From positions 102,782 through 166,781 of the forward strand of contig CP070669.1 of NCBI GenBank assembly GCA_020351835.1: a DNA stretch of 64,000 nucleotides. The letters are read 5' to 3'. This stretch comes from Nitrospirota bacterium (GTDB lineage: Bacteria; Nitrospirota; Thermodesulfovibrionia; Thermodesulfovibrionales; BMS3Bbin05). Shown here one piece after another: positions 1 to 64,000 of this stretch. The translations under genes were made by a program, and so were the position numbers. The notes under the pieces were generated by a model that was not told the origin of the DNA, made no database searches, and was given only the letters and a program-made list of their open reading frames with translations. Numbering within the stretch: position 1 is the first letter of the stretch; every line of letters begins with the position of its first letter.

Positions 1-288
1 GACCCTTAAGCTTCGCTCAACCTCTACCGTGAAATCAACATGGCCGGGGGTATCGATAATATTTATTCTATTATCCTTCCAGTAACAGGTTGTGGCTGCG
101 GCGGTTATGGTAATTCCCCGCTCCTGCTCCTGTTTCATCCAGTCCATTTGAGCCTTGCCGTCATGGACCTCGCCGATTTTATGGCTCTTACCGGTATAAT
201 ATAGAATCCTCTCTGTAATCGTAGTCTTGCCGGCATCAATATGCGCCATAATACCAATATTCCTTGTCTTATCAAGCGGAAATCTCAC
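1..288 (-). CDS. fusA: Elongation factor G, N-terminal fragment (gene continues past the left edge)
   Basis: Minus-strand translation from GTG at 288 gives [44 protein letters not shown]...[10 protein letters not shown]. This contains the G1 motif AHIDAGKTT and G3 motif DTPGH. It lies directly downstream of rpsL-rpsG, as in the str operon. Confidence 0.9.
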
Positions 289-318
289 TCTAAACCTCTC
301 TTAATGGATCAGATTAAT

Positions 319-789
319 CTACCATCTGTAATGGGCAAAGGCCTTATTGGCCTCAGCCATTTTGTGGGTATCTTCTTTCTTCTTGATGGAGGAGCCTGTG
401 TTGTTGTAGGCATCTAACAGTTCTGCAGCAAGCTTCTGACTGATAGTCTTCTCGCTCCGCTGCCTTGTGTAGGTACTTATCCACCTGAAAGCTAATGCGT
501 TCCTTCTCTGAGGCCTGACCTCAACGGGCACCTGGTATGTTGCTCCGCCGACCCTCCTAGGCCTGACTTCGAGGACCGGTTTAACATTGTCTATAGCGGT
601 CTTAAAGACCTTGAGCGGGTCCTCTCCCGTCTTCTCCTTTATGATATCAAAGGCACCGTAACACATTTTCTCTGCGGTAGACTTCTTACCGCCCTTCATC
701 AGAATATTCATGAACTTGCTAAGAAGTACGCTACCGTACTTCGGATCCGGCAATATGTCTCTTTTTGCTGCTACTCTGCGTCTTGGCAT
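319..789 (-). CDS. rpsG: 30S ribosomal protein S7
   Basis: 156 aa starting [20 protein letters not shown] and ending AFAHYRW, typical of S7. Sits between rpsL and fusA. Confidence 0.97.
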
Positions 790-798
790 GATCTCCTC

Positions 799-1170
799 TT
801 ATTTAGGCTTCTTTGCTCCGTATTTGGATCTGCCGCGCCTTCTTCCATCAACACCGACAGAGTCCAATGTTCCTCTTATTATATGGTACTTGACACCAGG
901 AAGGTCCTTTACCCTGCCTCCCCTGATCAGCACTATAGAATGCTCCTGAAGGTTATGACCGACTCCCGGTATGTAGGCGGTGACCTCCATCCCGTTCGTA
1001 AGACGCACCCTTGCGACCTTTCTCAAAGCAGAGTTCGGCTTTTTGGGAGTGGTCGTGTAGACCCTTACACATACCCCTCTTCTCTGAGGGCACGACTTAA
1101 GAGCAGCGCTCTTGGTCTTCTTCTCGGTCTTTTTTCTTCCCTGCCTTATCAGCTGTGCTATAGTCGGCAA
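799..1170 (-). CDS. rpsL: 30S ribosomal protein S12
   Basis: 123 aa, [14 protein letters not shown]...[19 protein letters not shown]...[14 protein letters not shown]. The start codon is TTG, with GAGG 9 nt upstream. Confidence 0.97.
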
Positions 1171-1189
1171 TTCTTTTCCTCACTTACGC

Positions 1190-1205
1190 CGGGTCCATGG
1201 ACCCG
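1190..1205 (-). promoter_or_regulatory. Perfect 16-nt palindrome (hairpin) in the rpsL leader
   Basis: CGGGTCCATGGACCCG is its own reverse complement. It would give a 6-bp stem with a CAUG loop, 20-35 nt upstream of the rpsL TTG start. Confidence 0.35.
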
Positions 1206-1394
1206 ATAGTTTATTATTCCCATGATCGGGGGAAAACTCGACAATGATACCAGAGGCATGCTGTTTTGTCAAGATAGATCATCCCGATATCCGGGAAATG
1301 AAATTCTAACATTACCGAAAAAAAATAATCAATAAAAAAAAGGTATTTAGGTATTTATGCTCTGAAGTTGACAATATGACCCTTTTGCCGGACG

Positions 1395-2888
1395 CTAAAG
1401 GTCCATGTCCTGAGGGCCCCAGTTCTCTATATATTTCTTGGCAGTCCGCCTGTCAAGTCCGGCCCTCCTGGCTACGGCTTCATAGGACCCATACCTGTCG
1501 TAAAGGATCCTGCAGTAATGGGATAGCAGGGTCTGTGCATCCAGAGAGCCGGCCTTTATCCCTTCGATAATAAGGCTTTCAATATCTCCCGCAGGTGTAG
1601 AATTAAGGTCTATCTCATACCTTCGCTTTAAAAGTATTCTCCTTATGCACTGTTCAAGTTCACGGACATTGCCCGGCCAGGAGTAATCCTGAGGGACCTG
1701 TTTCCTGATCTCCTTTATTACATTACCGGCTATCTCGTCGGCTTTATCACCAACAATACGTCTGACCATATGGTTCACAAGATCAACAAGCTCCTTAGGG
1801 TCCTCAGCTATTCGCTGGCTTAGGGTCGGGACCATTATAACATCCGAACAAAGACGGTAATAGAAGTCATCCCTGAACACTCCTTCGGCCCGGAGCCTGT
1901 CAAGGGGCCTGTTCGTGGCCGCAATGATCCTCCCGGGGAAACGCTTTTTCTCGTGGCTTCCGACAGGTGAGTATTCCCGGTCCTCCAGTACCTGCAGAAG
2001 CTTTATCTGCACCGGAACAGGCACCTCGCCTATTTCGTCGAGGAACACCGCACCATGCTTACGGCACCGCGCAAGCGCACCATCATAGTCCGAGACAGCA
2101 CCTGTAAATGAACCTTTTTTGTGTCCGAACAGTTCCGATTCAATTAACTGTTCAGGGAACTGGGAGAGGTTCATAGCCACAAAAGCACTTGTAAAGCTCT
2201 CTGCATAATGTCCCTTTTCCCTATCATAAGGTATATAAGCTGACTGCCCTATGGCCTTTGCACACATTCCCTTCCCGGTTCCGGTCTCTCCGAGAATAAG
2301 AGTAGAGTAGTCCTCCATCCTGTCCCAAAGCTCCCTTGTATAAAGTCCAATATTACTGGTAATAACATTGTTCCATAGACTTTCTCTAAGGTATACCATG
2401 CATGGACTTCTGCCTACTATTGTCTTTGCAATGAAATAGTAGGCGCGGCGCATCTGGAAGAACGCGGCGAAATAATGCAGAGCCTCTTTATCACTAAAGC
2501 CGAGCTTCCTGATCATTGATATCATTTCCTCGGCAAACGGCACCTTGCATGGAGATTCTCCCTGTGATATCTGCGATTCTATCAACTCATCGTTCTTCGG
2601 GAAAAAGATATTGTACACATGATAAAGAACCGCATTCTCGATAAGTATGCGGTCACTGCCTTCGAACTTTCTTACATCGTTCTTCCCTTCTGAAAAGAGC
2701 TTCTTAACTCCGGATGCCACCATTTTTATTATCTTTATCCTTCTTTCCTCATATGTAGAGTTAGGGGGGAAGTCTGCAAGCTTGCTGTCGGCAGATATCC
2801 TCATTTCAGAAAATGGATTGGCATGAATGACATCGGTCACATCAGACAGGAACTTTCTTTCGGAGCTGGATAGTTTACTTTTAGACAT
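1395..2888 (-). CDS. Sigma-54-dependent transcriptional activator (AAA+ plus C-terminal HTH) with an uncharacterised N-terminal domain and no receiver domain
   Basis: Walker A GETGTGKG, ESELFGHKKGSFTGA (GAFTGA-type loop), Walker B FLDEIG, WPGNVRELE, C-terminal HTH. The ORF opens at 2918, but MSKSK at 2888 is the more plausible start. Confidence 0.9.
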   Translation of the reverse strand: MSKSKLSSSERKFLSDVTDVIHANPFSEMRISADSKLADFPPNSTYEERRIKIIKMVASGVKKLFSEGKNDVRKFEGSDRILIENAVLYHVYNIFFPKNDELIESQISQGESPCKVPFAEEMISMIRKLGFSDKEALHYFAAFFQMRRAYYFIAKTIVGRSPCMVYLRESLWNNVITSNIGLYTRELWDRMEDYSTLILGETGTGKGMCAKAIGQSAYIPYDREKGHYAESFTSAFVAMNLSQFPEQLIESELFGHKKGSFTGAVSDYDGALARCRKHGAVFLDEIGEVPVPVQIKLLQVLEDREYSPVGSHEKKRFPGRIIAATNRPLDRLRAEGVFRDDFYYRLCSDVIMVPTLSQRIAEDPKELVDLVNHMVRRIVGDKADEIAGNVIKEIRKQVPQDYSWPGNVRELEQCIRRILLKRRYEIDLNSTPAGDIESLIIEGIKAGSLDAQTLLSHYCRILYDRYGSYEAVARRAGLDRRTAKKYIENWGPQDMDL

Positions 2889-3179
2889 GATGCACAAATT
2901 GTACATCCATATGCACAATATGGCAAGTTTCTCAAATATTAATTATCATGGCGGCGATCATTATTCGGCATCGACCATATTTATTTTTATCGGATCCCCC
3001 TGGCAATATCCCTCGCAAAAGGCGTCTCCTGCAGGTCAGAGCAAGATAAGTTATTGCATGTCTTGATTAATTAAAGGATATTTCTGCTATTATAAACATC
3101 TCTTCTGGAATGATCCTTTTAAAGGGTATTTCTTTAAGAGAACAAATTGAAGGGAAATAACGGAGAAGGAGGTCATTTA

Positions 3180-3269
3180 GTGGGAAACGTAAAGAAGTGG
3201 CGTAAGAAGAAGATGAGCAAGCATAAGAACAAAAAGCTTCGCAGAAAAATGAAGTTCAAGAAGAGGTAA
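3180..3269 (+). CDS. 29-aa Lys/Arg-rich small protein resembling the AURKAIP1/COX24 (mS38 C-terminal) motif
   Basis: GTG at 3180 lies 6 nt after GGAGAAGGAGG. Translation is VGNVKKWRKKKMSKHKNKKLRRKMKFKKR, with TAA at 3267-3269. It is too short for the supplied ORF track. Confidence 0.6.
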   Translation: MGNVKKWRKKKMSKHKNKKLRRKMKFKKR

Positions 3270-3273
3270 GCAT

Positions 3274-3289
3274 AGAGCTGAGAAGCTCT
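3274..3289 (+). terminator. Weak hairpin terminator after the small basic ORF
   Basis: AGAGCT-GAGA-AGCTCT (6-bp stem, 4-nt loop) followed by TTAT. It begins 5 nt after the TAA. Confidence 0.35.
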
Positions 3290-3328
3290 TTATCGTTAAT
3301 GTTCGGTCTTTCATGTAAGTAGCAAGAT

Positions 3329-4084
3329 CTATTTTGTATCGAACCGAGTAACCATGATCCCCGTAAAGGGCATGCTATCAATATAATTTCCCAGGGCCAC
3401 CCTCTTAACTTCCCCGTTCCCGTTCTTATTACCGCTAGCGTGGATAAGGAATATACCCCCTTCGTGTACCGATACAATTCCTATGTGTCCGATTATCTCA
3501 CCTACTTTTCTCTTTGAAGGGTCCTTTACAAAGAAAATGATATCCCCGCTTCTTAATTTATCAGCATTAGTCAGAGCGCTCTTCTTTGCTATGATATCTA
3601 CCCTTTCGATCCCCCTTTCACCCTTAACAGAGACCGGTGAAGCTATCTCTCGTGTAACGTTCCTGCCGAACTTGCCGCTTAATATCATATCTATTCCATA
3701 CTGGTACCTTTCCTCATAGTTCAGTACATTACCGTCAGCATCCAATCGGCCATGTGTCAGGAACCTTGTATTGAGCGCATTGGCTACAGCATCAGAGTAA
3801 TTGTTGCTGAATGCGAGCTCAACAGACCTGAACGTTGTATACATGCAATCTACCCGTTCATCCGCTACAATGACACCTTTTCGAACATACTCACCGACAG
3901 GGTCAGGATCATAGGGGGTCCCAACGAAACTCTCAGCCCAGAAGGCTATTCTATCGCCCGTGGACATATCACTTACCATACTGCTTAGCTCCTCGAACTT
4001 TGCCTCAGATATGACGAATCCTTCCGAGTAAGTACCGAGCAGTAGGATAAGAAAAGTGATGACCATTCTCTCTATTTTTCTCAT
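3329..4084 (-). CDS. Secreted NlpC/P60-superfamily (DUF1460-like) putative cell-wall hydrolase
   Basis: N-terminal signal/anchor MVITFLILLLGTYS. Cys-His-His arrangement: VDCMYT, IGHIGIV, LIHASG. Also a GTPYDPDP motif. Confidence 0.55.
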   Translation of the reverse strand: MRKIERMVITFLILLLGTYSEGFVISEAKFEELSSMVSDMSTGDRIAFWAESFVGTPYDPDPVGEYVRKGVIVADERVDCMYTTFRSVELAFSNNYSDAVANALNTRFLTHGRLDADGNVLNYEERYQYGIDMILSGKFGRNVTREIASPVSVKGERGIERVDIIAKKSALTNADKLRSGDIIFFVKDPSKRKVGEIIGHIGIVSVHEGGIFLIHASGNKNGNGEVKRVALGNYIDSMPFTGIMVTRFDTK

Positions 4085-4158
4085 ACTTCAATTATAATTG
4101 TTTATATATATGCCTGTCATGTGCCTGAATAACATAGGAGTCTGTTCTTCGGAGGGGA

Positions 4159-5166
4159 ATGACCATGCTGGATACGTCTTTTCGTGAAGGTAAGAAAGAC
4201 ATGCCACTCATAGTTTTTGTCCATGGCCTGGGAATGGACAAGCACATATGGACAGACCCTCTTAGATCAAAGGTCCTCGCAGGAAAGTTTCCTGTCGATA
4301 TATTGCTGAGAAAGAAGGCCAGGTCCTTTATTACCGAAAGTAAAAGACCGATGAGGAACAGGATATCGCTCGGTGTTGCGCCTTCAAGGCTTGAATCTCT
4401 CTACTATAAACTTAATAAGATCGGTTTCGGCGTACTGGCCTGGTCACAGAGAAGACCGGCAGCAGACTCTGGATTTGCTGTTAACGAATTGAGGTCCCTC
4501 CTTACCGATCATGATGAACATACGAGGAACGGCATAGTCCTTTTGGGTCATAGCAGAGGAGGACTTATCGCGAAAAGGTTCGCATTGTCCGAACCCAGAC
4601 CCGTTATCTCAATCATTTCTTTAGGTTCCCCATTCATGGGAAGTTCACTTGCAAAGTGGGCAAAAATACTTGCTAAGACGTCATTTGTGCTTAAGCCTTT
4701 CTTAAAGAGCTCAGGGCAAAAAGATGTAAAGGGCAACATAAATCATGTACTAAAGTTCATAAACAGTAAGGCGGTAAAGGAGCTTCTTCCCGACTCGGAA
4801 TTTATTCGTTCACTGAAAAAACCTCTCTCCAGCAGAATAAAGACGCTGAGCATAGCCGGTTCGTCTCCTGATCTTATAGGCCTTTACAGCTGGCATTCGG
4901 ATTGCATAAAGAACTCAAAAAAATACAGATCAAGGCAAAAATTGCTATTCTCATTTCCAAATTCATTGAACAGGGTATTACCCGAAATGATGATGCCTGA
5001 AGAGCTGATCGACGGCAAGGGGGATGGACTTGTTGCTGTAGATAGTGCTCTGTCTACAATGAAAGGCATATCGTCCATACATTCGTTAAACCATGCGGCA
5101 TTGGTTTTCAACCGGTCAGTCCATCAAGAGGTCATATCGTTCTTAAAAGATGGTGTAGCAGCGTGA
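4159..5166 (+). CDS. Alpha/beta-hydrolase (lipase/esterase-like)
   Basis: HG oxyanion motif VFVHGLGMD and nucleophile elbow GHSRGG. 335 aa. Confidence 0.75.
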   Translation: MTMLDTSFREGKKDMPLIVFVHGLGMDKHIWTDPLRSKVLAGKFPVDILLRKKARSFITESKRPMRNRISLGVAPSRLESLYYKLNKIGFGVLAWSQRRPAADSGFAVNELRSLLTDHDEHTRNGIVLLGHSRGGLIAKRFALSEPRPVISIISLGSPFMGSSLAKWAKILAKTSFVLKPFLKSSGQKDVKGNINHVLKFINSKAVKELLPDSEFIRSLKKPLSSRIKTLSIAGSSPDLIGLYSWHSDCIKNSKKYRSRQKLLFSFPNSLNRVLPEMMMPEELIDGKGDGLVAVDSALSTMKGISSIHSLNHAALVFNRSVHQEVISFLKDGVAA

Positions 5167-6263
5167 GCATATTTTACATAATTTTAATTGTGATACTTCT
5201 TCTGGGATTGGTCATGACCTTCGTGCGAGGCAGAAAAATATCCCTGGAGCTCTCAGACATGGTCAGCTCGAACAAGAGAACGATAAGGGAGCTTAACATT
5301 ATAAATGAGCTGACGGCGGCCCTTCTGTCAAGCCTGGAGATGGAAAGCGTGATAGAACTACTGCTGGACAGGGCAAAAGAACTGCTAAGGGCAACACGTT
5401 CTGCCGTTATTCTTATAGAGCCGGGAGGTCGGGTCAGGGAGTTTCACACATCGCTAGGTCCCGCTCCTGACTGCAAAATAAAGCTTACCGGGACCTTGTT
5501 AAAGGTATTTGAGGATATGACACCTCTAAGAGCAACAAATGTCACAGAGACTGATGACTTTAAAAGGTTTCCGGACCAGCACCCCGATATCAGGAGCATT
5601 CTTGCCGTACCCATAATCCTAAGAAGTAAAGTAATAGGAGAACTGATAGTTACGGATAAACTGCAAGGTGACAGTTTTACACCTGCTGATGAAGACCTGT
5701 TACTCACAATGGCATTTCACAGTGCATTTGCAATAGAGAAGGTGCTTCTTCACACCGAAGTACTTAAGATGGCAACGACCGACGGTCTTACAGGACTGCA
5801 TAACCATAGGAGCTTTCAGGAAAGACTGGAGAACGAAATAGAAAGAGTAAGAAGGTACGACCATTCATTTTCATTGATGATCCTTGATATTGACAGGTTC
5901 AAGGACTTCAATGACGCTTACGGCCACCAGGCAGGTGATATAGCGCTGAGATCGATAGCCGGCGTTATGAACGATAACATCAGAGGAGCCGATATGGCAG
6001 CGCGATACGGCGGTGAGGAATTTGCCATCATACTTTCGGAGACCCCGCTTGACGGAGCTATACAGACCGCTGAAAGGATAAGGGGCCAGATAGAGAAACT
6101 TGCAATACAGCACGATGGTCAGACACGGCGCGTAACCATCAGTATCGGAATAGCCGAATTCCCCTCCGACGGTTTGTCGAGAGAGGAGCTTATAGAATCA
6201 GCCGATAAGGCTCTTTACTATTCGAAAAGATCTGGTAGGAACAAGGTAAGCACGTTCAGTTAA
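5163..6263 (+). CDS. Membrane-anchored GAF-GGDEF diguanylate cyclase
   Basis: N-terminal TM helix, a GAF-like middle region, LTGLHNHRSF, an active-site RYGGEEF, and an RxxD I-site (RGAD) 5 residues upstream. There is a 4-nt overlap with the upstream hydrolase gene. Confidence 0.9.
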   Translation: MSIFYIILIVILLLGLVMTFVRGRKISLELSDMVSSNKRTIRELNIINELTAALLSSLEMESVIELLLDRAKELLRATRSAVILIEPGGRVREFHTSLGPAPDCKIKLTGTLLKVFEDMTPLRATNVTETDDFKRFPDQHPDIRSILAVPIILRSKVIGELIVTDKLQGDSFTPADEDLLLTMAFHSAFAIEKVLLHTEVLKMATTDGLTGLHNHRSFQERLENEIERVRRYDHSFSLMILDIDRFKDFNDAYGHQAGDIALRSIAGVMNDNIRGADMAARYGGEEFAIILSETPLDGAIQTAERIRGQIEKLAIQHDGQTRRVTISIGIAEFPSDGLSREELIESADKALYYSKRSGRNKVSTFS

Positions 6264-6280
6264 GAAAAGCTCATCAAAGA

Positions 6281-6793
6281 TCATTTTTCTATCCCTTTTC
6301 TGGCCTCAACACCGTTCCTGTAGTAATGCTTGATCTCTTTCATTTCCGTTACCAGATCGGCTAAAGCTATCAGTTTTTCATCAGCATAGCGGCCAGTAAT
6401 AACAACCTCAACACCTGCATGCCTGTTTTTGATCATTTCAAGAAATTCATCTATATCAATGATCTTATAGAAAATAGCCACATTGGCCTCATCAAGGACC
6501 ACCAGGTCATAATTGCCTGATGACAGGGCATCATTTACCTCTCTCAAGCCATCCCTGACGGCCTCTACATCCTCATCCGTCGGTCTGTTCTCGAAAAAGG
6601 CGCCTGTACCATATTGTCTGATATCTACCCTGTCCTTAAGCTTTTCCAAAACACTGATCTCACTGTAATCTCCCTTTTTAAGGAACTGTGCGAATAACAC
6701 CCGCAAGCCTGCACCGTAAGCCCTAAGCGCAAGACCCAATGCCGCCGTCGTCTTTCCTTTTCCTTTGCCGGTGTATATTTGTACGTAATTCAT
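6281..6793 (-). CDS. cobO: Cob(I)yrinic acid a,c-diamide adenosyltransferase (CobO/BtuR type)
   Basis: IYTGKGKGKTTAALGLALRA P-loop, VLDE, ITGR, 170 aa. This is the typical CobA/CobO layout. Confidence 0.9.
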   Translation of the reverse strand: MNYVQIYTGKGKGKTTAALGLALRAYGAGLRVLFAQFLKKGDYSEISVLEKLKDRVDIRQYGTGAFFENRPTDEDVEAVRDGLREVNDALSSGNYDLVVLDEANVAIFYKIIDIDEFLEMIKNRHAGVEVVITGRYADEKLIALADLVTEMKEIKHYYRNGVEARKGIEK

Positions 6794-6845
6794 TTCAGGT
6801 GAATGCGAAAGTTATATATCGAAAGAAGGACCGAGGCACAGAGCA

Positions 6846-7199
6846 TCATTCATCTTTGATGCTCTGCTCGAACAACTCATATAAGTTAGGTTGATCAGCA
6901 GGATTTAGTTCCTCATGAAATGATATTCCTATGTAGTAAAGATCGTCCCGCTTAATACATCCGGAGATCTTCCCATCTATCCTGTCCTTGATCTCCGCAC
7001 CTAACTTGGAGATGAAGTATACATCGATAGACACTTCTGCTCCGATCTCAAGAGGTTTTTCAAAGAAAACACCGATCCCCCCTTCGGAAATGTTATGGAC
7101 CATTACTGTATAAGGCTCATCGTCCTTAACTCCTTTGACAGTTAAGGAAGCTGTAGCTATATATGAATATCTTTGATGTTTTCTGGTTCCATCTGCCAT
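6846..7199 (-). CDS. PilZ-domain protein
   Basis: 117 aa with RKHQRY (RxxxR-like) near the N-terminus and NISEGGIGV (D/NxSxxG), the c-di-GMP binding signature. Confidence 0.75.
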   Translation of the reverse strand: MADGTRKHQRYSYIATASLTVKGVKDDEPYTVMVHNISEGGIGVFFEKPLEIGAEVSIDVYFISKLGAEIKDRIDGKISGCIKRDDLYYIGISFHEELNPADQPNLYELFEQSIKDE

Positions 7200-7303
7200 T
7201 TCTGATCTCCCCTTTAATCATTGTATTATGAAAACAAAAACAATTCAACCAAAAAAGCTCTCTCATGAATATGGTATATTAAAGCATTGCCAAGAAAAGG
7301 AGT

Positions 7304-7909
7304 TTGCTGACCTTGTCGAAAAAACAAAGACCACTGCCTAAGCAACCAGGAACACCCTTTAAAGGAAAAGACCGCTTCGGATCAGAAAGGGACAGGGCTA
7401 CACTTATGGCCGATGAGATGGCAATGGCCATGGCAGAGGGCAGGCTTGAAGAGTTCATAGAGTCAGAGATCCCGGATAGTGAACATGCAAGAAAATTGCT
7501 CGAGATGATGATGGGCATGACCGGGATGTCACCTGTTTCAAAGAAAGTTCAAAAAAGCACGAAAAAAGGATCAGGTGTTAAAGTATCACACACGGAAGAC
7601 GACCCAATGAATATTGAAAACGCCTCATCCATGCCATCAAAAGAGATAATGGATGCCGTGAAGGACGGAAGTGTAGGCGATCTTGTTGATCTCTTAAGAA
7701 AGGAACACGACAAGAGGAACCCCGGCAGTTCAGAAGGAACGACTTCCAAACAGCCGCCGTTAAAGGACAAAGGCCTATCCGCGAAAGAAAGAACTATTAT
7801 CGATGAACTGATAAAGATATCCAAAGATAACAGTGTTTCACTTGACTGGATAACGTTGCGAGCACTTCAACATTACATCAAAGAATATAAGAAGACCGGC
7901 AAACTTTAA
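7304..7909 (+). CDS. Hypothetical charged protein
   Basis: Long ORF with an AGGAG upstream. The TTG at 7313 is better spaced from the SD than the TTG at 7304. No domain recognised. Confidence 0.5.
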   Translation: MLTLSKKQRPLPKQPGTPFKGKDRFGSERDRATLMADEMAMAMAEGRLEEFIESEIPDSEHARKLLEMMMGMTGMSPVSKKVQKSTKKGSGVKVSHTEDDPMNIENASSMPSKEIMDAVKDGSVGDLVDLLRKEHDKRNPGSSEGTTSKQPPLKDKGLSAKERTIIDELIKISKDNSVSLDWITLRALQHYIKEYKKTGKL

Positions 7910-8107
7910 TCATGACCTAACAGCTTTTGTAAAATTTCTCTTTATTGCCTCTGCAGAAAGAGGGATAGCCGGCAATGTCTTATTACCTTTTTTCGCGATT
8001 ATATGTATGAACTTAGGCCCCTTCTTTCTGGATCTCAGGGCCTTATTTATTTCATTCTTATCGCTAACCGTATGGATGTTCCTAAGTCCAAATCCACCAG
8101 CTACTGC
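7910..8107 (-). pseudogene. In-frame continuation (65 codons) of the decarboxylase gene beyond the TAA at 8108-8110
   Basis: The same frame after the TAA reads AVAGGFGLRNIHTVSDKNEINKALRSRKKGPKFIHIIAKKGNKTLPAIPLSAEAIKRNFTKAVRS, then TGA at 7910-7912. It has no start codon of its own. The joined length of 374 aa fits the family. Confidence 0.7.
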
Positions 8108-9034
8108 TTAAAGGTTGGCAACTCTATTAGCAGCCGTCGGCTGATCTCCTGTCGAGCTATATACACCGTTGTCGATAAGCACAATAGTGAGGTTCCGGGG
8201 CTTCTTTGCAGCTATGGTCGAAAGAGTCGAAGGGTTCATCAGCAGACTGCCATCTCCATCAATGACCATTACCTCTTTGCTGCATGAGATGGACAGGCCA
8301 AAACCGATCGGTGTAGCCATTCCCATGCTTCCGAGCATATAGAAATTTGAAGGTTGATCTAAAATATCATAGAGTTCTTTAGCGGGGAAACCAAGATTAC
8401 AAACAACAAGCTTGCCCCTAAGGTATCTTTTGATCTCGTTAATAATTTCATATCGGGTCATTCTCCCGGGATGGATACTATTTTCCCTCTTGTCCTTTAT
8501 ACTGAAGGCTCTCCTTTCGCTGATCAGCGGGATATTGATGTGAGATCCTTCCCATACCCTGGGACTCAGCAGAAAAGCATGAATAAGGTTCTTGCTATAG
8601 ACTTTTTGAAGTGGCCCCTTGATCTTATTGATCTCTTTCGCATTCTCGATATTCGTATAGCCTATCCCCGCAGCCTTGAGCAATCCTTCCACATGTTCTC
8701 CCATCGGTACCTGAGCCGCAATAGTTTCCTTATAAACACCTCTATGACTTAAAAAGATCGGCAACGGTAGTTTATAAAATGAGGTCAGGGACAAAAGCGC
8801 ATTTATCATGTTCCCGATGCCTGAGTTCTGCACGATCATCGCGGCTCTATTCCCGGCAAGGGCTACTCCTGCCGATATGCCCACACCGGCCTCCTCGCGC
8901 GACAATCCTACATGTTCAAACTCTGATCTGACAAGCATTATCAGGTTCTTTACCCTTTCGCAGGGCAAGGTAGCTACTACGTCCACACCGCTCTCTCTTA
9001 GAATGCTGACTAGCTCTTCTTCAGGTGATCGCAT
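8108..9034 (-). CDS. Sulfopyruvate/phosphonopyruvate-decarboxylase-like TPP enzyme (fused ComD/ComE-like), ended prematurely by an in-frame TAA
   Basis: N-terminal half is ComD-like (GVDVVATLPCERVKNL...GISAGVALAG). C-terminal half has the TPP motif GDGSLLMNPSTL...LIDNG. At 308 aa it is short for this family; see the extension at 7910-8107. Confidence 0.75.
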   Translation of the reverse strand: MRSPEEELVSILRESGVDVVATLPCERVKNLIMLVRSEFEHVGLSREEAGVGISAGVALAGNRAAMIVQNSGIGNMINALLSLTSFYKLPLPIFLSHRGVYKETIAAQVPMGEHVEGLLKAAGIGYTNIENAKEINKIKGPLQKVYSKNLIHAFLLSPRVWEGSHINIPLISERRAFSIKDKRENSIHPGRMTRYEIINEIKRYLRGKLVVCNLGFPAKELYDILDQPSNFYMLGSMGMATPIGFGLSISCSKEVMVIDGDGSLLMNPSTLSTIAAKKPRNLTIVLIDNGVYSSTGDQPTAANRVANL

Positions 9035-10266
9035 ATGATGCCCTCTATATTCTCATCAGATATGTACTTTGAAATGAATATCGGTTCAACAACATGCCTT
9101 CCCTTATCTTTCTTCAGCCTCACCTCCCCACCACCGGTGATGTTGAGCAATATCTTATCGTTCCTTTTTACTTTATCTTCTTTAGTTGCCCTTAAAAGTG
9201 CTGCAACAGCAACTCCTGACGCAGGAACTATGTCTATTCCTTCCGCCTTCTCAAAAAGGTCCATCGCCTCTATGACCTCATCGTTCTCTATTCCATACAT
9301 CATACCACCCGTAGACTTTAAAGCATCATATACCCCGCCCTGAACCGAATACGCAGGATATCTGTTAGATAGTACCCTTGTGGTTATCTCAGATATAAGT
9401 TCCGGTCTTAGGTCATTCGGGGAGAGCTCACTGCTTCGGGACTCCCATGCTTTGACCATCGGCGCAAAAGGAAGGTTCTGTGCCAGGTGTAACCTGGTCA
9501 TATGCGATCCGTACTTTCCTGTCCTTAGAACTCTCTCGGCCATCTCCCATACCCCGATAGCCCCCGTTCCGCTCCCCACTGCCTGAAAGTAATGATCAGG
9601 AAGTTGCCTCATCACAGAAACCGCCTCCAGAAGAACTGCTCCGAGCCCATCCCTTTTAGCTATATTTTTGACCCCACCTTCAAAAGGCATATCCATTATC
9701 CGGGCTATCCGCTTTGCCATATCGATAGAATCTGCATAATCCCCATCCTCAATAGCGATCGTCGGAATGGCCAGTGATGATTCCAGATACCACATCTCAA
9801 GAAGGCACATCTTCGGCACTACAATGATGACAGGAAATCCGGAAATTACCGAAAGATGGGAAAAGGCCCGTGCAGTATTTCCAGCTGATGCCACTATAAG
9901 ACCCTCGACACCATTTTCTTTTGCATTTTGAAGGACTGCCGCAGCCTCGAACTCCTTGAACGTACATGACTCTATCTTTCCTCCCCTCTCAGGCCAGTAA
10001 CCGTTGAAAGCTATATAAAGGTTTTCAAGCCCTGCCGATGACGCGAACCTCTCAGACCTGAACACAACAGGGCCTGGCTGTTTGAACAAAGGGTCATGTA
10101 CTGGCAACCAGTCAAATCTCCACAGCCCTTCCCTGTCAGACCTGAAAGGGTCTTCAGATGAATATTCGGTCACTAAAAGCGATCCGACACAGTGTTCACA
10201 GAAGGCGCAATATACCTCCTGTAGTTCCTTTCCGCATTTTCTGCACCTTATATTAAAATGGCTCAT
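9010..10266 (-). CDS. Threonine-synthase-family PLP enzyme, cysteate-synthase-like
   Basis: N-terminal Cys cluster CRKCGKELQEVYCAFCEHC, candidate PLP lysine in TFKEFEA, GSGTGAIG loop, 418 aa. Translationally overlapped (25 nt) with the decarboxylase gene. Confidence 0.55.
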   Translation of the reverse strand: MSHFNIRCRKCGKELQEVYCAFCEHCVGSLLVTEYSSEDPFRSDREGLWRFDWLPVHDPLFKQPGPVVFRSERFASSAGLENLYIAFNGYWPERGGKIESCTFKEFEAAAVLQNAKENGVEGLIVASAGNTARAFSHLSVISGFPVIIVVPKMCLLEMWYLESSLAIPTIAIEDGDYADSIDMAKRIARIMDMPFEGGVKNIAKRDGLGAVLLEAVSVMRQLPDHYFQAVGSGTGAIGVWEMAERVLRTGKYGSHMTRLHLAQNLPFAPMVKAWESRSSELSPNDLRPELISEITTRVLSNRYPAYSVQGGVYDALKSTGGMMYGIENDEVIEAMDLFEKAEGIDIVPASGVAVAALLRATKEDKVKRNDKILLNITGGGEVRLKKDKGRHVVEPIFISKYISDENIEGIICDHLKKS

Positions 10267-10287
10267 ATTATCTTTCCTTACAGGAGA

Positions 10288-11490
10288 TCAAATGCATTCT
10301 GATATAAGCTCCATGATATCTACTATCGTTATCTGTTTTTTATGACCTTTCATTGCCTCGTTAACTTTCGCATAGCATGCAGGACAACTAAGTACAAGCC
10401 TGTCAGCACCTTTCTCCACAGCCTCGTCTATTGTTAGCCTGCCCATTGCGATCGCGTTCTCATGGAATATCTTCCTGGCCGCCCCTCCCGCCCCGCAACA
10501 CCTGGAATTTCTCCCGTGTGCATCAAATTCAATAAGTTCTGCTCCATCAATATGCCTTAATACCTCTCTCGGCTCTTCTATTACACCAACACCTCTGCTT
10601 AAGTAGCATGGGTCATGGTATATGATCTTCTCTTTAAGTCCTTTGCTTAACTTCAATCTCCCTTCTTCCAATGCTTTTTTAACATACTGAGAGATGTGTA
10701 CTATCCTGAACGGCAGTTCACTTCCGTAAAAGATAGGCCAATCTCTGGACATAATGTTCACGCAGCAGGGGCAGGAACAGACAAGTTCCCTCACACCCTT
10801 TTCAGCGTAAGCACTAACAAGTTTATTGGTAAGCTCCTCAAGCATTTCATGCTGCCCAGTTATAAAGAGCGGAAAGCCGCAACATACCTCTTTATCCGCA
10901 GAAAGCATTGTGAACGGTTCACCTATAGCATCAAGAACTAAAACATCGCTCCTTACCATCGGATGAGCTTCATAAGCCCCTGTGCAGCCTGCATAGTATG
11001 CGATCTCGCTTTGCTCAGCTATCTTTATTTCATCAGGGAACCATGTCTTGAACCTTTCTTCAGCAGGTTCGTTATACGGATTTCCGGTGTCAGAAATTGC
11101 CTTCTGCATTTCACGCTGAGCACCGAAGGGGCCGATACCTCTTTTTACCATCTCCCTTCTTAAAGCCGGCCACAGCCTCTGGGTATCAAGTCCTACAGGA
11201 CATATCTCGCCACAGGCACCACAAGTTGTACACTCAAACACCGCCTCGGCAAAATCCTTAAGCAGCTTTTCATCAATATCTTTTTTGCCGAATATCCTTG
11301 CTTTCAGGCTATCAGTACTGTCAATGAACTCCTTATAGATCTTAATTTTCTCAGGTGTTGAGATGTCGGCATTTCCTGTTACCATCTGCACAGGGCAATG
11401 CTTCAAACACTCCCTGCAATCCGTGCAGCCCTTTATCTCCATGACCTGCTTTTTCGAGAGGTCTTTTATGAAAGATCTTTTATTCTTCAT
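10288..11490 (-). CDS. HdrD/DsrK-like iron-sulfur protein (2x[4Fe-4S] ferredoxin motifs plus two CCG domains)
   Basis: CTDCRECLKHCP and CTTCGACGEICP motifs. CCG motifs: VCCGFP...CSCPCC and RCCGAGG...SCPAC. Confidence 0.85.
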   Translation of the reverse strand: MKNKRSFIKDLSKKQVMEIKGCTDCRECLKHCPVQMVTGNADISTPEKIKIYKEFIDSTDSLKARIFGKKDIDEKLLKDFAEAVFECTTCGACGEICPVGLDTQRLWPALRREMVKRGIGPFGAQREMQKAISDTGNPYNEPAEERFKTWFPDEIKIAEQSEIAYYAGCTGAYEAHPMVRSDVLVLDAIGEPFTMLSADKEVCCGFPLFITGQHEMLEELTNKLVSAYAEKGVRELVCSCPCCVNIMSRDWPIFYGSELPFRIVHISQYVKKALEEGRLKLSKGLKEKIIYHDPCYLSRGVGVIEEPREVLRHIDGAELIEFDAHGRNSRCCGAGGAARKIFHENAIAMGRLTIDEAVEKGADRLVLSCPACYAKVNEAMKGHKKQITIVDIMELISECI

Positions 11491-12202
11491 GTCCCAAAGG
11501 TACGAACGTATCGTCCCGTTCTCTCGCTTCGATCATTACTATGGGGGCTGCGAGTATATGAGATGGGAGGAACAGTAAGAGCACAAGAAATAGAATATAG
11601 TGCAATAAGAACACGGGATCAAGCGGCAAAGGATTAGGATCGAATGCAAGAACTCCAAGTACGTAATGCTTGATGTCGATCACATCGGGCCTCACAAAAT
11701 ACCTCATTATCACTCCTGTTGCTCCCAAAATGAATATAACCGATACCAGAACAAGGTTGCGTACAGAGAAATACTCTCCTTTTTCGCTGATGACCAGACG
11801 AACTATAAGTATGTATAAGAGAGACAATGGAAGCACATATCCTGCATGCTTTCCTATGCAGTTAAGCTCCATTACTATCCCGGGAACAGGTTGCATAATA
11901 TACCTTAAGTGACCTAGCAATACGAGCGCAAAGGAAACATGAAAGACCCACTCTCCTATCCATAAAGCACGATTCACTCTTAACAGCCTTCTGAATAAAA
12001 TAATATCAAGTATCGCATTTAACAATATCTTCGCTTTCTTAACACGGCTCTTTGCCAGTGGTCGATAATGCGGTTCAGAATGGCCGCATACAAGTACTAT
12101 TGCAGAAATGCCTCTCCAGTAAGCAACAGCAAGAATCCCATAAGTTATTCCCGTTACCAGTATCTCCATAGCTTTACTATAGCACGTAGATCCGTCCGCC
12201 AT
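11480..12202 (-). CDS. NarI/DsrM/HdrE-like integral membrane (putative cytochrome b) subunit
   Basis: 240 aa with about 5 hydrophobic helices carrying conserved-looking His residues (HVSFALVLLGHLRY, LLHYILF, PSHIL). There is an 11-nt overlap with the HdrD/DsrK-like gene. Confidence 0.7.
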   Translation of the reverse strand: MADGSTCYSKAMEILVTGITYGILAVAYWRGISAIVLVCGHSEPHYRPLAKSRVKKAKILLNAILDIILFRRLLRVNRALWIGEWVFHVSFALVLLGHLRYIMQPVPGIVMELNCIGKHAGYVLPLSLLYILIVRLVISEKGEYFSVRNLVLVSVIFILGATGVIMRYFVRPDVIDIKHYVLGVLAFDPNPLPLDPVFLLHYILFLVLLLFLPSHILAAPIVMIEARERDDTFVPLGHEE

Positions 12203-12226
12203 TGACAGATCTTGAGCATCGATCGG

Positions 12227-12553
12227 TCAGTCCCTGCTATCATCCGATATAAATTCGATAGATACTTTCCTGGGAACGGCAAGTCCAGCCTCGACCTCGA
12301 GCGCTTTAAGGATGCCTGCCGGTACCGGGCAGGACACATGCTTCAAGCAGTTAGAGCCCGCTGAATAGACAGGATTATCAAGGATCCTTTTGAAGGCATC
12401 CATGAAGGCCAGTTCAGGCAGTTCCTTACCAAGCTTTTCGACCATCTCGCAGTCAGAGGTTATTTTTAGATCGAAAACCTTGTCCTCTTTCCTGGTGACC
12501 TCTATCTCGGTCAGCAGGCCACATGCTCCCGGATCTATTTTTATCTTTGTCAT
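12227..12553 (-). CDS. Small Cys-containing hypothetical protein
   Basis: 108 aa with four Cys (GACG, SDCE, SNCLKHVSCP). Embedded between the activase gene and the membrane redox genes. Family not recognised. Confidence 0.6.
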   Translation of the reverse strand: MTKIKIDPGACGLLTEIEVTRKEDKVFDLKITSDCEMVEKLGKELPELAFMDAFKRILDNPVYSAGSNCLKHVSCPVPAGILKALEVEAGLAVPRKVSIEFISDDSRD

Positions 12554-12608
12554 AACAGTAAAAATTGGACCGAATACTGCCGGCTCTGATACTGACAGCC
12601 AGGCAATA

Positions 12609-14585
12609 CTACCCCTTAACCGTCACCTGAGCATTGCTCTTTTCAAGCATGTTCTTCAGGTTAGGGAAGTTGTCCTTCATGTGGGGTATATGCATCGCCA
12701 TCATGAACTCCTTTTCGAACTCCGGTTCAATAGCTATCTCCACAAAGTTCACCCATCGGGCCTTTTCCTTGGCCTCCAGCCTCTTCGCCCTGCTCAGCAA
12801 GGTCATTATGGCTCCGTCCCCGGCCGCGTTACCCACGGCGTATACTTTCTCAATATCACAGTCAGGGAACATCCCCAGCGTTAACGCCGATCTTGTATCT
12901 ATATGGCTGCCGAACGCACCTGCCAGTACAACCCGGTCAAGTGTCGTTATACCGAGCTTTTTCATCATAAGCTTTGCTCCGGCATAAAGGGCTCCCTTTG
13001 CGAGCTGAAGTGCACGCACATCTCCCTGGGTTACCGTAATATCCGCTCCGATCGATGTCTCATCAGCCCATGCAAGTACGTATTCAGGTTTGCCGTCTGC
13101 ATCCAGTCTTACCCTGGGTGTATCCAGATCCTTCACTATCTTGCCGGATTTGTCTATTATTCCTGCTTTGAACATTTCGGCGATAACATCGATTATCGCT
13201 GATCCGCATATTCCCTTCGCATCGATCTTCTCTATATGGGTATGCCAGTCCGCCTTTCCTATCACCTTGTATCTGGGCTCCTTTGTGTCCGGATCTATCT
13301 CTACTGTTTCTATCGCTCCGGGTGCAGCTCGCATTCCGAACTTTATCTGTGCTCCTTCGAACGCCGGGCCTGTAGCACAAGATGTTGAGTATACCCCGTT
13401 CCTGTTCCCGAGAAGGAGCTCACCGTTAGTTCCAATATCGATTATCAGGACCATATCATCTACGTTATAAGGTTCTTCAGCAATAAGCACACCTACATTA
13501 TCAGCGCCAACGAAACCCGCCTCTATAGGAAGCACATGCACATAGGAAGCGGGATTTATATTTATATTAATATCGCGCGCCTTAATGTCCATCGGGTCCT
13601 GCACGGCCGGAATAAATGGTGACCTTCCTATATACACCGGGTTAAAACCAAGGAATATATGGTGCATTGCGGTATTGAAAACGACGGTCATGTCCACTAT
13701 CTGGTGTCCTCCGTCCGACCCGTCTATCTTAATCTCTGAGGTTATCTTGTCGATTATTTCGTTCAATCCTCCGATTATCGCTTTCTGCATTGTCTCAAGA
13801 CCGTCACTGTTCATCATCGCGTATGTTATCCGGGACATGACATCTTCACCATATGGTACCTGAGGGTTCATCATGGACTCGGTATTAAGCACCTTGCCCG
13901 TAACAAGGTCGCATAGATAAGCTGCAACTGTTGTCGTGCCGACATCAATAGCGATACCATATGTATTCTCAATGAATCCAGGTTCAACCTTTATTATTTC
14001 CCTGCCTTCCCTGACTGTCACGGTACACTTCCATTCACCTTTGCGCAGAGCATCCTGAAGGTCCTTTTGTACCACATAATCTATGATGATCCCCTCTAAT
14101 CCGTATTGCTCCTTTAAGAGTTCTCTGATCCTTTCATAATCTCCCTTTGAGAGATCATGGAGTGTCGGGGGCTCCATCTCTATGAAATATTTCCTCACGG
14201 AAGGATCTATAGGAATGGTTATATCTTTTGCCGCTTTTCTTACGATCTGCTTTCCCGCCCGTGATTTCTCGGGAACAAATAGCTTCACATCTCCATGAAC
14301 GGTAGCAGCACACGCAAGCCTCATCTGAGGCCCTTCCTCAGATTTTATGAACTTTTTTTCAACTTCCGATAATTCGCTCAGATGCGACATCCTGGAGTCC
14401 ATTGCGTCCTTCTCAAAGTATCCTTCCTCTACCCTGACCTTGCATTTCCCGCATGTACCCTTTCCGCCGCAGATGGATTCAAGGTCAACGCCAAGACCCT
14501 GTGCTGCCTCAAGAAGCGTCTTGTTCTCCTCTATTTCACCCCTGCTTCCAGAGGGTTGAAAGTTCACTTTATATTTCTTGCTCAT
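12609..14585 (-). CDS. Corrinoid reductive activase (RamA/AcsV-type: [2Fe-2S] ferredoxin plus ASKHA ATPase)
   Basis: N-terminal plant-type ferredoxin motif CGGKGTCGKCKV...LACA. Actin-fold phosphate motifs GIAIDVGTTT and IDIGTNGE. 658 aa. Confidence 0.85.
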   Translation of the reverse strand: MSKKYKVNFQPSGSRGEIEENKTLLEAAQGLGVDLESICGGKGTCGKCKVRVEEGYFEKDAMDSRMSHLSELSEVEKKFIKSEEGPQMRLACAATVHGDVKLFVPEKSRAGKQIVRKAAKDITIPIDPSVRKYFIEMEPPTLHDLSKGDYERIRELLKEQYGLEGIIIDYVVQKDLQDALRKGEWKCTVTVREGREIIKVEPGFIENTYGIAIDVGTTTVAAYLCDLVTGKVLNTESMMNPQVPYGEDVMSRITYAMMNSDGLETMQKAIIGGLNEIIDKITSEIKIDGSDGGHQIVDMTVVFNTAMHHIFLGFNPVYIGRSPFIPAVQDPMDIKARDINININPASYVHVLPIEAGFVGADNVGVLIAEEPYNVDDMVLIIDIGTNGELLLGNRNGVYSTSCATGPAFEGAQIKFGMRAAPGAIETVEIDPDTKEPRYKVIGKADWHTHIEKIDAKGICGSAIIDVIAEMFKAGIIDKSGKIVKDLDTPRVRLDADGKPEYVLAWADETSIGADITVTQGDVRALQLAKGALYAGAKLMMKKLGITTLDRVVLAGAFGSHIDTRSALTLGMFPDCDIEKVYAVGNAAGDGAIMTLLSRAKRLEAKEKARWVNFVEIAIEPEFEKEFMMAMHIPHMKDNFPNLKNMLEKSNAQVTVKG

Positions 14586-14621
14586 TCAGCATCCTCCATT
14601 GAATTGATCGAATATTTGATC

Positions 14622-15281
14622 TTATGTCGCAACCGACCGTTGTCTCCTTTCATTGCCGTTCCTGCCGTAAGGGCAGATGTTTATACATAACCCGCAATTC
14701 GGCTTGTCATTCACCGCTTTAGAGTTCTCCTTATACGACCTGCATCGTTCTGTCATTATAAGTTCCGGAAAAGGCTCTTTCCTGGACCATGTATCACCTG
14801 TGATAGCCTTTGATGGGCAGTGCTCAACACAAAGCCTGCAATTACCGCAAAGGCTCTCCCTTATAGGTTCATCGGCCTTAAGAGGCGCATCTGTCAGTAC
14901 CGTCGCTAATGAGAGCCTCGGACCAAATCTTTCACTGATGAGAAGTCCGTTCCTGCCTATCCACCCCAGTCCGGCACAGGTTGCCGCCACTTTATGAGTA
15001 AAAAGCGGGTACAACTTCGATTGGAACTTATCCTTGATCCTGTCCGAATCCGGAGGAATACAAAAGTATCTGTGTCCCATGTCCTTAATATAAGATGCGG
15101 CAACTTTTTGGATAATGCCGATCTTTTCCAGTGTGTTCTCTTTAAGGTTACCTTTGATCCCTATAGAAATAGCCTTTCCAAGATGACTGATGTCCTCTTC
15201 GAGAGCCTCTTCAACAACGGCAAAGCCTACTATAGTGGCCCCTTCATCCAGCAGTATCTTTCGAAGGTCCTCGCCGATCAC
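14622..15281 (-). CDS. Short QueG/RdhA-family protein with 2x[4Fe-4S]
   Basis: GLGWIGRNGLLISERFGPRLSLATVLTD, followed by CGNCRLCVEHCP and CGLCINICP. Only 219 aa. There is a 4-nt overlap with the corrinoid protein gene. Confidence 0.7.
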   Translation of the reverse strand: MIGEDLRKILLDEGATIVGFAVVEEALEEDISHLGKAISIGIKGNLKENTLEKIGIIQKVAASYIKDMGHRYFCIPPDSDRIKDKFQSKLYPLFTHKVAATCAGLGWIGRNGLLISERFGPRLSLATVLTDAPLKADEPIRESLCGNCRLCVEHCPSKAITGDTWSRKEPFPELIMTERCRSYKENSKAVNDKPNCGLCINICPYGRNGNERRQRSVAT

Positions 15282-15970
15282 TCCTTGTTCTTTCCTTCTG
15301 CATCATCTTTCATCTCTTTGAGGGAACCTATCATCTTGATAGCATCAGAAAGCGCGTTAGTAGCATCATCCGCATACCCGTCCGCTCCCCATTTCTCTGC
15401 AATATCCTTTGATACCGGGGCACCACCTATCATTATTTTCACGTTCGGGTTCTTTGCCTTGAGGTTATCAATTACCTTCTGCATTCCCACCATGGTAGTT
15501 GTCATCATGGCAGACAAACATACGAGTTCCGAATCCGTCTTTATCTGTTCTTCAACGAACTGGTCAAGAGGGACATCACGCCCAAGGTCATATACCTCAA
15601 ATCCCGCGACATCGAACATCATCTTCACAATGTTCTTGCCTATGTCGTGCACATCTCCCTCGACCGTCCCTATCACCACTGACCCTTTAACCCCCAGGTC
15701 AAGCTGCTCAACGTGAGGCTTAAGTATATCCAGGCCGGCATAAAGTGCGTCCGCGCACATTAAAAGCTCCGGGACAAAGTATTCCTGAGCCTCGAACAAC
15801 TTCCCTACCTCCTGCATACCTACTACAAGTCCATCGAAAATGGCATCATTGGCATTTATACCTTCATCCAGGACCTCTTGTGCCCCCTCCTTGGCGGTAT
15901 CTTCATCATATTCTATGACCGCCTGCTTCAGCTTCTCCAGAAGCTCCTTCTTTCTCTCTTCTGTCGCCAT
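15278..15970 (-). CDS. Methyltransferase cognate corrinoid protein (B12-binding)
   Basis: Helical cap domain followed by GTVEGDVHDIGKNIV (DxHxxG), LSAMMTTT and IMIGGAP. 230 aa. Confidence 0.92.
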   Translation of the reverse strand: MATEERKKELLEKLKQAVIEYDEDTAKEGAQEVLDEGINANDAIFDGLVVGMQEVGKLFEAQEYFVPELLMCADALYAGLDILKPHVEQLDLGVKGSVVIGTVEGDVHDIGKNIVKMMFDVAGFEVYDLGRDVPLDQFVEEQIKTDSELVCLSAMMTTTMVGMQKVIDNLKAKNPNVKIMIGGAPVSKDIAEKWGADGYADDATNALSDAIKMIGSLKEMKDDAEGKNKE

Positions 15971-15973
15971 TTC

Positions 15974-17008
15974 TTACCTCCTGTGTTCTTTTACTGTGTC
16001 TATCATTGCTTTAAAATTCTCGGGCGGTACTGTAGGCCAGATATCGCATCCGGGCCATACCGCGCTAACTCCGTCATCTATACATTTTGTGATAGCTTCC
16101 CTTATGAGGTCAGGTGTCCCTGCAACGAGCACATTATAGGGATCAAAGTTCCCGAACACTAAAGCATCATTTCCAAGCTTCTTTCTGGTCTCCGTAATAT
16201 CGTTCTTTTGGTCAACACTAATGGCGTCTGCCCCCGACTCCATCATGAACCCTACGATATCATTTGTCTTACCGCACACATGAACCACGGATGGGACATT
16301 AAGCTCTTTGATGATATTTTGCAGGTGGGGCAGGATCAGGTTCTTGAAGACCCGGGGACTCAGGACATCGGATGTCGCTCCCATCTCCCTTACCGTAATG
16401 AAATCTATCCCCGCATCTTCATATACCTTAGCTACCTTAACTATAACTCCTGACAATATTTCAAGGAGCTTTCCCACCTTATCAGCTTTCTTAAAAGATA
16501 GTTTCAGCAGGTCATTAAGCTCCATTATCTGTCCGGCCAGGGTAAAAGGTCCAAGCACATATGAACCTACCGGTATCTCACCCCCGGCCTCCTTTTTAGC
16601 TATTCCTATTGCCTCGTGCATCAGGGGAACCCTGCCCCTCCCGACCAGGTCTTCAGGAACTGATATCTCCATCTCATCTTCGTTCTTTATCACCTTCTCC
16701 TTAATGGTCGGATAAAGAAGGTCCTCGGAGTGAGGATAGGTGTTGATAACCGCCCCAAGTGCTTCAGCTTCTACACACAGATCGAACGGGAGCACACATG
16801 AATCAAATCCGAACAACTTCGGCGTAGTCACCGCCGTCTCAGCCATCTGCTTAGCGTCGAGATGGACCTGGGCAAACTTATATCCCAACTCGTCGAGACC
16901 GGTAGTAGTAACATTTCCCATACCGCTGAAACAGGGTACCCTGTCGGTCTCCTCTTTCTTGAATAGCCTGGTTACTCTGTCTTTAGAGCTCATCTCAGAT
17001 ACAGACAT
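15974..17008 (-). CDS. Uroporphyrinogen-decarboxylase-family methyltransferase (MtaA/MtbA/MtsA-like)
   Basis: 344 aa. Candidate Zn ligands VVHVCGKT (HxC) and VWPGCDIWP (C), as in methylcobamide:thiol methyltransferases. Confidence 0.85.
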   Translation of the reverse strand: MSVSEMSSKDRVTRLFKKEETDRVPCFSGMGNVTTTGLDELGYKFAQVHLDAKQMAETAVTTPKLFGFDSCVLPFDLCVEAEALGAVINTYPHSEDLLYPTIKEKVIKNEDEMEISVPEDLVGRGRVPLMHEAIGIAKKEAGGEIPVGSYVLGPFTLAGQIMELNDLLKLSFKKADKVGKLLEILSGVIVKVAKVYEDAGIDFITVREMGATSDVLSPRVFKNLILPHLQNIIKELNVPSVVHVCGKTNDIVGFMMESGADAISVDQKNDITETRKKLGNDALVFGNFDPYNVLVAGTPDLIREAITKCIDDGVSAVWPGCDIWPTVPPENFKAMIDTVKEHRR

Positions 17009-17064
17009 TATTCATCTCCTTTCAATCATAATTAATGGTATACCTATCGTAAATTTGTTCCTTT

Positions 17065-18027
17065 TTATTTCTTTGCTTTCTTCCTTCCTCCGCCTTCTTC
17101 CAGCTTCTGTATGAACTCGGCAAACAGCTTTCTGATCGGCAGGTCTTCGTTCCCGGGTATCATTCCGGTCTCATCATATATAAAAGTAGACAACAGAGTA
17201 TGGGCAGTAGCCACTGCAGGGAAGATCCTCGAAGCCGTTACAATGGGCCCGTAGAAGTTAAAATCGCTCCATATGGCCGACGCCATTCCCTGAGCTACCG
17301 CATCCATGGCCCTGAAACCGTCGAGTCCCCATATCTCCCTGGCCTCTTTCCACATATGTGTGCCATTAGAGTATGCCCCCCCGCACGGCAGCCCATGCTT
17401 TTCCTTTATTATCCTGTTAGCTATCAACGAGAATGATGTCGACGGCAGGTTCATCACCGAGGTATCTACGATCACCGTATCAAAGCCATCTGCGCCCTGG
17501 GAATAGATCGATTCGAACGAGCTTAACCTTCCTGCAGGTGACTGGTCCTGGTCGTCGAACGCCTGAATAACGACATGTTTTATTCCGAGGTCCTTCAGCC
17601 GCTGGACCTGACCTTTGATGTCCTTATCCCATGGAGTAATGCTGTTATAAAGGAACTTGTCCTGTACTCCAAGCTTTGCGACATACTCTGTTGCCTTAGC
17701 CCTTTTCTCTGCTACCCACATGTCTATCCCAAAGGGCATCTCTGTCGTCTCGAGAAAGAAATCTATATAAACCTGTGCTTCCTCAGGTGTATTAGCAACC
17801 ATTGCGACCATACCGGGGATCCCGGTAGACCGGTTGAGCTCTTCCTGCTTTCTTATAAGCTCTGCTGCTCTCTTGCGGTCGAACTTGCCCGACTTTCTGT
17901 CATCAAGGATCCTGTCCTTATTATGGAACATGGACGCGATCATTAAAGGCGGGTTTTCCCCGGGTCTTCCCCCGACCTTGATCCCTGCTATATCAAAAAC
18001 CTTCTGCTCTGACTTTAAATTGAACAT
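17065..18027 (-). CDS. MtrH-like methyl-pterin:corrinoid methyltransferase
   Basis: N-terminus MFNLKSEQKVFDIAGIKVGGRPGENPPLMIASMFH closely parallels archaeal MtrH (MFKFDKKQEVFEIGGVKFGGQPGEYP...). 320 aa. Confidence 0.85.
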   Translation of the reverse strand: MFNLKSEQKVFDIAGIKVGGRPGENPPLMIASMFHNKDRILDDRKSGKFDRKRAAELIRKQEELNRSTGIPGMVAMVANTPEEAQVYIDFFLETTEMPFGIDMWVAEKRAKATEYVAKLGVQDKFLYNSITPWDKDIKGQVQRLKDLGIKHVVIQAFDDQDQSPAGRLSSFESIYSQGADGFDTVIVDTSVMNLPSTSFSLIANRIIKEKHGLPCGGAYSNGTHMWKEAREIWGLDGFRAMDAVAQGMASAIWSDFNFYGPIVTASRIFPAVATAHTLLSTFIYDETGMIPGNEDLPIRKLFAEFIQKLEEGGGRKKAKK

Positions 18028-18062
18028 CTATGCTCCTTTCAAGAAATGATGATGAGTTCTCT

Positions 18063-18093
18063 TATCAAATAAAGAGTCCTGCAAGGGCAGGAC
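18063..18093 (-). terminator. Intra-operon intrinsic terminator candidate
   Basis: Minus-strand RNA reads GUCCUGC-CCUU-GCAGGAC followed by UCUUUAUUUGAUA. Located between the AhpD-like gene and the mtrH-like gene. Confidence 0.5.
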
Positions 18094-18110
18094 GATCATT
18101 CGCCCTGCCC
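18085..18110 (-). promoter_or_regulatory. Alternative (antiterminator-like) hairpin overlapping the terminator 5' arm
   Basis: Minus-strand RNA reads GGGCAGG-N12-CCUGCCC. Its 3' arm shares 18085-18093 with the terminator stem, so the two folds are mutually exclusive. Confidence 0.4.
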
Positions 18111-18126
18111 TCACAGTTAAGGTCTA

Positions 18127-18642
18127 TCAGTAAACGCCGTGATCGAACTTTGTTTCGGGTAGATATTCCCAATCCTCTCCATTACGGTATTTCGCCTCAA
18201 TATCGAGACACTTCAGCGCGTACTCGAACGCATACGGAATGCCTGGTCCGCCCGGAACAAAGCCGGCCAGTATCATTCCTACTGCAGCCGCTTCAAAGAT
18301 CTCTCCGGTCGTAGCTCCCGCGTCTATAGCCGGAATAACGTGGATGATACACCTCGGTGAGCAGTATGCAACGCCTCCGGACATGAACATCAGCTCCTTT
18401 ACCTTCTTTGAGAGCGCACCGTCGCCGAAGATGCTCTCATAGAAATCAGCGAACGTCTTTCCGGGGACAGGTGTTACAGTGTTGATGATCTTGAACATGC
18501 GAGGTACAAAACCGCAATGTTCCTTCATGTACGCATTGACTTCATCTACCGACATCTTTGATGCATCTGACATAAGCTCCTCCTTCATTTCATTTCCCGG
18601 CTCACCGGCCAGAAATTTCTTAATGCTTTCAAAAATACCCAT
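18127..18642 (-). CDS. Carboxymuconolactone-decarboxylase/AhpD-like family protein
   Basis: AYCSPRCIIHV, a CxxxCxxH variant of the AhpD CxxCxxxH core. The ORF opens with GTG at 18648, but ATG at 18642 sits 5 nt after a perfect GGGAGG. Confidence 0.7.
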   Translation of the reverse strand: MGIFESIKKFLAGEPGNEMKEELMSDASKMSVDEVNAYMKEHCGFVPRMFKIINTVTPVPGKTFADFYESIFGDGALSKKVKELMFMSGGVAYCSPRCIIHVIPAIDAGATTGEIFEAAAVGMILAGFVPGGPGIPYAFEYALKCLDIEAKYRNGEDWEYLPETKFDHGVY

Positions 18643-18728
18643 TGTCACCTCCCTTTACGGGAACTTAAGCTACCTGCCTCACCTCCTCTCATATACAAAC
18701 ACACATAATATTTGGATTTCGTTCCTCT

Positions 18729-19757
18729 TTATAGCTTCCACTCTGTTGCAATCTGAATGAACTTCTGAATGTTCTCATAAGGAACCGTTGGCGGGATGTC
18801 GCATCCCGGCATAAGAACAAAAGCACCATCGGTACCGGCTGTTTCTATTATTTTTTTGCATGAGCTCTCAACATCGCTTGCACTTCCCTGCAGCATTATC
18901 TGTACAGGATCTACGTTGCCGCCAAAACATATTTTGCCGTGCAATACTTCTTTAGCCTTTGCTATATCGGTCTTGTGATCAAGACTGATGCAACTGGCAC
19001 CAGTGTCAGGGAAAAGCTCAAGCCTGTCAGTAGTATTCCCGCAAATATGCAAAAGAGTATGTGCGTTCTTCGATTTGGCCCAGTCTGTGAACTTCTTGAG
19101 GGCTGGCACAGCGAACTGCTCGAACTGTTTTTTGGAGATAAGATCACCCGAAGCGGTCGGGTCTGCAAGGCTTATCACCTCAAGCGTTCCGTCGCTGACT
19201 ATGGGTTCGTAAAGATGGATAAGGAGATCACATGCAAAATCAACTATCTTCTCGACGAGAGCCGGTTTCTTGAACGTAGCCTTCATCATGGCCTCTTCAC
19301 CGACAAACCGGGCACCAAGTGTAAAAGGTCCCCACGCAGTGAGGGTAACGATATATTTATCGCCTATCTCCTTTTTTGTTCTCCGCAATGCCTCTTTTGT
19401 AGTATTAATGGTCTCGTCTTTATCAATATCTTCAATATTAAGACCATCTATCTCTTCTTCTGAACTTATGAGATGATCTTCGAGATCAGGGGCACCTACC
19501 TCCCGGAACTTGATCTTTCCTCCAAGAGCTGAGGCATGAAAATTGTTGTATCCCGACCCTGCATAAACGATATCGCACTTCAGCCTCTCACTGTTCTCTA
19601 CGAGCACTTTTGTCATCTTGCCGGCATCCTTTGAGATCTCTTCAAAGGTAGTCCCTGAGCTGTTAATGCTCCACATGCCTCCGCCAAAAAGAGTTACCGG
19701 TACCCTTTCAGGCTTGCCCCCTTCATAAGCCTTTAGAATTATTTCCCTCGGTGTCAT
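18729..19757 (-). CDS. Uroporphyrinogen-decarboxylase-family methyltransferase (MtaA/MtsA-like), paralogue 2
   Basis: 342 aa. LLHICGNT (HxC) and LMPGCDIPP (C) are candidate Zn ligands. Strong SD (GGAGGAG). Confidence 0.85.
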   Translation of the reverse strand: MTPREIILKAYEGGKPERVPVTLFGGGMWSINSSGTTFEEISKDAGKMTKVLVENSERLKCDIVYAGSGYNNFHASALGGKIKFREVGAPDLEDHLISSEEEIDGLNIEDIDKDETINTTKEALRRTKKEIGDKYIVTLTAWGPFTLGARFVGEEAMMKATFKKPALVEKIVDFACDLLIHLYEPIVSDGTLEVISLADPTASGDLISKKQFEQFAVPALKKFTDWAKSKNAHTLLHICGNTTDRLELFPDTGASCISLDHKTDIAKAKEVLHGKICFGGNVDPVQIMLQGSASDVESSCKKIIETAGTDGAFVLMPGCDIPPTVPYENIQKFIQIATEWKL

Positions 19758-19769
19758 ATACTCCTCCTT

Positions 19770-20135
19770 TCAAATAAGAACAGAACTTCTGTTTCGAATT
19801 ATTTCTTTGAACATTGCCAGGAAACTGTCTATCTCTTTGGGAGATCCTGTGACATATACTCCATCTTTTAGCCTGGTCTTTTCCGATACGCTATCTGTCA
19901 AAAGAAATATCGGGGCAGATGAGATCGTATCCTTCATTATTGAAGCAGCCTCATACGCATTAAGTCCTATATTCCTTGTGTCGAGTATTACTGCGTCGTA
20001 CCTGTTTGCAAGAAACTCTCTTACTGCATCTGATATATATTCGATAGTAACAACCTCTATACCCCCGTCCCGGATAGGACCATACAGCTCCTTTATAAGC
20101 AACGGTTCCTGAGAGCACAGAAGGATCCTTTTCAT
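19770..20135 (-). CDS. Stand-alone receiver-like (CheY-fold) protein, degenerate
   Basis: 121 aa. AVILDTR retains an acceptor-like Asp, but the N-terminal acidic pair and the usual MP motif are missing. Confidence 0.6.
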   Translation of the reverse strand: MKRILLCSQEPLLIKELYGPIRDGGIEVVTIEYISDAVREFLANRYDAVILDTRNIGLNAYEAASIMKDTISSAPIFLLTDSVSEKTRLKDGVYVTGSPKEIDSFLAMFKEIIRNRSSVLI

Positions 20136-20149
20136 CGCAGGAAATTAAG

Positions 20150-20165
20150 AGCAACTTCAATGCCA
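20150..20165 (-). promoter_or_regulatory. Sigma-54 (-24/-12) promoter
   Basis: Minus strand reads TGGCAT-TGAAG-TTGCT, with exact GG-N10-GC spacing. It is the only full match I found by eye on either strand. It is intergenic, directly upstream of the 13-gene operon. Confidence 0.6.
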
Positions 20166-20237
20166 GATCCAATTCCCTTTATAATGCTTTGCTTACAGCG
20201 TATAGGGCAGTTGACCGATAGCAGTTCTGAGTAAATC

Positions 20238-20266
20238 TTCCCCATAGACTGAGGTATTTTTCCCCA
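20238..20266 (-). repeat. Direct repeat TTCCCCA x2 (22-nt period), possible activator binding site
   Basis: TCTTCCCCATA at 20236-20246 and TTTTCCCCACA at 20258-20268 (plus-strand text). These lie 75-100 nt upstream of the sigma-54 -24 box, in the divergent intergenic region. Confidence 0.3.
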
Positions 20267-20345
20267 CATCTTTTATCAATACTGCTAATGAAACATTGCG
20301 CTCCCGCACTATTCAATGGGGCACAAATATTGCTTTTCCGTTGAT

Positions 20346-21218
20346 ATGAGAACAACCATTGTATGCGGAATGCTGGGCTCAGGAAAAACCACTTTTATAG
20401 GAAACGTTCTGAAAGAGAGCAAAGAGAGGACCGTTGTATTGGTCAACGACTTCGGAAGCGCTGGAATAGACGGTGAGATACTGTCTGTAGACGGCATAGA
20501 TACGGTAGAACTTCCGAGCGGTTGCGTATGTTGCACACTGAAATTCGATCTCATAACGACAATAGAAAAGATTATAAAAAAATTTGACCCTCTTAGCCTC
20601 TATATCGAACCAAGCGGTGTCGCCTCACCTTCGGGTGTTTTAGAAGCGCTCGAGTCATTGAACATATCAAATGTGCTCGTGGTTGGTATAATTGATGCCA
20701 CAGAATTCATAGATATATACGAATCCGAGATGTACGGCAACTTCTTTATTGACCAGGTCGCACGATCGGACGTCTTATTGATCAATAAAACTGACCTTAC
20801 CGGATCCGGGAATGTCGAAAGGACACTGAAAATACTCCAAGAGATGAACGGTAAGGCCATAATGATACCTACCGTAAATGCCGAGATGGACCATATTCCG
20901 AAACACCGGGATAATATAAAGAAGGTTACCGGCAGTCCCTGCCATGATGTCCATCTCAGCTCCCTGTCCTTTATCATTAGAAATAAGTCGCCTCTATCCG
21001 TCTTAAATGACCTGTTCGAGAATTTATCCTCGGGCACTTACGGGAATGTCGTCAGGGCAAAGGCACTGGTCCATACCGATGAGGGGCCTTTCCGCTTTGA
21101 CCTGTCGTTCGGTCATCTATCCGTAGAACCGTTCAGAAGCAGCATTACCGACAGCCGCCTCGTTGTAATTGGCAGTTCTCTGAATGAAATGAAGTTATCA
21201 GAAGATATTGATAATTAA
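20346..21218 (+). CDS. CobW/COG0523-family GTPase metallochaperone
   Basis: P-loop GMLGSGKTTF, GCVCC motif, NKTD. The ORF opens at 20316, but MRTTIVCG at 20346 matches the family N-terminus. Confidence 0.85.
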   Translation: MRTTIVCGMLGSGKTTFIGNVLKESKERTVVLVNDFGSAGIDGEILSVDGIDTVELPSGCVCCTLKFDLITTIEKIIKKFDPLSLYIEPSGVASPSGVLEALESLNISNVLVVGIIDATEFIDIYESEMYGNFFIDQVARSDVLLINKTDLTGSGNVERTLKILQEMNGKAIMIPTVNAEMDHIPKHRDNIKKVTGSPCHDVHLSSLSFIIRNKSPLSVLNDLFENLSSGTYGNVVRAKALVHTDEGPFRFDLSFGHLSVEPFRSSITDSRLVVIGSSLNEMKLSEDIDN

Positions 21219-21314
21219 GGAGGTCCGGGATCTTGTGAAGTGCGTTATTCTGCCGTATAAGGGACCGCTACCGAATAGCTACAATTTGTGTATTGTGCAC
21301 AAATCGTAAATAAA

Positions 21315-23738
21315 CTAACTTAATACTTTTCTTACCACCGCTAAAAGGTCTCCAGGGAGTATAGGTTTTGATATGTACTCAAATCCATCCCCGGGATTTA
21401 TCCTGTCAGATATAACATCCTCACTATATCCGCTCATAAAACAAACATGGATATCCGGATCTATTTTTCTGATCGCTTCCATTGCCTCTTTCCCATTATA
21501 TCCAGGCATCAACACATCAAAAAGAAGCATATCTATCGAGTCACTGTTTTCTCTGTATTTATTTATCGCATTCAGACCGTCTGTCGCCTCAATAACCGTA
21601 TACCCTGCGGCCTCAAGAATTGCCTTAATTGCACCCCTTACCGCTTCATTATCCTCCGCAAGAAGGATCGTTTCTGTGCCGTGTGATACGTTCAATGGTT
21701 TACTATCTGATATCATTTCGGTTCTTATGCTATCAACAAGTGGAATATATATAGTAAAAGTTGTGCCCTCGTTCATTTTGCTGTGACATTCGATGCTTCC
21801 ACCGTGCTGAGTAACGATCCCATATGCCATTGAAAGCCCAAGTCCTGTTCCCTTCCCAGCCGGCTTTGTCGTAAAGAACGGCTCAAAGATATTCTCTATC
21901 ATAGATTCCTCGATCCCTTCACCGGTATCTGCAACTATTATTCTTGCATATTCTCCAGGCTTGACAATCTGACTTTCAGAGAGGTTATCCGTCATTAAGA
22001 CTTTGTCTGTCGATATGCTTAATGTCCCCCCTTTTGGCATTGAATCACGAGCATTTGTTGCAAGGTTGATCAATACCTGGTGAATTTGACTTGCGTCCAC
22101 AAGAGAAATGAGGGGTTCCTGAGCAGTATAAGTTTTCAGATCAATGTCTTCACCGATTATAGGATGCAGCAGTTTTTCAAGATTTGCTACGATCACATTA
22201 AGATCTTCCCCTTTTAAGTTAAGTGTCTGCTTTCTGCTATAGGCAAGAAGCCCTTGCGTTAGTTCAGAAGCTCTTTCCAGGGTGTTCATAATACTATCTA
22301 ATGCTTCTTCTGCAGATGATGCATCTAACTTCTTCATCGCCAAAAGTGATGTATAACTCATTATCGCCTGGAGCATATTGTTAAAATCGTGTGCGATCCC
22401 ACCAGCCAGCAGCCCAATGGCTTCCATCTTTTGGGATTGGCGAAGCTGTTCCTCAAGTGATTCTCTTTTCTCCTCGGCTCTCTTTCGTTCTGTAATATCT
22501 CTTATAGCAGATATTCTGATCTCCTCTCCTTCCTGAGTGACTGTCCTGCCCCTTGCCTCAATGTTAATCACAGATCCATCTTTCCTGGTCGCCTTAATCT
22601 CATAAACTGAGGTGTCTTTTTGTTTCATCTTTTCTTTGACCATATCTCTATCGGTCTCATGGATCAGGTCCATTAAGTTCATCCCGACAAGCTCATCCAA
22701 TTTATATCCGAGAAGTCTTGCAAATTGATCATTAGCATCTATGACCTTGCCTTTTTTTGAGAACAGTATTCCTTCAAATGATGCATCACTTATCTTCGCA
22801 AGTCTCTCTCTGCTATCACGGAGATCATTATCGGCCATGACCCTCTCTGTAATATTATGGACCATTGAAATAACACCAAGGAATTTACCATCCTTCTCAA
22901 CCGGTGTATTATGCCATTCACATGTTATGGTTTTGCCATCTCTTGTAAGATTTTCATTTATGCTGTAAACTGGCATTCTATCAGAAATAATATGTTCCCA
23001 TTTTTCCTCGATCTCAGGCCTTATATCTGAGTTAATGATCAGATCATAAGCATGTTTTCCTAATGCCTCATCCGCTGAATAACCAAAGATCTTTTCGGCC
23101 TCGGGATTCCATAATTCGATCCTGAACTCAGGAGTCCACATTATACATCCCGTAGGCATTTTATCAATAATGAGTCTGAGTTGTTCCCTGCTTTCATTTA
23201 GTGCCATCTCAATCTCTAATTGGAGTTTTTGCTTGAGTCCCTGTTCAGCAAGTATCTCGGTCAATTGAGCTAATACTATAAGATTCTTTTTATGCTTATC
23301 CTCAGTGATTATTGGAACTCTACTCAATGCATCAATGTATGCTTCTTCATCATACCCATATTTTTTAGCAAGCTTTCTAAAGCTATCCTCATCAGGCTCG
23401 TCAAGGAAGAACTGTCCAGTGAACGCGTTCCCAAGGTGGTCACCATCCACTATGATCGGAGTGGCGGTATCTACAAGTCCATGCGGGCATTTATATACAA
23501 CCTGCTCCTTCCCCTTAGAGAGCTCGCTGACCAAGTGTGTATCACTTTTAATACACACTTTTTCAGACTTCGGGTTAGCTCTGTGAAACTTCGTGCATAT
23601 GTCCTGCCACGCGGTCCCGGTCAAAATATTGCCTTCTATATCAATAATGGCAGACGGGATACTGTAAAGCTCATCAAGGTTATCCAGCAATGCTTGAAGT
23701 TTTGGAACATCTATTAATTCTGATAGTTTATAGTTCAA
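21315..23738 (-). CDS. Hybrid sensor histidine kinase with N-terminal PocR domain, two PAS domains, HisKA-HATPase and C-terminal receiver
   Basis: PocR-like region: [15 protein letters not shown]...CTKFHR...[18 protein letters not shown]. Also the H-box [17 protein letters not shown], and a receiver with [14 protein letters not shown]. Confidence 0.88.
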
Positions 23739-23882
23739 TAGGCCCCCCGCTTAGAACTAGTGAGATGACTATACCCCTCATATTACCATATATAATTACT
23801 TATTTCGCTCTTAGAGGTTACTTAGAACAAAGATTTGCGGGTATCTATTCCGGCTGAAACATGCATTTCCATCAGTATATCT

Positions 23883-24797
23883 CTAAATCCTGTAATGATC
23901 CGGTTCGGGGTGTATTTTATTCACGAGTGACAGGTCGAATATTTCTGCGCGCTCGACATCTCTTTCTATATAGCCAAGGTCTTTCAGACGTGCGGCAAGC
24001 CTCATCGAGCAATCAATATATTCATCAGTAATAGCAATGCAGTAATGCGGCGATATTTTCAGCGCTTCCATTACGAAGTCTTTATCAACAATTTTAATAT
24101 ATGAAGATATATCACGTGATACCGGCCCCATCTCCGTCCGCAGCAGCTCCGAGGCGGACTTGTGACACTTCAGGAACTCTATGATATCTTCTATTTGCTC
24201 TACCATTATCTCTTCCCGCACAAGTATCCCGTAGCTAGGGTTATAAGGCCAAAGAAGCTCGGGTGGTATCACTATTTTACCGCCCGCAAACTTAATGATA
24301 GACTGAGCAAGGGCCGGTGTTCCAATAACCGCATCTACTTCTTTCTTTATAAAAGCCTCGAGCAGGTTGTCCGACCATCTGAAGTTCACTACCTTTGCTG
24401 GAGAACCGGTGCTGTCGATCGCATCTCTCAATATCAGGTCATGAATAGAACCGTTACCGGGGACCCCTATGATATTGAACTGGGAAAGTACATCCAGAGG
24501 ATCGCTATGTCGAGAGTGATCATCAGCATCTTTGTGGGATGCCATGACCGTTCCCTCAATATGCCCGCCTGCTACGCATTTGATCCTTACACCGTTAGCG
24601 ATACCGATAATTGCAGGAGGAAGGCCGACATAACCTATATCAAGCTCCTTATTCCCAAGTGCCTCGATAATCGCAGGCCCCGTACCAAAGAGCTGCCACT
24701 CAATGTTTTCATATGAACTACACAAACTCTCCGCGCGTGCAAGCATCAATGCAGATGTATGATAAAGAGTTGAAAGGTGACCTACCTTAAGCCTCAT
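23883..24797 (-). CDS. Periplasmic-binding-protein-fold (NMT1/NitT-TauT-like) protein without a signal peptide
   Basis: MRLKVGHLSTLYHT...LDIGYVGLPPAI resembles sulfonate/nitrate-type substrate-binding proteins. There is no hydrophobic leader. Family call is tentative. Confidence 0.4.
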   Translation of the reverse strand: MRLKVGHLSTLYHTSALMLARAESLCSSYENIEWQLFGTGPAIIEALGNKELDIGYVGLPPAIIGIANGVRIKCVAGGHIEGTVMASHKDADDHSRHSDPLDVLSQFNIIGVPGNGSIHDLILRDAIDSTGSPAKVVNFRWSDNLLEAFIKKEVDAVIGTPALAQSIIKFAGGKIVIPPELLWPYNPSYGILVREEIMVEQIEDIIEFLKCHKSASELLRTEMGPVSRDISSYIKIVDKDFVMEALKISPHYCIAITDEYIDCSMRLAARLKDLGYIERDVERAEIFDLSLVNKIHPEPDHYRI

Positions 24798-24865
24798 AGG
24801 CTATATTATTCACTAACTACACCTCAAATAGGAACTTTAGGCCGGGCTCATACCTATGATTCCTT

Positions 24866-27358
24866 ATGTTAATATTAAGAATGGGATGGTTAACGGATAT
24901 CGGCAGGAACACCGACCTTCTCTGGGAGGTGCTTGACTCCCTGAGGCTTCCGGGACTCATGATCCAAACCGACCTAAGGATAAGGGAGATAAACCGCACG
25001 GTTAAGAGCAAGCTCCTTTTTTCAGAGGATGAGATGATCGGAGCCTCACTCTCGGAGATCATCAGGATTCCCGGTGTCGAGCTGGACCATCTTCTTGATA
25101 AAGATGAGCCGGTCTTCGAGGGGACATGCTTCCAAAAGAACAGGGAGTCTTTTCCGGCAAGGATCACTTTTGTAAAGCAGCCTGAAGGGCATATAGTCGT
25201 GATCGAGGACATCAGCGGGGTTAAAGATATCGCTTCGCGTGCGGCCCAGCGAAACAGAGAGATCAGTGCGTATAACGCTCTATCCGAAACTCTAAGCCGC
25301 TCCGGCGACCTGAAAGAAGTGACAGCAGGCGTGCTTAATACCCTTGTACAGATAATGAACATAGATGCGGCCTGGATGTATCTGATCGATGCCGACATGG
25401 AAAAGCTTCAGCTCTGGAACTTCAAGGGTGTGGATGAAAAGATATTCGACAAGGCAAGGTCACTTCAACCCTATGAATGTTTTATCGGCAGGGTGCTATC
25501 TTCAGAGAAAGCTCTTCTTGTAAAGAACGCCCCAGATGATCCCAGAATAACTCACATCGATATTATTAATTCGGGATTTAAAAGCATTGCCGGCGTCCCC
25601 TTGACCATAAAGGATATCGATCACAAAAAGGGGCGTGTGGTCGGTGTCCTGGGTGTAGGATCATTAAAGCCTGACAATTTCTCATCGCTTGATATGAAGT
25701 TCCTAACGAGCATCGGGCAACAGCTGGGAGTCACCATTGAGAATACACGCCTGATGGACAACCTCAAGGATAAAATGAAACAGATCGAACTAATTAATGA
25801 GATAAGCGGTGTCGTGAACTCAAGTCTTAGTATAGGTCATATATTCAGGCTCGTTGTATCAGAGCTCTCAAAGACCCTGAGATTCGACAGGGCCAGCATA
25901 ACACTTCTTGACGAATCAAGGAACGCCCTTAATATCTTCGCTCTTGACACGAAGCACAAAACAAGGCTCTCAAAAGGTGTTATCGCACCCATCGAAGGCA
26001 CAAGCGCCGGATGGGTAACACTTCATCAGAGGCCGTGGATCAATTACGACCTTGGTGAGGATATGGAGTTTGAACTGGATGATGTCCTGTTAAGGGAGGG
26101 GATACGTTCCACTGTGAGCATCCCCCTGTTCAAGGACCGTCCTCTGGGCTCTCTTAATTTCGACAGCTTCGAGAGCAATAAGTATTCAAATAAGGACCTT
26201 AATGTCCTGATGCCGATTGCAAAGAGTCTGTCAATTGCACTTGAGAATGCGCTGCTCTTTGAAGAGATATCGAAGGAGAAACGTGAATGGGAAAGGACCT
26301 TCGATGCTATCACCGATATGGTGTGGATAGAGAACAGTTCCGGGAAGGTCCTTCGGGTCAACAGGATGGTGCTTGAATGTTCCGGGAAGCCGGAGTTCTC
26401 ACTGGTCAAGAAGAGCTCGGAAGATATCTTTAAGGCCCTTCACATTAAGGACAGGTTTACCGGGGACAGCAACCGGGACCCGGTCAAGAAAAAACTGTAT
26501 AGAGAGGTAAAAAGCGATAGCGGCCGCATCTATCACTACTGGACTTATCCGCTTGTGGACAGTAACGGAGAGGGATATGGCGTCGTAAATTACCTAAGGG
26601 ATGTTACTGACCAGAAAAGCCTTGAAGGCCAGCTCTTTAGAAGTGACAAACTTGCATCATTAGGCACTCTCTCGGCGGGCATAGCACATGAGATAAATAA
26701 CCCGCTTGGCATAATAGCAGGTTATTCGGAGGCACTGCTTGACAGGCTCCATGACGGAGAGTTCGGCGGAGCTGAGGCACGTGAAACGTTCCTGGAGTAT
26801 CTCGAAACTATCAATAAGGAGATATTCAGGTCAAAGGACATTTTAAGAAGCCTTCTTGATTTCGCCCGTCCCTCACAGGGGACATTCAGGGAGATAGATA
26901 TAAACGAACTGATCAAAGAGGTCATACTGCTTGTAAAACATAAGGCAAGTAAATTAAGGCACTCCATAGAGCTCAGACTTAACCGGAATATACCTGCGAT
27001 AATGGCAGATCCGGGAGCATTGAGGCAGCTCTTCATAAATATAATAATGAACTCAATGTCATTTATGAGCTCGGAAGGTTCGATAATAATAGCTACATCG
27101 GTCAAAAGGTCCGGAGACAATAAGGACCACGTTCATATTAGTCTTGCAGACGACGGTTCGGGCATTGCAGAAGTAAATGCAGAAAAGATATTTGATCCAT
27201 TTTTTACGACAAAACCGATAGGTGAAGGTACGGGACTTGGCCTGTCGATCAGTCACAGGATCGTAACAGACCATAACGGTACGATAAAGGCTGAGAATAA
27301 CGATAATGGAGGAACCACAATACATATAAGATTGCCTGTAACAGAAGGGAGCAAATGA
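24866..27358 (+). CDS. Sensor histidine kinase (PAS-GAF-GAF-PAS-HisKA-HATPase), NtrB-like partner of the downstream activator
   Basis: H-box SAGIAHEINNPL and GEGTGLGLSISHRIV. 830 aa. There is a 4-nt overlap with the response regulator gene. Confidence 0.88.
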   Translation: MLILRMGWLTDIGRNTDLLWEVLDSLRLPGLMIQTDLRIREINRTVKSKLLFSEDEMIGASLSEIIRIPGVELDHLLDKDEPVFEGTCFQKNRESFPARITFVKQPEGHIVVIEDISGVKDIASRAAQRNREISAYNALSETLSRSGDLKEVTAGVLNTLVQIMNIDAAWMYLIDADMEKLQLWNFKGVDEKIFDKARSLQPYECFIGRVLSSEKALLVKNAPDDPRITHIDIINSGFKSIAGVPLTIKDIDHKKGRVVGVLGVGSLKPDNFSSLDMKFLTSIGQQLGVTIENTRLMDNLKDKMKQIELINEISGVVNSSLSIGHIFRLVVSELSKTLRFDRASITLLDESRNALNIFALDTKHKTRLSKGVIAPIEGTSAGWVTLHQRPWINYDLGEDMEFELDDVLLREGIRSTVSIPLFKDRPLGSLNFDSFESNKYSNKDLNVLMPIAKSLSIALENALLFEEISKEKREWERTFDAITDMVWIENSSGKVLRVNRMVLECSGKPEFSLVKKSSEDIFKALHIKDRFTGDSNRDPVKKKLYREVKSDSGRIYHYWTYPLVDSNGEGYGVVNYLRDVTDQKSLEGQLFRSDKLASLGTLSAGIAHEINNPLGIIAGYSEALLDRLHDGEFGGAEARETFLEYLETINKEIFRSKDILRSLLDFARPSQGTFREIDINELIKEVILLVKHKASKLRHSIELRLNRNIPAIMADPGALRQLFINIIMNSMSFMSSEGSIIIATSVKRSGDNKDHVHISLADDGSGIAEVNAEKIFDPFFTTKPIGEGTGLGLSISHRIVTDHNGTIKAENNDNGGTTIHIRLPVTEGSK

Positions 27359-28692
27359 GCATCAGAATATTGATAGTCGACGATGAAGAACCGTTCAGGC
27401 GCCTGCTTAATAAAGAGCTCGGTCGCAAAGGATTTATCACTGAAACAGCTGAAGATGGCCGTGCTGCTTTGAAGATGCTCAAGGAAACCTCCTTCGATGT
27501 AGTACTGTTGGACATAATGATGCCCGGGATGGATGGGATGTCAATGCTGAAAAAGATGCGCTCAGATCCGGCATCTCCGGCTATAGTCGTGATAACCGGC
27601 AAGGCAACAGTTGATACTGCAGTAGAGGCTATGAAGAACGGCGCATACGATTACCTTACAAAGCCCTATAAGCTTGAAGAGCTCATAATTATTATCAACC
27701 GCGCCTACGACCAGAAGACTTTAAGGATAGAGAACCAGTTATTACAGCAGGAGCTCCAGAGAAAAGAGGGCGGTTTTGAGTTTATCGGCAAGAGCAGGTC
27801 GCACAAAGACCTGCTTAAGTTCATAGATAAAATATCTTCAACTGATTCAACGGTTCTGGTCCTGGGAGAAAGCGGTACCGGCAAGGAACTGGTCGCGAAT
27901 CACATATGGAAAAAAAGCAGACGAAGTAATAGACCTTTTATTGCCTTGAATTGCTCCACTTTTTCAGAGACTCTCATGGAAAGCGAGATATTCGGTCATG
28001 AGAAGGGTGCGTTCACAAGCGCCTTTAAGGTCAAAAGGGGTCTTGTGGAGACCGCTCACGGGGGAACGCTGTTCCTTGATGAGATAGGTGAAATGCCTCC
28101 CGGACTTCAGGCAAAAATTCTCAGGTTCCTTGATTCGGGAGAGTTCAGACGCGTTGGAGGCAACAAGAACCTTCGTGCCGACGTAAGGATCATCGCTGCA
28201 TCCAACCGGGACCTTGAAAAGGCCATTGAGAAAGGCGACTTCAGACAGGACCTTTATTTCAGGCTGAACGTCCTCAAGATGAATATGACTCCCCTGAGAG
28301 ATAGAAGGGATGATATAGAACCGCTAGCGACCTATTTCCTCGATAAGTTCAGGAGCTTATACGGAAAGTCCGTAGGCGGATTTGATAAGAGTTCTATGAA
28401 GATGCTCCACAATTATGATTGGCCGGGAAATGTGAGAGAACTGGAAAATGTCATAGAGAGGGCCGTAATATTATGCGAGAGTGATCTGATAACTAACGAT
28501 GATTTCATTATACCTTCAAGCAGCCCCGGGCAGGTCAACGAAGAAATCCCCCGTCTTAAGGAAATAGAGAAGGAACATATTAAAAAGGTACTTGAAAGAA
28601 CCGGTGGTAACAGATCACAGGCCAGCAAGCTTCTGGGCCTGGACAGAAAGACACTGTACCTTAAGCTTAAGAAATACGGACTTGAGGCATGA
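27355..28692 (+). CDS. NtrC-family sigma-54-dependent response regulator
   Basis: Receiver DVVLLDIMMPGMDG, Walker A GESGTGKE, ESEIFGHEKGAFTSA, WPGNVRELEN, C-terminal Fis-type HTH. Confidence 0.93.
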   Translation: MSIRILIVDDEEPFRRLLNKELGRKGFITETAEDGRAALKMLKETSFDVVLLDIMMPGMDGMSMLKKMRSDPASPAIVVITGKATVDTAVEAMKNGAYDYLTKPYKLEELIIIINRAYDQKTLRIENQLLQQELQRKEGGFEFIGKSRSHKDLLKFIDKISSTDSTVLVLGESGTGKELVANHIWKKSRRSNRPFIALNCSTFSETLMESEIFGHEKGAFTSAFKVKRGLVETAHGGTLFLDEIGEMPPGLQAKILRFLDSGEFRRVGGNKNLRADVRIIAASNRDLEKAIEKGDFRQDLYFRLNVLKMNMTPLRDRRDDIEPLATYFLDKFRSLYGKSVGGFDKSSMKMLHNYDWPGNVRELENVIERAVILCESDLITNDDFIIPSSSPGQVNEEIPRLKEIEKEHIKKVLERTGGNRSQASKLLGLDRKTLYLKLKKYGLEA

Positions 28693-28705
28693 TATATAAG
28701 TTACC

Positions 28706-29950
28706 CTACCTCTCTTCCCATTCCAGACCGCTCTCGATCAGCTGACCAAGCCTCTCCGCTGCTTCGGGATCAAGTTCTTTCAGCCTCTCATGCATCTCGA
28801 CTGCTTGTTCCCTTCTGTCAGTACTTACATATACTATTCCAAGTCCTTCAATGGCACTTACATTGTTAGGATCGATATCCAATGCTTTCTGAAAGGATTC
28901 GATAGAGCTCTTTGCCCTGTCCATATATATATCAAGCAGACTGAACCCAAGCCCGGCGTGATAATCGGGCACATCAGGGGATATCTCAACCGCTTTCTTA
29001 TACTCTTCATAGGCTTTATCGGGGAACCTCATGTTAAGAAGTGTCGCCCCGTACCACGCTCTAAGATCAGCATTGTCCGGGAACATAGCAAGTCCCTTTC
29101 TGAGCAGTTCTGCCGCTTTGCCGTAATCATCAGCATCATAATAAGAGGAGGCCTCATTGATGATATTGTCAACGGGAGCAGGGTTCACGCTCACATCCTG
29201 AGTGACAGAGTTCGCTTTAGAAAGCTCATCTGCTGAGACCTTTCTTCCATCTATTACCATAGTATCGCTTTCAGTCTCCTGTCCGTATTGTGATACTATC
29301 ACTTCGTCCTTCATGAATCCTTTCAGTATAATAGCGTCATCGAGGACTTTCCCGCTTTCGTTCTGAAAATCCCTTGCAAGGCCATAATTCTCGAACTTGC
29401 CTATCCTCACGCTGTAGAATCTGCCTACCATCTCGATCCGCAAATACTTCAGTTCGTCGGCTATCAATACTCTTACCAGTGAATCAAACCTCTCCTCCGC
29501 TTCCTTCCTTATACTGTAGTTCCCGAGCTGGAGCGTATAATATTCCTCCAGTTCAGGAGCTGACGGAGTATAGGCCTTTACAATATTAAGCTTTTCGTAA
29601 TCCAACTGTCTAAGTATAAATGCATCGGGAACGAAAACCCTTACACGCTCCATCAAGCTTATAGCGTCGGCTTTGTCCGGCAATCGGCCTATCCTGATAA
29701 TAAAGTACTTATTCCCTTTTTCTATCCTGAGATGTTCCAGGTCATTATCGCCGAGCTTTTTGCTTAGCATTTCATATTGTTTTGCAGCAAACTTTATTGC
29801 GGTCAACGAGTATGTTCCGGCCTGAACAGAATAGAACTTCTCAGACGCGTGTGAGTACACAGGCATGCCCAATAATGCACATGTCAGGAGTAAGACACAG
29901 ACTATCTCAAGTGACTTTTCCCTGATCCTCCGATCATATTTGCATACCAT
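28706..29950 (-). CDS. SPOR-domain (x2) plus TPR-repeat protein with N-terminal anchor
   Basis: Two YS/TLQ.G.Y...RIE..G..Y..RIG segments typical of SPOR. C-terminal TPR-like repeats (AELLRKGLAMFPDNADL...). Confidence 0.7.
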   Translation of the reverse strand: MVCKYDRRIREKSLEIVCVLLLTCALLGMPVYSHASEKFYSVQAGTYSLTAIKFAAKQYEMLSKKLGDNDLEHLRIEKGNKYFIIRIGRLPDKADAISLMERVRVFVPDAFILRQLDYEKLNIVKAYTPSAPELEEYYTLQLGNYSIRKEAEERFDSLVRVLIADELKYLRIEMVGRFYSVRIGKFENYGLARDFQNESGKVLDDAIILKGFMKDEVIVSQYGQETESDTMVIDGRKVSADELSKANSVTQDVSVNPAPVDNIINEASSYYDADDYGKAAELLRKGLAMFPDNADLRAWYGATLLNMRFPDKAYEEYKKAVEISPDVPDYHAGLGFSLLDIYMDRAKSSIESFQKALDIDPNNVSAIEGLGIVYVSTDRREQAVEMHERLKELDPEAAERLGQLIESGLEWEER

Positions 29951-30090
29951 AAACCAATTATATCAAATAACTATATGTATATTCCCAATGATACTCAAGT
30001 CACAGATATGTGTCTCAACAATGTGGTCCATAAATATTTTTTCTGGGTCCTTATTTCTGTATAATAGTCATCACGAGGAGGGTTCTTACA

Positions 30091-30588
30091 TTGCATATCA
30101 GGACCGTGTTAATGTTGGCGTTATTTACTGCTGTTATTTCTCTGCCCCCTGTTTACGGCACTGAAGACCAGCAACAACAAATGTTCACCGATGAAGATCT
30201 TGAAGTGTATCGAAAAGACAACGATAAAGAAAGACCGGTTAGTGACGTCAAGGCAGCTGATAAAAAGATACAAAGCAGACAGGAAGAGGAATATAACTAT
30301 AAATATGAACAGGCGCAAATGAACTACTGGTGCAAGCTAGGCTCGAAGTACGAAGTTAAAATAGAGAGGGCAAAGAAGGACATAGAGCTTGCAGAAGAAC
30401 ATCTGAACGAGACCGAGGATGATTTTAGAACACTTAGGAACCAGCAGTGGCGCATACGACTTGCTAAAAAGAAACTTGAATCTGCCAAGCTTCGACTAAA
30501 GCGTGCCGAAGAAGATATGTACCGCATCGAGAATGATGCACGCAGGCAGTCAATACCTCATGGATGGCTCAGATGTGATTTCGACTGA
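30091..30588 (+). CDS. Secreted Lys/Glu-rich coiled-coil protein
   Basis: TTG start after GAGGAGGG and signal peptide MLALFTAVISLPPVYG. No domain recognised. Confidence 0.6.
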   Translation: MHIRTVLMLALFTAVISLPPVYGTEDQQQQMFTDEDLEVYRKDNDKERPVSDVKAADKKIQSRQEEEYNYKYEQAQMNYWCKLGSKYEVKIERAKKDIELAEEHLNETEDDFRTLRNQQWRIRLAKKKLESAKLRLKRAEEDMYRIENDARRQSIPHGWLRCDFD

Positions 30589-31657
30589 TAAAGTTCTTAA
30601 TACCTTTAATAAGTTCAGCATTTGACCGGTGGTCCCTTAAGGCAATATATAAATATCCCTTGCCAAGTCCAGGCATATCATCGCATCTTTTTACGATCGA
30701 CCTTATTTTGAACAGATCATTGTATAGTTGCTCTGAGAGATCAGTATAAATCAGATAGCTGCTCGACTCGCTCCGAACAAATTCGACACCTGCCTTTTTC
30801 AATTCTTTCTCAATAAATACCTTTTCCGCCTTTAACCACGTCTTGGTTTCCGTTACATATACCCTGTCCTTTAGCGCAACTGCTGCAGCCCTCTGCGACA
30901 GAAGGTCCGGGGGCGTTACCCTGGCGCTCTTTGTTATCTTTCCGATCAGGTCCTGATTCAATACGGCAAAAGAGAAACCGAGCCCGCATAGACCGTAATA
31001 TGGCGATAAAGAACTTAATACTATAATGAACCCGTTATCGGAAACCGCATCTGCGACCGACCCACCATTGCAGAACCCTGTTAAAGATTCGTCGATTAAC
31101 ATATAGCACTTCTTCTCCCGGGCTGCTTCTGCAAGTTCAAGCACATTCTTCCTGTTAAGACATCTGCCGGTGATCACATTCGGATTTGATATAAGCGCCA
31201 TACCGCCTTTCGTCATGTTATCTATCAGTTCGTTCTTAGCAAACAAGAAACCTTCTTCTTTGCTCGAGCTAATGGTCCTGATGTTGCTTTCTCCGGTTCC
31301 CGTGCCTTCATGTGAAGATATGGATAACAGTCCTGGGTCATCTGGCATATTTACGATCAACTTCACTGGCAACACAGCCGTAATAATGGCATTTAATAAG
31401 CTGAGATGATCTGCTCCACAGATGATCTGTTCTTTATCTGCTTTCAGGTGCCCGGCCAGGTGCTTGCGTATCCTTACGCAATCAGGATCGGGCTGTTCGT
31501 TCAAGCGCTTCAGGTATCTTCTGAGCTCTGCCTTAACCTTCTGGGATGGCCCAAGCGGATTTACAGGCCTTGAGAAATCGTTGATATATCGCTCCTGTAC
31601 CTTCAGGATCTCAGCGGCCCTGTAAATGTTCATATCTCCATTACCTTCGAATATCAT
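30569..31657 (-). CDS. CobD/HisC-family aminotransferase-fold protein (threonine-phosphate-decarboxylase-like) lacking the PLP lysine
   Basis: Aligns by eye with CobD: NDFSRPVNPLG, SNPNVITG, LIDESLTGF, DMPGLGKGYLYIAL. The expected SLTKxYGxPGLRxGY is SLSPYYGLCGLGFSF instead. Confidence 0.7.
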   Translation of the reverse strand: MIFEGNGDMNIYRAAEILKVQERYINDFSRPVNPLGPSQKVKAELRRYLKRLNEQPDPDCVRIRKHLAGHLKADKEQIICGADHLSLLNAIITAVLPVKLIVNMPDDPGLLSISSHEGTGTGESNIRTISSSKEEGFLFAKNELIDNMTKGGMALISNPNVITGRCLNRKNVLELAEAAREKKCYMLIDESLTGFCNGGSVADAVSDNGFIIVLSSLSPYYGLCGLGFSFAVLNQDLIGKITKSARVTPPDLLSQRAAAVALKDRVYVTETKTWLKAEKVFIEKELKKAGVEFVRSESSSYLIYTDLSEQLYNDLFKIRSIVKRCDDMPGLGKGYLYIALRDHRSNAELIKGIKNFISRNHI

Positions 31658-31730
31658 TTATTAGGTCCCTGTTGAACGGTTCTATTATAGCAGGAAAACT
31701 ATGGGCTAAATAGTTATAATTAATCCTGCT

Positions 31731-32471
31731 ATGGGCATTATAACTTCAGATGGTCTGACCAAGAAATACGGAGAACTTCTGGCCGTTAACGATGTTAGTT
31801 TCGATATCAACGAGGGGGAGTGCTTTGGCTTTCTTGGTCCTAATGGTGCCGGGAAGACCACCGTAATGAGCATAATATACTGTTTTATGCCTCCCACATC
31901 GGGACTTGTTAAGGTATTCAACATGGACGTGACCAAAGAGCCCGGAACTATCAAGTCAAGGACAGGTGTAATGCCACAGGACGATAATCTCGACCCGGAC
32001 CTAAGCGTTCTTGAGAACCTTATAGTGTATGCACGCTATTTCGATATCATGAAGAAGGATTCTCTTGCTCTTTCAAACAGGTTACTTGAATTTGTAGATC
32101 TGTCAGAAAAGGCAGACGTTAATATAAAGGACCTGTCCGGAGGAATGAAGCGAAGGCTTCTTCTGGCAAGATCACTTCTGAACGATCCGGACCTTCTTAT
32201 TCTGGATGAACCTACTACCGGACTCGATCCGCACAGCAGGCGGGACGTGTGGGCCAAGTTAAACCACCTGAAGTTCAATAATACTACTCTTCTTTTAACT
32301 ACACATTACATGGAAGAGGCTCAGAGGCTCTGCGACCGTGTGGCCATCATGGACCTCGGTAAGTTGATCACCATAGATTCACCGGCCAATCTAATGGATA
32401 TTCATGGCGGGAACCTCGAAGATGTCTACATCAAGCTGACAGGTAAAAAGCTTTCGGGAGATACAGTATGA
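31731..32471 (+). CDS. ABC transporter ATP-binding protein (ABC-2/DrrA-NodI type)
   Basis: Walker A GPNGAGKTT, signature LSGGMKRRL, Walker B LILDEPT. Confidence 0.93.
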   Translation: MGIITSDGLTKKYGELLAVNDVSFDINEGECFGFLGPNGAGKTTVMSIIYCFMPPTSGLVKVFNMDVTKEPGTIKSRTGVMPQDDNLDPDLSVLENLIVYARYFDIMKKDSLALSNRLLEFVDLSEKADVNIKDLSGGMKRRLLLARSLLNDPDLLILDEPTTGLDPHSRRDVWAKLNHLKFNNTTLLLTTHYMEEAQRLCDRVAIMDLGKLITIDSPANLMDIHGGNLEDVYIKLTGKKLSGDTV

Positions 32472-33223
32472 AGTTTATTAAAGCGATACGCGTATGGCAA
32501 AGACACCTTACGGTATACTCAAAGCTTTACAAGTCCAGCCTGGTTCTTAACTTCATAGAGCCCGTTCTGTATCTTGTCGCTCTCGGTCTGGGTCTTGGAG
32601 CTTTCGTACGAGAGATAAACGGGATGCCGTATCTGAACTTCATCGCTCCCGGGATCGTCGCTTCTTCGGCCATGTTCGCCGCAACATATGAATGCTCCTA
32701 CGGGACATATGTTCGCATGACTTATCAGAAGACGTTCGACGCTATACTTGCTACTCCCGTGAACCTGGATGACCTTATTGCGGGAGAGGTGATATGGGGA
32801 GCAACAAAGAGCGCTCTTTACGGTTCTATTATTATAATTGTAATCTCTTTGTTCGGCCTTGTAGAGTCGCCGCTGATAATACTTTCGATACCGCTTCTCT
32901 TCTGCATTGGTCTAATCTTCTCAGAGATATCGATCATATTCGTAGCTGTCGTGCCGGGGATAGACTCATTCAACTATTTTTTTACTCTATTTATGACACC
33001 TATGTTCTTATTTTCCGGCATATTCTTTCCAATTGATAATCTTCCGGGGATCGTAAATGTAATAGCCTACTTCACACCACTGTACCATATGGTAAATATT
33101 ATGAGGGCTTTTGCCGCTGGTGAACTATTAGCGGTCATTAAGGATATAGTATGGATACTGGTCGCGATATTCTTGCTCGCTCCAATACCGTTCGGTCTGA
33201 TGCGGAAGAGGATAATCAAGTAG
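32468..33223 (+). CDS. ABC-2 type transporter permease
   Basis: 251 aa with 6 predicted TM helices. There is a 4-nt overlap with the ATPase gene. Confidence 0.88.
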   Translation: MKFIKAIRVWQRHLTVYSKLYKSSLVLNFIEPVLYLVALGLGLGAFVREINGMPYLNFIAPGIVASSAMFAATYECSYGTYVRMTYQKTFDAILATPVNLDDLIAGEVIWGATKSALYGSIIIIVISLFGLVESPLIILSIPLLFCIGLIFSEISIIFVAVVPGIDSFNYFFTLFMTPMFLFSGIFFPIDNLPGIVNVIAYFTPLYHMVNIMRAFAAGELLAVIKDIVWILVAIFLLAPIPFGLMRKRIIK

Positions 33224-33250
33224 GCTGGCTAAATGATGTGACTATGAGGA

Positions 33251-33934
33251 TCAGATATCCCCGCCGGGATTTCTGCTCCTGACAAAATCTTCTATTAAGT
33301 TCCGGTTATCCTGCGAAAGATCGATGAACTTAATGCCGTATAAACGAACATCCTGTGACTTCTTTTCCTCTCTCACCACCTCACCGTTTACGGAAATATT
33401 TACCGACCTCAGGAAAAAAGCGCACTCTATATCAACGCCGGGTTCAAGAACCTTCTCTGTCTCGAGGAGCACCCCTGAAACACTCAGATTGTGAGATGTG
33501 CAGAAGAATGACTCCTTCCTGATCTTGCTCTTCACTGTAACTTTCATTAATACTCTGTAACTTTCGCGACCGTGGATATTAAGCAGGTCATTTACTTGTG
33601 AAGAAAGGTCTTTAGGTGACAAAGGCTTCGAGAGGTATGCATTCGCTCCGCATGTATTACTTCTGTCCTTGGCCGACTGGCTCTCAAATCCAGTAAGGAT
33701 CACCGATATGTTCTTTAGTTCTGGCCTCTTACGCAAAGAAGAACAAAGCTCATCTCCGTTCATTCCCGGCATATCCAGTTCCGATATAATGACATCGACC
33801 GGGTCCTTCCTTATCAATTCCAGGGCCTCCTGTGCGGATTCCACTCCACTGACCTGTAATCCCTGTTTTGTAAGAGATGTAACTTTCTTCTCAAGAGAAG
33901 ATTTGAGTGGATCTACTATAAGGATCTTCCTCAT
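33251..33934 (-). CDS. Receiver-PilZ two-domain protein (atypical receiver)
   Basis: MRKILIVDP...DVIISELDMPGMNG...LSKP, then a PilZ-like half (RESYRV...HNLSVSGVLL). The ORF opens at 34006, but the REC fold starts at 33934. Confidence 0.8.
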   Translation of the reverse strand: MRKILIVDPLKSSLEKKVTSLTKQGLQVSGVESAQEALELIRKDPVDVIISELDMPGMNGDELCSSLRKRPELKNISVILTGFESQSAKDRSNTCGANAYLSKPLSPKDLSSQVNDLLNIHGRESYRVLMKVTVKSKIRKESFFCTSHNLSVSGVLLETEKVLEPGVDIECAFFLRSVNISVNGEVVREEKKSQDVRLYGIKFIDLSQDNRNLIEDFVRSRNPGGDI

Positions 33935-34009
33935 AGCATGATTATAGCAGGATTGCTGATTTTGTATAAATGAACACGTACCGTTGTTAGAGAAAAACCT
34001 CTGCACAGG

Positions 34010-35041
34010 TCACTGGACCTGGTCCCAATACCCCTTAGGCATATCCTTCGCCAGCGCCAATGCTCCATTGGCTCCTGAGAAGACAGGATCGGTCGCAACC
34101 GTTACCTTGCCGGACCCGTATTCCTTAAGGCGCCCCTCTATATACTCACGTATCCCTCGTATCTGGCTCCCGCCCCCGGACAGTATCACGTTATCCCGTA
34201 CCTTGGCCTGGTATTCCGGATCGAACTTTGCTATCATTTCTGTAACCGTCTCGATTATGGCCGGCAATATGGACTCGCATGCACGTTTGACCTCATCGGT
34301 TATATCGTGTTCTGTAGGTTTACCGGCCACAGGTATCTCGACCTTTATCGGTGCACTGCTATTGCCAACAAACCCGTTGCTTTCCTTAAAACCCTTTACC
34401 ATGTTCATGTTAAAGGTAGATCCCGGGTATTTCTCCGTAAGGAAATTGTTCAATTGCTGATCGATGTAATCTCCGGCGTTGATTATTGTCTTCTGGTCCT
34501 CATCAGCAGGTAACGTTCCGTGCATGATACAAAAGTCTACAGTACCCGCACCAATATCTATAACGATGGCGTTGTTAAGCATATTAAGTCCGTAAGCTAC
34601 CGCAAAAGGTTCCGATACTACCATGATCGAGTCTGTAAAACCGGAAACAGCACTTCTGATAGCCAACTTATTCACCTTGAATGATTCTGCAGGCACACCA
34701 ACAACAGCATTGATCTTCTGTCCCTCAGAAGGATTAACCAGCTTTATCAGATAATGTATCAGTTCCTTAACTGCTTCTGCATCTTTTGCAGTTCCTTCTT
34801 TCAGTACACCCTTCTCAAGCGGCCTGTAAAGGTCAAGAGATAACCTGTTCTTAAGGGCTTCACGACCGAACAGCACGGATTTGCCCAGTACTTTTGCAGA
34901 TATAAAGTCCTTGGGCCACCCGACATAGCTCTCGACCCATTTCTTCTCACCATTGCTGGCCGCTATTGCACTACTGGATGTTCCGAGATCGATCCCGACA
35001 TAAAGAACTTCATCTGCGCTCTTCATCTCACCTGGCTGCAT
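34010..35041 (-). CDS. MamK-like actin-family filament protein
   Basis: GIDLGTSSSA, VGWPKD, VVSEPFAVAYG, IDIGAGTVD, LSGGGSQIRG. Collinear by eye with MamK along the whole length. AAGGAGA SD 8 nt upstream. Confidence 0.8.
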   Translation of the reverse strand: MQPGEMKSADEVLYVGIDLGTSSSAIAASNGEKKWVESYVGWPKDFISAKVLGKSVLFGREALKNRLSLDLYRPLEKGVLKEGTAKDAEAVKELIHYLIKLVNPSEGQKINAVVGVPAESFKVNKLAIRSAVSGFTDSIMVVSEPFAVAYGLNMLNNAIVIDIGAGTVDFCIMHGTLPADEDQKTIINAGDYIDQQLNNFLTEKYPGSTFNMNMVKGFKESNGFVGNSSAPIKVEIPVAGKPTEHDITDEVKRACESILPAIIETVTEMIAKFDPEYQAKVRDNVILSGGGSQIRGIREYIEGRLKEYGSGKVTVATDPVFSGANGALALAKDMPKGYWDQVQ

Positions 35042-36092
35042 AGTGCGTTTCTCCTTTATTAAAGTTCTTGTTAAGGTACTTGACCACTCCCTCTTCGAGA
35101 TAATTTGCTATCTCTTCTCTGTAAAGCTCAGCGTTCAGCTTCATCTCTTCGCTCTCATTGCTCAGGCACGATATCTCAGTGAGAACGCTCGGCACATCGA
35201 CCCCGAGCAGCACGACAAACGGTGCTGTCTTTATCCCGTAATCCAGTATCTCCTTATTGCTCTTGCTAATGTTCCCATACAAGCTTTCCTGTATGAATGT
35301 GGCGAGCTGCTTTGACTCCTGGAACTTCATTGTATCGCCGATCTTCATTACAACGTTCCTGTAAGCACTCAACGTATATTCCGTCCCTTCATTCTCTTTC
35401 TCAGCCAGTTTCAGCGTCTCCTCATCGGAATAGGCCCCAAAATAATAGGTCTCTATTATATTTATCGGCTTACGCGGAACGTAGTTCACGTGTATAGATA
35501 TGTACAGATCGGCGTTGTGTTTATTAGCGAACTCGATCCTGTCGTTAAGGGGTACAGTTACATCGTTCTCCCTGGTCATGAGTATCTGGTAGTTCTTGAA
35601 CCTGGTAAGTTTATCTCTAAGCCTCTTTGCAATATCGAGGGTGATATCCTTCTCTTCAGTGCCCATCTTACCGATAGCACCGGGATCATCTCCCCCGTGG
35701 CCGGGGTCTATTATTATTGTCCTGACCTTGAAACCGAAAATGTTCCAGATCGGCTGCATCGAATCTGCAAAAAGAGATCTGTAGTATGAAAGGTCCTGTC
35801 CTGAATCAGAAACCTGCATCAACCGCTGAGGGCTGAAGGAAGAGGTTACCTGCGGTGGGATCTCCGGGCTAACTGCTCCGACATTAGCAAGTTCGGAGGA
35901 ATCGAACCTCCCTATGAGCAGAAAGAAGACCATCGAAAAGAGCACAACGGAACTCTTCATCAAGACCCCCATCTTCCTGTACCCGCTACTGCGAGGGCGA
36001 CGGCCCAGCATCACGAGGTTTTCCTCATAGACACCCTTTAAGATGGCTCTGCGCCTGCGGGCACCACTGCCATTAATACTGCCTAAGATCAC
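35028..36092 (-). CDS. N-acetylmuramoyl-L-alanine amidase (Amidase_3, AmiA/B/C-like) with an Arg-rich N-terminus and TM anchor
   Basis: IIIDPGHGGDDPGAIG, ADLYISIHVN, TAPFVVL..VDVPSVLTEISCLSNESE. GTG start after GAGGGGGA. There is a 14-nt overlap with the MamK-like gene. Confidence 0.88.
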   Translation of the reverse strand: MILGSINGSGARRRRAILKGVYEENLVMLGRRPRSSGYRKMGVLMKSSVVLFSMVFFLLIGRFDSSELANVGAVSPEIPPQVTSSFSPQRLMQVSDSGQDLSYYRSLFADSMQPIWNIFGFKVRTIIIDPGHGGDDPGAIGKMGTEEKDITLDIAKRLRDKLTRFKNYQILMTRENDVTVPLNDRIEFANKHNADLYISIHVNYVPRKPINIIETYYFGAYSDEETLKLAEKENEGTEYTLSAYRNVVMKIGDTMKFQESKQLATFIQESLYGNISKSNKEILDYGIKTAPFVVLLGVDVPSVLTEISCLSNESEEMKLNAELYREEIANYLEEGVVKYLNKNFNKGETHYAAR

Positions 36093-36563
36093 ATATCCCC
36101 CTCTAAAGGATATAGTTACGAGAAGATAGGTAAAAGTATAGCACAGAACATTCTGCTAATGAATAAGATGCCTTTCCGGCCTGCGGAACTACCCCCGTTC
36201 CGCCGTATTCTGTCTATAGCTTTCACATACCTCTCCCTTACGGAAATCGTCCGCAACACTAAAGTTTGAGCAAGAAATATACCTGTAATGCGTCTCTTAG
36301 GCTTTTTTGCAATTTTATCCTTAACTTATTGTTTATATTGTAATAATTGATAATACAGCTTCGCACGTACATATATCCAAAACTATGGAAGTGACAATTT
36401 ATGTCATTTATTGTGTAGTTGCGGGTATTTCTGCCCTAGTTCTCAAAGTCGCTTATTATATGAAGAACGTATACAATATATAATCATTGAATATTTCCTG
36501 TTTTCTACTGGTCGGGCATCTTTTTACCTGCTCTCTTCGGCCCATTTCCTATATAATCTCATC

Positions 36564-37376
36564 ATGAAGTCAGTGGCTTACGGTGATCTGTTGAAGTTGT
36601 CGACCGAAGCGGCCCGAAAGGCCGGTAGCCATATAATGAGCAACCTGGGCGGGATCACATCTTCAGACATAGTGCTCAAACAGACATCTGACTTTGTGAC
36701 AAGGGTGGATAAAGAGTCTGAAACCCTGATCGTGAACCTTATAAGGTCCCAATATTCAGATCACTCGATCGTTGCTGAGGAATCAGTTAATGAGGAAGTG
36801 TCAGGTTACAGGTGGATAATAGATCCCCTGGACGGCACCACCAACTTTATACATGGCTATCCGGTTTTTTCCGTCTCCATAGCGGTTGAACATGCGGGAA
36901 ACATAATTACAGGTGTAGTCTTTGATCCGACAAGAGACGAGATGTTCACTGCAGCAGAAGGCTCCGGAGCGCATCTTAACGATAGGCCAATAGCCGTCTC
37001 AAAAGTTAATAGCATTGCTGACTCCCTTATCACAACAGGATTCCCCTTCAGAAGAAAGGACCATATAGATAAATATCTTTCAGTATTCAAGGAAATGTTC
37101 ATGCAGGTAAGTGATATCAGGAGAGCCGGCAGTGCGGCACTGGACCTGTCTTATCTGGCATGCGGAAGATGTGACGGTTTTTTTGAGATAGGACTTAGCA
37201 TCTGGGATATCGCGGCAGGCAGTCTGCTTATTTCTGAAGCCGGAGGCATGGTATCGGATTTTACAGGAGGTTCCGACCACCTTGCTACCGGGAATATCGT
37301 AGCCGGCACGCAAAATATACATGCATTGATCCTCAATACGGTAAAAAAGTCCTTTCAAGGCACAATAGACAGCTAG
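36564..37376 (+). CDS. suhB: Inositol monophosphatase family protein (SuhB-like)
   Basis: EESV, WIIDPLDGTTNF and WDIAAG motifs. The family N-terminus begins at MKSVAYGDLLKLSTEAARKAG. The extension back to 36411 looks spurious. Confidence 0.88.
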   Translation: MKSVAYGDLLKLSTEAARKAGSHIMSNLGGITSSDIVLKQTSDFVTRVDKESETLIVNLIRSQYSDHSIVAEESVNEEVSGYRWIIDPLDGTTNFIHGYPVFSVSIAVEHAGNIITGVVFDPTRDEMFTAAEGSGAHLNDRPIAVSKVNSIADSLITTGFPFRRKDHIDKYLSVFKEMFMQVSDIRRAGSAALDLSYLACGRCDGFFEIGLSIWDIAAGSLLISEAGGMVSDFTGGSDHLATGNIVAGTQNIHALILNTVKKSFQGTIDS

Positions 37377-37699
37377 CCGGGTCCGACACTTCAAAACATC
37401 ACTTATTACTTCGCATCTCAATCCTAAACTATTAATATACCTGAACATTTAATTAACATATGCGGCCCGGCCAGTATGACCGAAATTTCACATTTTGCGG
37501 CAATTAGTAACATTTTAAAGAACATCTCATATTCATTAAAAAGTTCACAACATTAAATAGCCATATAATTCAGTATGTTATTTCTCATCTCATCTTTGGT
37601 CGGAAACGGGTACGGATTATGCATAATAAATTATCAAATGGTATAAGGATTGTCCTGGGAAATGGGAAAAGAGCGTTAATTGAGAAAAAGGAGTTTAAG

Positions 37700-37963
37700 A
37701 TGAACCATAACGAACATGACAGAAAAGGCGACCCTGAGACCATTAAATGGTGGACCGAGCTTGAGGACAGGCCTCTCGGCAAATTGCGCCCCTGCTGCAA
37801 GCTCATCGTAGAGTCAGGCCTCGAGGCACTCCAGTGGACCGACTGTGAAGGTACGGTACACAACATGCTTGTGAACTATTGCCCGCAGTGCGGAACAAAG
37901 CTTACAAAGTATATGAAGGGAGCCGAGACCTCTGACTGCGATGAATGCGAAGATTGCAATTGA
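37700..37963 (+). CDS. Small Cys-rich hypothetical protein (zinc-ribbon-like)
   Basis: AGGAG 7 nt upstream of ATG at 37700. 87 aa with PCCK, DCEG, CPQCG and a DCDECEDCN tail. Confidence 0.55.
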   Translation: MNHNEHDRKGDPETIKWWTELEDRPLGKLRPCCKLIVESGLEALQWTDCEGTVHNMLVNYCPQCGTKLTKYMKGAETSDCDECEDCN

Positions 37964-38019
37964 TAGATCGGGCGGAATGTTCCACCATAATTCGCAATTG
38001 ATACATCCATGCGGGCATC

Positions 38020-39099
38020 TTATGCCTTCAGTGTTTCCGCAAGCGTGGGATGTTCAACCTTTCCCCGGTATGTATTAAGGGCACTTCTAAGCTCGCCAAC
38101 GCTTTCGACAGCGCCATCTATCCCGCTATCTGCAAGCATTTTTATATACGGAAGTGTAGCATTTGTAAGTGCCATGGTGGCTGTTCTTGGGTATGCGCCG
38201 GGCATATTAGCAACAGCGTAATGTATAACATCATCGACAATATAGACAGGATCGTCATGTGTTGTCGGCCTTGAAGTTTCGATACATCCACCCTGGTCCA
38301 CTGATACATCAACTATCACAGCCCCTTTCTTCATACTCCTTAACATTTCCCTTCTTACCAAGACAGGTGTCCTGCCACCCGGGACAAGGAGTGCGCCTAC
38401 AAGAATATCGGCGTACTGTATCTCTTCAATGATATTCGCCTTGGTCAATGGCAGGGTCTCTACTCGGCCCAAGAACATCTCATCTATCTTTCTCAGCTTA
38501 TCAGCACCCCTGTTAAGAACAACTGTTTCCATCTCAAGGCCGTTGCTGATCCTCGCCGCGTTCATGCCCACTATCCCTGCTCCCAATATGACCGACCTTG
38601 CGGGTCTTACCCCCTCAGCTCCTGCCGGAAGTACTCCCGTACCACCTCTGAACTTCTGGAGGTAATAAGCTCCGATTATGGGTGCCATTCTTCCCGCTAT
38701 CTCGCTCATAGGAAGAAGCAGCGGCAGCACACCATCCTTTTCAAGTGTCTCATACGCAAGTCCGGTTATATTCTTTCTTAACAGAACATCAGTCAGCTCC
38801 CTGTTGGGGGCAAGATGAAGATAAGTGAACAGCGCCTGCCCTTCTTTCATAAGATCATATTCGGGTGGTAATGGCTCTTTAACCTTCACAATGAGGTCTG
38901 CGCTTTTGAATATTGATCTCCTGTCGACAATATCCGCATCCGCCTTCAGGTATTCATCATCACTAAAACCGCTCCCTGCCCCGGCACCTTCTTCAATAAG
39001 CAGTGTGTGTCCGTCTCTTTTAAGCTCTGAGGCGCCGTCAGGCGTAATGCCGACTCGGTACTCTTCGCTTTTTATCTCTTTCGGGCAACCGATTATCAT
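38020..39099 (-). CDS. ald: Alanine dehydrogenase
   Basis: MIIGCPKEIKSEEYRVGITP, Rossmann motif VILGAGIVG, 359 aa. Confidence 0.93.
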   Translation of the reverse strand: MIIGCPKEIKSEEYRVGITPDGASELKRDGHTLLIEEGAGAGSGFSDDEYLKADADIVDRRSIFKSADLIVKVKEPLPPEYDLMKEGQALFTYLHLAPNRELTDVLLRKNITGLAYETLEKDGVLPLLLPMSEIAGRMAPIIGAYYLQKFRGGTGVLPAGAEGVRPARSVILGAGIVGMNAARISNGLEMETVVLNRGADKLRKIDEMFLGRVETLPLTKANIIEEIQYADILVGALLVPGGRTPVLVRREMLRSMKKGAVIVDVSVDQGGCIETSRPTTHDDPVYIVDDVIHYAVANMPGAYPRTATMALTNATLPYIKMLADSGIDGAVESVGELRSALNTYRGKVEHPTLAETLKA

Positions 39100-39285
39100 C
39101 TGGAAAGATTATATCCGAACTCATTTCCCTTTACAAGAAATGATAAGGCCTTAAGAAGAAGGACGGGCCGAAATGCAAAAACAATATAACCGGCAAGTCA
39201 AAATATTGCGCTACTTAAAAAAAATACTAAAACAGTAAACATGATACAATAGAGCAGTAGCCGTTTGTTGACAAAAGGATTATCA

Positions 39286-42200
39286 TCATTTATTCATCGC
39301 TTCCTGCATCGCCCTGAACAACTGTCCCGGGGTAACCGGTTTATAGAGAAAATTAAGCTCTTCTCTGCTTACCCCTTTCTCATCAAGAATATCCTTTGGG
39401 TAGCCGCTCATGAAAAGTGCTTTTATCTGGGGAGAGATACGCTTGATCTCATCAAATGCCTCCATTCCGTTCATCCCGGGCATTATAAGGTCAAACAAAA
39501 GGAAATCGACCTTTCTCTTGTTATTTTTGTACTTATAAACAGCGTCCTCGCCATTAATTGCCTCGATGACTTTATAGCCAAAGGCCTCAAGCGATGCCCT
39601 CAAGGCCTTTCTTACCGGCTCCTCATCCTCGGCAAGGAGTATAGTGGAGGATCTCTTGACCTTTTTGTATATTTCTACTGCAGCCGACGCATCTTCGGCC
39701 ACTTCCTGCTCCATGATCGGCAAGTAGATCTGAAAAGTAGCTCCTTTATCCAGCTCACTCTCCACATTTATATATCCTCCGTGCTGCTTAACTATTCCAT
39801 ATGATGTCGATAGCCCGAGTCCGGTTCCACGCGCGGCATCTTTCGAGGTAAAAAAAGGTTCGAAAACCTTGCTCTTTATTTCTTCGGTCATTCCTATCCC
39901 CGTATCTTTTATAGTTATCAGTGCGTATTCTCCTATAACTCCGAATCCGTAATGCAGTATAAAGTCCCTGTCTATTCTGTCCAGGCTTGTTTCTATCAAA
40001 AGCTTGCCACCCTTCGGCATCGCATCTCTGCTGTTGGTAACAATATTAACGAGGACCTGCTCGATCTGTCCTGTATCTGCCATTATCATTAGTACTTCCT
40101 TTGATAATTTTGTATCGAAGCTGATGTCCTCCCCTATAAGCCTTGAGAGCATGTTTTTGATCCCATCGATTATCTTGTTCACGTCCGCAAGCTTGGGTGT
40201 TATTACCTGCTTCCGGCTAAATGCAAGTAGGCTTTTGGTAAGAGATATTGCCCTCTCGGACAGGGACATGAGCTCATCAACGTACTCACGGGATGGATCG
40301 GTATTCTTCATGCTTAGCTGAATAAGGTTGGTGTTAGCGATCATTGCAGACAGTATATTATTGAAGTCATGAGCTATGCCTCCAGCAAGCCTTCCGACCG
40401 CCTCTATCTTCTGGGCCCTGAGCAGCTGTTCCTGCAACCCCTCTTTTTCCTTCTCTGCTTTTTTTCGGTCGCTAATATCCAGAAATGACGCCACCGCATA
40501 CTTTATTTCCCCATTATCTTCATATACAGGATATCCCAAAACCTCGAGCGGTATAATTCGATCATTCCTCTTGATCTCCATATCATCAATATGGGAGGTC
40601 TCACCCCTTAATGCCCTTACGATAGGCATCTTCTCCTTTGGATAAAGTTTATCCGTTCCCGCTAAATAGGCATTATATACCTCTGCCAATTCGCTCTTAT
40701 CTATATCCATCACATCCTTGCCTAACAGCGATTTTGCCTTATCATTAGCAAACACGGGAACGCCGGATGGGTCAAGCACAAAAATTCCGACCGGAAGAGT
40801 ATCGATGAACCCAAAGAGACGTTGTTCGCTCTCCCTGAGAGCTTCTTCAGCTTTCACACGATCGCTTATATCTATAGCCATACCTATAAGCCCGGTAATA
40901 TTTCCATCACTTCCCTTAACAGGTGAATAGAATATATCGAAAAAGATCCCGTTAACATCGATGATATCCTGATGGTACCTTCCTGCCAGTGCCTCATTGA
41001 TCCCGCTTATGATGGCCGGGAAATCCTTATACATCTCATAGGCTGACATTCCTACAGCCTGTCCCGGTTTAAGCCCGAGCACCGATAACATCTTTCCTTC
41101 AGAGAGAAGGAACTTGCCAGCATTATCTATCATGAATATGATCGGCTGGGAGTTCTCGATTATGGTCCTGAACTTCTCTTCTGAATCTCTCAGGGCCTTT
41201 TCCGCCTTTCTTCTGGCAGTAATGTCCCTTGCAATTCCTATTATCACTTTCTTATTATCGAGTTTTATCGGGTTTGATATTATTTCGACATAAACAGTGC
41301 TTCCATCCTTGGACTTTAACGCAAGCTCATTAGGCCCGGTAGGTCTGCCGAGCATGCCCATTCCGAACATCTTCAGTGCTTTAGGCACATCCCTCAGTCT
41401 TAGAATGCCTGCTGTCTCAAAATTCTTTCCAATCAGCTCTTCCTTTTTATAACCGATCAGCTTTTCGGCAGCCTTATTGCCGTCAATAAAATTGCCCTTC
41501 ATATCCAGCAAATAGTATGCATCAGGGGCCTTATCAAAGAGCAGCTCGAACCTGTCAACATTATCCTTAAGCATCTTCTCTGCGATCCTTTGATCTGTAA
41601 CATCTCTGACCGATGCAACACGCACTATTCTGCCCTCATAAGGTACATTAGAACCACGTGCTTCAACTATGATCTCTCTTCCGTCTTTTCTCCGAATAAC
41701 ATGTTCATATGGTTGTTCATTCTCTGTACTTAACATCTCTTCAACCTTACTTTTTGACGCAGGAGAAACATAGTCTAAAATAGACATTCCTATTAACTCC
41801 TGCAATGAATACCCTATGAGCTCGCAGAACTGCATATTTGCATCTACGATCTGTCCCTTTTCGGATAATACTATTCCTTCCAATGAAGCACCTGCCAGGA
41901 TACGGAAGCGCTCCTCGCTTTCCTTGAGCCTCCTTTCTGTCTCCATTCGGTCCTGTATCTCCAGCATGAGGTCCTTTGTACGTTCGTTTACGATAAGCTC
42001 TAGTTCATCTTTCATCCCCACAGCCTCTTCTGCCGCGGTCTCTTCCCATTCTTTCTGCCTTGTTATATCCCTGGCTATCTTCATTCCGCCTATGATCTCA
42101 GCGGATTCGTTCCTTAACGGGCTTGTCGTCAGTTCAAAATACCTGATACCATCATCGGTCTCTACCCGCCTTTCCGTTTTGTTAGAGGTTCCGCCGCTAA

Positions 42201-42567
42201 GCGTGGGCAACATGGGGCATCCTTCACATACGTCTTTCTCCCCCTCATAAACCTCATAACATAACTTTCCGGTATTTTCTCCGAACGCTCTGCGAATGGC
42301 CTCGTTCTCATAAAGGACCTTGTAATCAAGGTCCTGAATGACTATTCCGTCCGCAATATTATCAAGCGCTTCGGTCAGGGATCGCAGCAGAGATGGGCCA
42401 ATACCCTTCTCAACTTTTTTATTAACGGTCTCATCCCTTGTAACTTTTCTCTTCTTAGGGGTCTTAACGGCAGCAGGTGACACTTTCCTTTTCCTGGCAG
42501 TATTCTTGATCTTTGATGCTTTTTTGGTTATGGTCTTTTTTGTCTGCTTCTTTTTCGCCATAAACAA
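39286..42567 (-). CDS. Multi-PAS hybrid sensor histidine kinase with C-terminal receiver
   Basis: Lys-rich N-terminus, at least 5 PAS-like repeats, H-box [17 protein letters not shown], receiver DFLLFDLIMPGMNG. 1093 aa. Confidence 0.9.
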   Translation of the reverse strand: MFMAKKKQTKKTITKKASKIKNTARKRKVSPAAVKTPKKRKVTRDETVNKKVEKGIGPSLLRSLTEALDNIADGIVIQDLDYKVLYENEAIRRAFGENTGKLCYEVYEGEKDVCEGCPMLPTLSGGTSNKTERRVETDDGIRYFELTTSPLRNESAEIIGGMKIARDITRQKEWEETAAEEAVGMKDELELIVNERTKDLMLEIQDRMETERRLKESEERFRILAGASLEGIVLSEKGQIVDANMQFCELIGYSLQELIGMSILDYVSPASKSKVEEMLSTENEQPYEHVIRRKDGREIIVEARGSNVPYEGRIVRVASVRDVTDQRIAEKMLKDNVDRFELLFDKAPDAYYLLDMKGNFIDGNKAAEKLIGYKKEELIGKNFETAGILRLRDVPKALKMFGMGMLGRPTGPNELALKSKDGSTVYVEIISNPIKLDNKKVIIGIARDITARRKAEKALRDSEEKFRTIIENSQPIIFMIDNAGKFLLSEGKMLSVLGLKPGQAVGMSAYEMYKDFPAIISGINEALAGRYHQDIIDVNGIFFDIFYSPVKGSDGNITGLIGMAIDISDRVKAEEALRESEQRLFGFIDTLPVGIFVLDPSGVPVFANDKAKSLLGKDVMDIDKSELAEVYNAYLAGTDKLYPKEKMPIVRALRGETSHIDDMEIKRNDRIIPLEVLGYPVYEDNGEIKYAVASFLDISDRKKAEKEKEGLQEQLLRAQKIEAVGRLAGGIAHDFNNILSAMIANTNLIQLSMKNTDPSREYVDELMSLSERAISLTKSLLAFSRKQVITPKLADVNKIIDGIKNMLSRLIGEDISFDTKLSKEVLMIMADTGQIEQVLVNIVTNSRDAMPKGGKLLIETSLDRIDRDFILHYGFGVIGEYALITIKDTGIGMTEEIKSKVFEPFFTSKDAARGTGLGLSTSYGIVKQHGGYINVESELDKGATFQIYLPIMEQEVAEDASAAVEIYKKVKRSSTILLAEDEEPVRKALRASLEAFGYKVIEAINGEDAVYKYKNNKRKVDFLLFDLIMPGMNGMEAFDEIKRISPQIKALFMSGYPKDILDEKGVSREELNFLYKPVTPGQLFRAMQEAMNK

Positions 42568-42694
42568 TGACCTCGTTTAGTTAATAGAACGGACCCGGGT
42601 AGACAATATGATCAATACAGATGAAGTAAAAGCACACTCCCCGATCTTTACCATGAACGTAGCTCTATTATATCATCTATAATTATCGAAATAT

Positions 42695-43315
42695 TTATGT
42701 CGCACCTGAAATGAACCAAATGCCGAATACCACAAGAAATATTCCGCAAATATACAGAAGTATCCTGTAACCTTTATCCCCCATGAACTTCTTACCTTTT
42801 GCGACAGTGAAAGATATCAGACTGTACCAGACTAGATCCGCTGTAATATGGCCTATAAAGAACACCACAATGCCCAGTATCCCGAGCTTTATCGCGCTTA
42901 CTAGATAACCAAGTCCTATCGTCGCCCACCATATCGTCCAGTAAGGGTTAGATATGCTTCCCACTATCCCGGCGATCACAGGGTGCATGCCTGATCCCTC
43001 GCCCTCTAACTCGACAGAGATTCTGGCGTGTCTTGCATCTCTTATCATCATGGCACCCATTATCACGAGCATCGCGCCGCCCAGAAGGCTTATGGCAATA
43101 ATGACTCCCTGTCTTTTGAAAAAAGGCGAAAGACCTATCAGAAGAAGTGCGATGAGTGTAAGCTCAAGTATTGCATGGCCGAGTATTATGAGCGGGCCTG
43201 AGATGAACCCCCTTTTAGCAGACTCGGCAACAGTGATGGTAAAAAGCGGTCCCGGCACCAGAGCACCCGAGAGTGCAACAAAAAAGGATGTCAGGCCTAT
43301 CATCATTATGCTCAT
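42695..43315 (-). CDS. LysE-family amino-acid/metabolite exporter
   Basis: 206 aa with about 6 TM helices. The N-terminal ALVPGPLF motif is typical of LysE/RhtB. Confidence 0.75.
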   Translation of the reverse strand: MSIMMIGLTSFFVALSGALVPGPLFTITVAESAKRGFISGPLIILGHAILELTLIALLLIGLSPFFKRQGVIIAISLLGGAMLVIMGAMMIRDARHARISVELEGEGSGMHPVIAGIVGSISNPYWTIWWATIGLGYLVSAIKLGILGIVVFFIGHITADLVWYSLISFTVAKGKKFMGDKGYRILLYICGIFLVVFGIWFISGAT

Positions 43316-43398
43316 TTCGTTCCCTGCCCTTTTCTCACGTGATATTATATAATTTTATCTGTATCACATTCTTGAACATATGCTGAGGGAGGTTACGA

Positions 43399-44583
43399 TT
43401 GGCCGTAAGCATTGCCCTTTTAGTTGTTCTTGGGCTTTTCTCTGATTTCCTTTTTAAAAAGATCAAATTGCCCGGCCTCATTGGCATGCTCGTTGTAGGC
43501 ATACTTTGCGGCCCGTATGTATTTGATATCCTTCAGCCTGTTCTTCTGTCAGTTTCTTCGGACTGGAGGATGGTAGCATTAATAATCATTCTCCTCAGAG
43601 CGGGACTTGAACTAAGGCGGGATACCCTAAACAGGGTCGGGAAGACAGCCCTTATAATGGCCTGCCTGCCTGCGATGCTTGAGGGGGCTGTCATCATGCT
43701 CTTGGGTCCCCCTCTTCTAGGACTTACATATCTTGAGTCGGCGATACTTGGTTCCATTATCGCTGCGGTATCACCGGCCGTGGTCGTACCGTTTATGATA
43801 GATCTTATACGAAACAAGAGGGGAACAAAAAAGGGCATCCCGACCATGATCCTGAGCGCCTCATCGGTGGACGACGTGTTCGTTATCGTCATATTCACGA
43901 TACTTCTTGGCATATATACAGGCTCCGAGACAAATCCTTTCTTAAAGCTACTTGATATACCCGAGGCAATGATCTCTGGTATAGCAATAGGTGCGGTCGC
44001 TGGCTATATGCTATATATTCTCTTTAAGAAGTTCGACCTGAGGGCAACAAAGATGACCATTGTCGTTGTTGCCACCTCCATTCTTCTCACATGGCTGGAG
44101 GAAGAGCTCAAGACAAGGGTGGCAATGTCAGCACTGCTCGGTGTTATGACCGTAGGTTTCGTTCTGCTCGAGAGATCAGAGGAAAGGGCACATAAGATCG
44201 CTTCAAAGCTTTCGAAGGTCTGGATCTTCGCCGAGATATTACTTTTTGTTCTTGTCGGGGCACAGGTTAACATACATGTGGCATGGCGGGCCGGGCTTGC
44301 AGGAGCACTCATCATATTCACAGGACTTATCGCCAGAAGCATCGGAACTTATCTTTCTGTAATAGGGACCGACCTGAACTTCAGAGAGAGGATGTTCTGT
44401 GTTATCTCCTATATACCGAAAGCAACCGTCCAGGCGGCTATAGGTGCTGTGCCGTTGGAGGCAGGGGTTGGGGGAGGAGAGGTGATACTTGCCGTTGCTG
44501 TGCTGTCGATACTGATAACGGCGCCGCTTGGAGCAATAGGGATATCCCTGACCGGCAGCCGATGGCTCGCAAAAGAAGGATAA
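43399..44583 (+). CDS. Cation:proton antiporter (Na+/H+ exchanger family)
   Basis: 394 aa polytopic membrane protein. TTG start after GGGAGG. ATDP-like region SAVSPAVVVP. Confidence 0.75.
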   Translation: MAVSIALLVVLGLFSDFLFKKIKLPGLIGMLVVGILCGPYVFDILQPVLLSVSSDWRMVALIIILLRAGLELRRDTLNRVGKTALIMACLPAMLEGAVIMLLGPPLLGLTYLESAILGSIIAAVSPAVVVPFMIDLIRNKRGTKKGIPTMILSASSVDDVFVIVIFTILLGIYTGSETNPFLKLLDIPEAMISGIAIGAVAGYMLYILFKKFDLRATKMTIVVVATSILLTWLEEELKTRVAMSALLGVMTVGFVLLERSEERAHKIASKLSKVWIFAEILLFVLVGAQVNIHVAWRAGLAGALIIFTGLIARSIGTYLSVIGTDLNFRERMFCVISYIPKATVQAAIGAVPLEAGVGGGEVILAVAVLSILITAPLGAIGISLTGSRWLAKEG

Positions 44584-44665
44584 ATTTACTATTTGTCAGT
44601 TATCAGATACCATTGGTTATTGTTATCATAAGGCAATAAATTAGCAAATACTGAAGGAGGATACC

Positions 44666-44890
44666 ATGCAATGGCTGGATAACACCTCGTGGGGACTTAT
44701 AATCATAGCCTGTCTTACACTGGGCCTGGCACCATACAGCCCTCCTCACATAGTCGAAAAGCTGCAGATGTTATTTAAGGGTGAACTGAAAAGACCGATT
44801 GACTGGTTCGATCTCGTGTTCCATGGCATCCCGTGGATACTTCTTGTCCTGAAAGGTATCGCATCTGTCAAAGGAAAACCGACTTTGTAG
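44666..44890 (+). CDS. Small two-TM membrane protein
   Basis: Strong SD GAAGGAGG. 74 aa with two hydrophobic helices. Confidence 0.6.
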   Translation: MQWLDNTSWGLIIIACLTLGLAPYSPPHIVEKLQMLFKGELKRPIDWFDLVFHGIPWILLVLKGIASVKGKPTL

Positions 44891-44903
44891 TATAATTAAC
44901 CCG

Positions 44904-45869
44904 ATGCTTTCTTTTATAAGGAAATTGTTCAAACGCACCCCGGTCCCCAGGGGACCGATGCATGTTACCGGCATTGGCCAGTGTTCATGGGACTACCTGT
45001 CTGTAGTTGACAGCTATCCACAGGCCGATACAAAGAAAGAGGTGATAAGGCATGATGAACAAGGGGGAGGTCCTGTCGCTACTGCACTTGTTACTCTTTC
45101 AAAGCTTGGGGTTCCATGCAGTTTCATAGGGATAGTAGGAGATGACGAGATCGGTGATAAGATAACCAGATCTCTCGGCCAGGAGAATATAGACCTTAGC
45201 AGGCTCATTAAGAGACCTGACAGTTCATCACAGGTCGCTCATATAATTATCGGCGAGAACAACAGTACAAGGACGATATTCTGGAAGAGGCCTTCCGGGA
45301 CCCCTATCGATCCCGATGAGATAGATCCGAAGCAGTTCGAGGTGACAGGATTTCTTCTTCTTGATGGTCTAATGAAGGATGCTTCCCTGAGGGCAGCGCG
45401 TATAGCAAGGGACAGGGGAATACCTGTCATGCTCGATGCCGGAAAGGTACGCGAGGGTATGATAGAGCTTGCAAAGGTTTCGGACTATATAGTTGGGTCG
45501 GAGGAATTTGCTCGTGACATAGGATGGAACGATAATCCTGAAACGTTCAAGCAGCATATATTGAACCTGGGATTTGGAATAACCACAATAACCCTGGGAA
45601 ACAGGGGCAGCATAACGTTCGCTGACAACCGGATACTAGAGATACCCGCCTTTACTGTCAAGGCCATAGATACGACCGGTGCGGGCGATGTCTTTCACGG
45701 AGGTTACATATTCGGCCTCCTCAGCGGATGGAATATAAAGGATATTGTCACGTTTGCATCAGCAGTTGCTGCGATAAAATGTGAATCCCTTGGCGGACGC
45801 TCCGGGATACCCGACCTCGACCAGGCTTATAAGTTCCTGAGGAACCGGAACTACGACGTCCCGTTCTGA
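44904..45869 (+). CDS. PfkB-family carbohydrate kinase
   Basis: GGGPVATA and C-terminal DTTGAGDVFHGG motifs. ATG at 44958 (MHVTGIG) is a plausible alternative start. Confidence 0.85.
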   Translation: MLSFIRKLFKRTPVPRGPMHVTGIGQCSWDYLSVVDSYPQADTKKEVIRHDEQGGGPVATALVTLSKLGVPCSFIGIVGDDEIGDKITRSLGQENIDLSRLIKRPDSSSQVAHIIIGENNSTRTIFWKRPSGTPIDPDEIDPKQFEVTGFLLLDGLMKDASLRAARIARDRGIPVMLDAGKVREGMIELAKVSDYIVGSEEFARDIGWNDNPETFKQHILNLGFGITTITLGNRGSITFADNRILEIPAFTVKAIDTTGAGDVFHGGYIFGLLSGWNIKDIVTFASAVAAIKCESLGGRSGIPDLDQAYKFLRNRNYDVPF

Positions 45870-45875
45870 CCGATC

Positions 45876-46730
45876 TTAATTGATATATCGCAGAGGATTT
45901 GCTGAAGCTGCCATACGCACGGTCTCCGGGTCGAAACCGTTCTTTATAAGCAGGTCTATCGATTCTGACAGTGTAATGCAACTGCCCGCTATGGTACCAT
46001 CCTTCAGATAAACAGCCTTCTTAGCAGATCTCCTTCCTTTGACAGCATCCGATATTATTATCAATCTGTTCGAAGGCTTTACGGAAAAGATCAATTTGAG
46101 TGTGTTCAGATCAAGGTGAACACCATCGGCTATTATCTCAACGTATGTGTCATCATCCAGGAGCCCAAATCCTGCAAGGCCCGGCTCCCTGTGGTGCATC
46201 GGCCTCATAGCATTGAAGATATGCGTGATGCCGGTTGCACCAGCATTCTTGCCTCTAAGTGCCTCCCTGTACGTTGCATCGGAGTGGCCCATGTTCACCT
46301 TGATACCGCGGTCACGGCAAAACCTTATGACATCGGAGGCCTTTCTTAGCTCGGGAGCGATCGTCACGATGCGGATAATATCCTCGTATCCGTCTATTAT
46401 TGACCTCAAGGAAGAAATAGATGGAACAAGAAAGTGCGCCTTGTTAAGGGCACCTGCCCTGAGAGGGTTAAGAAAAGGCCCCTCAAGGTGAACCCCTATG
46501 ATATCTGCGCAATCTTCCCTGAGAGCTCCCATGGCCTTGCTTATCACCTCGAGCTGGCTCCTCATGACACCGATCTCATCCGGATAAATGGAGAGAACGA
46601 GGCCGCTGATACCGTTCGACTTCTCTGTCATAGCGATCTCTATTATGTCGTCCACATGTGATGTCGAAGTATCCAGCTTGCCAATCCCGTGTACATGAAG
46701 GTCTATAAGCTCGAGCTTCTTCTTTGTCAT
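45876..46730 (-). CDS. NagA-like amidohydrolase lacking the N-terminal beta-sandwich
   Basis: IDLHVHG and HLEGPFLNPLRAGA resemble the N-acetylglucosamine-6-phosphate deacetylase core. Only 284 aa. There is a 4-nt overlap with pdxA. Confidence 0.6.
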   Translation of the reverse strand: MTKKKLELIDLHVHGIGKLDTSTSHVDDIIEIAMTEKSNGISGLVLSIYPDEIGVMRSQLEVISKAMGALREDCADIIGVHLEGPFLNPLRAGALNKAHFLVPSISSLRSIIDGYEDIIRIVTIAPELRKASDVIRFCRDRGIKVNMGHSDATYREALRGKNAGATGITHIFNAMRPMHHREPGLAGFGLLDDDTYVEIIADGVHLDLNTLKLIFSVKPSNRLIIISDAVKGRRSAKKAVYLKDGTIAGSCITLSESIDLLIKNGFDPETVRMAASANPLRYIN

Positions 46731-47698
46731 AAGTTCATCCTTTCGGCCATTAATATGGCCTCTATCATGCTTGATGGATCAGCAACACCCCGCCACGCTA
46801 TATCATACGCAGTACCATGATCGGGAGATGTTCTGATAATAGGCAGACCAATGGTCGTATTTACCCCTGAATCGAAGTGTATCATCTTAAAGGGGATGAG
46901 GCCCTGGTCATGGTACATTGCAACAATTATATCGAACTTACCATCCAGAGCTTTTCTGAAAATAGTATCAGGCGGGTACGGACCGCTCACATCCAGTCCT
47001 CTTTCTCTAGCCTTGATTATCGCAGGCCCTATAGCTTTCTTTTCACTCGTTCCGAACATTCCTCCTTCACCGGCGTGAGGATTAAGCCCGGCGACACCTA
47101 TCCTTGGATGCTCTATCGACAACATTCTTGATGCAATCCGGGCCATGTCGAGGGTATCGGCTACCCTCTCTTCGTTAATAAGTGCAGGGACCGACCTGAT
47201 CGGCACATGTATGGTCGCAAGTATAACCTTTAACCTGGGCCCTGCGAACATCATTGCCGTCCTTCCGGCACCTGTAAGTTCGGCGATCATCTCCGTATGT
47301 CCCGGCCATGAATACTTTGCCAGCTTAACAGCCTCTTTAGAAATGGGAGCTGTGACCACGGCATGGACCTTTCTCTCAAGGCATAGACTAACCGCCTTCT
47401 TTATTGATTCGACCGCAGCAGTGCCTCCGGCAGCCGACGGTTCCGACCTGGTTAAATGTCCACTCTCATCAATACTAACGAAATACACTTTCTCAGTATC
47501 TGACATCCATGAGATATCTTCAATAAGAGATATCTTCGAACCCGTTAACCCTATTGCTTCCCTGATCACATTCCTGTTGCCTACTATCAAGGGTATTACC
47601 CTCTCACGGACCGACCTGTCGCTCACCGCTTTAACAACGACCTCGGGTCCGATCCCGCCCGGGTCTCCCATGGTTATTGCAATCAATTTCTTTTTCAT
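46727..47698 (-). CDS. pdxA: 4-hydroxythreonine-4-phosphate dehydrogenase
   Basis: ITMGDPGGIGPE, GHTE, GLNPHAGE, YHDQGLIPFK, RTSPDHGTA. Confidence 0.93.
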   Translation of the reverse strand: MKKKLIAITMGDPGGIGPEVVVKAVSDRSVRERVIPLIVGNRNVIREAIGLTGSKISLIEDISWMSDTEKVYFVSIDESGHLTRSEPSAAGGTAAVESIKKAVSLCLERKVHAVVTAPISKEAVKLAKYSWPGHTEMIAELTGAGRTAMMFAGPRLKVILATIHVPIRSVPALINEERVADTLDMARIASRMLSIEHPRIGVAGLNPHAGEGGMFGTSEKKAIGPAIIKARERGLDVSGPYPPDTIFRKALDGKFDIIVAMYHDQGLIPFKMIHFDSGVNTTIGLPIIRTSPDHGTAYDIAWRGVADPSSMIEAILMAERMNL

Positions 47699-47772
47699 TA
47701 TGAACAGTATTTAGAATTAAGCTCTTTTTTATGATAGATTATACCACTTATGGTATTGGACGGTTGCAGTGA

Positions 47773-48870
<1,098 letters not shown>

Positions 48871-48871
48871 A

Positions 48872-49066
48872 CTACTTGTCCCGTTCCTTGAGCACTATCT
48901 TGTGGTCCCGCAATGAGATCAACCTGACATCGCCCTCGAACACCTTTTGCTCACCGAACAGGCTTTTGAGGAAAACCTTGTCCTCCTCAAGTCTCACTTC
49001 ATCAACGTTCTCAAGGTACAGCTCTTCATTGCCGTCCTTGTATATATAAGCATTCGTGTCACACAT
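48872..49066 (-). CDS. cooT: CooT-family small nickel-binding protein
   Basis: 64 aa beginning MCDTNAY (Cys2). The beta-rich pattern resembles CooT. The ORF extends to 49090, but family members start at MC. Confidence 0.6.
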   Translation of the reverse strand: MCDTNAYIYKDGNEELYLENVDEVRLEEDKVFLKSLFGEQKVFEGDVRLISLRDHKIVLKERDK

Positions 49067-49210
49067 AGCTCTCCTCCATGGGAATATCATATCTGCAGCA
49101 CAGCTGCTATTAATTTATATTCTAACATTCAACTATCTCATAATAAAGATATGCTGATTAATATGATAGGATATAATGTAGTCCAGCAGGACGAGATAGC
49201 CGGGTCAAAC

Positions 49211-49525
49211 ATGGAATATATAATAGTGTTTATAACTGCATCAAACGAGGACGAAGCAGGGGGAATAGCCCGGAAGCTCGTTGAGGAAAAGTTGGCTGCC
49301 TGCGTAAACATTATCAGGGACATAAGGTCTGTATATATGTGGAAAGGTAAGATAGAGGACGACACGGAAGTCCTGATGATAGTAAAAACACGAAAAGAGC
49401 ACTTTGAGAAGCTCAGAGACGTCGTAACCGAACTTCACAGTTACGAAGTGCCTGAGGTCATATCATTGCCTTTAATTGCCGGATCGGAGCCATACCTCGC
49501 ATGGCTCAAAGATGTTACCGGTTAA
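49211..49525 (+). CDS. cutA: Divalent-cation tolerance protein CutA
   Basis: KLAACVNI...S.Y.WKGKIE...E..L..KT...HSYEVPE signature. About 104 aa from ATG at 49211. Confidence 0.88.
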   Translation: MEYIIVFITASNEDEAGGIARKLVEEKLAACVNIIRDIRSVYMWKGKIEDDTEVLMIVKTRKEHFEKLRDVVTELHSYEVPEVISLPLIAGSEPYLAWLKDVTG

Positions 49526-49528
49526 CCC

Positions 49529-49756
49529 TTATACCGCCTCGACCGCTTTTATTTCGGACACTTCTTCCTTAAGTTTGGCCTCGATACCGTTCTTCAAGGT
49601 AAGGGTCGACATAGGGCAGGATCCGCAAGCTCCTACTAGCTTTACCTTTACTACTCCGTCGTCCGTAACATCGACCAGCTCTACATCTCCTCCATCCCTC
49701 TGCAACAGCGGCCTGACAATATCCAGCACTTCTTGAACCTTCGATCTATCTACCAT
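49529..49756 (-). CDS. NifU-like (Nfu C-terminal) Fe-S scaffold domain protein
   Basis: 75 aa with [14 protein letters not shown] and GACGSCP (CxxC). Confidence 0.85.
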
Positions 49757-49901
49757 TACAGCCTCCTTAACTATCTGATATTACTTGTTTTATGTTAACT
49801 CATCTCTTCAGGGAATAACAAGCCATTAATGATAATGATGTGTTAGAATGTTTAATTAAAAGGCTTTTTGTGCAATCTCTATCGATCATGGACATCATTC
49901 A

Positions 49902-50471
49902 ATGAGGATAACAAGACCTTTAAAAGCGATGCAGGCTCTGCTACTGGTACTTATTTTGTTTGCCTCTATCGAAGCAAGAGGAGCTGAGATAGGTACTGCA
50001 GAAGCGACTATCATCAATGGGTTAATAAAGATCAATGCCAATCTTGTTATCGATCCGGCTCATATTAGCGATCTTGATAGCGGTTTTGAGAAGGAATATA
50101 TCTTTTATATAGACCTGTTCAGGTCCTGGACAATCTGGCCTGATGAGTTCATATCGGGAACCAGGATCATTCGCAAGATAAAGAGCGATCCGGTAAAGAA
50201 AGAGTACTCGGTCCGTTCCTCGACCAACGGCAAGGATAAAGAGCACAGGTTCAACAGCCTGGAGTCAATGTTATCAGAGGCACTTATAATCAAGGACCTG
50301 GCGCTGGCTGACACAAGGACGCTTCTGCCAGGTGATTACTATGTAAAAGTTTCGGCTCTATCCAGGATAAGAAAGCTCGCACCTATAGTCAGTTACCTGC
50401 TCTTCTTCATACCCGATGAGGAGTTCAGGGTAGAAAAGCTGACATCAACCTTTAAGATCCAAAAACAATGA
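49902..50471 (+). CDS. DUF4390-like secreted protein preceding ntrY
   Basis: Signal peptide LLLVLILFASIEARG. Position and size match the gene usually found upstream of ntrYX. There is a 4-nt overlap with ntrY. Confidence 0.6.
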   Translation: MRITRPLKAMQALLLVLILFASIEARGAEIGTAEATIINGLIKINANLVIDPAHISDLDSGFEKEYIFYIDLFRSWTIWPDEFISGTRIIRKIKSDPVKKEYSVRSSTNGKDKEHRFNSLESMLSEALIIKDLALADTRTLLPGDYYVKVSALSRIRKLAPIVSYLLFFIPDEEFRVEKLTSTFKIQKQ

Positions 50472-52501
50472 AGAACAAAAGATTCATAATATTAGTCTCT
50501 CTCCTTTTTGTTCTCCTGCTCGTGGCATTGAACATTGAGTACTACTACCTGCAGATCGAGACCGATGTTACTACGAAGTTCCTGATAATATTCCTCTTTA
50601 ACTTTTCAATAATCTCCCTCCTTACACTCATCTTCTTCGTTTCGAAGAACCTGTTCCGTTTATGGATGGAGAAGAGAAGAAGGATAATCGGTTATAAGTT
50701 CAAGACAAAGCTGGTAGCTACTTTCGTTATCCTCACGCTGGTACCGTCATTGATGCTGTTCCTGATAGCAAGCGAGATAGTCTCTAACTACATAGACAGG
50801 TGGTTCGATCCTCAGATCGAAAGGCCGCTTAAGGATTCTGTAGAACTTTCCAGAACGTTCTACGAGATCGAGCGGGAGCGAACTATAAATAAGGCAAGAA
50901 AAGTGATAAGAGGTGAGATATTCAGGGATAACATAACTGTCCGCATCCTTGAAGAGATGCCGGAGGATGCTTCTGAAACGATAAAGAACGCCTTCGAGGG
51001 TAAAGAAGGTACGGAGGTGATTACGAGGGAGGATGCGGACGTTATAAGGGCCGTTATCCCTGAGCTTAAGGGCAAAGAGGTAATAAGAGTGTTCGTTGCA
51101 GAAGGCCTCGTCCCCCCCGGCATAGTGGAAAAGATAGAGAACATAAAGTTCGCTCAGGGCAATTATACGGCGATGAAGAAGCTCAAGCTCCCGTTGAAGC
51201 TTAATTACCTGCTGGTCCTTGCGTTCTTTACATCACTTATCGTTTTTATGGCTATGTGGGTAGCTCTGAAGATCTCAAAGGGTATCACTGAGCCCATCGG
51301 TACCCTTGCAAATGCAACGGAAGATATCGCAACAGGCAACCTGGATGTAACGATAGATATGGAAAGGGATGATGAGATAGGCATGCTTGTATCATCCTTT
51401 AACAATATGGTTAGCGAGCTTAAAGATAGCAAGGAATCGCTTGTAAGGGCATATCTTGAAGCAGACAGAAGAAGGGTAGCTATCGAAAGTATTGTCGAGA
51501 ACGTTGAGGCGGGAGTTATATCGACGGACAATAACGGCCGTGTGCGGACTATCAACGATTCCGCCTGCAGGATCCTGGGTATCGACAGGGCAGAGCTTGA
51601 AAAGGAGAGGTGGAACTATGAAAAGCTTCTGTCGAAGATAGAATCGGAGGACCTGAAGGAGTTCATAAAGACGATCGATCTCACTGACACAAGGACTATA
51701 AGGGATCAGGTCACTATACATATTAACGGCAAGAAGCTCATTCTGAAACTTTTTATAACGAGGTTAATGCTTCCCGACGACAGACCGGTCGGATTGCTTG
51801 TCGTCTTTGATGATCTCACGGACATAATAAGGGCTGAGCAGGCCCTGACCTGGCAGGATATTGCAAGGAGGATCGCCCACGAGATAAAGAACCCTCTTAC
51901 CCCTATCAAACTTTCGGCGGAGAGGATCATGAAGAAATGGGAAAAGAAAGACGATGACCTTGGCCATACGATCGACAGTGCCACACGGACCATAATTCGC
52001 GAGGTAAATGGATTAAGGAAACTTGTAGACGAGTTCACAAAGTTCGGAAGGATGCCCGAGATAACAAAACTTGACGCGGATCTTGTAAGCATAATGAAGG
52101 AAGCGGTAGAGCTGTACAGCGAATATGAAGATGTGAACATAAGTGTAGATATGAACAATGGCATACCGAATATAAGCCTTGACCCTGAACAGATAAGAAG
52201 AGTACTGATAAACCTTCTGGATAATGCGATCAACGCAATAGATGGAAGAGGAGAGATAATTGTAAGCGGGGAGTATTTACCCAAAGAGGAGAGGATAAGG
52301 CTGGAAATAGCCGACAGCGGGAAGGGGATAGAGGAGGAAGATATGGATAAACTTTTCCTTCCCTATTTCTCTACATCAAAGGACGGAACCGGCCTTGGAC
52401 TGGCCATATCTCATATGATAATATCGAAGCATGGGGGCACTATAAGCGTTGCCAACAGGTCTCCGCATGGAGCCGTATTTAGCATTGAACTCCCGGTATA
52501 G
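50468..52501 (+). CDS. ntrY: NtrY-like sensor histidine kinase (TM-HAMP-PAS-HisKA-HATPase)
   Basis: H-box IAHEIKNPLTPIKLSAERI and GTGLGLAISH. Multiple N-terminal TM helices. Confidence 0.88.
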   Translation: MKNKRFIILVSLLFVLLLVALNIEYYYLQIETDVTTKFLIIFLFNFSIISLLTLIFFVSKNLFRLWMEKRRRIIGYKFKTKLVATFVILTLVPSLMLFLIASEIVSNYIDRWFDPQIERPLKDSVELSRTFYEIERERTINKARKVIRGEIFRDNITVRILEEMPEDASETIKNAFEGKEGTEVITREDADVIRAVIPELKGKEVIRVFVAEGLVPPGIVEKIENIKFAQGNYTAMKKLKLPLKLNYLLVLAFFTSLIVFMAMWVALKISKGITEPIGTLANATEDIATGNLDVTIDMERDDEIGMLVSSFNNMVSELKDSKESLVRAYLEADRRRVAIESIVENVEAGVISTDNNGRVRTINDSACRILGIDRAELEKERWNYEKLLSKIESEDLKEFIKTIDLTDTRTIRDQVTIHINGKKLILKLFITRLMLPDDRPVGLLVVFDDLTDIIRAEQALTWQDIARRIAHEIKNPLTPIKLSAERIMKKWEKKDDDLGHTIDSATRTIIREVNGLRKLVDEFTKFGRMPEITKLDADLVSIMKEAVELYSEYEDVNISVDMNNGIPNISLDPEQIRRVLINLLDNAINAIDGRGEIIVSGEYLPKEERIRLEIADSGKGIEEEDMDKLFLPYFSTSKDGTGLGLAISHMIISKHGGTISVANRSPHGAVFSIELPV

Positions 52502-52510
52502 GAAGATAAC

Positions 52511-53854
52511 ATGGCTGATGAGACGATACTGGTAATTGACGATGAACAAGGGATAAGGGACACCCTTAAGGGCATCCTTGAGGATGAAGGTTACAATGTT
52601 ATAACGGCCGAATCCTCGGAGGATGGTATTGAGCTCCTTAAGAGGTCGCTTCCTGACCTCGTGATACTGGATATATGGCTTCCAAATATGGACGGGATAG
52701 AGGCACTCTCGATAATACGTGACATCATGCCTGACCTTCCCGTGGTTATGATCTCAGGGCATGCTAACGTTGAACTTGCCGTCAAATCTACGAAACTCGG
52801 CGCATATGATTTTCTCGAAAAGCCCCTTTCGCTCGATAGGATAATCATTACGGTCGAAAGAGCGCTGGAAAAGAGCGCTCTGATAAAGAAGTATAAGGAG
52901 CTACAGGATGGGTACTCTCATTCACACCGCCTTGTCGGCAGATCGGCCGGAATTAAGGCAGTTCTGGACCAGATAGACAAAGCTGCACAGAGCAGCGCAA
53001 CAGTATTGATATCAGGAGAGAGCGGGGCGGGCAAGGAGATCGTTGCCAGACTGCTTCACAGCGCAAGCGAAAGGGCTGATAAACCTTTCGTAGAAGTGAA
53101 CTGTGCCGCAATTCCCCAGGAACTGATAGAAAGCGAGCTTTTCGGCCATGAAAAGGGTTCGTTCACTGGAGCTTTCGAGACAAAGAAAGGGAAGTTCGAG
53201 CTTGCCAACAATGGCACTCTCTTCCTAGATGAGATAGGTGATATGTCGTTACAGACACAGGCCAAGGTCCTGAGGGTCATTGAGACACAGGTATTTCAGA
53301 AGGTAGGGGGCAGCAGGAACATAGAGGTTGATGTGAGGATAATTGCCGCGACCAACAAGAACCTGCTTGAGGAGATAAAGGAGGGAAACTTCAGGGAGGA
53401 CCTTTATTTCAGGCTTAATGTAATACCCATCTCTATTCTACCTTTAAGAGAACGGCGGGAAGATATCCCGCTTCTTGTAGAGCACTTTCTTACAAGATTA
53501 GCAAGTGAGCACCGCAAGGCCCAAAAAACGGTATCCGAACCTGCCATGGACAAGCTCAAGAAATATGACTGGCCCGGCAATGTACGGGAGCTTAAGAACT
53601 GTATAGAGCGTATGCTTATAATGGTCCCGGGTGATGAGATAAAGGCCGGGCACGTTGATATGTTCGAGGGGGATGAAAGGGAGTTCTTTAATTACTCAAG
53701 CCTGAGGGAAGCGAGGGAGGCGTTTGAGAAACATTTCATTATTAAAAAGCTAAAGGAGAACAACTGGAACATATCGAAGACCTCAGAGGTTCTCGAGATC
53801 GAAAGGAGCAACCTCCACCGTAAGATCAAGGCATACGGGATCACCATCCCCTAG
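52511..53854 (+). CDS. ntrX: NtrX-like sigma-54-dependent response regulator
   Basis: Receiver DLVILDIWLPNMDG, GESGAGKE, ESELFGHEKGSFTGA, WPGNVRELKN, C-terminal HTH. Confidence 0.9.
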   Translation: MADETILVIDDEQGIRDTLKGILEDEGYNVITAESSEDGIELLKRSLPDLVILDIWLPNMDGIEALSIIRDIMPDLPVVMISGHANVELAVKSTKLGAYDFLEKPLSLDRIIITVERALEKSALIKKYKELQDGYSHSHRLVGRSAGIKAVLDQIDKAAQSSATVLISGESGAGKEIVARLLHSASERADKPFVEVNCAAIPQELIESELFGHEKGSFTGAFETKKGKFELANNGTLFLDEIGDMSLQTQAKVLRVIETQVFQKVGGSRNIEVDVRIIAATNKNLLEEIKEGNFREDLYFRLNVIPISILPLRERREDIPLLVEHFLTRLASEHRKAQKTVSEPAMDKLKKYDWPGNVRELKNCIERMLIMVPGDEIKAGHVDMFEGDEREFFNYSSLREAREAFEKHFIIKKLKENNWNISKTSEVLEIERSNLHRKIKAYGITIP

Positions 53855-55038
53855 CTGTCTAATTCAGCTACCGTATCATCTTCCAGGGAGACCTCAAGCT
53901 GTTTTGCATCGGAAGATCCATCACTGATCCTGCTTATATTGTCCCCGAACCTTGAGATATGACCCTCAATGTCCCTGTACTTCGATGCCGTTCTGCTGAT
54001 ATGCCCCCCCAGGGTCTGGAACTCTCCTTCGAACTTCCGGAAATCACCCTGTAACTGCTGGATACCCCTGATTATCGATTGAGCCTGTTTTTCGATCTTC
54101 ATTCCCCTTAGCCCTAGCAGAATGGTCTGAAGATATGCGTAGAAACTGTTGGGTGATACAGGTATTACGTTCTTTTTGAGAGCATGGTCAAGTATGGATA
54201 CCTTATCATCCCTTTCATCCTTCAGGATAACCTCATAATATACATTCTCGGCAGGGATATACATAAGCGCGAAATCAAACGTCCCCTCATCCGGAAGGAT
54301 ATATTTATCGGCGATATCATCGATATGTTTCCTTACGGAGGTCCTGAACTGCCTTGCAGATATCTTTGAGGGTTCTTCTCCTTCCTGTGCATTTATCAGG
54401 TCATTGAACCCTCCCATCGGGAACTTGGCATCAATGGGTATCAAGCCATTCCCAAGCCTTATCACTGCATCGACCCTTCCGGACCTGAAGTTATGCTGCA
54501 GACTGTAGTATTCGGGAGGAAGTATCTGGGCCAGCAGCTCCGCTAGCATGAACTCTGCCATTCCTCCTCTGAACTTAGGGGCCTTGAGCAGGTTTTGAAG
54601 CTGGTTAAGTTCCTTGCCAAGCTCAAATATCTGCTTGTTCGACTCTTCTATCTGTCCGATCTTGCCCTTTAGGTCGGCTATGACCTTCGAAGCACTATCC
54701 AGCCGCTCTCCCACCGAGCTCTGGGTCTGCTGAATGATAGAAACGTTCTCCTTCAGACGGTTTGCAACGTTCTCGGTAACCGACCGCATCTGCTCTGACA
54801 GGCCGGTATTGATCTGTCCGATCGTGTCCATGAAGAGCTTTGTTATGCCTGCCATCTGCTGGTTAATGTTCTGGTTCCCGGTATCAAGCGATTGCTGCAC
54901 CTGCGTACGTAGTGCGTCCAACTGAGATTGCATCATCAGGAGTGACTGGTCCTTCTTTCTTCCTGCCCTTGAAAGGACGACCACAACAGCAACCACTATG
55001 ACAGCGAGGAGCACTAAAAATACAGTATCGACAGGCAC
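53851..55038 (-). CDS. rmuC: DNA recombination protein RmuC
   Basis: N-terminal TM helix, long coiled coil, and a C-terminal nuclease-like region (DAVI.L....IPIDAKFP...MYIP.E). GTG start after AAGGGGGA. Confidence 0.85.
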   Translation of the reverse strand: MPVDTVFLVLLAVIVVAVVVVLSRAGRKKDQSLLMMQSQLDALRTQVQQSLDTGNQNINQQMAGITKLFMDTIGQINTGLSEQMRSVTENVANRLKENVSIIQQTQSSVGERLDSASKVIADLKGKIGQIEESNKQIFELGKELNQLQNLLKAPKFRGGMAEFMLAELLAQILPPEYYSLQHNFRSGRVDAVIRLGNGLIPIDAKFPMGGFNDLINAQEGEEPSKISARQFRTSVRKHIDDIADKYILPDEGTFDFALMYIPAENVYYEVILKDERDDKVSILDHALKKNVIPVSPNSFYAYLQTILLGLRGMKIEKQAQSIIRGIQQLQGDFRKFEGEFQTLGGHISRTASKYRDIEGHISRFGDNISRISDGSSDAKQLEVSLEDDTVAELDS

Positions 55039-55128
55039 GCTTCCCCCTTTTATTTTTCGCTATTACTATATATAATACTTAAAACCTGATTTTTTATACA
55101 TTATTCTTGACAATTTGATCGACACCGT

Positions 55129-55500
55129 ATGCAAGTAGGCTTTAATACAAATATACCCTATAAGGGTAAGGTCTATCATGTGCAGACCGAAGATACTCCG
55201 GAGACATTCTCACTGATCTCACTTCTTTATTTTAAGGGGGCCATTCTTGCATCCAGAAAGACGATATACGAACACCTGAAGGATGAACCGGACTATAAGG
55301 AAAAGGTCCGTGAACTGATGAAGGAGCAGCACAAGAACCTTATCAAGGAGCTTATCAACGGTAAGGTAACTGAAGGAGAACAAACAGCTGAACCGGTGGT
55401 TGAAATGAAGAAGGTCGAAAAGCAGGACGACTCGAAAAAGTACAAGAGCCTTGATGATATCCTCATAGATTATATAATAGACAAGGCAGGCGATAAATGA
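55129..55500 (+). CDS. Hypothetical protein
   Basis: 123-aa ORF, translationally coupled (ATGA) to ftsE. No domain recognised. Confidence 0.55.
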   Translation: MQVGFNTNIPYKGKVYHVQTEDTPETFSLISLLYFKGAILASRKTIYEHLKDEPDYKEKVRELMKEQHKNLIKELINGKVTEGEQTAEPVVEMKKVEKQDDSKKYKSLDDILIDYIIDKAGDK

Positions 55501-56159
55501 TCACTTTCTCCAACATCTCAAAAATATACGAGAACCACGCTGCTGTTAAGGACATCAACCTTCAGATAAACAAGGGTGAGCTTGTCTTCGTCACCGGAGC
55601 AAGCGGGGCAGGAAAAACCACCCTCCTAAAGCTCGTTTATGTCGCGGAAAAACCGGACACTGGCAGTATAGTGATAGCCGGCTATAACACATCTACGCTT
55701 AAAGAGAAAAGTATCCCCTTCTTAAGAAGAAATATAGGGGTAGTGTTCCAGGATTTTAAACTTCTTTCCAACAAAACTGTATACGATAATATCGCTCTAG
55801 CCCTCAGGATCAGAGGTGTTCAGGAGGGAGAGATCAAGAACAGGGTAAGCAATGCCCTGAAACTTGTAAACCTTAGGCACCGGTCTGAGAGCTACCCTCT
55901 TACGCTGTCTGGCGGAGAACAGCAGAGGGTTACCATAGCGAGAGCGATCGTTGACGAACCGACGGTCCTACTTGCTGATGAACCTACCGGGAACCTTGAT
56001 AGCGGTAATGCCAGGAGCATTATGGATATATTCAGGGAGATCAATGCCAAGGGCACAACGATAATGATAGCCACCCACAACCATGATCTTTTCAGGAACA
56101 CAGGCCTGAGAGTTGTGCAGCTTGAAGAAGGCAGGCTTATAGGGGAGACCGTAGGATGA
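55497..56159 (+). CDS. ftsE: Cell-division ABC ATPase FtsE
   Basis: GASGAGKTT, LSGGEQQRV, LLADEPTGNLD. Followed by ftsX. Confidence 0.93.
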   Translation: MITFSNISKIYENHAAVKDINLQINKGELVFVTGASGAGKTTLLKLVYVAEKPDTGSIVIAGYNTSTLKEKSIPFLRRNIGVVFQDFKLLSNKTVYDNIALALRIRGVQEGEIKNRVSNALKLVNLRHRSESYPLTLSGGEQQRVTIARAIVDEPTVLLADEPTGNLDSGNARSIMDIFREINAKGTTIMIATHNHDLFRNTGLRVVQLEEGRLIGETVG

Positions 56160-57022
56160 TGTATCTTTTGGGACTTGCTATAAAGAGCATACTGAGGGAG
56201 AAGTGGATAAATCTCCTCACTTCAATTACTATAGGGTTCTCTCTTCTTATCCTCTCGATGACTATATTTACCGTCTATAACATAGAAGGAGTGTCCGATA
56301 AACTTCCCGAGAAGTTTACGATAATGGTGTATCTCAAGGATGATCTCTCAAGCGACGAAATAATCAAGGCCCAGTCTCAGGTCGAGGGTAAGGAGCTCGT
56401 AAAAGAGGTCCTTTACATCTCAAAGGAAAAGGCTTTCAGTGAACTGAAGAGCAACCTGAAGGGATCGGCCTTCGTTCTTGAAGGTATCGAGGACAATCCT
56501 CTTTCGCCTTCTTTTGAGGTAAAGATAAAAAAGGAACTCTTTTCCGTTGAAAAGGTCGAATCATTAATAGATATCTTGCAGGATGAACCTTATGTGGAGG
56601 ATATCGACTACGGAAGGGGTTTCCTGGATTTCGTTCACTCGTTCCGCACCGCAATGAGGGCAGTCGGGATATTCTTTACATTACTTATAGTGTTCGCTAT
56701 CATCTTCGTTATATACAGCACGGTAAAGATCCTCTTCTACAGGAGGAAAGACGAGATAGAGACATATAAACTGCTGGGAGCAACAGCGGGTTTTATTCGT
56801 GCTCCGTTCCTTATAGAAGGAGGAGTTATAGGGTTTCTGGGCGGTCTTTTCGGTATTGCGGAATCTTACGCTTTCTACTATGTAATTGTCAGGCTGGGAC
56901 ACAACATCCCTCTTATCGGTTTTATGGACTTTCCGGTGCAGTTCTTTGCCGTGCTGCCTGTTGTCGGACTGATGCTGGGCCTCTTCGGGACGATCTTTGC
57001 GCTGGGAAGGATAAGGTTCTAG
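56156..57022 (+). CDS. ftsX: Cell-division permease-like protein FtsX
   Basis: 288 aa: TM1, a periplasmic loop, then 3 C-terminal TM helices. There is a 4-nt overlap with ftsE. Confidence 0.88.
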   Translation: MMYLLGLAIKSILREKWINLLTSITIGFSLLILSMTIFTVYNIEGVSDKLPEKFTIMVYLKDDLSSDEIIKAQSQVEGKELVKEVLYISKEKAFSELKSNLKGSAFVLEGIEDNPLSPSFEVKIKKELFSVEKVESLIDILQDEPYVEDIDYGRGFLDFVHSFRTAMRAVGIFFTLLIVFAIIFVIYSTVKILFYRRKDEIETYKLLGATAGFIRAPFLIEGGVIGFLGGLFGIAESYAFYYVIVRLGHNIPLIGFMDFPVQFFAVLPVVGLMLGLFGTIFALGRIRF

Positions 57023-58186
57023 GTGACCGTGGCCTCGAAAGGGACTTTTATGACCTTCTTCAGATCCGTCGTATTCCTCATAATATCAGTTATTTTGATC
57101 ATTCCGGCATCTGCAGAGGACCTTGAGAAGAAGTACCGGGACATCCAGAACCAGATAAAAGAACAGAAGATCAAGCTGAAGAAGATAAAGGAGAAGGAGA
57201 GTTCTTTCATTGCCCAGATCGATATAGCTAACAGGAGCCTTGAACTCAATAAGAAGGCCCTTTCGATCCAGAAGCAAAAGCTAAGCAATACAAGGGGCCG
57301 GATCAATGTGGTCAAGAACGATATCGCATCTTTCAATAAGCTTTTAGATAAACAGAGGTCCTACCTCAGGAGAAAACTTTCCTCTGTCCAGAGATACGGT
57401 AACGAGGCTGCAAATACACTCGCGGTCATCGCCTCATCAAACAGCTTTTCACAGATGGTCCGAAACATGCATTTCCTGAAAAAGATCGCTGAATATGACT
57501 TTGCTCAGATCCAAGAATACAAAGAGAACCTGATCAAACTTGACGAGAAGAAGAAAGACCTCAACACCCTGTATTCTGCTCAAAAGGAAGAAGAGAAAGA
57601 GCTTAAGCTCAGGGAGCAGGAGCTAAAGGCTGAAAAGAACCGTAAGGAGTATCTGCTTGCTGCCGTAAGAAAACAGAAAGAAGGCTACAGAAAGATGCTC
57701 AAGGAGCTGACAGACGCATCAAACAGCGTAAGGAAGATGCTCGAGGAAAAGAACGCCAATACATATAAATTGACCAGGTTCGCCTTACTTAAGGGTAAAC
57801 TGCCGTGGCCTATCACTAACGGGATTGTAGCAAAAAAATATGGTCAATACGAGGACCCGGAGTTCAAAACCCCCGTGTTCAGAAGAGGTGTTTATATCAA
57901 GGCCCAGGAGGGTGCTCCTGCCAAGGCCATATATACGGGCAAGGTCGTATATGCGGATTGGTTTAAGGGCTATGGAAAGGTTATAATAATTAATCACGGT
58001 GGTGGTTACCACTCGGTGTACGCCAATCTTAATGAGATTTATTTTAAGGCCGGTGACATAGTAAAGAGGCAACAACCGATTGGCGAGGTAGGGCAGTCAG
58101 GCACGATAAGTGCGCCGGCGCTCTATTTTGAGATAAGGTTCAAGGGTAAACCTCTTAATCCCAATCAGTGGCTGGACAGAGGATAG
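57023..58186 (+). CDS. envC: EnvC-like murein hydrolase activator (coiled coil plus M23 peptidase domain)
   Basis: Long coiled coil followed by INHGGGYHSVYANL and LYFEIRFKGKPLNP. ATG at 57050 is a possible alternative start. Confidence 0.85.
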   Translation: MTVASKGTFMTFFRSVVFLIISVILIIPASAEDLEKKYRDIQNQIKEQKIKLKKIKEKESSFIAQIDIANRSLELNKKALSIQKQKLSNTRGRINVVKNDIASFNKLLDKQRSYLRRKLSSVQRYGNEAANTLAVIASSNSFSQMVRNMHFLKKIAEYDFAQIQEYKENLIKLDEKKKDLNTLYSAQKEEEKELKLREQELKAEKNRKEYLLAAVRKQKEGYRKMLKELTDASNSVRKMLEEKNANTYKLTRFALLKGKLPWPITNGIVAKKYGQYEDPEFKTPVFRRGVYIKAQEGAPAKAIYTGKVVYADWFKGYGKVIIINHGGGYHSVYANLNEIYFKAGDIVKRQQPIGEVGQSGTISAPALYFEIRFKGKPLNPNQWLDRG

Positions 58187-58221
58187 AGGCACCCCCGGTA
58201 AAGGAGAAATAAGCAAAAGAT

Positions 58222-59544
58222 ATGCAGAAAATACTAAAGATATTATCTATCTGGTTCATCATAGTATTGATATCCGCCGCTGGAGTATTTCTCGGCAAGT
58301 GGAGCATTGACAGCGTTGACGCAGGTAGTGACGTTTACAAGGAGCTAAAGATATTCACTGAGGTTCTCTCACTGGTCGACAAGAACTACGTTGAAGAAGT
58401 GGAGATAAAGGACCTTATATACGGCGCTATAAGGGGTATGCTCAACTCACTGGACCCGCATTCGGGTTTCCTTACGTCTGACGCTTACAAGGAGATGAAG
58501 GTCGATACTAAAGGAGAGTTCGGCGGCCTGGGTATTCAAATAGGCATCAAAGAGGGTGTTCTTACAGTTATAGCGCCGATAGAGGATACACCGGCTTATA
58601 ATGCGGGGATAAAGGCAGCAGACAAGATAATAAAAGTAGATGACGAACCGACTAAGGATATGACACTTCTTGAGGCGGTCAATAAGATGAGGGGGCCCAA
58701 GGGGACCTCAGTAACTATCACGATCGTTCGCGAAGGATGGAAGTCACCTAAGGACTTCAATATAGTACGGGGGATCATCAAGATAAAGAGCGTTAAATAC
58801 AGAACTATAGAGGATACGATAGGTTACGTCAAGATCAGTCAGTTCCAGGAAAAAACTGCAAAGGACCTGGAGGCGGCACTCAAAAAGCTGGATTCCAAAG
58901 GCATCAAGTCCCTGATCCTTGACCTGAGGAATAATCCTGGCGGATTACTGAACAGTGCTATAGAGGTTTCAGACCAGTTCCTCCCGCCGGAGAAGCTTGT
59001 AGTATACATAAAGGGAAAGACAGGGGAGAGAGTGGATTATCTTACGCAGGGCAAGAGACCCTCTTATGACTACCCGATGATAGTAATGGTCAACCAGGGA
59101 AGCGCAAGTGCTTCGGAGATCGTTGCAGGCGCCGTCAAGGACTGGAACAGGGCAGTCATACTTGGAACAACGACCTTCGGCAAGGGCTCCGTTCAAAGCG
59201 TGATACCTTTAAGCGACGGAGCTGCATTAAGATTGACCACCGCCAAGTATTATACTCCCAGCGGCAAGCTCATTCAGAACACGGGCATTGAACCTGATAT
59301 CGAGGTCAAGCTCGAGGTAACCGATGAAAACGGCCATGTTTTTCTAAGGGAAAATGACCTCAAGGGCCGCCTGGACAATGAGCAGGTAGATGAAAATAAA
59401 GGGAAAACCGGAAAAGAAAAGGTTCCGTTAAAAGTAGATGATGAGGATGATCTCCAATTACAGCGCGCGATAGAACTACTTAAGCTCTGGAACAAGTTCA
59501 AGAAGTTCCCCGGCAAGGAAGCTGTCCTGCAGTCGGCGGGTTAA
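58222..59544 (+). CDS. ctpA: Carboxy-terminal processing protease (S41)
   Basis: PDZ region GLGIQIG, catalytic GSASASEI and TFGKGSVQ. Confidence 0.92.
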   Translation: MQKILKILSIWFIIVLISAAGVFLGKWSIDSVDAGSDVYKELKIFTEVLSLVDKNYVEEVEIKDLIYGAIRGMLNSLDPHSGFLTSDAYKEMKVDTKGEFGGLGIQIGIKEGVLTVIAPIEDTPAYNAGIKAADKIIKVDDEPTKDMTLLEAVNKMRGPKGTSVTITIVREGWKSPKDFNIVRGIIKIKSVKYRTIEDTIGYVKISQFQEKTAKDLEAALKKLDSKGIKSLILDLRNNPGGLLNSAIEVSDQFLPPEKLVVYIKGKTGERVDYLTQGKRPSYDYPMIVMVNQGSASASEIVAGAVKDWNRAVILGTTTFGKGSVQSVIPLSDGAALRLTTAKYYTPSGKLIQNTGIEPDIEVKLEVTDENGHVFLRENDLKGRLDNEQVDENKGKTGKEKVPLKVDDEDDLQLQRAIELLKLWNKFKKFPGKEAVLQSAG

Positions 59545-60212
59545 TGTCCCGCGTAGTATTTGACATAGAGACCCTCGGAAAGGACTTCGATTCTCTGGAC
59601 GAACCCACCCGCGAATATCTGATGAGATGGGCCTCAACAGAAGATGAGCAGCAGGATGTCAGGGACAGCCTGTCGTTCTATCCTCATACCGCTGAGATAA
59701 TTGCTCTCGGCATGTACAATGTTGACAGCCGCAAAGGCACTGTCTATTACCATTCTCCGGGCGGAAAAGATACAGATAGCTCCGAGGGCGATATCGCATA
59801 TCAGGTCTGCGATGAAAAGACAATGCTCGAGAACTTCTGGGCTGTAATCGGTAAATACGATAAGTTCATAACATTTAACGGAAGGGGATTTGACTGTCCG
59901 TTCATTATGGTGAGGTCAGCCGTTCATAAGCTGAGGCCCACACGTGATCTGATGCCCAACAGATATAGCGGTCCGCATATCGATCTCTTCGATCAGCTCT
60001 CTTACTTCGGAGCAACAAGACGGAAGTTCAGCCTTGATAGGTGGTGTAGGACGCTGGGTATCACCAGCCCGAAAGATGAGGGAGTAAAGGGTGAGGATGT
60101 CAGGGAGCTTTACAGCCGGGGCCGATATCTTGATATCGCCAGATATTGCGGTCGTGATGTAATAGCCACCGGCGAGCTATTTAAGCATTGGGAGAAATAT
60201 TTCAAGGCTTAG
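59544..60212 (+). CDS. RNase H-fold 3'-5' exonuclease-like protein (PolB-exonuclease-related)
   Basis: VFDIET (ExoI), FNGRGFDCPF (ExoII), YCGRDV (ExoIII-like). Confidence 0.7.
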   Translation: MSRVVFDIETLGKDFDSLDEPTREYLMRWASTEDEQQDVRDSLSFYPHTAEIIALGMYNVDSRKGTVYYHSPGGKDTDSSEGDIAYQVCDEKTMLENFWAVIGKYDKFITFNGRGFDCPFIMVRSAVHKLRPTRDLMPNRYSGPHIDLFDQLSYFGATRRKFSLDRWCRTLGITSPKDEGVKGEDVRELYSRGRYLDIARYCGRDVIATGELFKHWEKYFKA

Positions 60213-62005
60213 CTGTTCAGATACTCCTTTAATCTCTTTGCAATCGGTTCATTGAACCCTTCAAGCCCGGATATCTCATCAACGGCTGCTTTTTTGATCC
60301 TTTCGACAGACCCGAAATGCCTGAGCAATGCCAATCTCCTTTTCTTTCCTATCCCCGGTATCTGTTCAAGCACTGAGCTCAGCACCTTGCCGCTTCTCGA
60401 CTTTCGGTGCCTCGTTATAGCAAACCTGTGTACCTCATCCCGTATGCTCTTAAGCAATAAGGAAACGGGCTTACTATTGTCTATATTGATAGCCCTTCTG
60501 CCGGTCATAAAGACCCTGTCAGGATCTTTGGCAACGGCGATGATCTCAGGCTCATGCTCCAGCCCTAGCGACATGAACGCCCTTCTGGCAGCTTCAAGCT
60601 GCCCCTTGCCTCCATCGATGACTATTATGTCAGGAACATCCTTTAACCTCTTATTAATTATTCTTAAGATCGATTCCTTTATCATCGCGTAATCATCCAT
60701 TCCCTTTACTGTCTTAATATTCACATATCTGTAATTTTCTCTTATAAAGCTTCCGCTCTCCCAGTAGATAAATGCCCCTATCGGGCTCGCACCCAGCATT
60801 GTGGAGATATCAAAAGCACCGATCGAGAACGGTGCTTCATCCAGTCCTAAAAGTCTTTGCAGGTCTTTAAGCGACGAACTGTGGTCGACCGACCTCTGCT
60901 GGCTCAGGAACTCTCCTGCGTTAAGGCATGCCATCTCAACAAGCTTCCTCTTCGTCCCTCTTTTAGGTACCTCTATCTTTACTCTCTGCCCGCGATGTTC
61001 ATTCAGCCACTGGACAAGTATATCCGGGTCATCAGGCATTTCAGGGAGAACAATATTTGAAGCCGGTATAACCTGATTAGAGTAGAACATCTCAATAAAT
61101 GAATAGAGCAGCTCCTTTCGAGATATATCTGCAAGTCCTGACAGAAGAAATTCCTTAGAGCCAGTCATTATCCCCTTTCTCACGAAAAGGACCACGACCG
61201 CTATATCGTTTGCTCTCATATCCATACCGATAACATCAATATCATCCAGTCTCGGAGAGACCACTTTCTGAGAGTCCCATATCTTCTCTATGGCCAGTAT
61301 CCTGTCCCGAGTTCTTGCTGCCTCCTCGTACATCTCCCGTTCCGAATACTCATGCATCTGCGCCCGAAGAACGCCCAGCAGCTGTTTGCTCTTCCCCCTT
61401 AAGAAATTTACCACTTCGTCGACATACGACATATACTGCTCTCTAGTCACTTTGCCGTCACATGGTGCGGGGCATCGCCCCATTTGGTACTGAACGCATG
61501 GCTTAACTCTTTGCATTGAAGAATATCTGCATGGCCTTAGGTCGAAATATTTCCGGATGAACGACAGCGTCTCCCTTAAGCCTCCGGCCGGGATATAAGG
61601 ACCAAAGTATAGCGCCTTGTCGCTCCCCACCCGTCTCACAACCTCTATCCTTGGCCACTCCTCATTCAGGTCGATCCTTATGTACGGATAGTTCTTGTCA
61701 TCCCTCAGAACGACATTGAACTTCGGCCTGTTCTGTTTAATTAGGTTTGCCTCGAGAGCCAAAGCCTCAAGCTCATTGTCCGTTAACAGGTAGCTGACGT
61801 CCCTTGCGCTCTCGACCATCTTTAGCTTTCTGGCATCCAACCCCGAGGTACCGCTGACATAGCTCTTTAGCCTGCTGCGCAGGTTCTTTGCCTTACCTAT
61901 ATAGATTATCCTTCCCTTTGGATCCTTGAACAGGTATACGCCGGGTTTTGTCGGAGCTGACGATATCTTATCCTTAATGGAGGTAGCAGACATTATGAAA
62001 TACAC
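60209..62005 (-). CDS. uvrC: Excinuclease ABC subunit C
   Basis: GIY-YIG (PGVYLFKD...IYIGKAKNLR), UvrBC-like middle region, C-terminal (HhH)2 (IPGIGKKR). ATG at 61993 is an alternative start. Confidence 0.93.
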   Translation of the reverse strand: MYFIMSATSIKDKISSAPTKPGVYLFKDPKGRIIYIGKAKNLRSRLKSYVSGTSGLDARKLKMVESARDVSYLLTDNELEALALEANLIKQNRPKFNVVLRDDKNYPYIRIDLNEEWPRIEVVRRVGSDKALYFGPYIPAGGLRETLSFIRKYFDLRPCRYSSMQRVKPCVQYQMGRCPAPCDGKVTREQYMSYVDEVVNFLRGKSKQLLGVLRAQMHEYSEREMYEEAARTRDRILAIEKIWDSQKVVSPRLDDIDVIGMDMRANDIAVVVLFVRKGIMTGSKEFLLSGLADISRKELLYSFIEMFYSNQVIPASNIVLPEMPDDPDILVQWLNEHRGQRVKIEVPKRGTKRKLVEMACLNAGEFLSQQRSVDHSSSLKDLQRLLGLDEAPFSIGAFDISTMLGASPIGAFIYWESGSFIRENYRYVNIKTVKGMDDYAMIKESILRIINKRLKDVPDIIVIDGGKGQLEAARRAFMSLGLEHEPEIIAVAKDPDRVFMTGRRAINIDNSKPVSLLLKSIRDEVHRFAITRHRKSRSGKVLSSVLEQIPGIGKKRRLALLRHFGSVERIKKAAVDEISGLEGFNEPIAKRLKEYLNS

Positions 62006-62088
62006 TCTCTTTTTAATAGATAATTATAACAGGAAAGAACCACCCGTTAATTACTGGTTATAAACCTCGCTATCTGATAGAATATGCC

Positions 62089-63066
62089 GTGCCCAGTATG
62101 CGAACCAGAACGATATTTGCATTTCTGATCTTAATGATCATGCTCTTCCCTGGAGCACTGTTAGCCTTTCAGGGGCCTCTATACATCAGGAACTCGCATC
62201 CGCTTTTCATTGGGGCAGGCAATCCCCTCCTAACCTCTGCTGTTTTGGAAGAGTCCGCTGATCTGAACTTGACCTATTCAAGTACTTATCTAGATGCCGG
62301 TAATGCACAGTGGTCATTTCTTATTGATATAGAGGCTGCTGTTGCAGACATAAGGTTTAGCAAGATAATAGACAACCGACTCGAGATTGGGGTAGATGTG
62401 CCTTTTATCTCATATCATAGCGGCGTTCTGGATGGACCTCTTGCCACATTTCATGACATGTTCGGCTTTGATGACTACGGACGAAGTGACAGGCCTCAGA
62501 ACGAGTTCGCACTCAGCGTTACAAGAAACGGTGAGACAGTACTGGATGGAAGCTCGGGGAAGTACGGATTTGGAGACATAGTAATAAGCGCAAAAGAGAT
62601 CCTTAAGCTCAATGATCCGGTGATCTCGGTCTATGCCTTTGCCGACCTGCCTACGGGAGATGCAAAGGCCGGGCTTGGCAACGGTAGCGTAGACTGGGGC
62701 ATATCACTTCTAATGGACAAGTCCATTGGTGGCAACTATATGTCGTATTTAAATATAGGATACGGCTTTTCGGATGAGTTCAAGGCCGACCGTACCATTC
62801 CGATGGAGAACTACATTTTTGGAGCGATCGGAGTTGAACTAAAGAGGTCTGAGCAGCTTTCGCTATATTCTCAACTGTTCATGCAACAGTCTCCTTTCTC
62901 TAATATAGACGTAGGGGAAATAGATGGTACCATAAGCATACTTAGCTTCGGGTTCAAGTACATAAGCAACCGGAGAAGAATGGTAGAGTTCTCATTTTCA
63001 GAAGATCCCGGTACAACAGGAGCTCCCGATTTTATGATAGCCTTTTCTTTAAAGAACGCTCTTTGA
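62089..63066 (+). CDS. DUF3187-like outer-membrane protein
   Basis: Signal peptide FLILMIMLFPGALLA, alternating beta-strand pattern, C-terminal aromatic-rich end. ATG at 62098 is a possible start. Confidence 0.55.
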   Translation: MPSMRTRTIFAFLILMIMLFPGALLAFQGPLYIRNSHPLFIGAGNPLLTSAVLEESADLNLTYSSTYLDAGNAQWSFLIDIEAAVADIRFSKIIDNRLEIGVDVPFISYHSGVLDGPLATFHDMFGFDDYGRSDRPQNEFALSVTRNGETVLDGSSGKYGFGDIVISAKEILKLNDPVISVYAFADLPTGDAKAGLGNGSVDWGISLLMDKSIGGNYMSYLNIGYGFSDEFKADRTIPMENYIFGAIGVELKRSEQLSLYSQLFMQQSPFSNIDVGEIDGTISILSFGFKYISNRRRMVEFSFSEDPGTTGAPDFMIAFSLKNAL

Positions 63067-63127
63067 TTTTAAGTGCGATTCTTTGTATATTAATCGTGAA
63101 CAATGTGACTGCTAAGGAGGTCGTAAA

Positions 63128-64000
63128 GTGAATATATTGGTATCCGGGTCTATGGCCTATGACAGAATAATGGACTTTCCCGACAAGTTCTCTAACCACA
63201 TACTGCCTGACAAGATACATATTCTTAATGTCTGTTTTATGATCGACGGGCTTAAGGAGAATTTCGGTGGCACCGCGGGTAACATAGGATATACTCTGTC
63301 ACTTCTCGGTGAGAAACCTACGATAATCTCTGCCGCAGGAAGTGATTTCAGCACTTATAGAAACTGGTTCGATAAGAACAAAATACCGACCGACCACATC
63401 AGGATAATCGAAAGTGAACTTACGGCAGGCGCATATATTACGACGGATAAGGCTGACAATCAGATAACTGCGTTCAATCCGGGTGCGATGAAACATAGCT
63501 CACCTTTTGACTTCAGCCCATTCAAATCAGATGATACTCTGGCTATAATATCACCCGGAAATCTCGATGATATGCTTGGCTTCTCCAGAACATATAAGGA
63601 TAAAGGCATCAGGTATATCTTTGATCCGGGCCAGTCGTTGCCGGCATGGTCAAGTGAGCAAATAGCCGAGATGATAGATGGCTCGCACATATTCATATGC
63701 AATGACTATGAACTCCAGCTTACTCTGGAAAAAACCTCTTTTGTGCTTGACGAGCTCCTTCATAAAACAGGGACACTGATAGTCACAAAGGGTGAAGAGG
63801 GTTCTGAGGTCCACACTATGGATAATGGTGTGGCCGAGAAGATCGACATTCCAGCAGCTAAGGCAGATCCTATAGCCGACCCCACAGGCGCCGGGGATGC
63901 ATACCGGGCAGGGCTCATAAAAGGTCTGCTTCTTAAAGGTAAAGATATATATCATGCTGCAAAGATGGGAGCAGTAGCCGCAACCTATTCTGTTGAGAAC
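63128..64000 (+). CDS. PfkB-family kinase (adenosine/sugar kinase-like), 3' end beyond the window
   Basis: GTG after AAGGAGG. NILVSGSMAYD, GGTAGN, and DPTGAGDAYRAG near the window end. Confidence 0.85.
   Translation, partial: MNILVSGSMAYDRIMDFPDKFSNHILPDKIHILNVCFMIDGLKENFGGTAGNIGYTLSLLGEKPTIISAAGSDFSTYRNWFDKNKIPTDHIRIIESELTAGAYITTDKADNQITAFNPGAMKHSSPFDFSPFKSDDTLAIISPGNLDDMLGFSRTYKDKGIRYIFDPGQSLPAWSSEQIAEMIDGSHIFICNDYELQLTLEKTSFVLDELLHKTGTLIVTKGEEGSEVHTMDNGVAEKIDIPAAKADPIADPTGAGDAYRAGLIKGLLLKGKDIYHAAKMGAVAATYSVEN

Follow-up and report, generated by a model that had tools for sequence, protein, structure and literature searches.

A sigma-54-controlled gene cluster of anaerobic Nitrospirota joining a corrinoid methyl-transfer system to coenzyme M-precursor enzymes and an HdrDE-like membrane pair

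The analysis of open reading frames and profile matches in a 64-kb stretch of DNA from a Nitrospirota bacterium (the window) showed 13 co-oriented genes, all on the minus strand, spanning positions 20135 to 7910 (Table 1). The 13 ORFs of the original prediction were all found at their positions, with junctions of -25 to +99 nt as claimed, and the family names proposed for them matched the Pfam and NCBIfam assignments. The cluster consists of two separable modules, is sigma-54-controlled and is kept in many anaerobic Nitrospirota. Module A (genes 1-9) has all the parts of a corrinoid methyl-transfer system: two distinct Zn(His-Cys-Cys) MtaA-like proteins, an MtrH-family methyltransferase, a corrinoid protein with the DxHxxG motif, an ATP-dependent activase of the RACo type, an AhpD-like C-x3-C protein and two small Fe-S/Cys proteins. 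In module B (genes 10-13), a dihaem cytochrome b and a CCG protein of the HdrD type precede a cysteate synthase and a fused ComDE. The cofactor ligands (both Zn sites, the gene 11 cysteines and the gene 10 haem histidines) were invariant across 8-13 orthologues.

Table 1. Features of the cluster and its flanks (positions in the window)
Feature	Position	Strand	Remarks
NtrC-type sigma-54 activator	27355-28692	+	profile match
GAF/PAS histidine kinase	24866-27358	+	profile match
SsuA-family periplasmic binding protein	23883-24797	-	profile match
PocR-PAS hybrid histidine kinase	21315..23738	-	profile match
CobW/COG0523-type metallochaperone GTPase	20316..21218	+	divergent from gene 1
Sigma-54 type -24/-12 promoter	20151..20165	-	TGGCAT-N5-TTGC, 15 nt before gene-1 ATG; motif search and conservation
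Gene 1, degenerate receiver-like protein	19770..20135	-	121 aa; Response_reg 20.6 bits, under cut-off 30.2
Gene 2, UroD-family MtaA-like methyltransferase 1	18729..19757	-	Zn(His237-Cys239-Cys319) site
Gene 3, CMD/AhpD-like protein	18127..18648	-	CMD 25.6 bits, cut-off 23
Hairpin, gene 3-4 spacer	18079..18116	-	17 bp, GC-rich, T-rich tail; candidate internal terminator/attenuator
Gene 4, MtrH-family methyltransferase	17065..18027	-	PF02007 190 bits; NF002142 350.5, cut-off 287
Gene 5, MtaA/CmuA-family methyltransferase 2	15974..17008	-	Zn(His243-Cys245-Cys321) site
Gene 6, corrinoid protein	15278..15970	-	B12-binding_2 and B12-binding domains; DxHxxG motif
Gene 7, short QueG/RdhA-core protein	14622..15281	-	two [4Fe-4S] motifs; 4-nt overlap of its start with gene 6
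Gene 8, RACo-type ATP-dependent corrinoid reductive activase	12609..14585	-	N-terminal [2Fe-2S] domain
Gene 9, DUF6951 small protein	12227..12553	-	PF22263 106 bits
Gene 10, NarI/DsrM/HdrE-like membrane cytochrome b	11480..12202	-	5 predicted TM helices
Gene 11, HdrD-type iron-sulfur protein	10288..11490	-	two [4Fe-4S] motifs, two complete CCG motifs
Gene 12, cysteate synthase	9010..10266	-	TIGR03844 468.1 bits, cut-off 324.9
Gene 13, fused sulfopyruvate decarboxylase ComDE	7910..9034	-	overlaps gene 12 by 25 nt; interrupted
Convergent 201-aa gene	7304..7909	+	no Pfam or NCBIfam match

The promoter lies only 15 nt from the gene-1 ATG, implying a nearly leaderless mRNA. Within the window, the sigma-54 motif was by itself not significant (4 matches versus 2.7 expected). 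It is conservation, rather than the window alone, that strongly supports the promoter originally proposed: a match was present at most 80 nt from the gene-1 ATG in 47 of 52 related loci, and 12-17 nt before it in 46, while the background rate would give an estimated ∼0.1 such matches. The spacer between genes 3 and 4 (median 151 nt, almost never ≤60 nt) holds a hairpin that recurred at the equivalent position in most relatives, with a canonical T-run in locus L006. In the relatives, the 60 nt 3′ of the gene-3 stop had a folding energy of -19.7 kcal/mol on average, as compared with -9.4 to -13.0 kcal/mol after five other genes. This strong conserved hairpin, together with gene 9-10 spacers that are long in some relatives, weakens the claim of a single operon, and one 13-gene transcript is not established.

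The two MtaA-like proteins of module A are just 25% identical to each other, and the Zn ligands of each were invariant among orthologues. Gene 5 exceeded the cut-offs of TIGR01463 (248.8 versus 235.4 bits) and NF004889 (267.2 versus 244), aligned over its full length with Methanosarcina mazei MtaA (4ay7, E = 1e-44), and fell below the equivalog cut-offs for MtaA (243 versus 400) and MtbA (192 versus 600). Gene 2 (URO-D, 201.5 bits; 4ay7, E = 5e-27) did not reach even the subfamily cut-off (TIGR01463, 177 versus 235.4). In the UroD superfamily, the His-Cys-Cys site marks the S/Se-methyltransferases, while the Cys is replaced in O-demethylases (PMC10418091); genes 2 and 5 both keep the His-Cys-Cys site. 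Gene 4 would connect the methyl-corrinoid with tetrahydrofolate. The DxHxxG motif predicted for gene 6 was found as GDVHDIG, its H108 being invariant in 12 orthologues.

Among the remaining proteins of module A, the activase (gene 8) matched RACo_C_ter (322 bits), Raco_middle (182), RACo_linker (83) and Fer2 (36), and scored 486 bits against the AcsV model, under its cut-off of 800. Gene 7 remained below cut-off for both TIGR02486 (70 bits) and QueG (62 bits), and matched the QueG structure 5d6s (E = 3e-12); seven of its eight cluster cysteines were invariant, the other being kept in 11 of 12 orthologues. Gene 3 does belong to the AhpD-like family, as predicted, but its motif is C-x3-C-x2-H (invariant C96, C100 and H103) and not CxxC. 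Its matches to AhpD/CMD proteins in the PDB were weak. No residue changed at 110 of its 173 columns across 10 orthologues, the highest such fraction among the ten proteins compared. In gene 1, Asp52 was invariant in seven orthologues and the acidic pocket was not retained. Gene 9 has invariant Cys11, Cys35, His72 and Cys75. When its AlphaFold2 model (pLDDT 85.8) was compared with known structures by Foldseek, almost all of the best 25 matches were IscU, SufE, CsdE or related chains; with E values no better than 0.16 and TM-scores between 0.40 and 0.53, they weakly suggest a fold akin to IscU/SufE.

Genes 10 and 11 together carry the full HdrD/HdrE cofactor-binding signature. Matches of gene 10 to the Nitrate_red_gam and DsrM profiles were weak; its His pairs H88/H98 and H201/H215, the four haem ligands, sit on TM2 and TM5 and were invariant in 13 orthologues. 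The eight cysteines of both [4Fe-4S] motifs of gene 11, as well as both CCG motifs, were all invariant. Its first PDB match was 9ojn, followed by HdrB chains. Gene 11 is 35% identical to the HdrD of Methanosarcinales, one of its ten closest full-length representatives of 50%-identity clusters.

Whether the PLP and TPP enzymes might be ThrC and an unrelated decarboxylase was tested with NCBIfam equivalog models. Gene 12 lies well above the cysteate synthase cut-off, and threonine synthase was rejected (best model NF006050, 91 versus 303 bits). Gene 13 passed the sulfopyruvate decarboxylase models for the alpha (184.6 versus 148) and beta (233.6 versus 221.5) subunits; phosphonopyruvate decarboxylase was rejected (204 versus 312.5). 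The original prediction had taken gene 13 as a single open frame (9034-7910), which proved to be broken by an in-frame TAA at 8108-8110, after 308 codons; clear homology resumes beyond it, up to the TGA at 7910-7912. The 99.06%-identical strain L107 (GCA_975955985.1) has TCA (Ser) at that codon and an intact 374-aa gene 13, and eleven other aligned orthologues are uninterrupted there. The TAA thus reflects either a nonsense mutation specific to this strain or an error in base calling. By their profile assignments, genes 12 and 13 are predicted to encode the enzymes for steps one and three of the phosphoserine (‘type 2’) pathway, which leads to sulfoacetaldehyde, the coenzyme M (CoM) precursor. 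A parallel exists in Methanosarcina acetivorans, where cysteate synthase (MA3297) likewise adjoins comDE (MA3298), and where both are up-regulated in an hdr mutant along with methyltransferases and sulfonate transporters (PMC12713407).

Several of the flanking genes are also found in relatives. At least 20 related loci have the CobW/COG0523-type gene upstream of gene 1, and an orthologue of the 201-aa gene directly followed comDE in L001, L004, L006, L009, L011, L021 and L107. The trio formed by the SsuA-family protein, the GAF/PAS kinase and the NtrC-type activator (23883..28692) probably regulates the sigma-54 promoter; L004 and L005 have it next to the cluster too, and matches to an Ssu-like binding protein and kinase recur nearby in L065, L071, L074, L076 and L095. 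L012 and L016 carry a complete ABC transporter of the SsuA/TauC type where the two modules meet.

The possibility that unrelated modules merely lie side by side was weighed against the arrangement in relatives. Another 25 or so loci, full or nearly so, and some 70 shorter contigs showed the same gene order, among them species-representative Nitrospirota genomes and other assemblies; where the source names the organism, it is without exception a Nitrospirota, Thermodesulfovibrionales or Ca. Sulfobium MAG. Counting only metagenome loci that extend far enough, 16 of 19 have the 13-gene order, and the other three lack part of module B: genes 11-13 in L052, genes 10-11 in L072 and gene 11 in L059. 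In the latter two, cysteate synthase and ComDE remain joined to module A despite the loss of Hdr genes, while contig L003 has module B alone, with no methyltransferase half. Overlaps are also conserved, that of genes 12 and 13 at -23 to -25 nt in 26 loci and that of genes 10 and 11 at -11 nt. Given this synteny, the firm classification of the PLP and TPP enzymes, and the retention of His-Cys-Cys in both MtaA-like enzymes and of the cofactor signature in the membrane pair, mere juxtaposition is very unlikely.

The favoured, if tentative, reading is that methyl groups are transferred between S-methyl compounds and tetrahydrofolate via a CoM-type thiol that the cell makes itself and whose disulfide is serviced by the HdrDE-like complex. 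Sulfoacetaldehyde would be converted in the cell to 2-mercaptoethanesulfonate or a closely similar sulfonated thiol, which some relatives may also take up through the cluster-embedded SsuABC-type transporter. This thiol would be methyl acceptor or donor for one MtaA-like enzyme, and methyl groups would shuttle between the thiol cofactor, tetrahydrofolate and a compound bearing an S-methyl (or Se-methyl) group. The HdrDE-like complex would tie the thiol/disulfide pair of the cofactor to the menaquinone pool, keeping it reduced. The CoM-like pathway first proposed is partly supported, by synteny, enzyme classes and cofactor sites; we infer that the thiol is CoM, that gene 2 or gene 5 uses it and that its disulfide is recycled at the membrane by this complex. 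The HdrD kinship of gene 11 supports the Hdr-type reading, as does the lack in module B of any gene for converting sulfoacetaldehyde to isethionate, taurine, sulfoacetate or acetyl phosphate; the sole redox enzyme of the module is the thiol/disulfide-type HdrDE-like pair.

Thioether-to-folate methyl transfer is uphill by ∼30 kJ/mol (the Mtr reaction). Other observations count against the CoM-type pathway. Placing CoM directly on the path from a thioether donor to folate would bring no evident thermodynamic gain. A COG1900 (ComF/MMP16) gene for sulfoacetaldehyde thiolation, the last step of CoM synthesis, was absent from the window and from the annotated flanks (within ∼10 kb) of six relatives, leaving CoM formation unproven. 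No methyl-CoM-consuming gene is present, nor any mcr gene in the window. The separability of the modules in L003, L052, L072 and L059 weakens the full CoM reading, and the comDE stop codon in the window's own genome also speaks against it. For the type 1 mlp clusters, which are related, the substrates are believed to be methyl-S/Se compounds, handled with no involvement of CoM (PMC10418091).

Neither such a cluster nor a CoM-like thiol made or used by such bacteria turned up in searches of the literature. The cluster joins methanogen-type B12-dependent methyl transfer, CoM-precursor enzymes and a membrane disulfide-reductase-like complex, a gene content that suggests, but does not prove, that the Nitrospirota carrying it make and use a CoM-like thiol.

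Pfam and NCBIfam searches reproduced the list of families in the original prediction, and its 13 minus-strand open reading frames were confirmed (coordinates of all features are collected in the table below). The spacers between them (12, 80, 99, 56, 3, -4, 36, 55, 24, -11, 21 and -25 nt) matched the claimed range of -25 to +99 nt. Numbered from the sigma-54 promoter onward, gene 1 coded for a degenerate receiver (20.6 bits, under the Pfam cut-off), genes 2 and 5 for MtaA-like methyltransferases, gene 3 for an AhpD-like protein, and gene 4 for an MtrH-family protein (NF002142, 350.5 bits versus a cut-off of 287). Gene 6 coded for a B12-binding corrinoid protein with a DxHxxG motif (Pfam and NCBIfam), gene 7 for a short QueG/RdhA-core protein with two [4Fe-4S] motifs, gene 8 for an activase of the RACo type, as judged from its RACo domains, and gene 9 for a DUF6951 protein. 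These were followed by a NarI/DsrM-like membrane protein (gene 10, a weak match), a CCG protein with two ferredoxin-type cluster motifs (gene 11), a cysteate synthase (gene 12) and a fused sulfopyruvate decarboxylase, ComDE (gene 13). The assignment of the PLP enzyme as a cysteate synthase held: gene 12 scored 468.1 bits with TIGR03844 (cut-off 324.9), while the best threonine synthase model, NF006050, fell far short (91 bits versus a cut-off of 303).

Table. Coordinates of features in and around the cluster, and of insertions in related loci
Feature	Sequence	Position	Strand	Remarks
c-di-GMP-related genes	window	5163-7199, 33251-35041		GAF-GGDEF cyclase, PilZ protein, receiver-PilZ protein
ATP:corrinoid adenosyltransferase (CobO/BtuR)	window	6281-6793	-	just downstream of cluster
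201-aa gene	window	7304-7909	+	convergent; no Pfam/NCBIfam match
Genes 1-13	window	20135-7910	-	
In-frame TAA of gene 13	window	8108-8110	-	codon 309
DUF6951 gene (gene 9)	window	12227-12553	-	
Hairpin after gene 3	window	18079-18116		17 bp, 10 GC pairs, strong
Sigma-54 promoter region up to gene-1 ATG	window	20133-20165		-12 element ends 15 nt ahead of gene-1 ATG
CobW/COG0523 metallochaperone GTPase	window	20316-21218	+	divergent from gene 1
Hybrid histidine kinase	window	21315-23738	-	N-terminal PocR and two PAS domains; between CobW-like and SsuA-like genes
SsuA-family binding protein	window	23883-24797		
Insert at gene 9/10 junction	L012	4458-9861		
Insert at gene 9/10 junction	L016	1282-6250		
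Insert at gene 9/10 junction	L009	7258-9233		

For gene 13 the predicted family stood, but the single open frame did not, since an in-frame TAA interrupts it; homology was clear onward to position 7910. When read through this stop, the product passed both equivalog cut-offs for sulfopyruvate decarboxylase (alpha, 184.6 versus 147.95; beta, 233.6 versus 221.5) and missed that of the phosphonopyruvate decarboxylase model (204 versus 312.5). The orthologue in L001 (the handles L001 to L107 denote related loci and contigs) scored 221.9 for beta and 174.5 for alpha. With equivalog cut-offs passed by both, the PLP and TPP enzymes classified as neither ThrC nor an unrelated decarboxylase. L107 (GCA_975955985.1), an 8.3-kb contig of a near-identical sister strain that was found via DUF6951, is 99.06% identical to the window across 8.3 kb and has TCA (Ser) at the interrupted codon; its gene 13 is intact and encodes 374 aa. 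The stop is thus a single C-to-A change private to the window's assembly. It could be a nonsense mutation of very recent date, or else a base-call or assembly error.

The same 13-gene order in related genomes or MAGs, proposed as a check of the original prediction, was found in genome, species-representative and metagenome sets. It was identical in the relatives fetched via three proteins (GCA_035498715, GCA_040961345, a 241-kb ENA/NCBI contig and JGI 3300003542). A scan of one genome per GTDB species yielded 12 Nitrospirota/Thermodesulfovibrionia loci, with the same arrangement in every one long enough, and a scan anchored on the AhpD-like gene yielded 80 metagenome loci in which the order 1 to 13 was kept as far as the contigs extended. 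Median identities to the window proteins ranged from 42% (cytochrome b) to 82% (corrinoid protein), so gene order has been kept over substantial divergence. Essentially all loci had an 11-nt overlap of genes 10 and 11 and a 25-nt overlap of genes 12 and 13. HdrD and cysteate synthase each gave at least 120 distinct 90%-identity clusters at ≥66% identity; among the source names of the DUF6951 homologues are Thermodesulfovibrionales and Candidatus Sulfobium sp. Close Nitrospirota relatives filled the homology searches with HdrD, cysteate synthase and DUF6951, and distant contexts came from a search of 50%-identity representatives. Contexts were drawn from MAGs and metagenome contigs, with host names as in the source records.

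The cluster had a single break point, after gene 9 (DUF6951) and ahead of gene 10 (cytochrome b). Given the breaks and insertions at this junction, the cluster was divided into module A (genes 1-9) and module B (genes 10-13). Module B lay directly behind module A in nearly all genome loci, with a gene 9-10 spacer of 24-76 nt in the window, L021/L022 and L107, and genes 10-12 or 10-13 were present in 16 of the 19 metagenome loci that reached ≥3.5 kb past gene 9. Departures from this arrangement were of several kinds. Contig L003 (ENA ERZ27256589 k141_1347037), which is 99.75% identical to L001 from ∼40 nt past the DUF6951 stop, contained genes 10-13 only, with IMP dehydrogenase and other housekeeping genes replacing genes 1-9; either strains differ in whether they carry the methyltransferase module, or the contig is mis-assembled at the junction. 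In L072, gene 9 was followed directly by cysteate synthase and ComDE, without the Hdr pair, and L059 was missing HdrD only. L052 carried module A and the cytochrome b gene, then unrelated genes, and lacked genes 11-13. The inserts found at the junction in L009, L012 and L016 contained a second, divergent HdrD/NarI-like pair, ∼28% identical to gene 11. Those of L012 and L016 also contained a complete SsuABC/TauABC-type ABC transporter, the binding protein of which scored 196.7 against the SsuA-family cut-off of 163.5; the permease was most like TauC, SaoP and SsuC. As read from these gene contexts, the most persistent link is that of module A with the cysteate synthase/ComDE pair, the Hdr pair being usual in the cluster but locally dispensable.

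Judged by sequence motifs and family scores, the cluster codes for a corrinoid methyl-transfer system of the thiol type that includes a folate-side methyltransferase. The products of genes 2 and 5 are 25% identical to each other and would be either old paralogues or proteins of separate origin. Both keep the zinc-site His-x-Cys...Cys (H237/C239/C319 in gene 2 and H243/C245/C321 in gene 5, invariant in 8 and 10 orthologues, respectively), and in alignments with 4ay7 these ligands fall on its HICG and PGCG motifs. A His-Cys-Cys site marks the S/Se-methyltransferases of the UroD superfamily, the Cys being replaced in O-demethylases (PMC10418091, Kountz and Balskus 2023). Gene 5 matched M. mazei MtaA along its whole length (4ay7, E=1e-44) and passed the MtaA/CmuA subfamily cut-offs (TIGR01463, 248.8 versus 235.4; NF004889, 267.2 versus 244), while gene 2 remained under that of TIGR01463 (177 versus 235.4). 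At the equivalog level, gene 5 stayed under the cut-offs for MtaA_Meth (243 versus 400) and MtbA (192 versus 600), for which gene 2 scored 153 and 148.

Gene 4 probably codes for the pterin-side methyltransferase, as expected of the MtrH family, and in a bacterium the pterin is presumably tetrahydrofolate; the protein scored under the MtgA equivalog cut-off (165 versus 550). In L006, an MTHFR gene lies directly upstream of the cluster. After the generic corrinoid-protein model, the next-best NCBIfam matches of gene 6 were MtgC and MtbC. Of ten proteins compared, the AhpD-like one had the largest invariant fraction, with 110 invariant columns out of 173, C96-x3-C100-x2-H103 among them. Its best NCBIfam matches were AhpD domains fused or linked to an arsenite methyltransferase, an arsenosugar biosynthesis protein and selenoprotein methyltransferases, at 22-25 bits, far below cut-off; no ars or sel genes were found within the 64-kb window. 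In DUF6951, Cys11, Cys35, His72 and Cys75 were invariant. Nearly all of the top 25 PDB matches of its AlphaFold2 model (pLDDT 85.8) were IscU, SufE, CsdE or related chains, at E ≥0.16, with TM-scores of 0.40-0.53 among the leading IscU/SufE-type matches. The modelled protein may be a small Fe-S or persulfide carrier.

The cytochrome b of module B (gene 10) has five hydrophobic segments, with H88/H98 on segment 2 and H201/H215 on segment 5 invariant among 13 orthologues. This His pattern is of the NarI/HdrE/DsrM type and would allow haem binding; a PDB sequence search with this protein gave no match. In gene 11, eight ferredoxin-type Cys and both complete CCG motifs were invariant among 11 orthologues (CCG model, 79 bits in two stretches), a pattern corresponding to the HdrB/HdrD signature of non-cubane clusters predicted to serve disulfide chemistry. 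The HdrDE/DsrMK-type label originally given to this pair was borne out in its HdrD/HdrE motifs but not in its Dsr part: the equivalog cut-offs were missed by gene 11 for DsrK (95.7 versus 400) and by gene 10 for DsrM (57.4 versus 300), and neither the window nor the annotated flanks in relatives contained dsrJOP, dsrC or dsrAB. When 50%-identity representatives were searched, the gene 11 orthologues corresponded to one full-length representative, at 66% identity. The next representatives stood at 42-43%, followed by Desulfobaccales (38%), a cluster containing the HdrD of Ca. Argoarchaeum and Ca. Ethanoperedens (35%, 246 bits) and Asgard proteins (34%). The 42-43% relatives formed stand-alone pairs of HdrD and a membrane protein, in non-methanogenic marine archaea (L104 and L105) or beside cytochrome oxidase genes (L106), and no sulfonate genes lay beside them in either context. 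Together, these features suggest a quinone-linked module of the HdrDE-like kind, fixed beside cysteate synthase and ComDE in the Nitrospirota lineage.

No COG1900 (MMP16/ComF) gene, which in methanogens codes for the enzyme of the last CoM step, was present in the 64-kb window, nor within ∼10 kb around the cluster in L001, L004, L006, L021, L023 and L107. Gene 11 was considered as an MMP16/ComF homologue and rejected, as MMP16 belongs to COG1900, which is unrelated to CCG proteins. Two loci of Desulfosarcina, L019 and L020, have an HdrD-like gene of 30% identity in the vicinity of RACo and DUF6951. They were set aside as uninformative; their HdrD-like genes pair with GlcD-type FAD oxidases and GcvH, which points to a lactate/glycolate-type system. 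A role of HdrDE as the electron source for RACo is disfavoured, the Hdr pair travelling with cysteate synthase and ComDE, not with RACo, in L003.

A -24/-12 element, TGGCA[CT]-N5-[TA]TGC, was found ≤80 nt from the gene-1 start in 47 of 52 loci, and in 46 of the 52 it lay 12-17 nt before the ATG. The background frequency (102 matches per 2.0 Mb, both strands) leads to an estimate of ∼0.1 expected at gene 1. With the element so near the ATG, the mRNA leader would be ∼4 nt long and lack a Shine-Dalgarno sequence. Such a leader is unusual for a sigma-54 transcript. The genes found 3.7 kb upstream of the cluster in the window code for an SsuA-family binding protein, a kinase with GAF/PAS domains and a sigma-54 activator of the NtrC type, and the same trio is found downstream of the cluster in L004 and L005. 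A CobW-type GTPase gene was divergent from gene 1 in the window and at least 20 loci.

The idea of one 13-gene operon agreed with the common orientation and close packing of the genes, but that of a single mRNA was weakened by a hairpin after gene 3. This hairpin recurred in L001, L004, L006, L008, L010, L011 and L013, conserved in position, not in sequence; the mean folding energy of the 60 nt after the gene-3 stop was -19.7 kcal/mol (n=86), versus -9.4 to -13.0 after five other genes, and the median gene 3-4 spacer was 151 nt. It was the sole standout across the operon, where predicted sigma-70 promoters and terminators did not exceed shuffled expectation. No known RNA or riboswitch was matched by Rfam in the gene 3-4 spacer of the window and four relatives. 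The hairpin may be an internal terminator, an attenuator or a processing site and, together with the long spacer, suggests that genes 1-3, 4-9 and 10-13 are likely transcribed as separate units, with read-through possible.

The surroundings of the cluster showed some further recurrent features. The 201-aa gene lies directly downstream of ComDE in L001, L004, L006, L009, L011, L021 and L107. The CobW-type GTPase and the CobO/BtuR adenosyltransferase suggest local provision of cobalt, zinc or corrinoid. Genes related to c-di-GMP are dense near the cluster, with an MreB/actin-like gene adjoining the receiver-PilZ gene, and in L021 synteny extends to the PilZ and GGDEF genes that lie downstream. 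In L059 and L018, extra divergent UroD-like and corrinoid-protein genes lie close upstream of the cluster, which suggests further corrinoid methyltransferase systems in these genomes.

Every part of the cluster belongs to a known family; what is new is the fixed combination and the host. The original prediction had held that no such system is described, and the literature search agreed: no description of the cluster, or of CoM-type genes in Nitrospirota, was found in full-text literature. With the methanogen MtaA/MtbA/MtsA systems the cluster shares UroD-fold His-Cys-Cys methyltransferases, a cognate DxHxxG corrinoid protein and an ATP-dependent activase. It differs from them in its bacterial host, in its activase, which is of the RACo/AcsV type and not RamA (TIGR04270, 113 versus 500 bits), and in having an MtrH-family folate-type methyltransferase and no MCR gene in the window. 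The type 1 mlp clusters are alike in their several MtaA-like His-Cys-Cys proteins, corrinoid protein and bacterial-type RACE activase (genes 2, 5, 6 and 8 in the window) and in their sulfur-metabolism neighbours, and a methyl-S/Se role in anaerobes has been proposed for them (PMC10418091). However, mlp clusters have no folate methyltransferase, their gene order is not conserved and they occur mostly in Firmicutes (PMC10418091), whereas the MtrH-family gene 4 is conserved here; the same paper makes no mention of Nitrospirota, cysteate synthase or MtrH, and of heterodisulfide reductase only as general background. MtgABC (glycine betaine) and the Mtv/Odm O-demethylases also combine an MtrH-family methyl-corrinoid:folate methyltransferase with a corrinoid protein and a RACo activase, but the substrate-side enzymes of the present cluster are of the S-type UroD family, not the MttB or O-demethylase type, and sulfonate-biosynthesis and Hdr-like genes are attached to it in Nitrospirota.

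In module B, the succession of cysteate synthase and, directly behind it, fused ComDE is that of type 2 CoM biosynthesis in Methanosarcinales and Methanomicrobiales (cysteate synthase MA3297, ComDE MA3298 and MMP16/ComF MA3299), except that the host is a bacterium and that an HdrDE-like pair lies directly upstream instead of an adjacent COG1900 ComF gene. Like Methanosarcina HdrDE, genes 10 and 11 code for two subunits, a 5-TM cytochrome b with two His pairs and a protein with two [4Fe-4S] and two CCG motifs; yet gene 11 is just 35% identical to Methanosarcinales HdrD and the Nitrospirota proteins fall into a separate 50%-identity cluster. Menaquinone would take the place of methanophenazine as electron carrier. 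DsrMK likewise pairs a NarI-type cytochrome b with a CCG iron-sulfur protein; the missed DsrK and DsrM cut-offs and the lack of dsr genes nearby separate it from the present pair. Reviews of CoM biosynthesis describe two archaeal routes and one bacterial route, that of Xanthobacter, which starts from phosphoenolpyruvate, and the papers cited here describe bacterial CoM only for alkene/epoxide metabolism (PMC9457059, PMC12068725).

Besides the methyl-transfer system, the cluster is predicted to encode a quinone-linked HdrDE-like complex and two of the three enzymes that lead from phosphoserine and sulfite to sulfoacetaldehyde; the third, a transaminase, is a housekeeping enzyme in methanogens (PMC9457059). 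We propose that sulfoacetaldehyde would be turned into a thiol of the CoM type, which module A would use. Such a product is suggested because the sole redox enzyme of module B is of the thiol/disulfide type, because no gene was found for other known fates of sulfoacetaldehyde, and because characterised relatives of the module A enzymes methylate CoM. By analogy, in M. acetivorans an impaired Hdr leads to joint induction of the adjacent cysteate synthase and comDE genes, methyltransferases and sulfonate transporters (PMC12713407); the Nitrospirota cluster joins these co-induced categories physically. Against the proposal, a dedicated gene for thiolation is missing: the COG1900 enzyme that catalyses this step in methanogens (PMC12068725; PMC4045070) is absent from the window and the flanks examined. 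Further, no consumer of methyl-CoM is evident, there is no MCR gene in the window, and the modules are separate in a minority of loci. Methyl transfer from a thioether to folate is uphill by ∼30 kJ/mol (the Mtr reaction), so the net direction may be from methyl-folate to the thiol, or the donor may be an activated compound. Taken as a whole, a CoM-type cofactor is thus a tentative reading, with a chance of being correct that we put somewhat below even.

A doubtful explanation, though one to be reckoned with, is that module A works alone, as a catabolic or assimilatory unit with no need of CoM. It would demethylate S-/Se-methyl compounds (dimethylsulfide, methanethiol, methylselenides) onto the corrinoid protein and then tetrahydrofolate or, in reverse, pass methyl groups from methyl-tetrahydrofolate to sulfide or thiols; module B would form a separate sulfonate/redox module, making for example a sulfonated low-molecular-weight thiol or another sulfoacetaldehyde product for redox protection. 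This would agree with the likeness of module A to the type 1 mlp core, with its several His-Cys-Cys MtaA-like proteins, corrinoid protein and RACE activase, which is proposed to act on methyl-S/Se compounds, and with the in vitro methylation of selenide by ClMlp2 (PMC10418091). The general antioxidant thiol role of CoM in Methanosarcina (PMC12713407), the weak matches of the AhpD-like protein to AhpD domains of seleno- and arsenic-methyltransferase families, the split at the gene 9/10 junction (module B alone in L003; inserts in L009, L012 and L016) and the retention of module A without genes 11-13 in L052 point the same way. However, two independent modules would hardly be expected to adjoin directly in nearly all genome loci and in 16 of the 19 metagenome loci long enough to tell, with only 24-76 nt between genes 9 and 10 in the window, L021/L022 and L107, nor cysteate synthase and ComDE to stay with module A after loss of the Hdr pair (L072); the MtrH-family folate methyltransferase also departs from the type 1 mlp pattern. 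Mere juxtaposition of modules that share no function, an alternative raised in the original prediction, is scarcely credible: the modules do occur apart in L003 and L052, but gene order is kept among orthologues with per-gene median identities to the window's of only 42-82%, the promoter and flanking regulators are conserved, and the spacers are short or overlapping. Methylation or demethylation of a metalloid (arsenic, selenium or tellurium), with a thiol reductant, the AhpD-like protein handling its disulfide and the HdrDE-like complex regenerating the thiol, would suit the arsenite methyltransferase, arsenosugar biosynthesis and selenoprotein methyltransferase ties of the best AhpD-like matches, and the use of methyl-selenides proposed for related mlp clusters (PMC10418091). 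It is very unlikely, given that those matches reach just 22-25 bits, that the window has no ars or sel genes, that the binding protein and transporter are of sulfonate type, and that it gives no reason for cysteate synthase and ComDE in the cluster.

Another proposal would supply the missing step of the CoM-type model: the HdrDE-like pair, instead of recycling a disulfide, would itself be the last CoM-synthesis enzyme, carrying out a quinol-driven reductive thiolation of sulfoacetaldehyde in place of COG1900, with sulfur perhaps delivered by a small Cys protein, for example DUF6951. The methanogen COG1900 gene adjoins cysteate synthase and comDE (PMC4045070, PMC12713407), and here the Hdr pair is directly upstream with no COG1900 nearby; genes 10-13 are tightly packed, and in L003 they occur as a set with no module A; two electrons and sulfur are required for the last step (PMC9457059); and DUF6951 has an invariant Cys-Cys-His-Cys set and a model resembling the IscU/SufE sulfur-handling folds. 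This proposal is nonetheless unlikely, as cysteate synthase and ComDE are kept without HdrD in L072 and L059, the nearest relatives of the HdrD clade are stand-alone pairs with no sulfonate genes, a COG1900 homologue could lie elsewhere in the genome, beyond the 64-kb window, and the DUF6951 fold match is statistically weak (E ≥0.16). We know of no CCG protein that thiolates an aldehyde. The wider idea that anaerobic, MCR-free Nitrospirota have a fourth CoM route through HdrDE-like thiolation, with DUF6951 as a possible sulfur carrier, and use CoM as the methyl carrier that links S-methyl compounds with the Wood-Ljungdahl folate branch, is similarly improbable. If true, it would mean a bacterial, non-methanogenic, CoM-dependent C1 metabolism.

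The cluster places a methanogen-type cysteate synthase and ComDE in fixed position behind methanogen-type methyltransferases and an HdrDE-like complex, in a widespread bacterial lineage. Under the CoM-type reading, CoM-type chemistry would extend to anaerobic bacterial C1 and sulfur metabolism, and the cluster is a candidate for a last CoM step other than COG1900, or for a bacterial CoM-disulfide reductase. To our knowledge, no enzymes for the degradation of methanethiol and dimethylsulfide have been identified in sulfate reducers; the cluster is a candidate for the turnover of methylated sulfur by sulfate-reducing Nitrospirota, such as Ca. Sulfobium. Should CoM not be involved, it would still be a bacterial relative of the mlp clusters that is well defined, regulated and so far undescribed, and that has a folate outlet.

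Follow-up and report, generated by a model that had tools for sequence, protein, structure and literature searches.

A single-base in-frame stop interrupts a fused comDE gene next to cysteate synthase in a Nitrospirota genome assembly

The comDE locus and its operon

The 64,000-nucleotide stretch of a Nitrospirota genome that was analyzed here (the window) contains, according to the translation of its open reading frames, a minus-strand frame of 374 codons (9034–7913) that is broken by an in-frame TAA (Table 1). Its ATG opens 308 codons ending in ...TGDQPTAANRVANL, and past the TAA the same phase continues for 65 sense codons (AVAGGFGLRNIHTV...FTKAVRS) up to a TGA, which brings the total to 374 residues. 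The initial annotation had regarded these 65 codons as the C-terminus of the family, lacking a start codon of their own. The first part of this proposal is upheld by a match of the tail alone to the end of the TIGR03846 profile (Table 1). The second part applies to the first 44 codons of the tail, which are free of starts and are followed at tail codon 45 by a TTG, the sole canonical start in this segment. Codon usage scores 0.40 bits per codon in frame, with −1.2 and −1.8 for the two alternative frames. Given the profile match and the in-frame codon usage, the tail is not a chance open frame.

Table 1. Features of the interrupted comDE locus (window coordinates) and of further genes in the assembly with a single nonsense codon (genome coordinates).
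Feature	Position	Strand	Supporting observation
Convergent gene abutting the comDE stop, 201-aa ORF (198 aa called in sister strain)	7304..7909	+	Same layout in sister strain
Natural comDE stop, TGA	7910..7912	-	Homologues end at same alignment column
comDE codons 310-374, C-terminal third of PP domain, untranslated as the sequence stands	7913..8107	-	TIGR03846 119-182, E = 2.8e-11
TAA, codon 309; changed base is window 8109	8108..8110	-	TCA (Ser) in sister strain
comDE codons 1-308: PYR (alpha-like) domain, linker, first two thirds of PP (beta-like) domain including GDG...N ThDP/Mg motif	8111..9034	-	TIGR03845, TPP_enzyme_N, TPP_enzyme_C, TIGR03846 1-116
Cysteate synthase, 418 aa, intact	9010..10266	-	TIGR03844 468 bits, cut-off 325
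purL, large type, ~1,312 aa, sole copy: TGA	genome ~1943146	-	Arg (once Ser) in aligned relatives; 12/12 read through
prmC/hemK (release-factor glutamine methyltransferase): TGA just past SAM-binding TGSG	genome 822439	+	12/12 relatives uninterrupted
DHH-CBS-poly(A)-polymerase/CCA-type gene, ~915 aa: TAA	genome 1976781	+	Tyr/Phe/Leu/Ile in relatives; Pfam domain spans stop
BlaR1-type M56 peptidase: TAA	genome ~1904212	-	Pfam domain spans stop
GAF protein: TGA			Domain spans stop
DUF2301 protein: TAG			Domain spans stop

Both Pfam domains, TPP_enzyme_N and TPP_enzyme_C, are found in the part before the stop, and the match to TIGR03845, the model for the alpha part of sulfopyruvate decarboxylase, lies above the cut-off (185.2 bits versus 147.95). 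The beta model TIGR03846 is divided by the stop, with profile positions 1–116 before and 119–182 after it. The joined product covers this profile completely (positions 1–182 of 182) and reaches 232.1 bits at a cut-off of 221.5, whereas the 308-residue product as encoded fails with 174.5 bits. The ThDP motifs, with the catalytic Glu of the PYR domain in R46-E47-E48 and the GDG...N of the PP domain in G260-D261-G262 and D288-N289, are all present upstream of the stop and invariant in 41 sequences. Judged by these profile and motif matches, the gene is a predicted ordinary fused ComDE-type, thiamine-diphosphate-dependent sulfopyruvate decarboxylase. An identity as phosphonopyruvate decarboxylase was rejected, as the read-through product scores 204.5 bits against TIGR03297 and thus stays below the cut-off of 312.5. 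A second comDE copy was not found in the genome.

The gene resembles the fused ComDE of Methanosarcinales and Methanomicrobiales in its two-domain ThDP architecture, in passing both NCBIfam equivalog models when read through, and in having cysteate synthase as adjoining partner. In Methanosarcina acetivorans, for example, the fused ComDE MA3298 adjoins the cysteate synthase MA3297 (PMC11844431, PMC4045070). In contrast to these archaeal systems, the host is bacterial, no COG1900/MMP16 protein was found, the present copy carries a nonsense codon, and the operon adds corrinoid methyltransferase and CCG/HdrD-like genes. By analogy with the characterized archaeal enzymes, the cysteate synthase and ComDE pair would make cysteate and then, after transamination, sulfoacetaldehyde. 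The nearest solved structure is the split alpha/beta phosphonopyruvate decarboxylase (PDB 9iz3/9iz4). The 9iz3 beta chain aligns to ComDE residues 201–369 (E = 3.5e-23) and the alpha chain to residues 1–133. Unlike that enzyme, the present one remains below the TIGR03297 cut-off and is encoded beside a cysteate synthase, with no PEP mutase as neighbor.

The cysteate synthase gene overlaps the comDE start by 25 nt, and comDE is translationally coupled to it. Both genes occur in the same 13 of 30 relatives from the same order, always adjacent to each other, and neither occurs in the other 17; the cysteate synthase is the predicted functional partner of ComDE. The operon runs in the order UroD-type methyltransferase, corrinoid protein, Fe-S protein, RACo activase, DUF6951, membrane subunit, CCG protein, cysteate synthase and comDE. 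This order is kept in the contigs of three relatives, in which comDE is always last and encodes 372–386 aa. The description of comDE as the last operon gene, already given in the initial annotation, is thus confirmed, with the convergent gene directly abutting its stop. Since comDE is last and a convergent gene comes next, no downstream polar effect of the TAA is expected. The remainder of the operon (window 10288–12553 and 12609–20165, minus strand) includes the CCG (HdrD/DsrK/TfrB-like) protein, a DsrM/NarI-like membrane subunit and UroD-type methyltransferases.

A COG1900/MMP16 coenzyme M synthase was not found in the present genome, which is 96.9% complete, and the end product of the pathway hence need not be coenzyme M. 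The neighboring CCG protein was considered as a candidate for ComF and rejected, because ComF/MMP16 is a COG1900 protein (PMC11844431). A preprint on mlp methyltransferase clusters (PMC10418091) makes no mention of the sulfonate genes described here. The genome encodes tmRNA and tRNA-Sec (the latter at genome position 213268), and the nearest named comDE homologues come from Nitrospirota/Thermodesulfovibrionales MAGs, from which it follows that the host is a bacterium and not a methanogen. As a separate observation, the genome contains likely selenoproteins with TGA at the catalytic Cys, i.e. a peroxiredoxin (FTFV-U-ATE), an RtcB RNA ligase (GYDIN-U-GVR) and a GrdB-family protein (genome 1107868, 2104466 and 1806843, plus strand).

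Homologues and the ancestral codon

All 119 homologues continue past the stop column and share their end with the joined frame. Not one of them terminates near residue 308, in line with the earlier view that the TAA splits a full-length family member, and the joined length of 374 aa, which had been called usual for the family, fits homologues that reach the same last alignment column (median 435, as for the joined frame). With a tail that matches the C-terminus of the family and no homologue terminating around residue 308, a naturally shorter family followed by 65 unrelated codons does not describe the data. Alignment of the joined product to the homologues, as had been suggested, places mostly Glu (84) or Ser (28) at the stop column, besides Ala (4) and one case each of Thr, Gly and Gln. 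Likewise, the gene has no internal stop in any of the 13 relatives that possess comDE.

The 90%-identity cluster of the 308-residue product holds one other member, a 374-aa protein from assembly GCA_975955985.1. The corresponding contig of this sister strain aligns over 8,298 bp to window positions 14187–5890 with 99.06% identity and no gaps, and codon 309 reads TCA (Ser) there versus TAA here. The stop is therefore explained by a single base substitution, which is C to A when read on the coding strand and G to T on the plus strand. Both nearest outgroup orthologues also have Ser at codon 309, which indicates that the stop is derived in the present genome.

Within comDE, the other differences from the sister strain amount to nine synonymous and two missense changes, none of them in the 65 tail codons. 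Across the entire 8.3 kb, 58 synonymous, 20 non-synonymous and 2 intergenic differences were counted (44 transitions, 34 transversions). This pattern is that of real divergence under purifying selection, and it shows that comDE either is still functional or lost its function very recently. A search for decay of the tail gave no significant result: the ratio of tail to N-terminal identity was 0.74, which ranks 12th of 120, while homologue pairs give 0.80 ± 0.12. Similarly, no excess of derived amino-acid changes was seen in the present genome (3 versus 2, with 5 unresolved). The substitution G220R in cysteate synthase was considered as a second lesion and rejected, since three relatives carry Arg or Lys at this site.

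Consequences of the truncation for the enzyme

An AlphaFold2 model of the intact allele was obtained from a 41-sequence alignment (pLDDT 88.6, pTM 0.90). In this model, the tail forms a helix (308–314), a strand (319–323), a helix (326–334), a strand (341–346) and a final helix (361–373), all at pLDDT 92–95. The loss of the tail would thus remove three helices and two of the six strands that form the PP-domain sheet, along with six invariant and eight nearly invariant family residues. The stop maps to about residue 117 of the 186-residue 9iz3 beta chain. The model and the alignment to 9iz3_B place the lost tail within the ordered core of the PP domain. A 308-residue product is most likely unstable and inactive; the predicted inactivity follows from a domain that would lack a third of its core, though the GDG...N motif is kept.

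Conceivably, the split might be natural, with the 308-residue protein acting as a functional short form or the tail being supplied as a subunit of its own. Some archaea do have ComD and ComE as two distinct subunits, and in PDB 9iz3 the phosphonopyruvate decarboxylase is likewise split. The known alpha/beta boundary, however, lies about 115 residues upstream of the stop, so that the cut observed here would fall inside the beta domain. None of the 119 homologues ends at this point, and the first start in the tail is the TTG discussed above. Moreover, such a split would place six invariant residues and two core strands outside the first product, and the same species has a fused, intact gene. A natural split is hence the least likely of all the readings considered here.

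Recoding and read-through

The initial annotation had offered a recent nonsense mutation, an assembly or sequencing error, and low-level read-through as causes. The first two can now be narrowed to a private single-base change from TCA to TAA, while read-through and recoding have become very unlikely. TAA ends 599 of 1,784 long open frames and is consequently a normal stop in the present genome. Among the 34 tRNAs that were detected, an incomplete set, none other than tRNA-Sec would read a stop codon. An alternative genetic code or a suppressor was rejected on these two grounds. The RNA downstream of the TAA is no more stably folded than shuffled controls (z = −1.0). A stop at codon 309 is conserved in 0 of the 119 homologues and 0 of the 13 relatives, and it is absent from the sister strain. 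With an ordinary sense codon in the sister strain, nothing programmed is conserved. Taken with the stop usage, the detected tRNAs and the RNA fold, this excludes programmed recoding for practical purposes.

A different possibility is that the TAA exists but terminates leakily or is suppressed genome-wide, and that read-through, perhaps aided by a broken prmC, supplies enough full-length enzyme. PrmC methylates release factors, and prmC itself contains an in-frame TGA in this assembly (Table 1). Several other genes with single stops also look otherwise intact, which speaks for this reading. This idea has to contend with the normal use of TAA in this genome, with the failure to find a suppressor among the detected tRNAs of the incomplete set, with the unremarkable RNA fold and with the sense codon of the sister strain. 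In addition, UAA followed by G belongs to the least leaky terminators. A leaky stop thus appears highly improbable. A broader version, in which all nonsense codons are real and tolerated since loss of PrmC weakens termination genome-wide, would make the organism a natural lineage with raised read-through; it is slightly less credible still.

Real mutation or consensus error

Two explanations thus have to be weighed in earnest, a real nonsense mutation and a consensus base error. In the latter case, the cells would carry TCA and an intact gene, and the TAA would exist in the draft assembly only. The quality of the assembly bears directly on this question. The 2.29-Mb "single contig" consists of some 129 pieces that are linked by spacers of 100 N, with a median piece of 13 kb, and this draft MAG character speaks for an error. 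The window, on the other hand, is part of one 64.6-kb piece with the TAA 8.5 kb from its end, and a site deep inside a long contig speaks against one. A crude gene model gives 86.7% coding sequence, with genes of 301 codons on average. Nearly all of the ten strongest frameshift candidates turned out to be ordinary adjacent genes, leaving at most two or three unexplained breaks. With its normal coding density and gene length, its few frameshifts and no indels in the 8.3 kb shared with the sister strain, the assembly is not generally noisy. One frame stands apart as an observation of its own: a J-domain-like ORF (genome 945982–946551, plus strand) has good coding statistics, yet its first 112 codons contain no ATG, GTG or TTG. 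Its sequence is partly shared, in a different frame, with the end of a ParA/MinD-like gene, and it may represent a frameshift, a fusion or an unusual start.

At least six further conserved genes with a single nonsense codon were found among about 2,200 genes (Table 1). The screens for interrupted genes require 12–30 start-free codons past the break and catch about 20–50% of cases, for which reason all such counts are lower bounds. When the other truncated products were looked up by exact match, only singletons were retrieved, all from the present genome, and a homology search for a sister copy of PurL gave a best identity of no more than 74%.

These additional cases can be read in both directions. 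In favor of an error, at least seven conserved genes carry one nonsense codon each, with all three kinds of stop represented, and two of them, purL and prmC, are housekeeping genes that are intact in 12 of 12 relatives, so that a real knockout would be surprising. Almost no frameshifts accompany them; the interruptions are nearly all substitutions, and such a pattern, poor in indels, is typical of short-read miscalls. The comDE tail is identical to that of the sister strain and the operon shows no other lesion, although an undecayed tail fits a very recent mutation just as well as an error.

In favor of a real mutation, short-read consensus error normally yields fewer than seven nonsense codons in 2.3 Mb and is usually far too rare to account for the number seen here. 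By contrast, strains that differ by about 1% would be expected to show roughly as many nonsense codons as the seven or more counted here in about 2,200 genes. Relative to the sister strain, the differences are overwhelmingly synonymous and show no excess of changes derived in the present genome, and a base-change signature common to the nonsense codons was not detected. A mutator phenotype due to defective 8-oxoG repair was considered as a source of the stops and rejected: no MutY above the cut-off and no Fpg was found in any of 13 genomes, and there is thus no defect specific to this genome.

Taken together, we favor a real, very young and strain-private nonsense allele that abolishes function, at a probability of roughly 55%. 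This preference derives from the count of at least seven nonsense codons, which fits a strain divergence of about 1% and exceeds the usual short-read consensus error. It draws further support from sequence comparison, in that an independent assembly has the intact 374-aa allele and the stop is derived. A consensus base error is a serious contender, albeit at below even odds. If the allele is real, a single C-to-A transversion would have turned the TCA (Ser) of codon 309 into TAA in the lineage of the present assembly alone, and the TAA would be present in the DNA of the cells. The lesion would be young, because the 65 tail codons show no differences from the sister strain. Translation would then end at residue 308 and the enzyme would be lost, leaving this strain without sulfoacetaldehyde by the ComDE route.

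Conclusions

Either cause, a young allele or a base error, is ordinary, and neither involves a new coding mechanism or new enzymology. The case resembles an ordinary bacterial nonsense pseudogene or strain-private polymorphism: one substitution step separates the two alleles, a strain with 99% identity retains the intact one, the gene has not decayed further, and the genome harbors several similar cases; nothing sets comDE apart from these. The annotated 308-aa protein should accordingly not be read as a natural short ComDE.

More interesting than the stop is the location of cysteate synthase and ComDE within a corrinoid methyltransferase and CCG cluster. Since a 99%-identical strain has the pair intact and under purifying selection, the cysteate synthase/ComDE pair is to be counted as intact for the species, and the stop is no evidence that the pathway is absent. 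The species as a whole keeps comDE under purifying selection. If the nonsense allele is real, the strain represented by the present assembly would depend on its neighbors for whatever sulfonate cofactor the methyltransferase/CCG operon uses.

Follow-up and report, generated by a model that had tools for sequence, protein, structure and literature searches.

Genes at the locus

We analysed a 64-kb stretch of DNA, hereafter the window, in which the rpsG gene is of bacterial type and the host genes have homologues named Nitrospirota or Thermodesulfovibrionales, as fits the bacterial host that an earlier note on this sequence had given to the pair of enzymes described below. Scans of the whole window for tRNA genes and Rfam families found nothing. 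An array of genes on the minus strand ends in this pair. In reading order, its features are:

20150..20165, minus strand: sigma-54 type -24/-12 element, TGGCATTGAAGTTGCT, with one mismatch to TGGCAC-N5-TTGCW
19770..20135, minus strand: receiver-domain-like protein at the head of the same-strand array (weak response-regulator matches alone)
18729..19757, minus strand: second, more divergent MtaA/UroD-family methyltransferase, 342 aa (H237, C239 and C319 conserved)
18127..18648, minus strand: AhpD/CMD-family protein (PF02627)
17065..18027, minus strand: MtrH-family methyl-corrinoid:pterin (H4folate or H4MPT) methyltransferase (NF002142, 350 bits vs 287)
15974..17008, minus strand: MtaA/CmuA-family methylcobamide:thiol methyltransferase, 344 aa (His-Cys-Cys zinc site)
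15278..15970, minus strand: methyltransferase-cognate corrinoid (B12-binding) protein (TIGR02370, 211.5 bits vs a cut-off of 215.3)
14622..15281, minus strand: small QueG/reductive-dehalogenase-like protein with two 4Fe-4S motifs (Fer4_16)
12609..14585, minus strand: RACo-type ATP-dependent reductive activator of corrinoid proteins (Pfam Fer2, RACo_linker, Raco_middle, RACo_C_ter)
12227..12553, minus strand: DUF6951 small protein (PF22263)
11480..12202, minus strand: membrane b-type cytochrome of the NarI/DsrM/HdrE type (DsrM, 57 bits, weak)
10288..11490, minus strand: HdrD/TfrB/DsrK-like iron-sulfur protein (Pfam CCG twice, and Fer4)
9010..10266, minus strand: cysteate synthase (PLP enzyme, ThrC-derived), 418 aa (TIGR03844)
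7910..9034, minus strand: fused ComD/ComE sulfopyruvate decarboxylase, a TPP enzyme, its 374-codon frame broken in the window
8108..8110, minus strand: in-frame TAA in ComDE, which would cut 65 residues from the end of its ComE half

Cysteate synthase

The open reading frame at 9010..10266 starts with ATG, 5-6 nt after a ribosome-binding site, AGGAAAG. The earlier note had read its product as a cysteate-synthase-like protein of the ThrC family, and had called for scoring against the curated models of cysteate synthase and threonine synthase. We ran that comparison. The protein scored 468.1 bits against TIGR03844 (EC 2.5.1.76), well over the equivalog cut-off of 324.9 and far above chance (E = 1.9e-140), with residues 4-395 aligned to model positions 1-394 of 398. 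None of the curated ThrC models was passed, scores being 42-91 bits against cut-offs of 167-421; the best of them was NF006050 (91 bits vs 303), and TIGR00260 gave 42 bits against 167. The closest solved structure in a PDB search was likewise a cysteate synthase (9k3c, E = 1.1e-85), the best ThrC reaching 6e-12. The protein thus falls outside canonical ThrC by model scores and by closest structure, although the two share the PF00291 fold and family, the one point that favours an ordinary threonine synthase.

The residues singled out beforehand also hold up. The candidate PLP lysine of the TFKEF motif is K104, which aligns with the corresponding lysines of cysteate synthase 9k3c (SFKE) and threonine synthase 2zsj (SFKD), and is at least 90 % conserved among 31 family members. 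The N-terminal cysteine cluster (C8, C11, C20, C23 and C26) forms a zinc-ribbon-like segment; all of the same 31 members have C8, and at least 90 % of them have C11 and C23. Thousands of Nitrospirota homologues carry the name cysteate synthase at identities of 66 % or more. On family membership, this is a true cysteate synthase, from which we infer its activity.

Sulfopyruvate decarboxylase and its in-frame stop

The ComDE gene starts at 9034, with AGAGGG before its ATG, and overlaps the end of the cysteate synthase gene by 25 nt. This is the overlap that had been described before, and in relatives it is kept at 25-28 nt. The earlier note had further identified a fused ComD/ComE-like TPP enzyme; the identity stands, but the interruption of the gene in the window had been missed. 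The window reading frame meets a TAA after 308 codons and then continues in frame for 65 ComE-like codons to a stop at 7910-7912. A contig that is 99.06 % identical (L001) has TCA (Ser309) at the codon of the TAA, and the two ComDE genes otherwise differ by nine synonymous and two non-synonymous changes. The TAA may be a sequencing error or a real nonsense mutation. Recoding was rejected: TAA encodes neither selenocysteine nor pyrrolysine, and in the near-identical strain a sense codon stands at this position.

Scores follow the interruption. The window frame passes the ComD model TIGR03845 (185 bits, cut-off 148) and reaches 174.5 bits against 221.5 for ComE, a cut-off it misses because it is truncated, the match ending at position 116 of 182. 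The intact 374-aa allele of the L001 contig passes both, with 187 bits for ComD and 232.7 bits against 221.5 for ComE. A TPP motif, GDGSLL...NLTIVLIDNG, can be read from the sequence.

A phosphonopyruvate decarboxylase in a phosphonate system would be the other way to read this enzyme. Our PDB search with ComDE found no solved sulfopyruvate decarboxylase; the nearest solved relatives are chains labelled 'putative phosphonopyruvate decarboxylase' (E = 3.5e-23), a match that does not discriminate between the two activities. The intact allele, which passes ComD and ComE, fails the phosphonopyruvate decarboxylase model TIGR03297 (207 bits against 312.5), and neither PEP mutase nor any other phosphonate gene occurs in the neighbourhoods of the relatives. 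The grouping with phosphonopyruvate decarboxylases beside phosphonate genes that the earlier note had weighed against its own proposal was thus not seen. To a threonine synthase or a phosphonate system at this locus we give almost no credence.

Methyltransferase and redox genes upstream

The pair stands at the 3' end of a conserved operon of methyltransferase and Hdr-like genes, which the earlier note had overlooked. Immediately upstream, 21 nt from the cysteate synthase gene, lies the gene for the HdrD-like protein, which is overlapped by that of the cytochrome b by 11 nt. The best NCBIfam match of the HdrD-like protein is TfrB (191 bits vs 385), DsrK giving 96 against 400. The cysteines of its two ferredoxin-type four-cysteine motifs and two CCG motifs are kept in 19 species. 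The cytochrome has conserved histidines H88, H98, H201 and H215, and a homologue gives a weak Nitrate_red_gam match. A four-histidine b-type cytochrome with a partner carrying two ferredoxin-type and two CCG motifs is shared with HdrDE of Methanosarcina, DsrMK of sulfate reducers and TfrB; unlike those systems, the HdrD-like protein passes no curated model.

Of the two MtaA-type proteins, the 344-aa one passes the PRK06252 'methylcobalamin:coenzyme M methyltransferase' subfamily model (267 bits vs 244) and TIGR01463 (249 vs 235), and misses the MtaA equivalog (243 vs 400). It matches the MtaA structure 4ay7 with E = 1e-44, its H243, C245 and C321 falling on the HxC...C ligands. Such His-Cys-Cys zinc ligands are the signature of S- or Se-methyltransferases (PMC10418091). 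Arg70 of Methanosarcina mazei MtaA, which an engineering paper lists among six residues around the modelled substrate pocket, is Val in this protein; we list this against CoM as the substrate and draw no conclusion from it. The 342-aa protein scores 177 bits with TIGR01463, under the cut-off of 235.

Among the remaining proteins, the QueG-like one is below cut-offs (TIGR02486 70 bits, QueG 62 bits), and the corrinoid protein of relatives has B12-binding and B12-binding_2 domains. The AhpD-like protein has a conserved motif, C96-SPR-C100-IIH103. DUF6951 conserves C11, C35, H72 and C75. A PDB sequence search with DUF6951 returned no relatives. The top Foldseek matches in the PDB to its AlphaFold2 model (mean pLDDT 87.8) are all IscU, SufE, CsdE or SufU, and are weak (best E = 0.04, TM-scores 0.4-0.5); an hhalign comparison with an approximate Escherichia coli IscU sequence was not significant, an A-C-G motif alone aligning. 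From the Foldseek matches and the Cys3His pattern an IscU/SufE-like fold is predicted.

The consensus of the sigma-54 type element, allowing one mismatch, matches four times in the window, where 1.4 matches are expected by chance. At the same -30 position as the window's element, one relative (L019) has TGGCACGGAACTTGCT, and three sigma-54 activators are encoded in the window. The 13-gene operon is probably sigma-54-driven. A homologue of the receiver-like gene lies 5' of the first methyltransferase gene in L019 and in L017.

Conservation in relatives

In all Nitrospirota species representatives with enough flanking sequence (L002-L024, cysteate synthase identity 53-70 %), the genes form a same-strand collinear cluster: two MtaA-type, AhpD-like, MtrH-like, corrinoid, iron-sulfur, RACo, DUF6951, cytochrome b and HdrD-like genes, then the pair. 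L015 keeps the rest of the cluster and has no ComDE within 10 kb, FolD is inserted in L004 and L005, and Ssu-type ABC transporters are inserted at two different places in L002 and L015.

The transporters bear on what the pathway consumes. They could just as well be a sign that the true substrate is a sulfonate taken up from outside, and the pair could then serve sulfonate breakdown, an imported sulfonate being converted through sulfopyruvate and sulfoacetaldehyde to sulfite as electron acceptor for a sulfite-reducing host. ComDE homologues act in sulfolactate degradation in Roseovarius. Relatives belong to sulfate-reducing lineages (PMC5812927). The partner, however, is orthologous to a biosynthetic cysteate synthase, whose reaction uses up sulfite, and no desulfonating enzyme of the Xsc, IslA or CuyA type is present in the window or flanks, which leaves breakdown highly improbable. 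Ssu-type transporters import CoM itself in M. acetivorans.

An SsuA-like gene is also present in the window, where it adjoins sensor kinases about 14 kb from the pair:

23883..24797, minus strand: cytoplasmic SsuA-family-like protein, 304 aa

It scores 89 bits over the full length of TIGR01728 (SsuA_fam), under the cut-off of 163.5. A periplasmic binding role was ruled out, as the protein has no signal peptide and the mature fold begins with its first residues. Its orthologues lie near ComDE in L002, L007, L013, L018, L020, L071 and L072, and directly 3' of ComDE in L042 and L086/L087. Three lineages show this linkage to the pair.

Origin of the pair

Neighbour-joining trees of cysteate synthase and ComDE agree, with Hydrothermarchaeota the nearest neighbour in both and ComDE beside archaeal ComDE genes that flank cysteate synthase. 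These comparisons establish the archaeal affinity of the two sequences. The closest sequences (48-49 %) are those of the Hydrothermarchaeota module L042 and of L086/L087, which like the Nitrospirota loci have a linked cytoplasmic SsuA-like gene and no MMP16. In those loci translational coupling ties the SsuA-like gene to ComDE, in contrast to the window, and no methyltransferase, corrinoid, RACo or HdrD/cytochrome b genes were seen. In L086/L087, a separate lineage, the pair is also linked to orthologues of the AhpD-like protein (51 %) and of DUF6951 (39 %).

Other archaea keep at the locus only the adjacency of cysteate synthase and ComDE, usually together with the CoM synthase MMP16, which adjoins the pair in 17 archaeal loci (tblastn with MMP16 of L033 as query). 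The type 2 genes of Methanosarcinales, cs (MA3297), comDE (MA3298) and MMP16 (MA3299), have the same order and tight coupling of cs and comDE as here, with 41-50 % identity for the orthologous cysteate synthase and 38-44 % for the fused ComDE. In M. acetivorans, genetic evidence shows that this arrangement produces CoM (PMC11844431). The Nitrospirota loci differ in their bacterial host, in the absence of MMP16 from the neighbourhood and, unlike the archaeal loci, in having the pair embedded in a methyltransferase/Hdr-like operon.

Other bacterial cysteate synthase homologues (Spirochaetota, Cyanobacteria, Calditrichales, Phycisphaerae; sulfonolipid-type) belong to the same family at 40-47 % identity, but form a separate clade in the neighbour-joining tree and have no adjoining ComDE; next to one of them, on its 3' side, comes an AONS-type aminotransferase, an arrangement like that for capnine synthesis. 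We propose that the pair was gained as a unit from archaea by an ancestor of the Thermodesulfovibrionia-like Nitrospirota clade, and would then have become the last two genes of the operon.

Proposed pathway and its product

In the pathway that the gene content suggests, cysteate synthase would form L-cysteate by exchanging the phosphate group of O-phospho-L-serine for sulfite. Conversion of cysteate to sulfopyruvate would fall to a housekeeping aminotransferase whose gene lies at another place in the genome, and the translationally coupled ComDE would decarboxylate sulfopyruvate to sulfoacetaldehyde. The steps from phosphoserine to sulfoacetaldehyde are the start of the phosphoserine ('type 2') CoM route of Methanosarcinales. 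Sulfoacetaldehyde would go on to CoM or a very similar C2 sulfonate thiol, which would serve the operon's methyltransferases as methyl acceptor or carrier, the HdrD/cytochrome b module recycling its disulfide. Judged from the genes, the end product is probably CoM or a similar sulfonate thiol; for the full chain from the pair to such a thiol and its use by the methyltransferases, we consider the chances about even.

The thiol-making step is unaccounted for, because tblastn found no MMP16/ComF homologue (COG1900 plus ferredoxin) in the 64-kb window or within 10 kb on either side of the pair in the Nitrospirota loci, L042 and L086/L087, a range that leaves room for a copy elsewhere in the genome. 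Together with the Pfam and NCBIfam gene assignments, this agrees with the earlier remark that the operon holds no aminotransferase or known thiol-forming enzyme. Known CoM-consuming enzymes (Mcr, alkene pathway) were not seen in the window or flanks. The bacterial CoM pathway of Xanthobacter (XcbB1-E1) would share the bacterial host and the end product, but as the earlier note had said of the known bacterial route, its enzymes are entirely different, beginning with a ComA-type phosphosulfolactate synthase acting on PEP (PMC9457059). Among those reading frames of the window that were scanned against Pfam or NCBIfam, none matched a family of that type.

With no thiol-forming enzyme of a known type nearby, sulfoacetaldehyde might instead lead to taurine, isethionate or sulfoacetate as a compatible solute or building block, and the linkage to methyltransferase and Hdr-like genes would then be regulatory or historical. 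Taurine and isethionate had both been listed in the earlier note, and for subsurface communities an anaerobic route to taurine by way of cysteate has been put forward (PMC12019592). We consider this outcome unlikely: sulfoacetaldehyde reductase, dehydrogenase and aminotransferase are all absent from the operon, a 12-gene order that persists at 53-70 % protein identity would be difficult to account for unless the genes shared a function, and the AhpD-like and IscU/SufE-like proteins linked to the pair speak for thiol and sulfur chemistry.

A second possibility keeps CoM as the product and makes it a low-molecular-weight redox thiol, not a methyl carrier, which the HdrD/cytochrome b and AhpD-like proteins would keep reduced. 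Disulfide-reductase-type proteins do adjoin the pair, and in methanogens overexpressing comDE, CoM is reported to give protection from oxidative stress (PMC12713407). Such a role would not account for why the pair stays strictly collinear with genes for two thiol-type methyltransferases, a corrinoid protein, RACo and MtrH, and we regard it as quite improbable.

CoM or a similar thiol as methyl carrier must also be set beside the type 1 mlp clusters described by Kountz and Balskus (PMC10418091), which occur in anaerobic bacteria with proposed S- or Se-methyl chemistry. Like the present operon, they combine several MtaA-like His-Cys-Cys proteins with a corrinoid protein and a RACo/Ram activator, a resemblance in gene content; they lack the pterin methyltransferase, cysteate synthase, ComDE and HdrD/cytochrome b, and the paper mentions neither Nitrospirota nor cysteate. 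That methyl sulfides or selenides are their presumed substrates, with no part for CoM (PMC10418091), counts against CoM here, as do the premature ComDE stop in the window and L015, which has no ComDE beside its cysteate synthase. On the other side we count the MtaA-type subfamily match, the His-Cys-Cys ligands, the HdrD-like CCG motifs, the four histidines of the cytochrome, the SsuA-like linkage and the Ssu-type insertions.

A more specific version of the methyl-carrier pathway goes further. A clade of non-methanogenic Nitrospirota would make CoM by the archaeal cysteate route with a new, MMP16-independent thiolation (DUF6951, the CxxxC of the AhpD-like protein and the SsuA-like protein), employ CoM to carry methyl groups for MtrH-type, corrinoid and MtaA-type proteins that together form a soluble system like Mtr, and recycle the disulfide through a quinone-linked HdrD/cytochrome b, in a methane-free bacterial methyl metabolism. 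In this full form the scheme is tentative, and we think it rather doubtful.

Implications

To our knowledge, CoM occurs only in methane- or alkane-metabolising archaea and in a few alkene-oxidising bacteria with unrelated enzymes. In the literature searched on cysteate synthase, sulfopyruvate decarboxylase and CoM in Nitrospirota, no published description of the cluster was found, and key Nitrospirota papers mention no corrinoid, methyltransferase, CoM or sulfonate. Archaeal CoM biosynthetic genes are present here in widespread subsurface and sediment Nitrospirota, with metagenome homologues in the thousands. Matches to 'cysteate synthase' or 'CoM methyltransferase' in metagenomes cannot be taken to mark methanogens. 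An archaeal-type pair in an operon for methyl transfer and disulfide reduction suggests that non-methanogenic bacteria make and use CoM or a closely related compound. If the product is CoM, the biological range of the cofactor would extend to bacteria of the sulfate-reducer type, there would be specific candidates for another way to carry out the last step of CoM synthesis, which is still debated, and these Nitrospirota would have a new role in methyl-sulfur and methyl-group cycling.

Identity of the cysteate synthase and of its partner gene

We located the threonine-synthase-family reading frame that the earlier note had described as coupled to a decarboxylase, and it overlaps the start of the next gene on the same strand by 25 nt, as claimed.

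9010..10266, minus strand: cysteate synthase (CS) ORF, 418 aa, ATG start
7910..9034, minus strand: fused sulfopyruvate decarboxylase (ComDE), start at 9034, interrupted in frame

A ribosome-binding site (AGGAAAG) lies upstream of the CS ORF and AGAGGG precedes the ComDE start. The overlap measures 25-28 nt in relatives as well.

Against the curated NCBIfam models, the 418-aa protein scored 468.1 bits with the cysteate synthase equivalog TIGR03844 (cut-off 324.9) and 29-91 bits with seven threonine synthase models, all below their cut-offs of 167-421. These models exclude an ordinary threonine synthase (ThrC) and place the ORF in the cysteate synthase family, the identity that had been suggested from the sequence. 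A PDB sequence search gave cysteate synthase as the top match (E = 1.1e-85), with the best ThrC at 6e-12. The N-terminal cysteine cluster consists of C8, C11, C20, C23 and C26; an alignment covering 31 diverse members of the family shows C8 in every one, with C11 and C23 conserved to at least 90%. The lysine of TFKEF, put forward earlier as the candidate PLP lysine, is K104, and it aligns with the SFKE lysine of 9k3c, a solved 'cysteate synthase', and with the SFKD lysine of the threonine synthase 2zsj. The gene-level call is not new, because automatic annotation already names the bacterial homologues 'cysteate synthase'.

The window's ComDE passes the ComD model (185 bits, cut-off 148), and its ComE match ends early, at model position 116 of 182, because a TAA in frame at 8108-8110 (minus strand) cuts the protein off after 308 codons. 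Beyond the stop, the same frame carries 65 further ComE-like codons, up to 7910-7912. An independent assembly (GCA_975955985.1), 99.06% identical over 8298 nt without gaps, has TCA (Ser) at this codon and encodes a 374-aa ComDE that passes both the ComE model (232.7 bits versus 221.5) and the ComD model (187 versus 148), which bears out the fused decarboxylase. Apart from the nonsense change, the two genes differ by nine synonymous and two non-synonymous substitutions; so few differences leave a recent nonsense mutation or an assembly error as the source of the stop. The earlier note had also allowed for a phosphonopyruvate decarboxylase. The intact protein fails that model (207 bits versus 312.5), and a phosphonate system is thereby ruled out; the CS gene is coupled to a sulfopyruvate decarboxylase gene.

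Host and distribution

Both genes sit in a bacterium, as had been proposed: ribosomal protein S7 of the bacterial type is encoded in the window, along with GGDEF proteins, PilZ proteins and sigma-54 activators, and among the best 120 CS homologues (66-100% identity) those with names are nearly all Nitrospirota, Thermodesulfovibrionales or Nitrospiraceae. When each GTDB species was represented by one genome in a scan, the CS family had at least 570 members, the closest of them in about 20 Nitrospirota species (54-70% identity); a tier at 41-50% comprises Methanosarcinales, Methanoperedens, ANME, Methanocellales, Methanomicrobiales, Methanomassiliicoccales and one Hydrothermarchaeota, and one at 40-45% comprises Spirochaetota, Cyanobacteria, Calditrichales and Aminicenantes. 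Among representatives of clusters at 50% identity, 193 clusters matched CS at E <= 1e-30 and a single one exceeded 48%, at 62%, so that the Nitrospirota clade appears to fall within one cluster.

In neighbor-joining trees of CS and of ComDE (simple distance methods, no support values), the Nitrospirota form a monophyletic group, and the Hydrothermarchaeota locus, L042, is their nearest neighbor in both. Its margin in identity is small for CS (48% versus 46-47%) and clearer for ComDE (49% versus 44% or less).

A conserved operon

Proteins encoded in the window served as tblastn queries against all fetched loci. Wherever a locus of the related Nitrospirota species extends far enough (L002-L024), the same cluster recurs, collinear and on one strand; L015 alone departs from this, with no ComDE in the 10 kb that follow its CS gene.

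Gene order of the conserved cluster
1: UroD-like methyltransferase (342 aa)
2: AhpD/CMD-like protein
3: MtrH-like protein
4: MtaA-like methyltransferase (344 aa)
5: corrinoid protein
6: small QueG/RDH-like Fe-S protein
7: RACo
8: DUF6951 protein
9: b-type cytochrome
10: HdrD-like protein
11: cysteate synthase
12: ComDE

Enzymes of thiol, methyl and disulfide chemistry are abundant in this conserved operon, to which CS-ComDE belongs. Spacing in the window's cluster is given as an 11-nt overlap to 99 nt, with the 25-nt overlap at CS-ComDE. The 99-nt gap, between the AhpD-like and MtrH-like genes, holds a GC-rich stem-loop of 17 bp followed by a T-rich tail (18079-18116, minus strand), which could be an internal attenuator, a terminator or an RNA-stability element.

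The following features bear on regulation.

19770..20135: receiver-like gene, heading the 13-gene array, 12 nt upstream of the first methyltransferase
20150-20165, minus strand: sigma-54 -24/-12-like element TGGCATTGAAGTTGCT, 30 nt before the receiver-like gene
1395..2918, 27355..28692 and 52511..53854: three sigma-54 activators
23883..24797, minus strand: SsuA-like gene

Matches to the sigma-54-like element number four in the window against 1.4 expected, which is not significant alone. We argue for the element from its position instead, since a divergent species (L019) has TGGCACGGAACTTGCT at the equivalent place, about 30 nt upstream of its own receiver-like gene.

The SsuA-like protein has no signal peptide; its full-length match to the SsuA family scores 89 bits, short of the cut-off. 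Its gene lies among sensor kinases (21315..23738 and 24866..27358) and the activator at 27355..28692, adjoining the operon, and this cytoplasmic protein could be a ligand-sensing part of operon regulation. Five Nitrospirota and two Methanoregula loci have an orthologue within a few kb of ComDE.

Methyl-transfer, cobalamin and Hdr-like neighbors

The MtaA-like protein passes the 'methylcobalamin:coenzyme M methyltransferase' subfamily (267 bits versus 244) and the MtaA/CmuA family (249 versus 235), and fails the Methanosarcina MtaA equivalog (243 versus 400). It matches M. mazei MtaA (4ay7) at E = 1e-44 with the HxC...C zinc ligands aligned. The second UroD-like protein keeps H237, C239 and C319; His-Cys-Cys is a signature of S-/Se-methyltransferases within this superfamily (PMC10418091). 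The MtrH-like protein scores above its subfamily cut-off. A gene for FolD (methylene-H4folate dehydrogenase/cyclohydrolase), inserted between the DUF6951 and cytochrome b genes in L004 and L005 (7141-8082), points to folate as the pterin of the MtrH-like protein and connects the cluster with C1 units carried on folate.

Cobalamin-related genes accompany the cluster. The operon is flanked by a CobO-family cob(I)alamin adenosyltransferase-type gene (6281-6793, minus strand) and a CobW-like GTPase gene (20316-21218, plus strand), and L002 has CobO and TP_methylase genes near its cluster. The 219-aa protein at 14622-15281 (minus strand) is similar to QueG and reductive dehalogenases across their Fe-S part and some of their cobalamin part; nearly all relatives keep its gene between those for RACo and the corrinoid protein.

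Both ferredoxin-type and both CCG motifs of the HdrD-like protein are conserved in 19 species, and the cytochrome b keeps four histidines; neither protein passes a curated model. With the methyltransferases encoded in the same operon, we regard it as improbable that coenzyme M (CoM) would act here as a redox buffer only.

The proposed thiol-forming step

In M. acetivorans, cs (MA3297), comDE (MA3298) and the gene for MMP16 (MA3299), its main CoM synthase, are adjacent (PMC11844431). With the MMP16 protein of a Methanosarcina locus (L033) as query, we found MMP16 adjoining CS-ComDE in 17 archaeal loci and absent from the 64-kb window, from the Nitrospirota loci (10 kb fetched on each side of the pair), from L042 and from L086/L087, a separate lineage with CS-ComDE. 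The archaeal loci retain only the CS-ComDE adjacency of the window's cluster. In the other bacterial phyla, the cysteate-synthase-like gene lacks ComDE beside it and in one case precedes a gene for an AONS-type aminotransferase, an arrangement like that of sulfonolipid synthesis. That the Nitrospirota pair would make sulfoacetaldehyde for another sulfonate end product seems unlikely.

L086/L087 contain the closest non-Nitrospirota CS cluster representative, P0122 (46% identity), in the order CS, ComDE, SsuA-like, PNPOx (opposite strand), orf169, AhpD-like, DUF6951. The ComDE of L086 is closest to that of L042, then to the Nitrospirota. The AhpD-like and DUF6951 proteins of L086/L087 are 51% and 39% identical to those of the window, and the AhpD-like proteins share a CSPRCI(I/V)H motif. 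In L042, the CS, ComDE and SsuA-like reading frames overlap. A PNPOx-like flavin-binding gene directly follows this three-gene operon on the opposite strand in L086 (13259-13675) and L042 (9415-9828); the two proteins are 52% identical, and the Nitrospirota cluster has no counterpart.

DUF6951 has conserved C11 (in a G-A-C-G motif), C35, H72 and C75. In a Foldseek search of the PDB with an AlphaFold2 model (43 sequences, mean pLDDT 87.8), 17 of the 17 best matches were IscU, SufE, CsdE or SufU, all of them sulfur acceptors or scaffolds for Fe-S clusters, with weak scores (best E = 0.04, probability 0.85, TM-scores 0.4-0.5). A profile comparison with E. coli IscU was not significant. An IscU/SufE-like sulfur or cluster carrier is a lead rather than a result.

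Orthologous Ssu/NMT1-type ABC transporters (a permease, an ATPase and a binding protein that carries a signal peptide) lie within the clusters of L002 (4975-7559) and L015 (7319-9899), at different insertion points, and are further signs of sulfonate chemistry. M. acetivorans imports CoM through an Ssu-type transporter. That CS-ComDE would serve sulfonate catabolism we regard as very improbable.

We found no description in the literature of the pair in Nitrospirota, of its operon or of the absence of MMP16; mlp clusters, the nearest published concept, differ in that, as published, they include no CoM biosynthesis genes and do not concern Nitrospirota. The weakest link of the CoM interpretation is the thiol-forming step, for which the AhpD-like, DUF6951 and SsuA-like proteins are candidates by association only. 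On that interpretation, the CS-ComDE pair would supply sulfoacetaldehyde, probably for coenzyme M or a similar sulfonate thiol; the operon's methyltransferases would use this thiol, whose disulfide would be cycled by the HdrD/cytochrome b pair.
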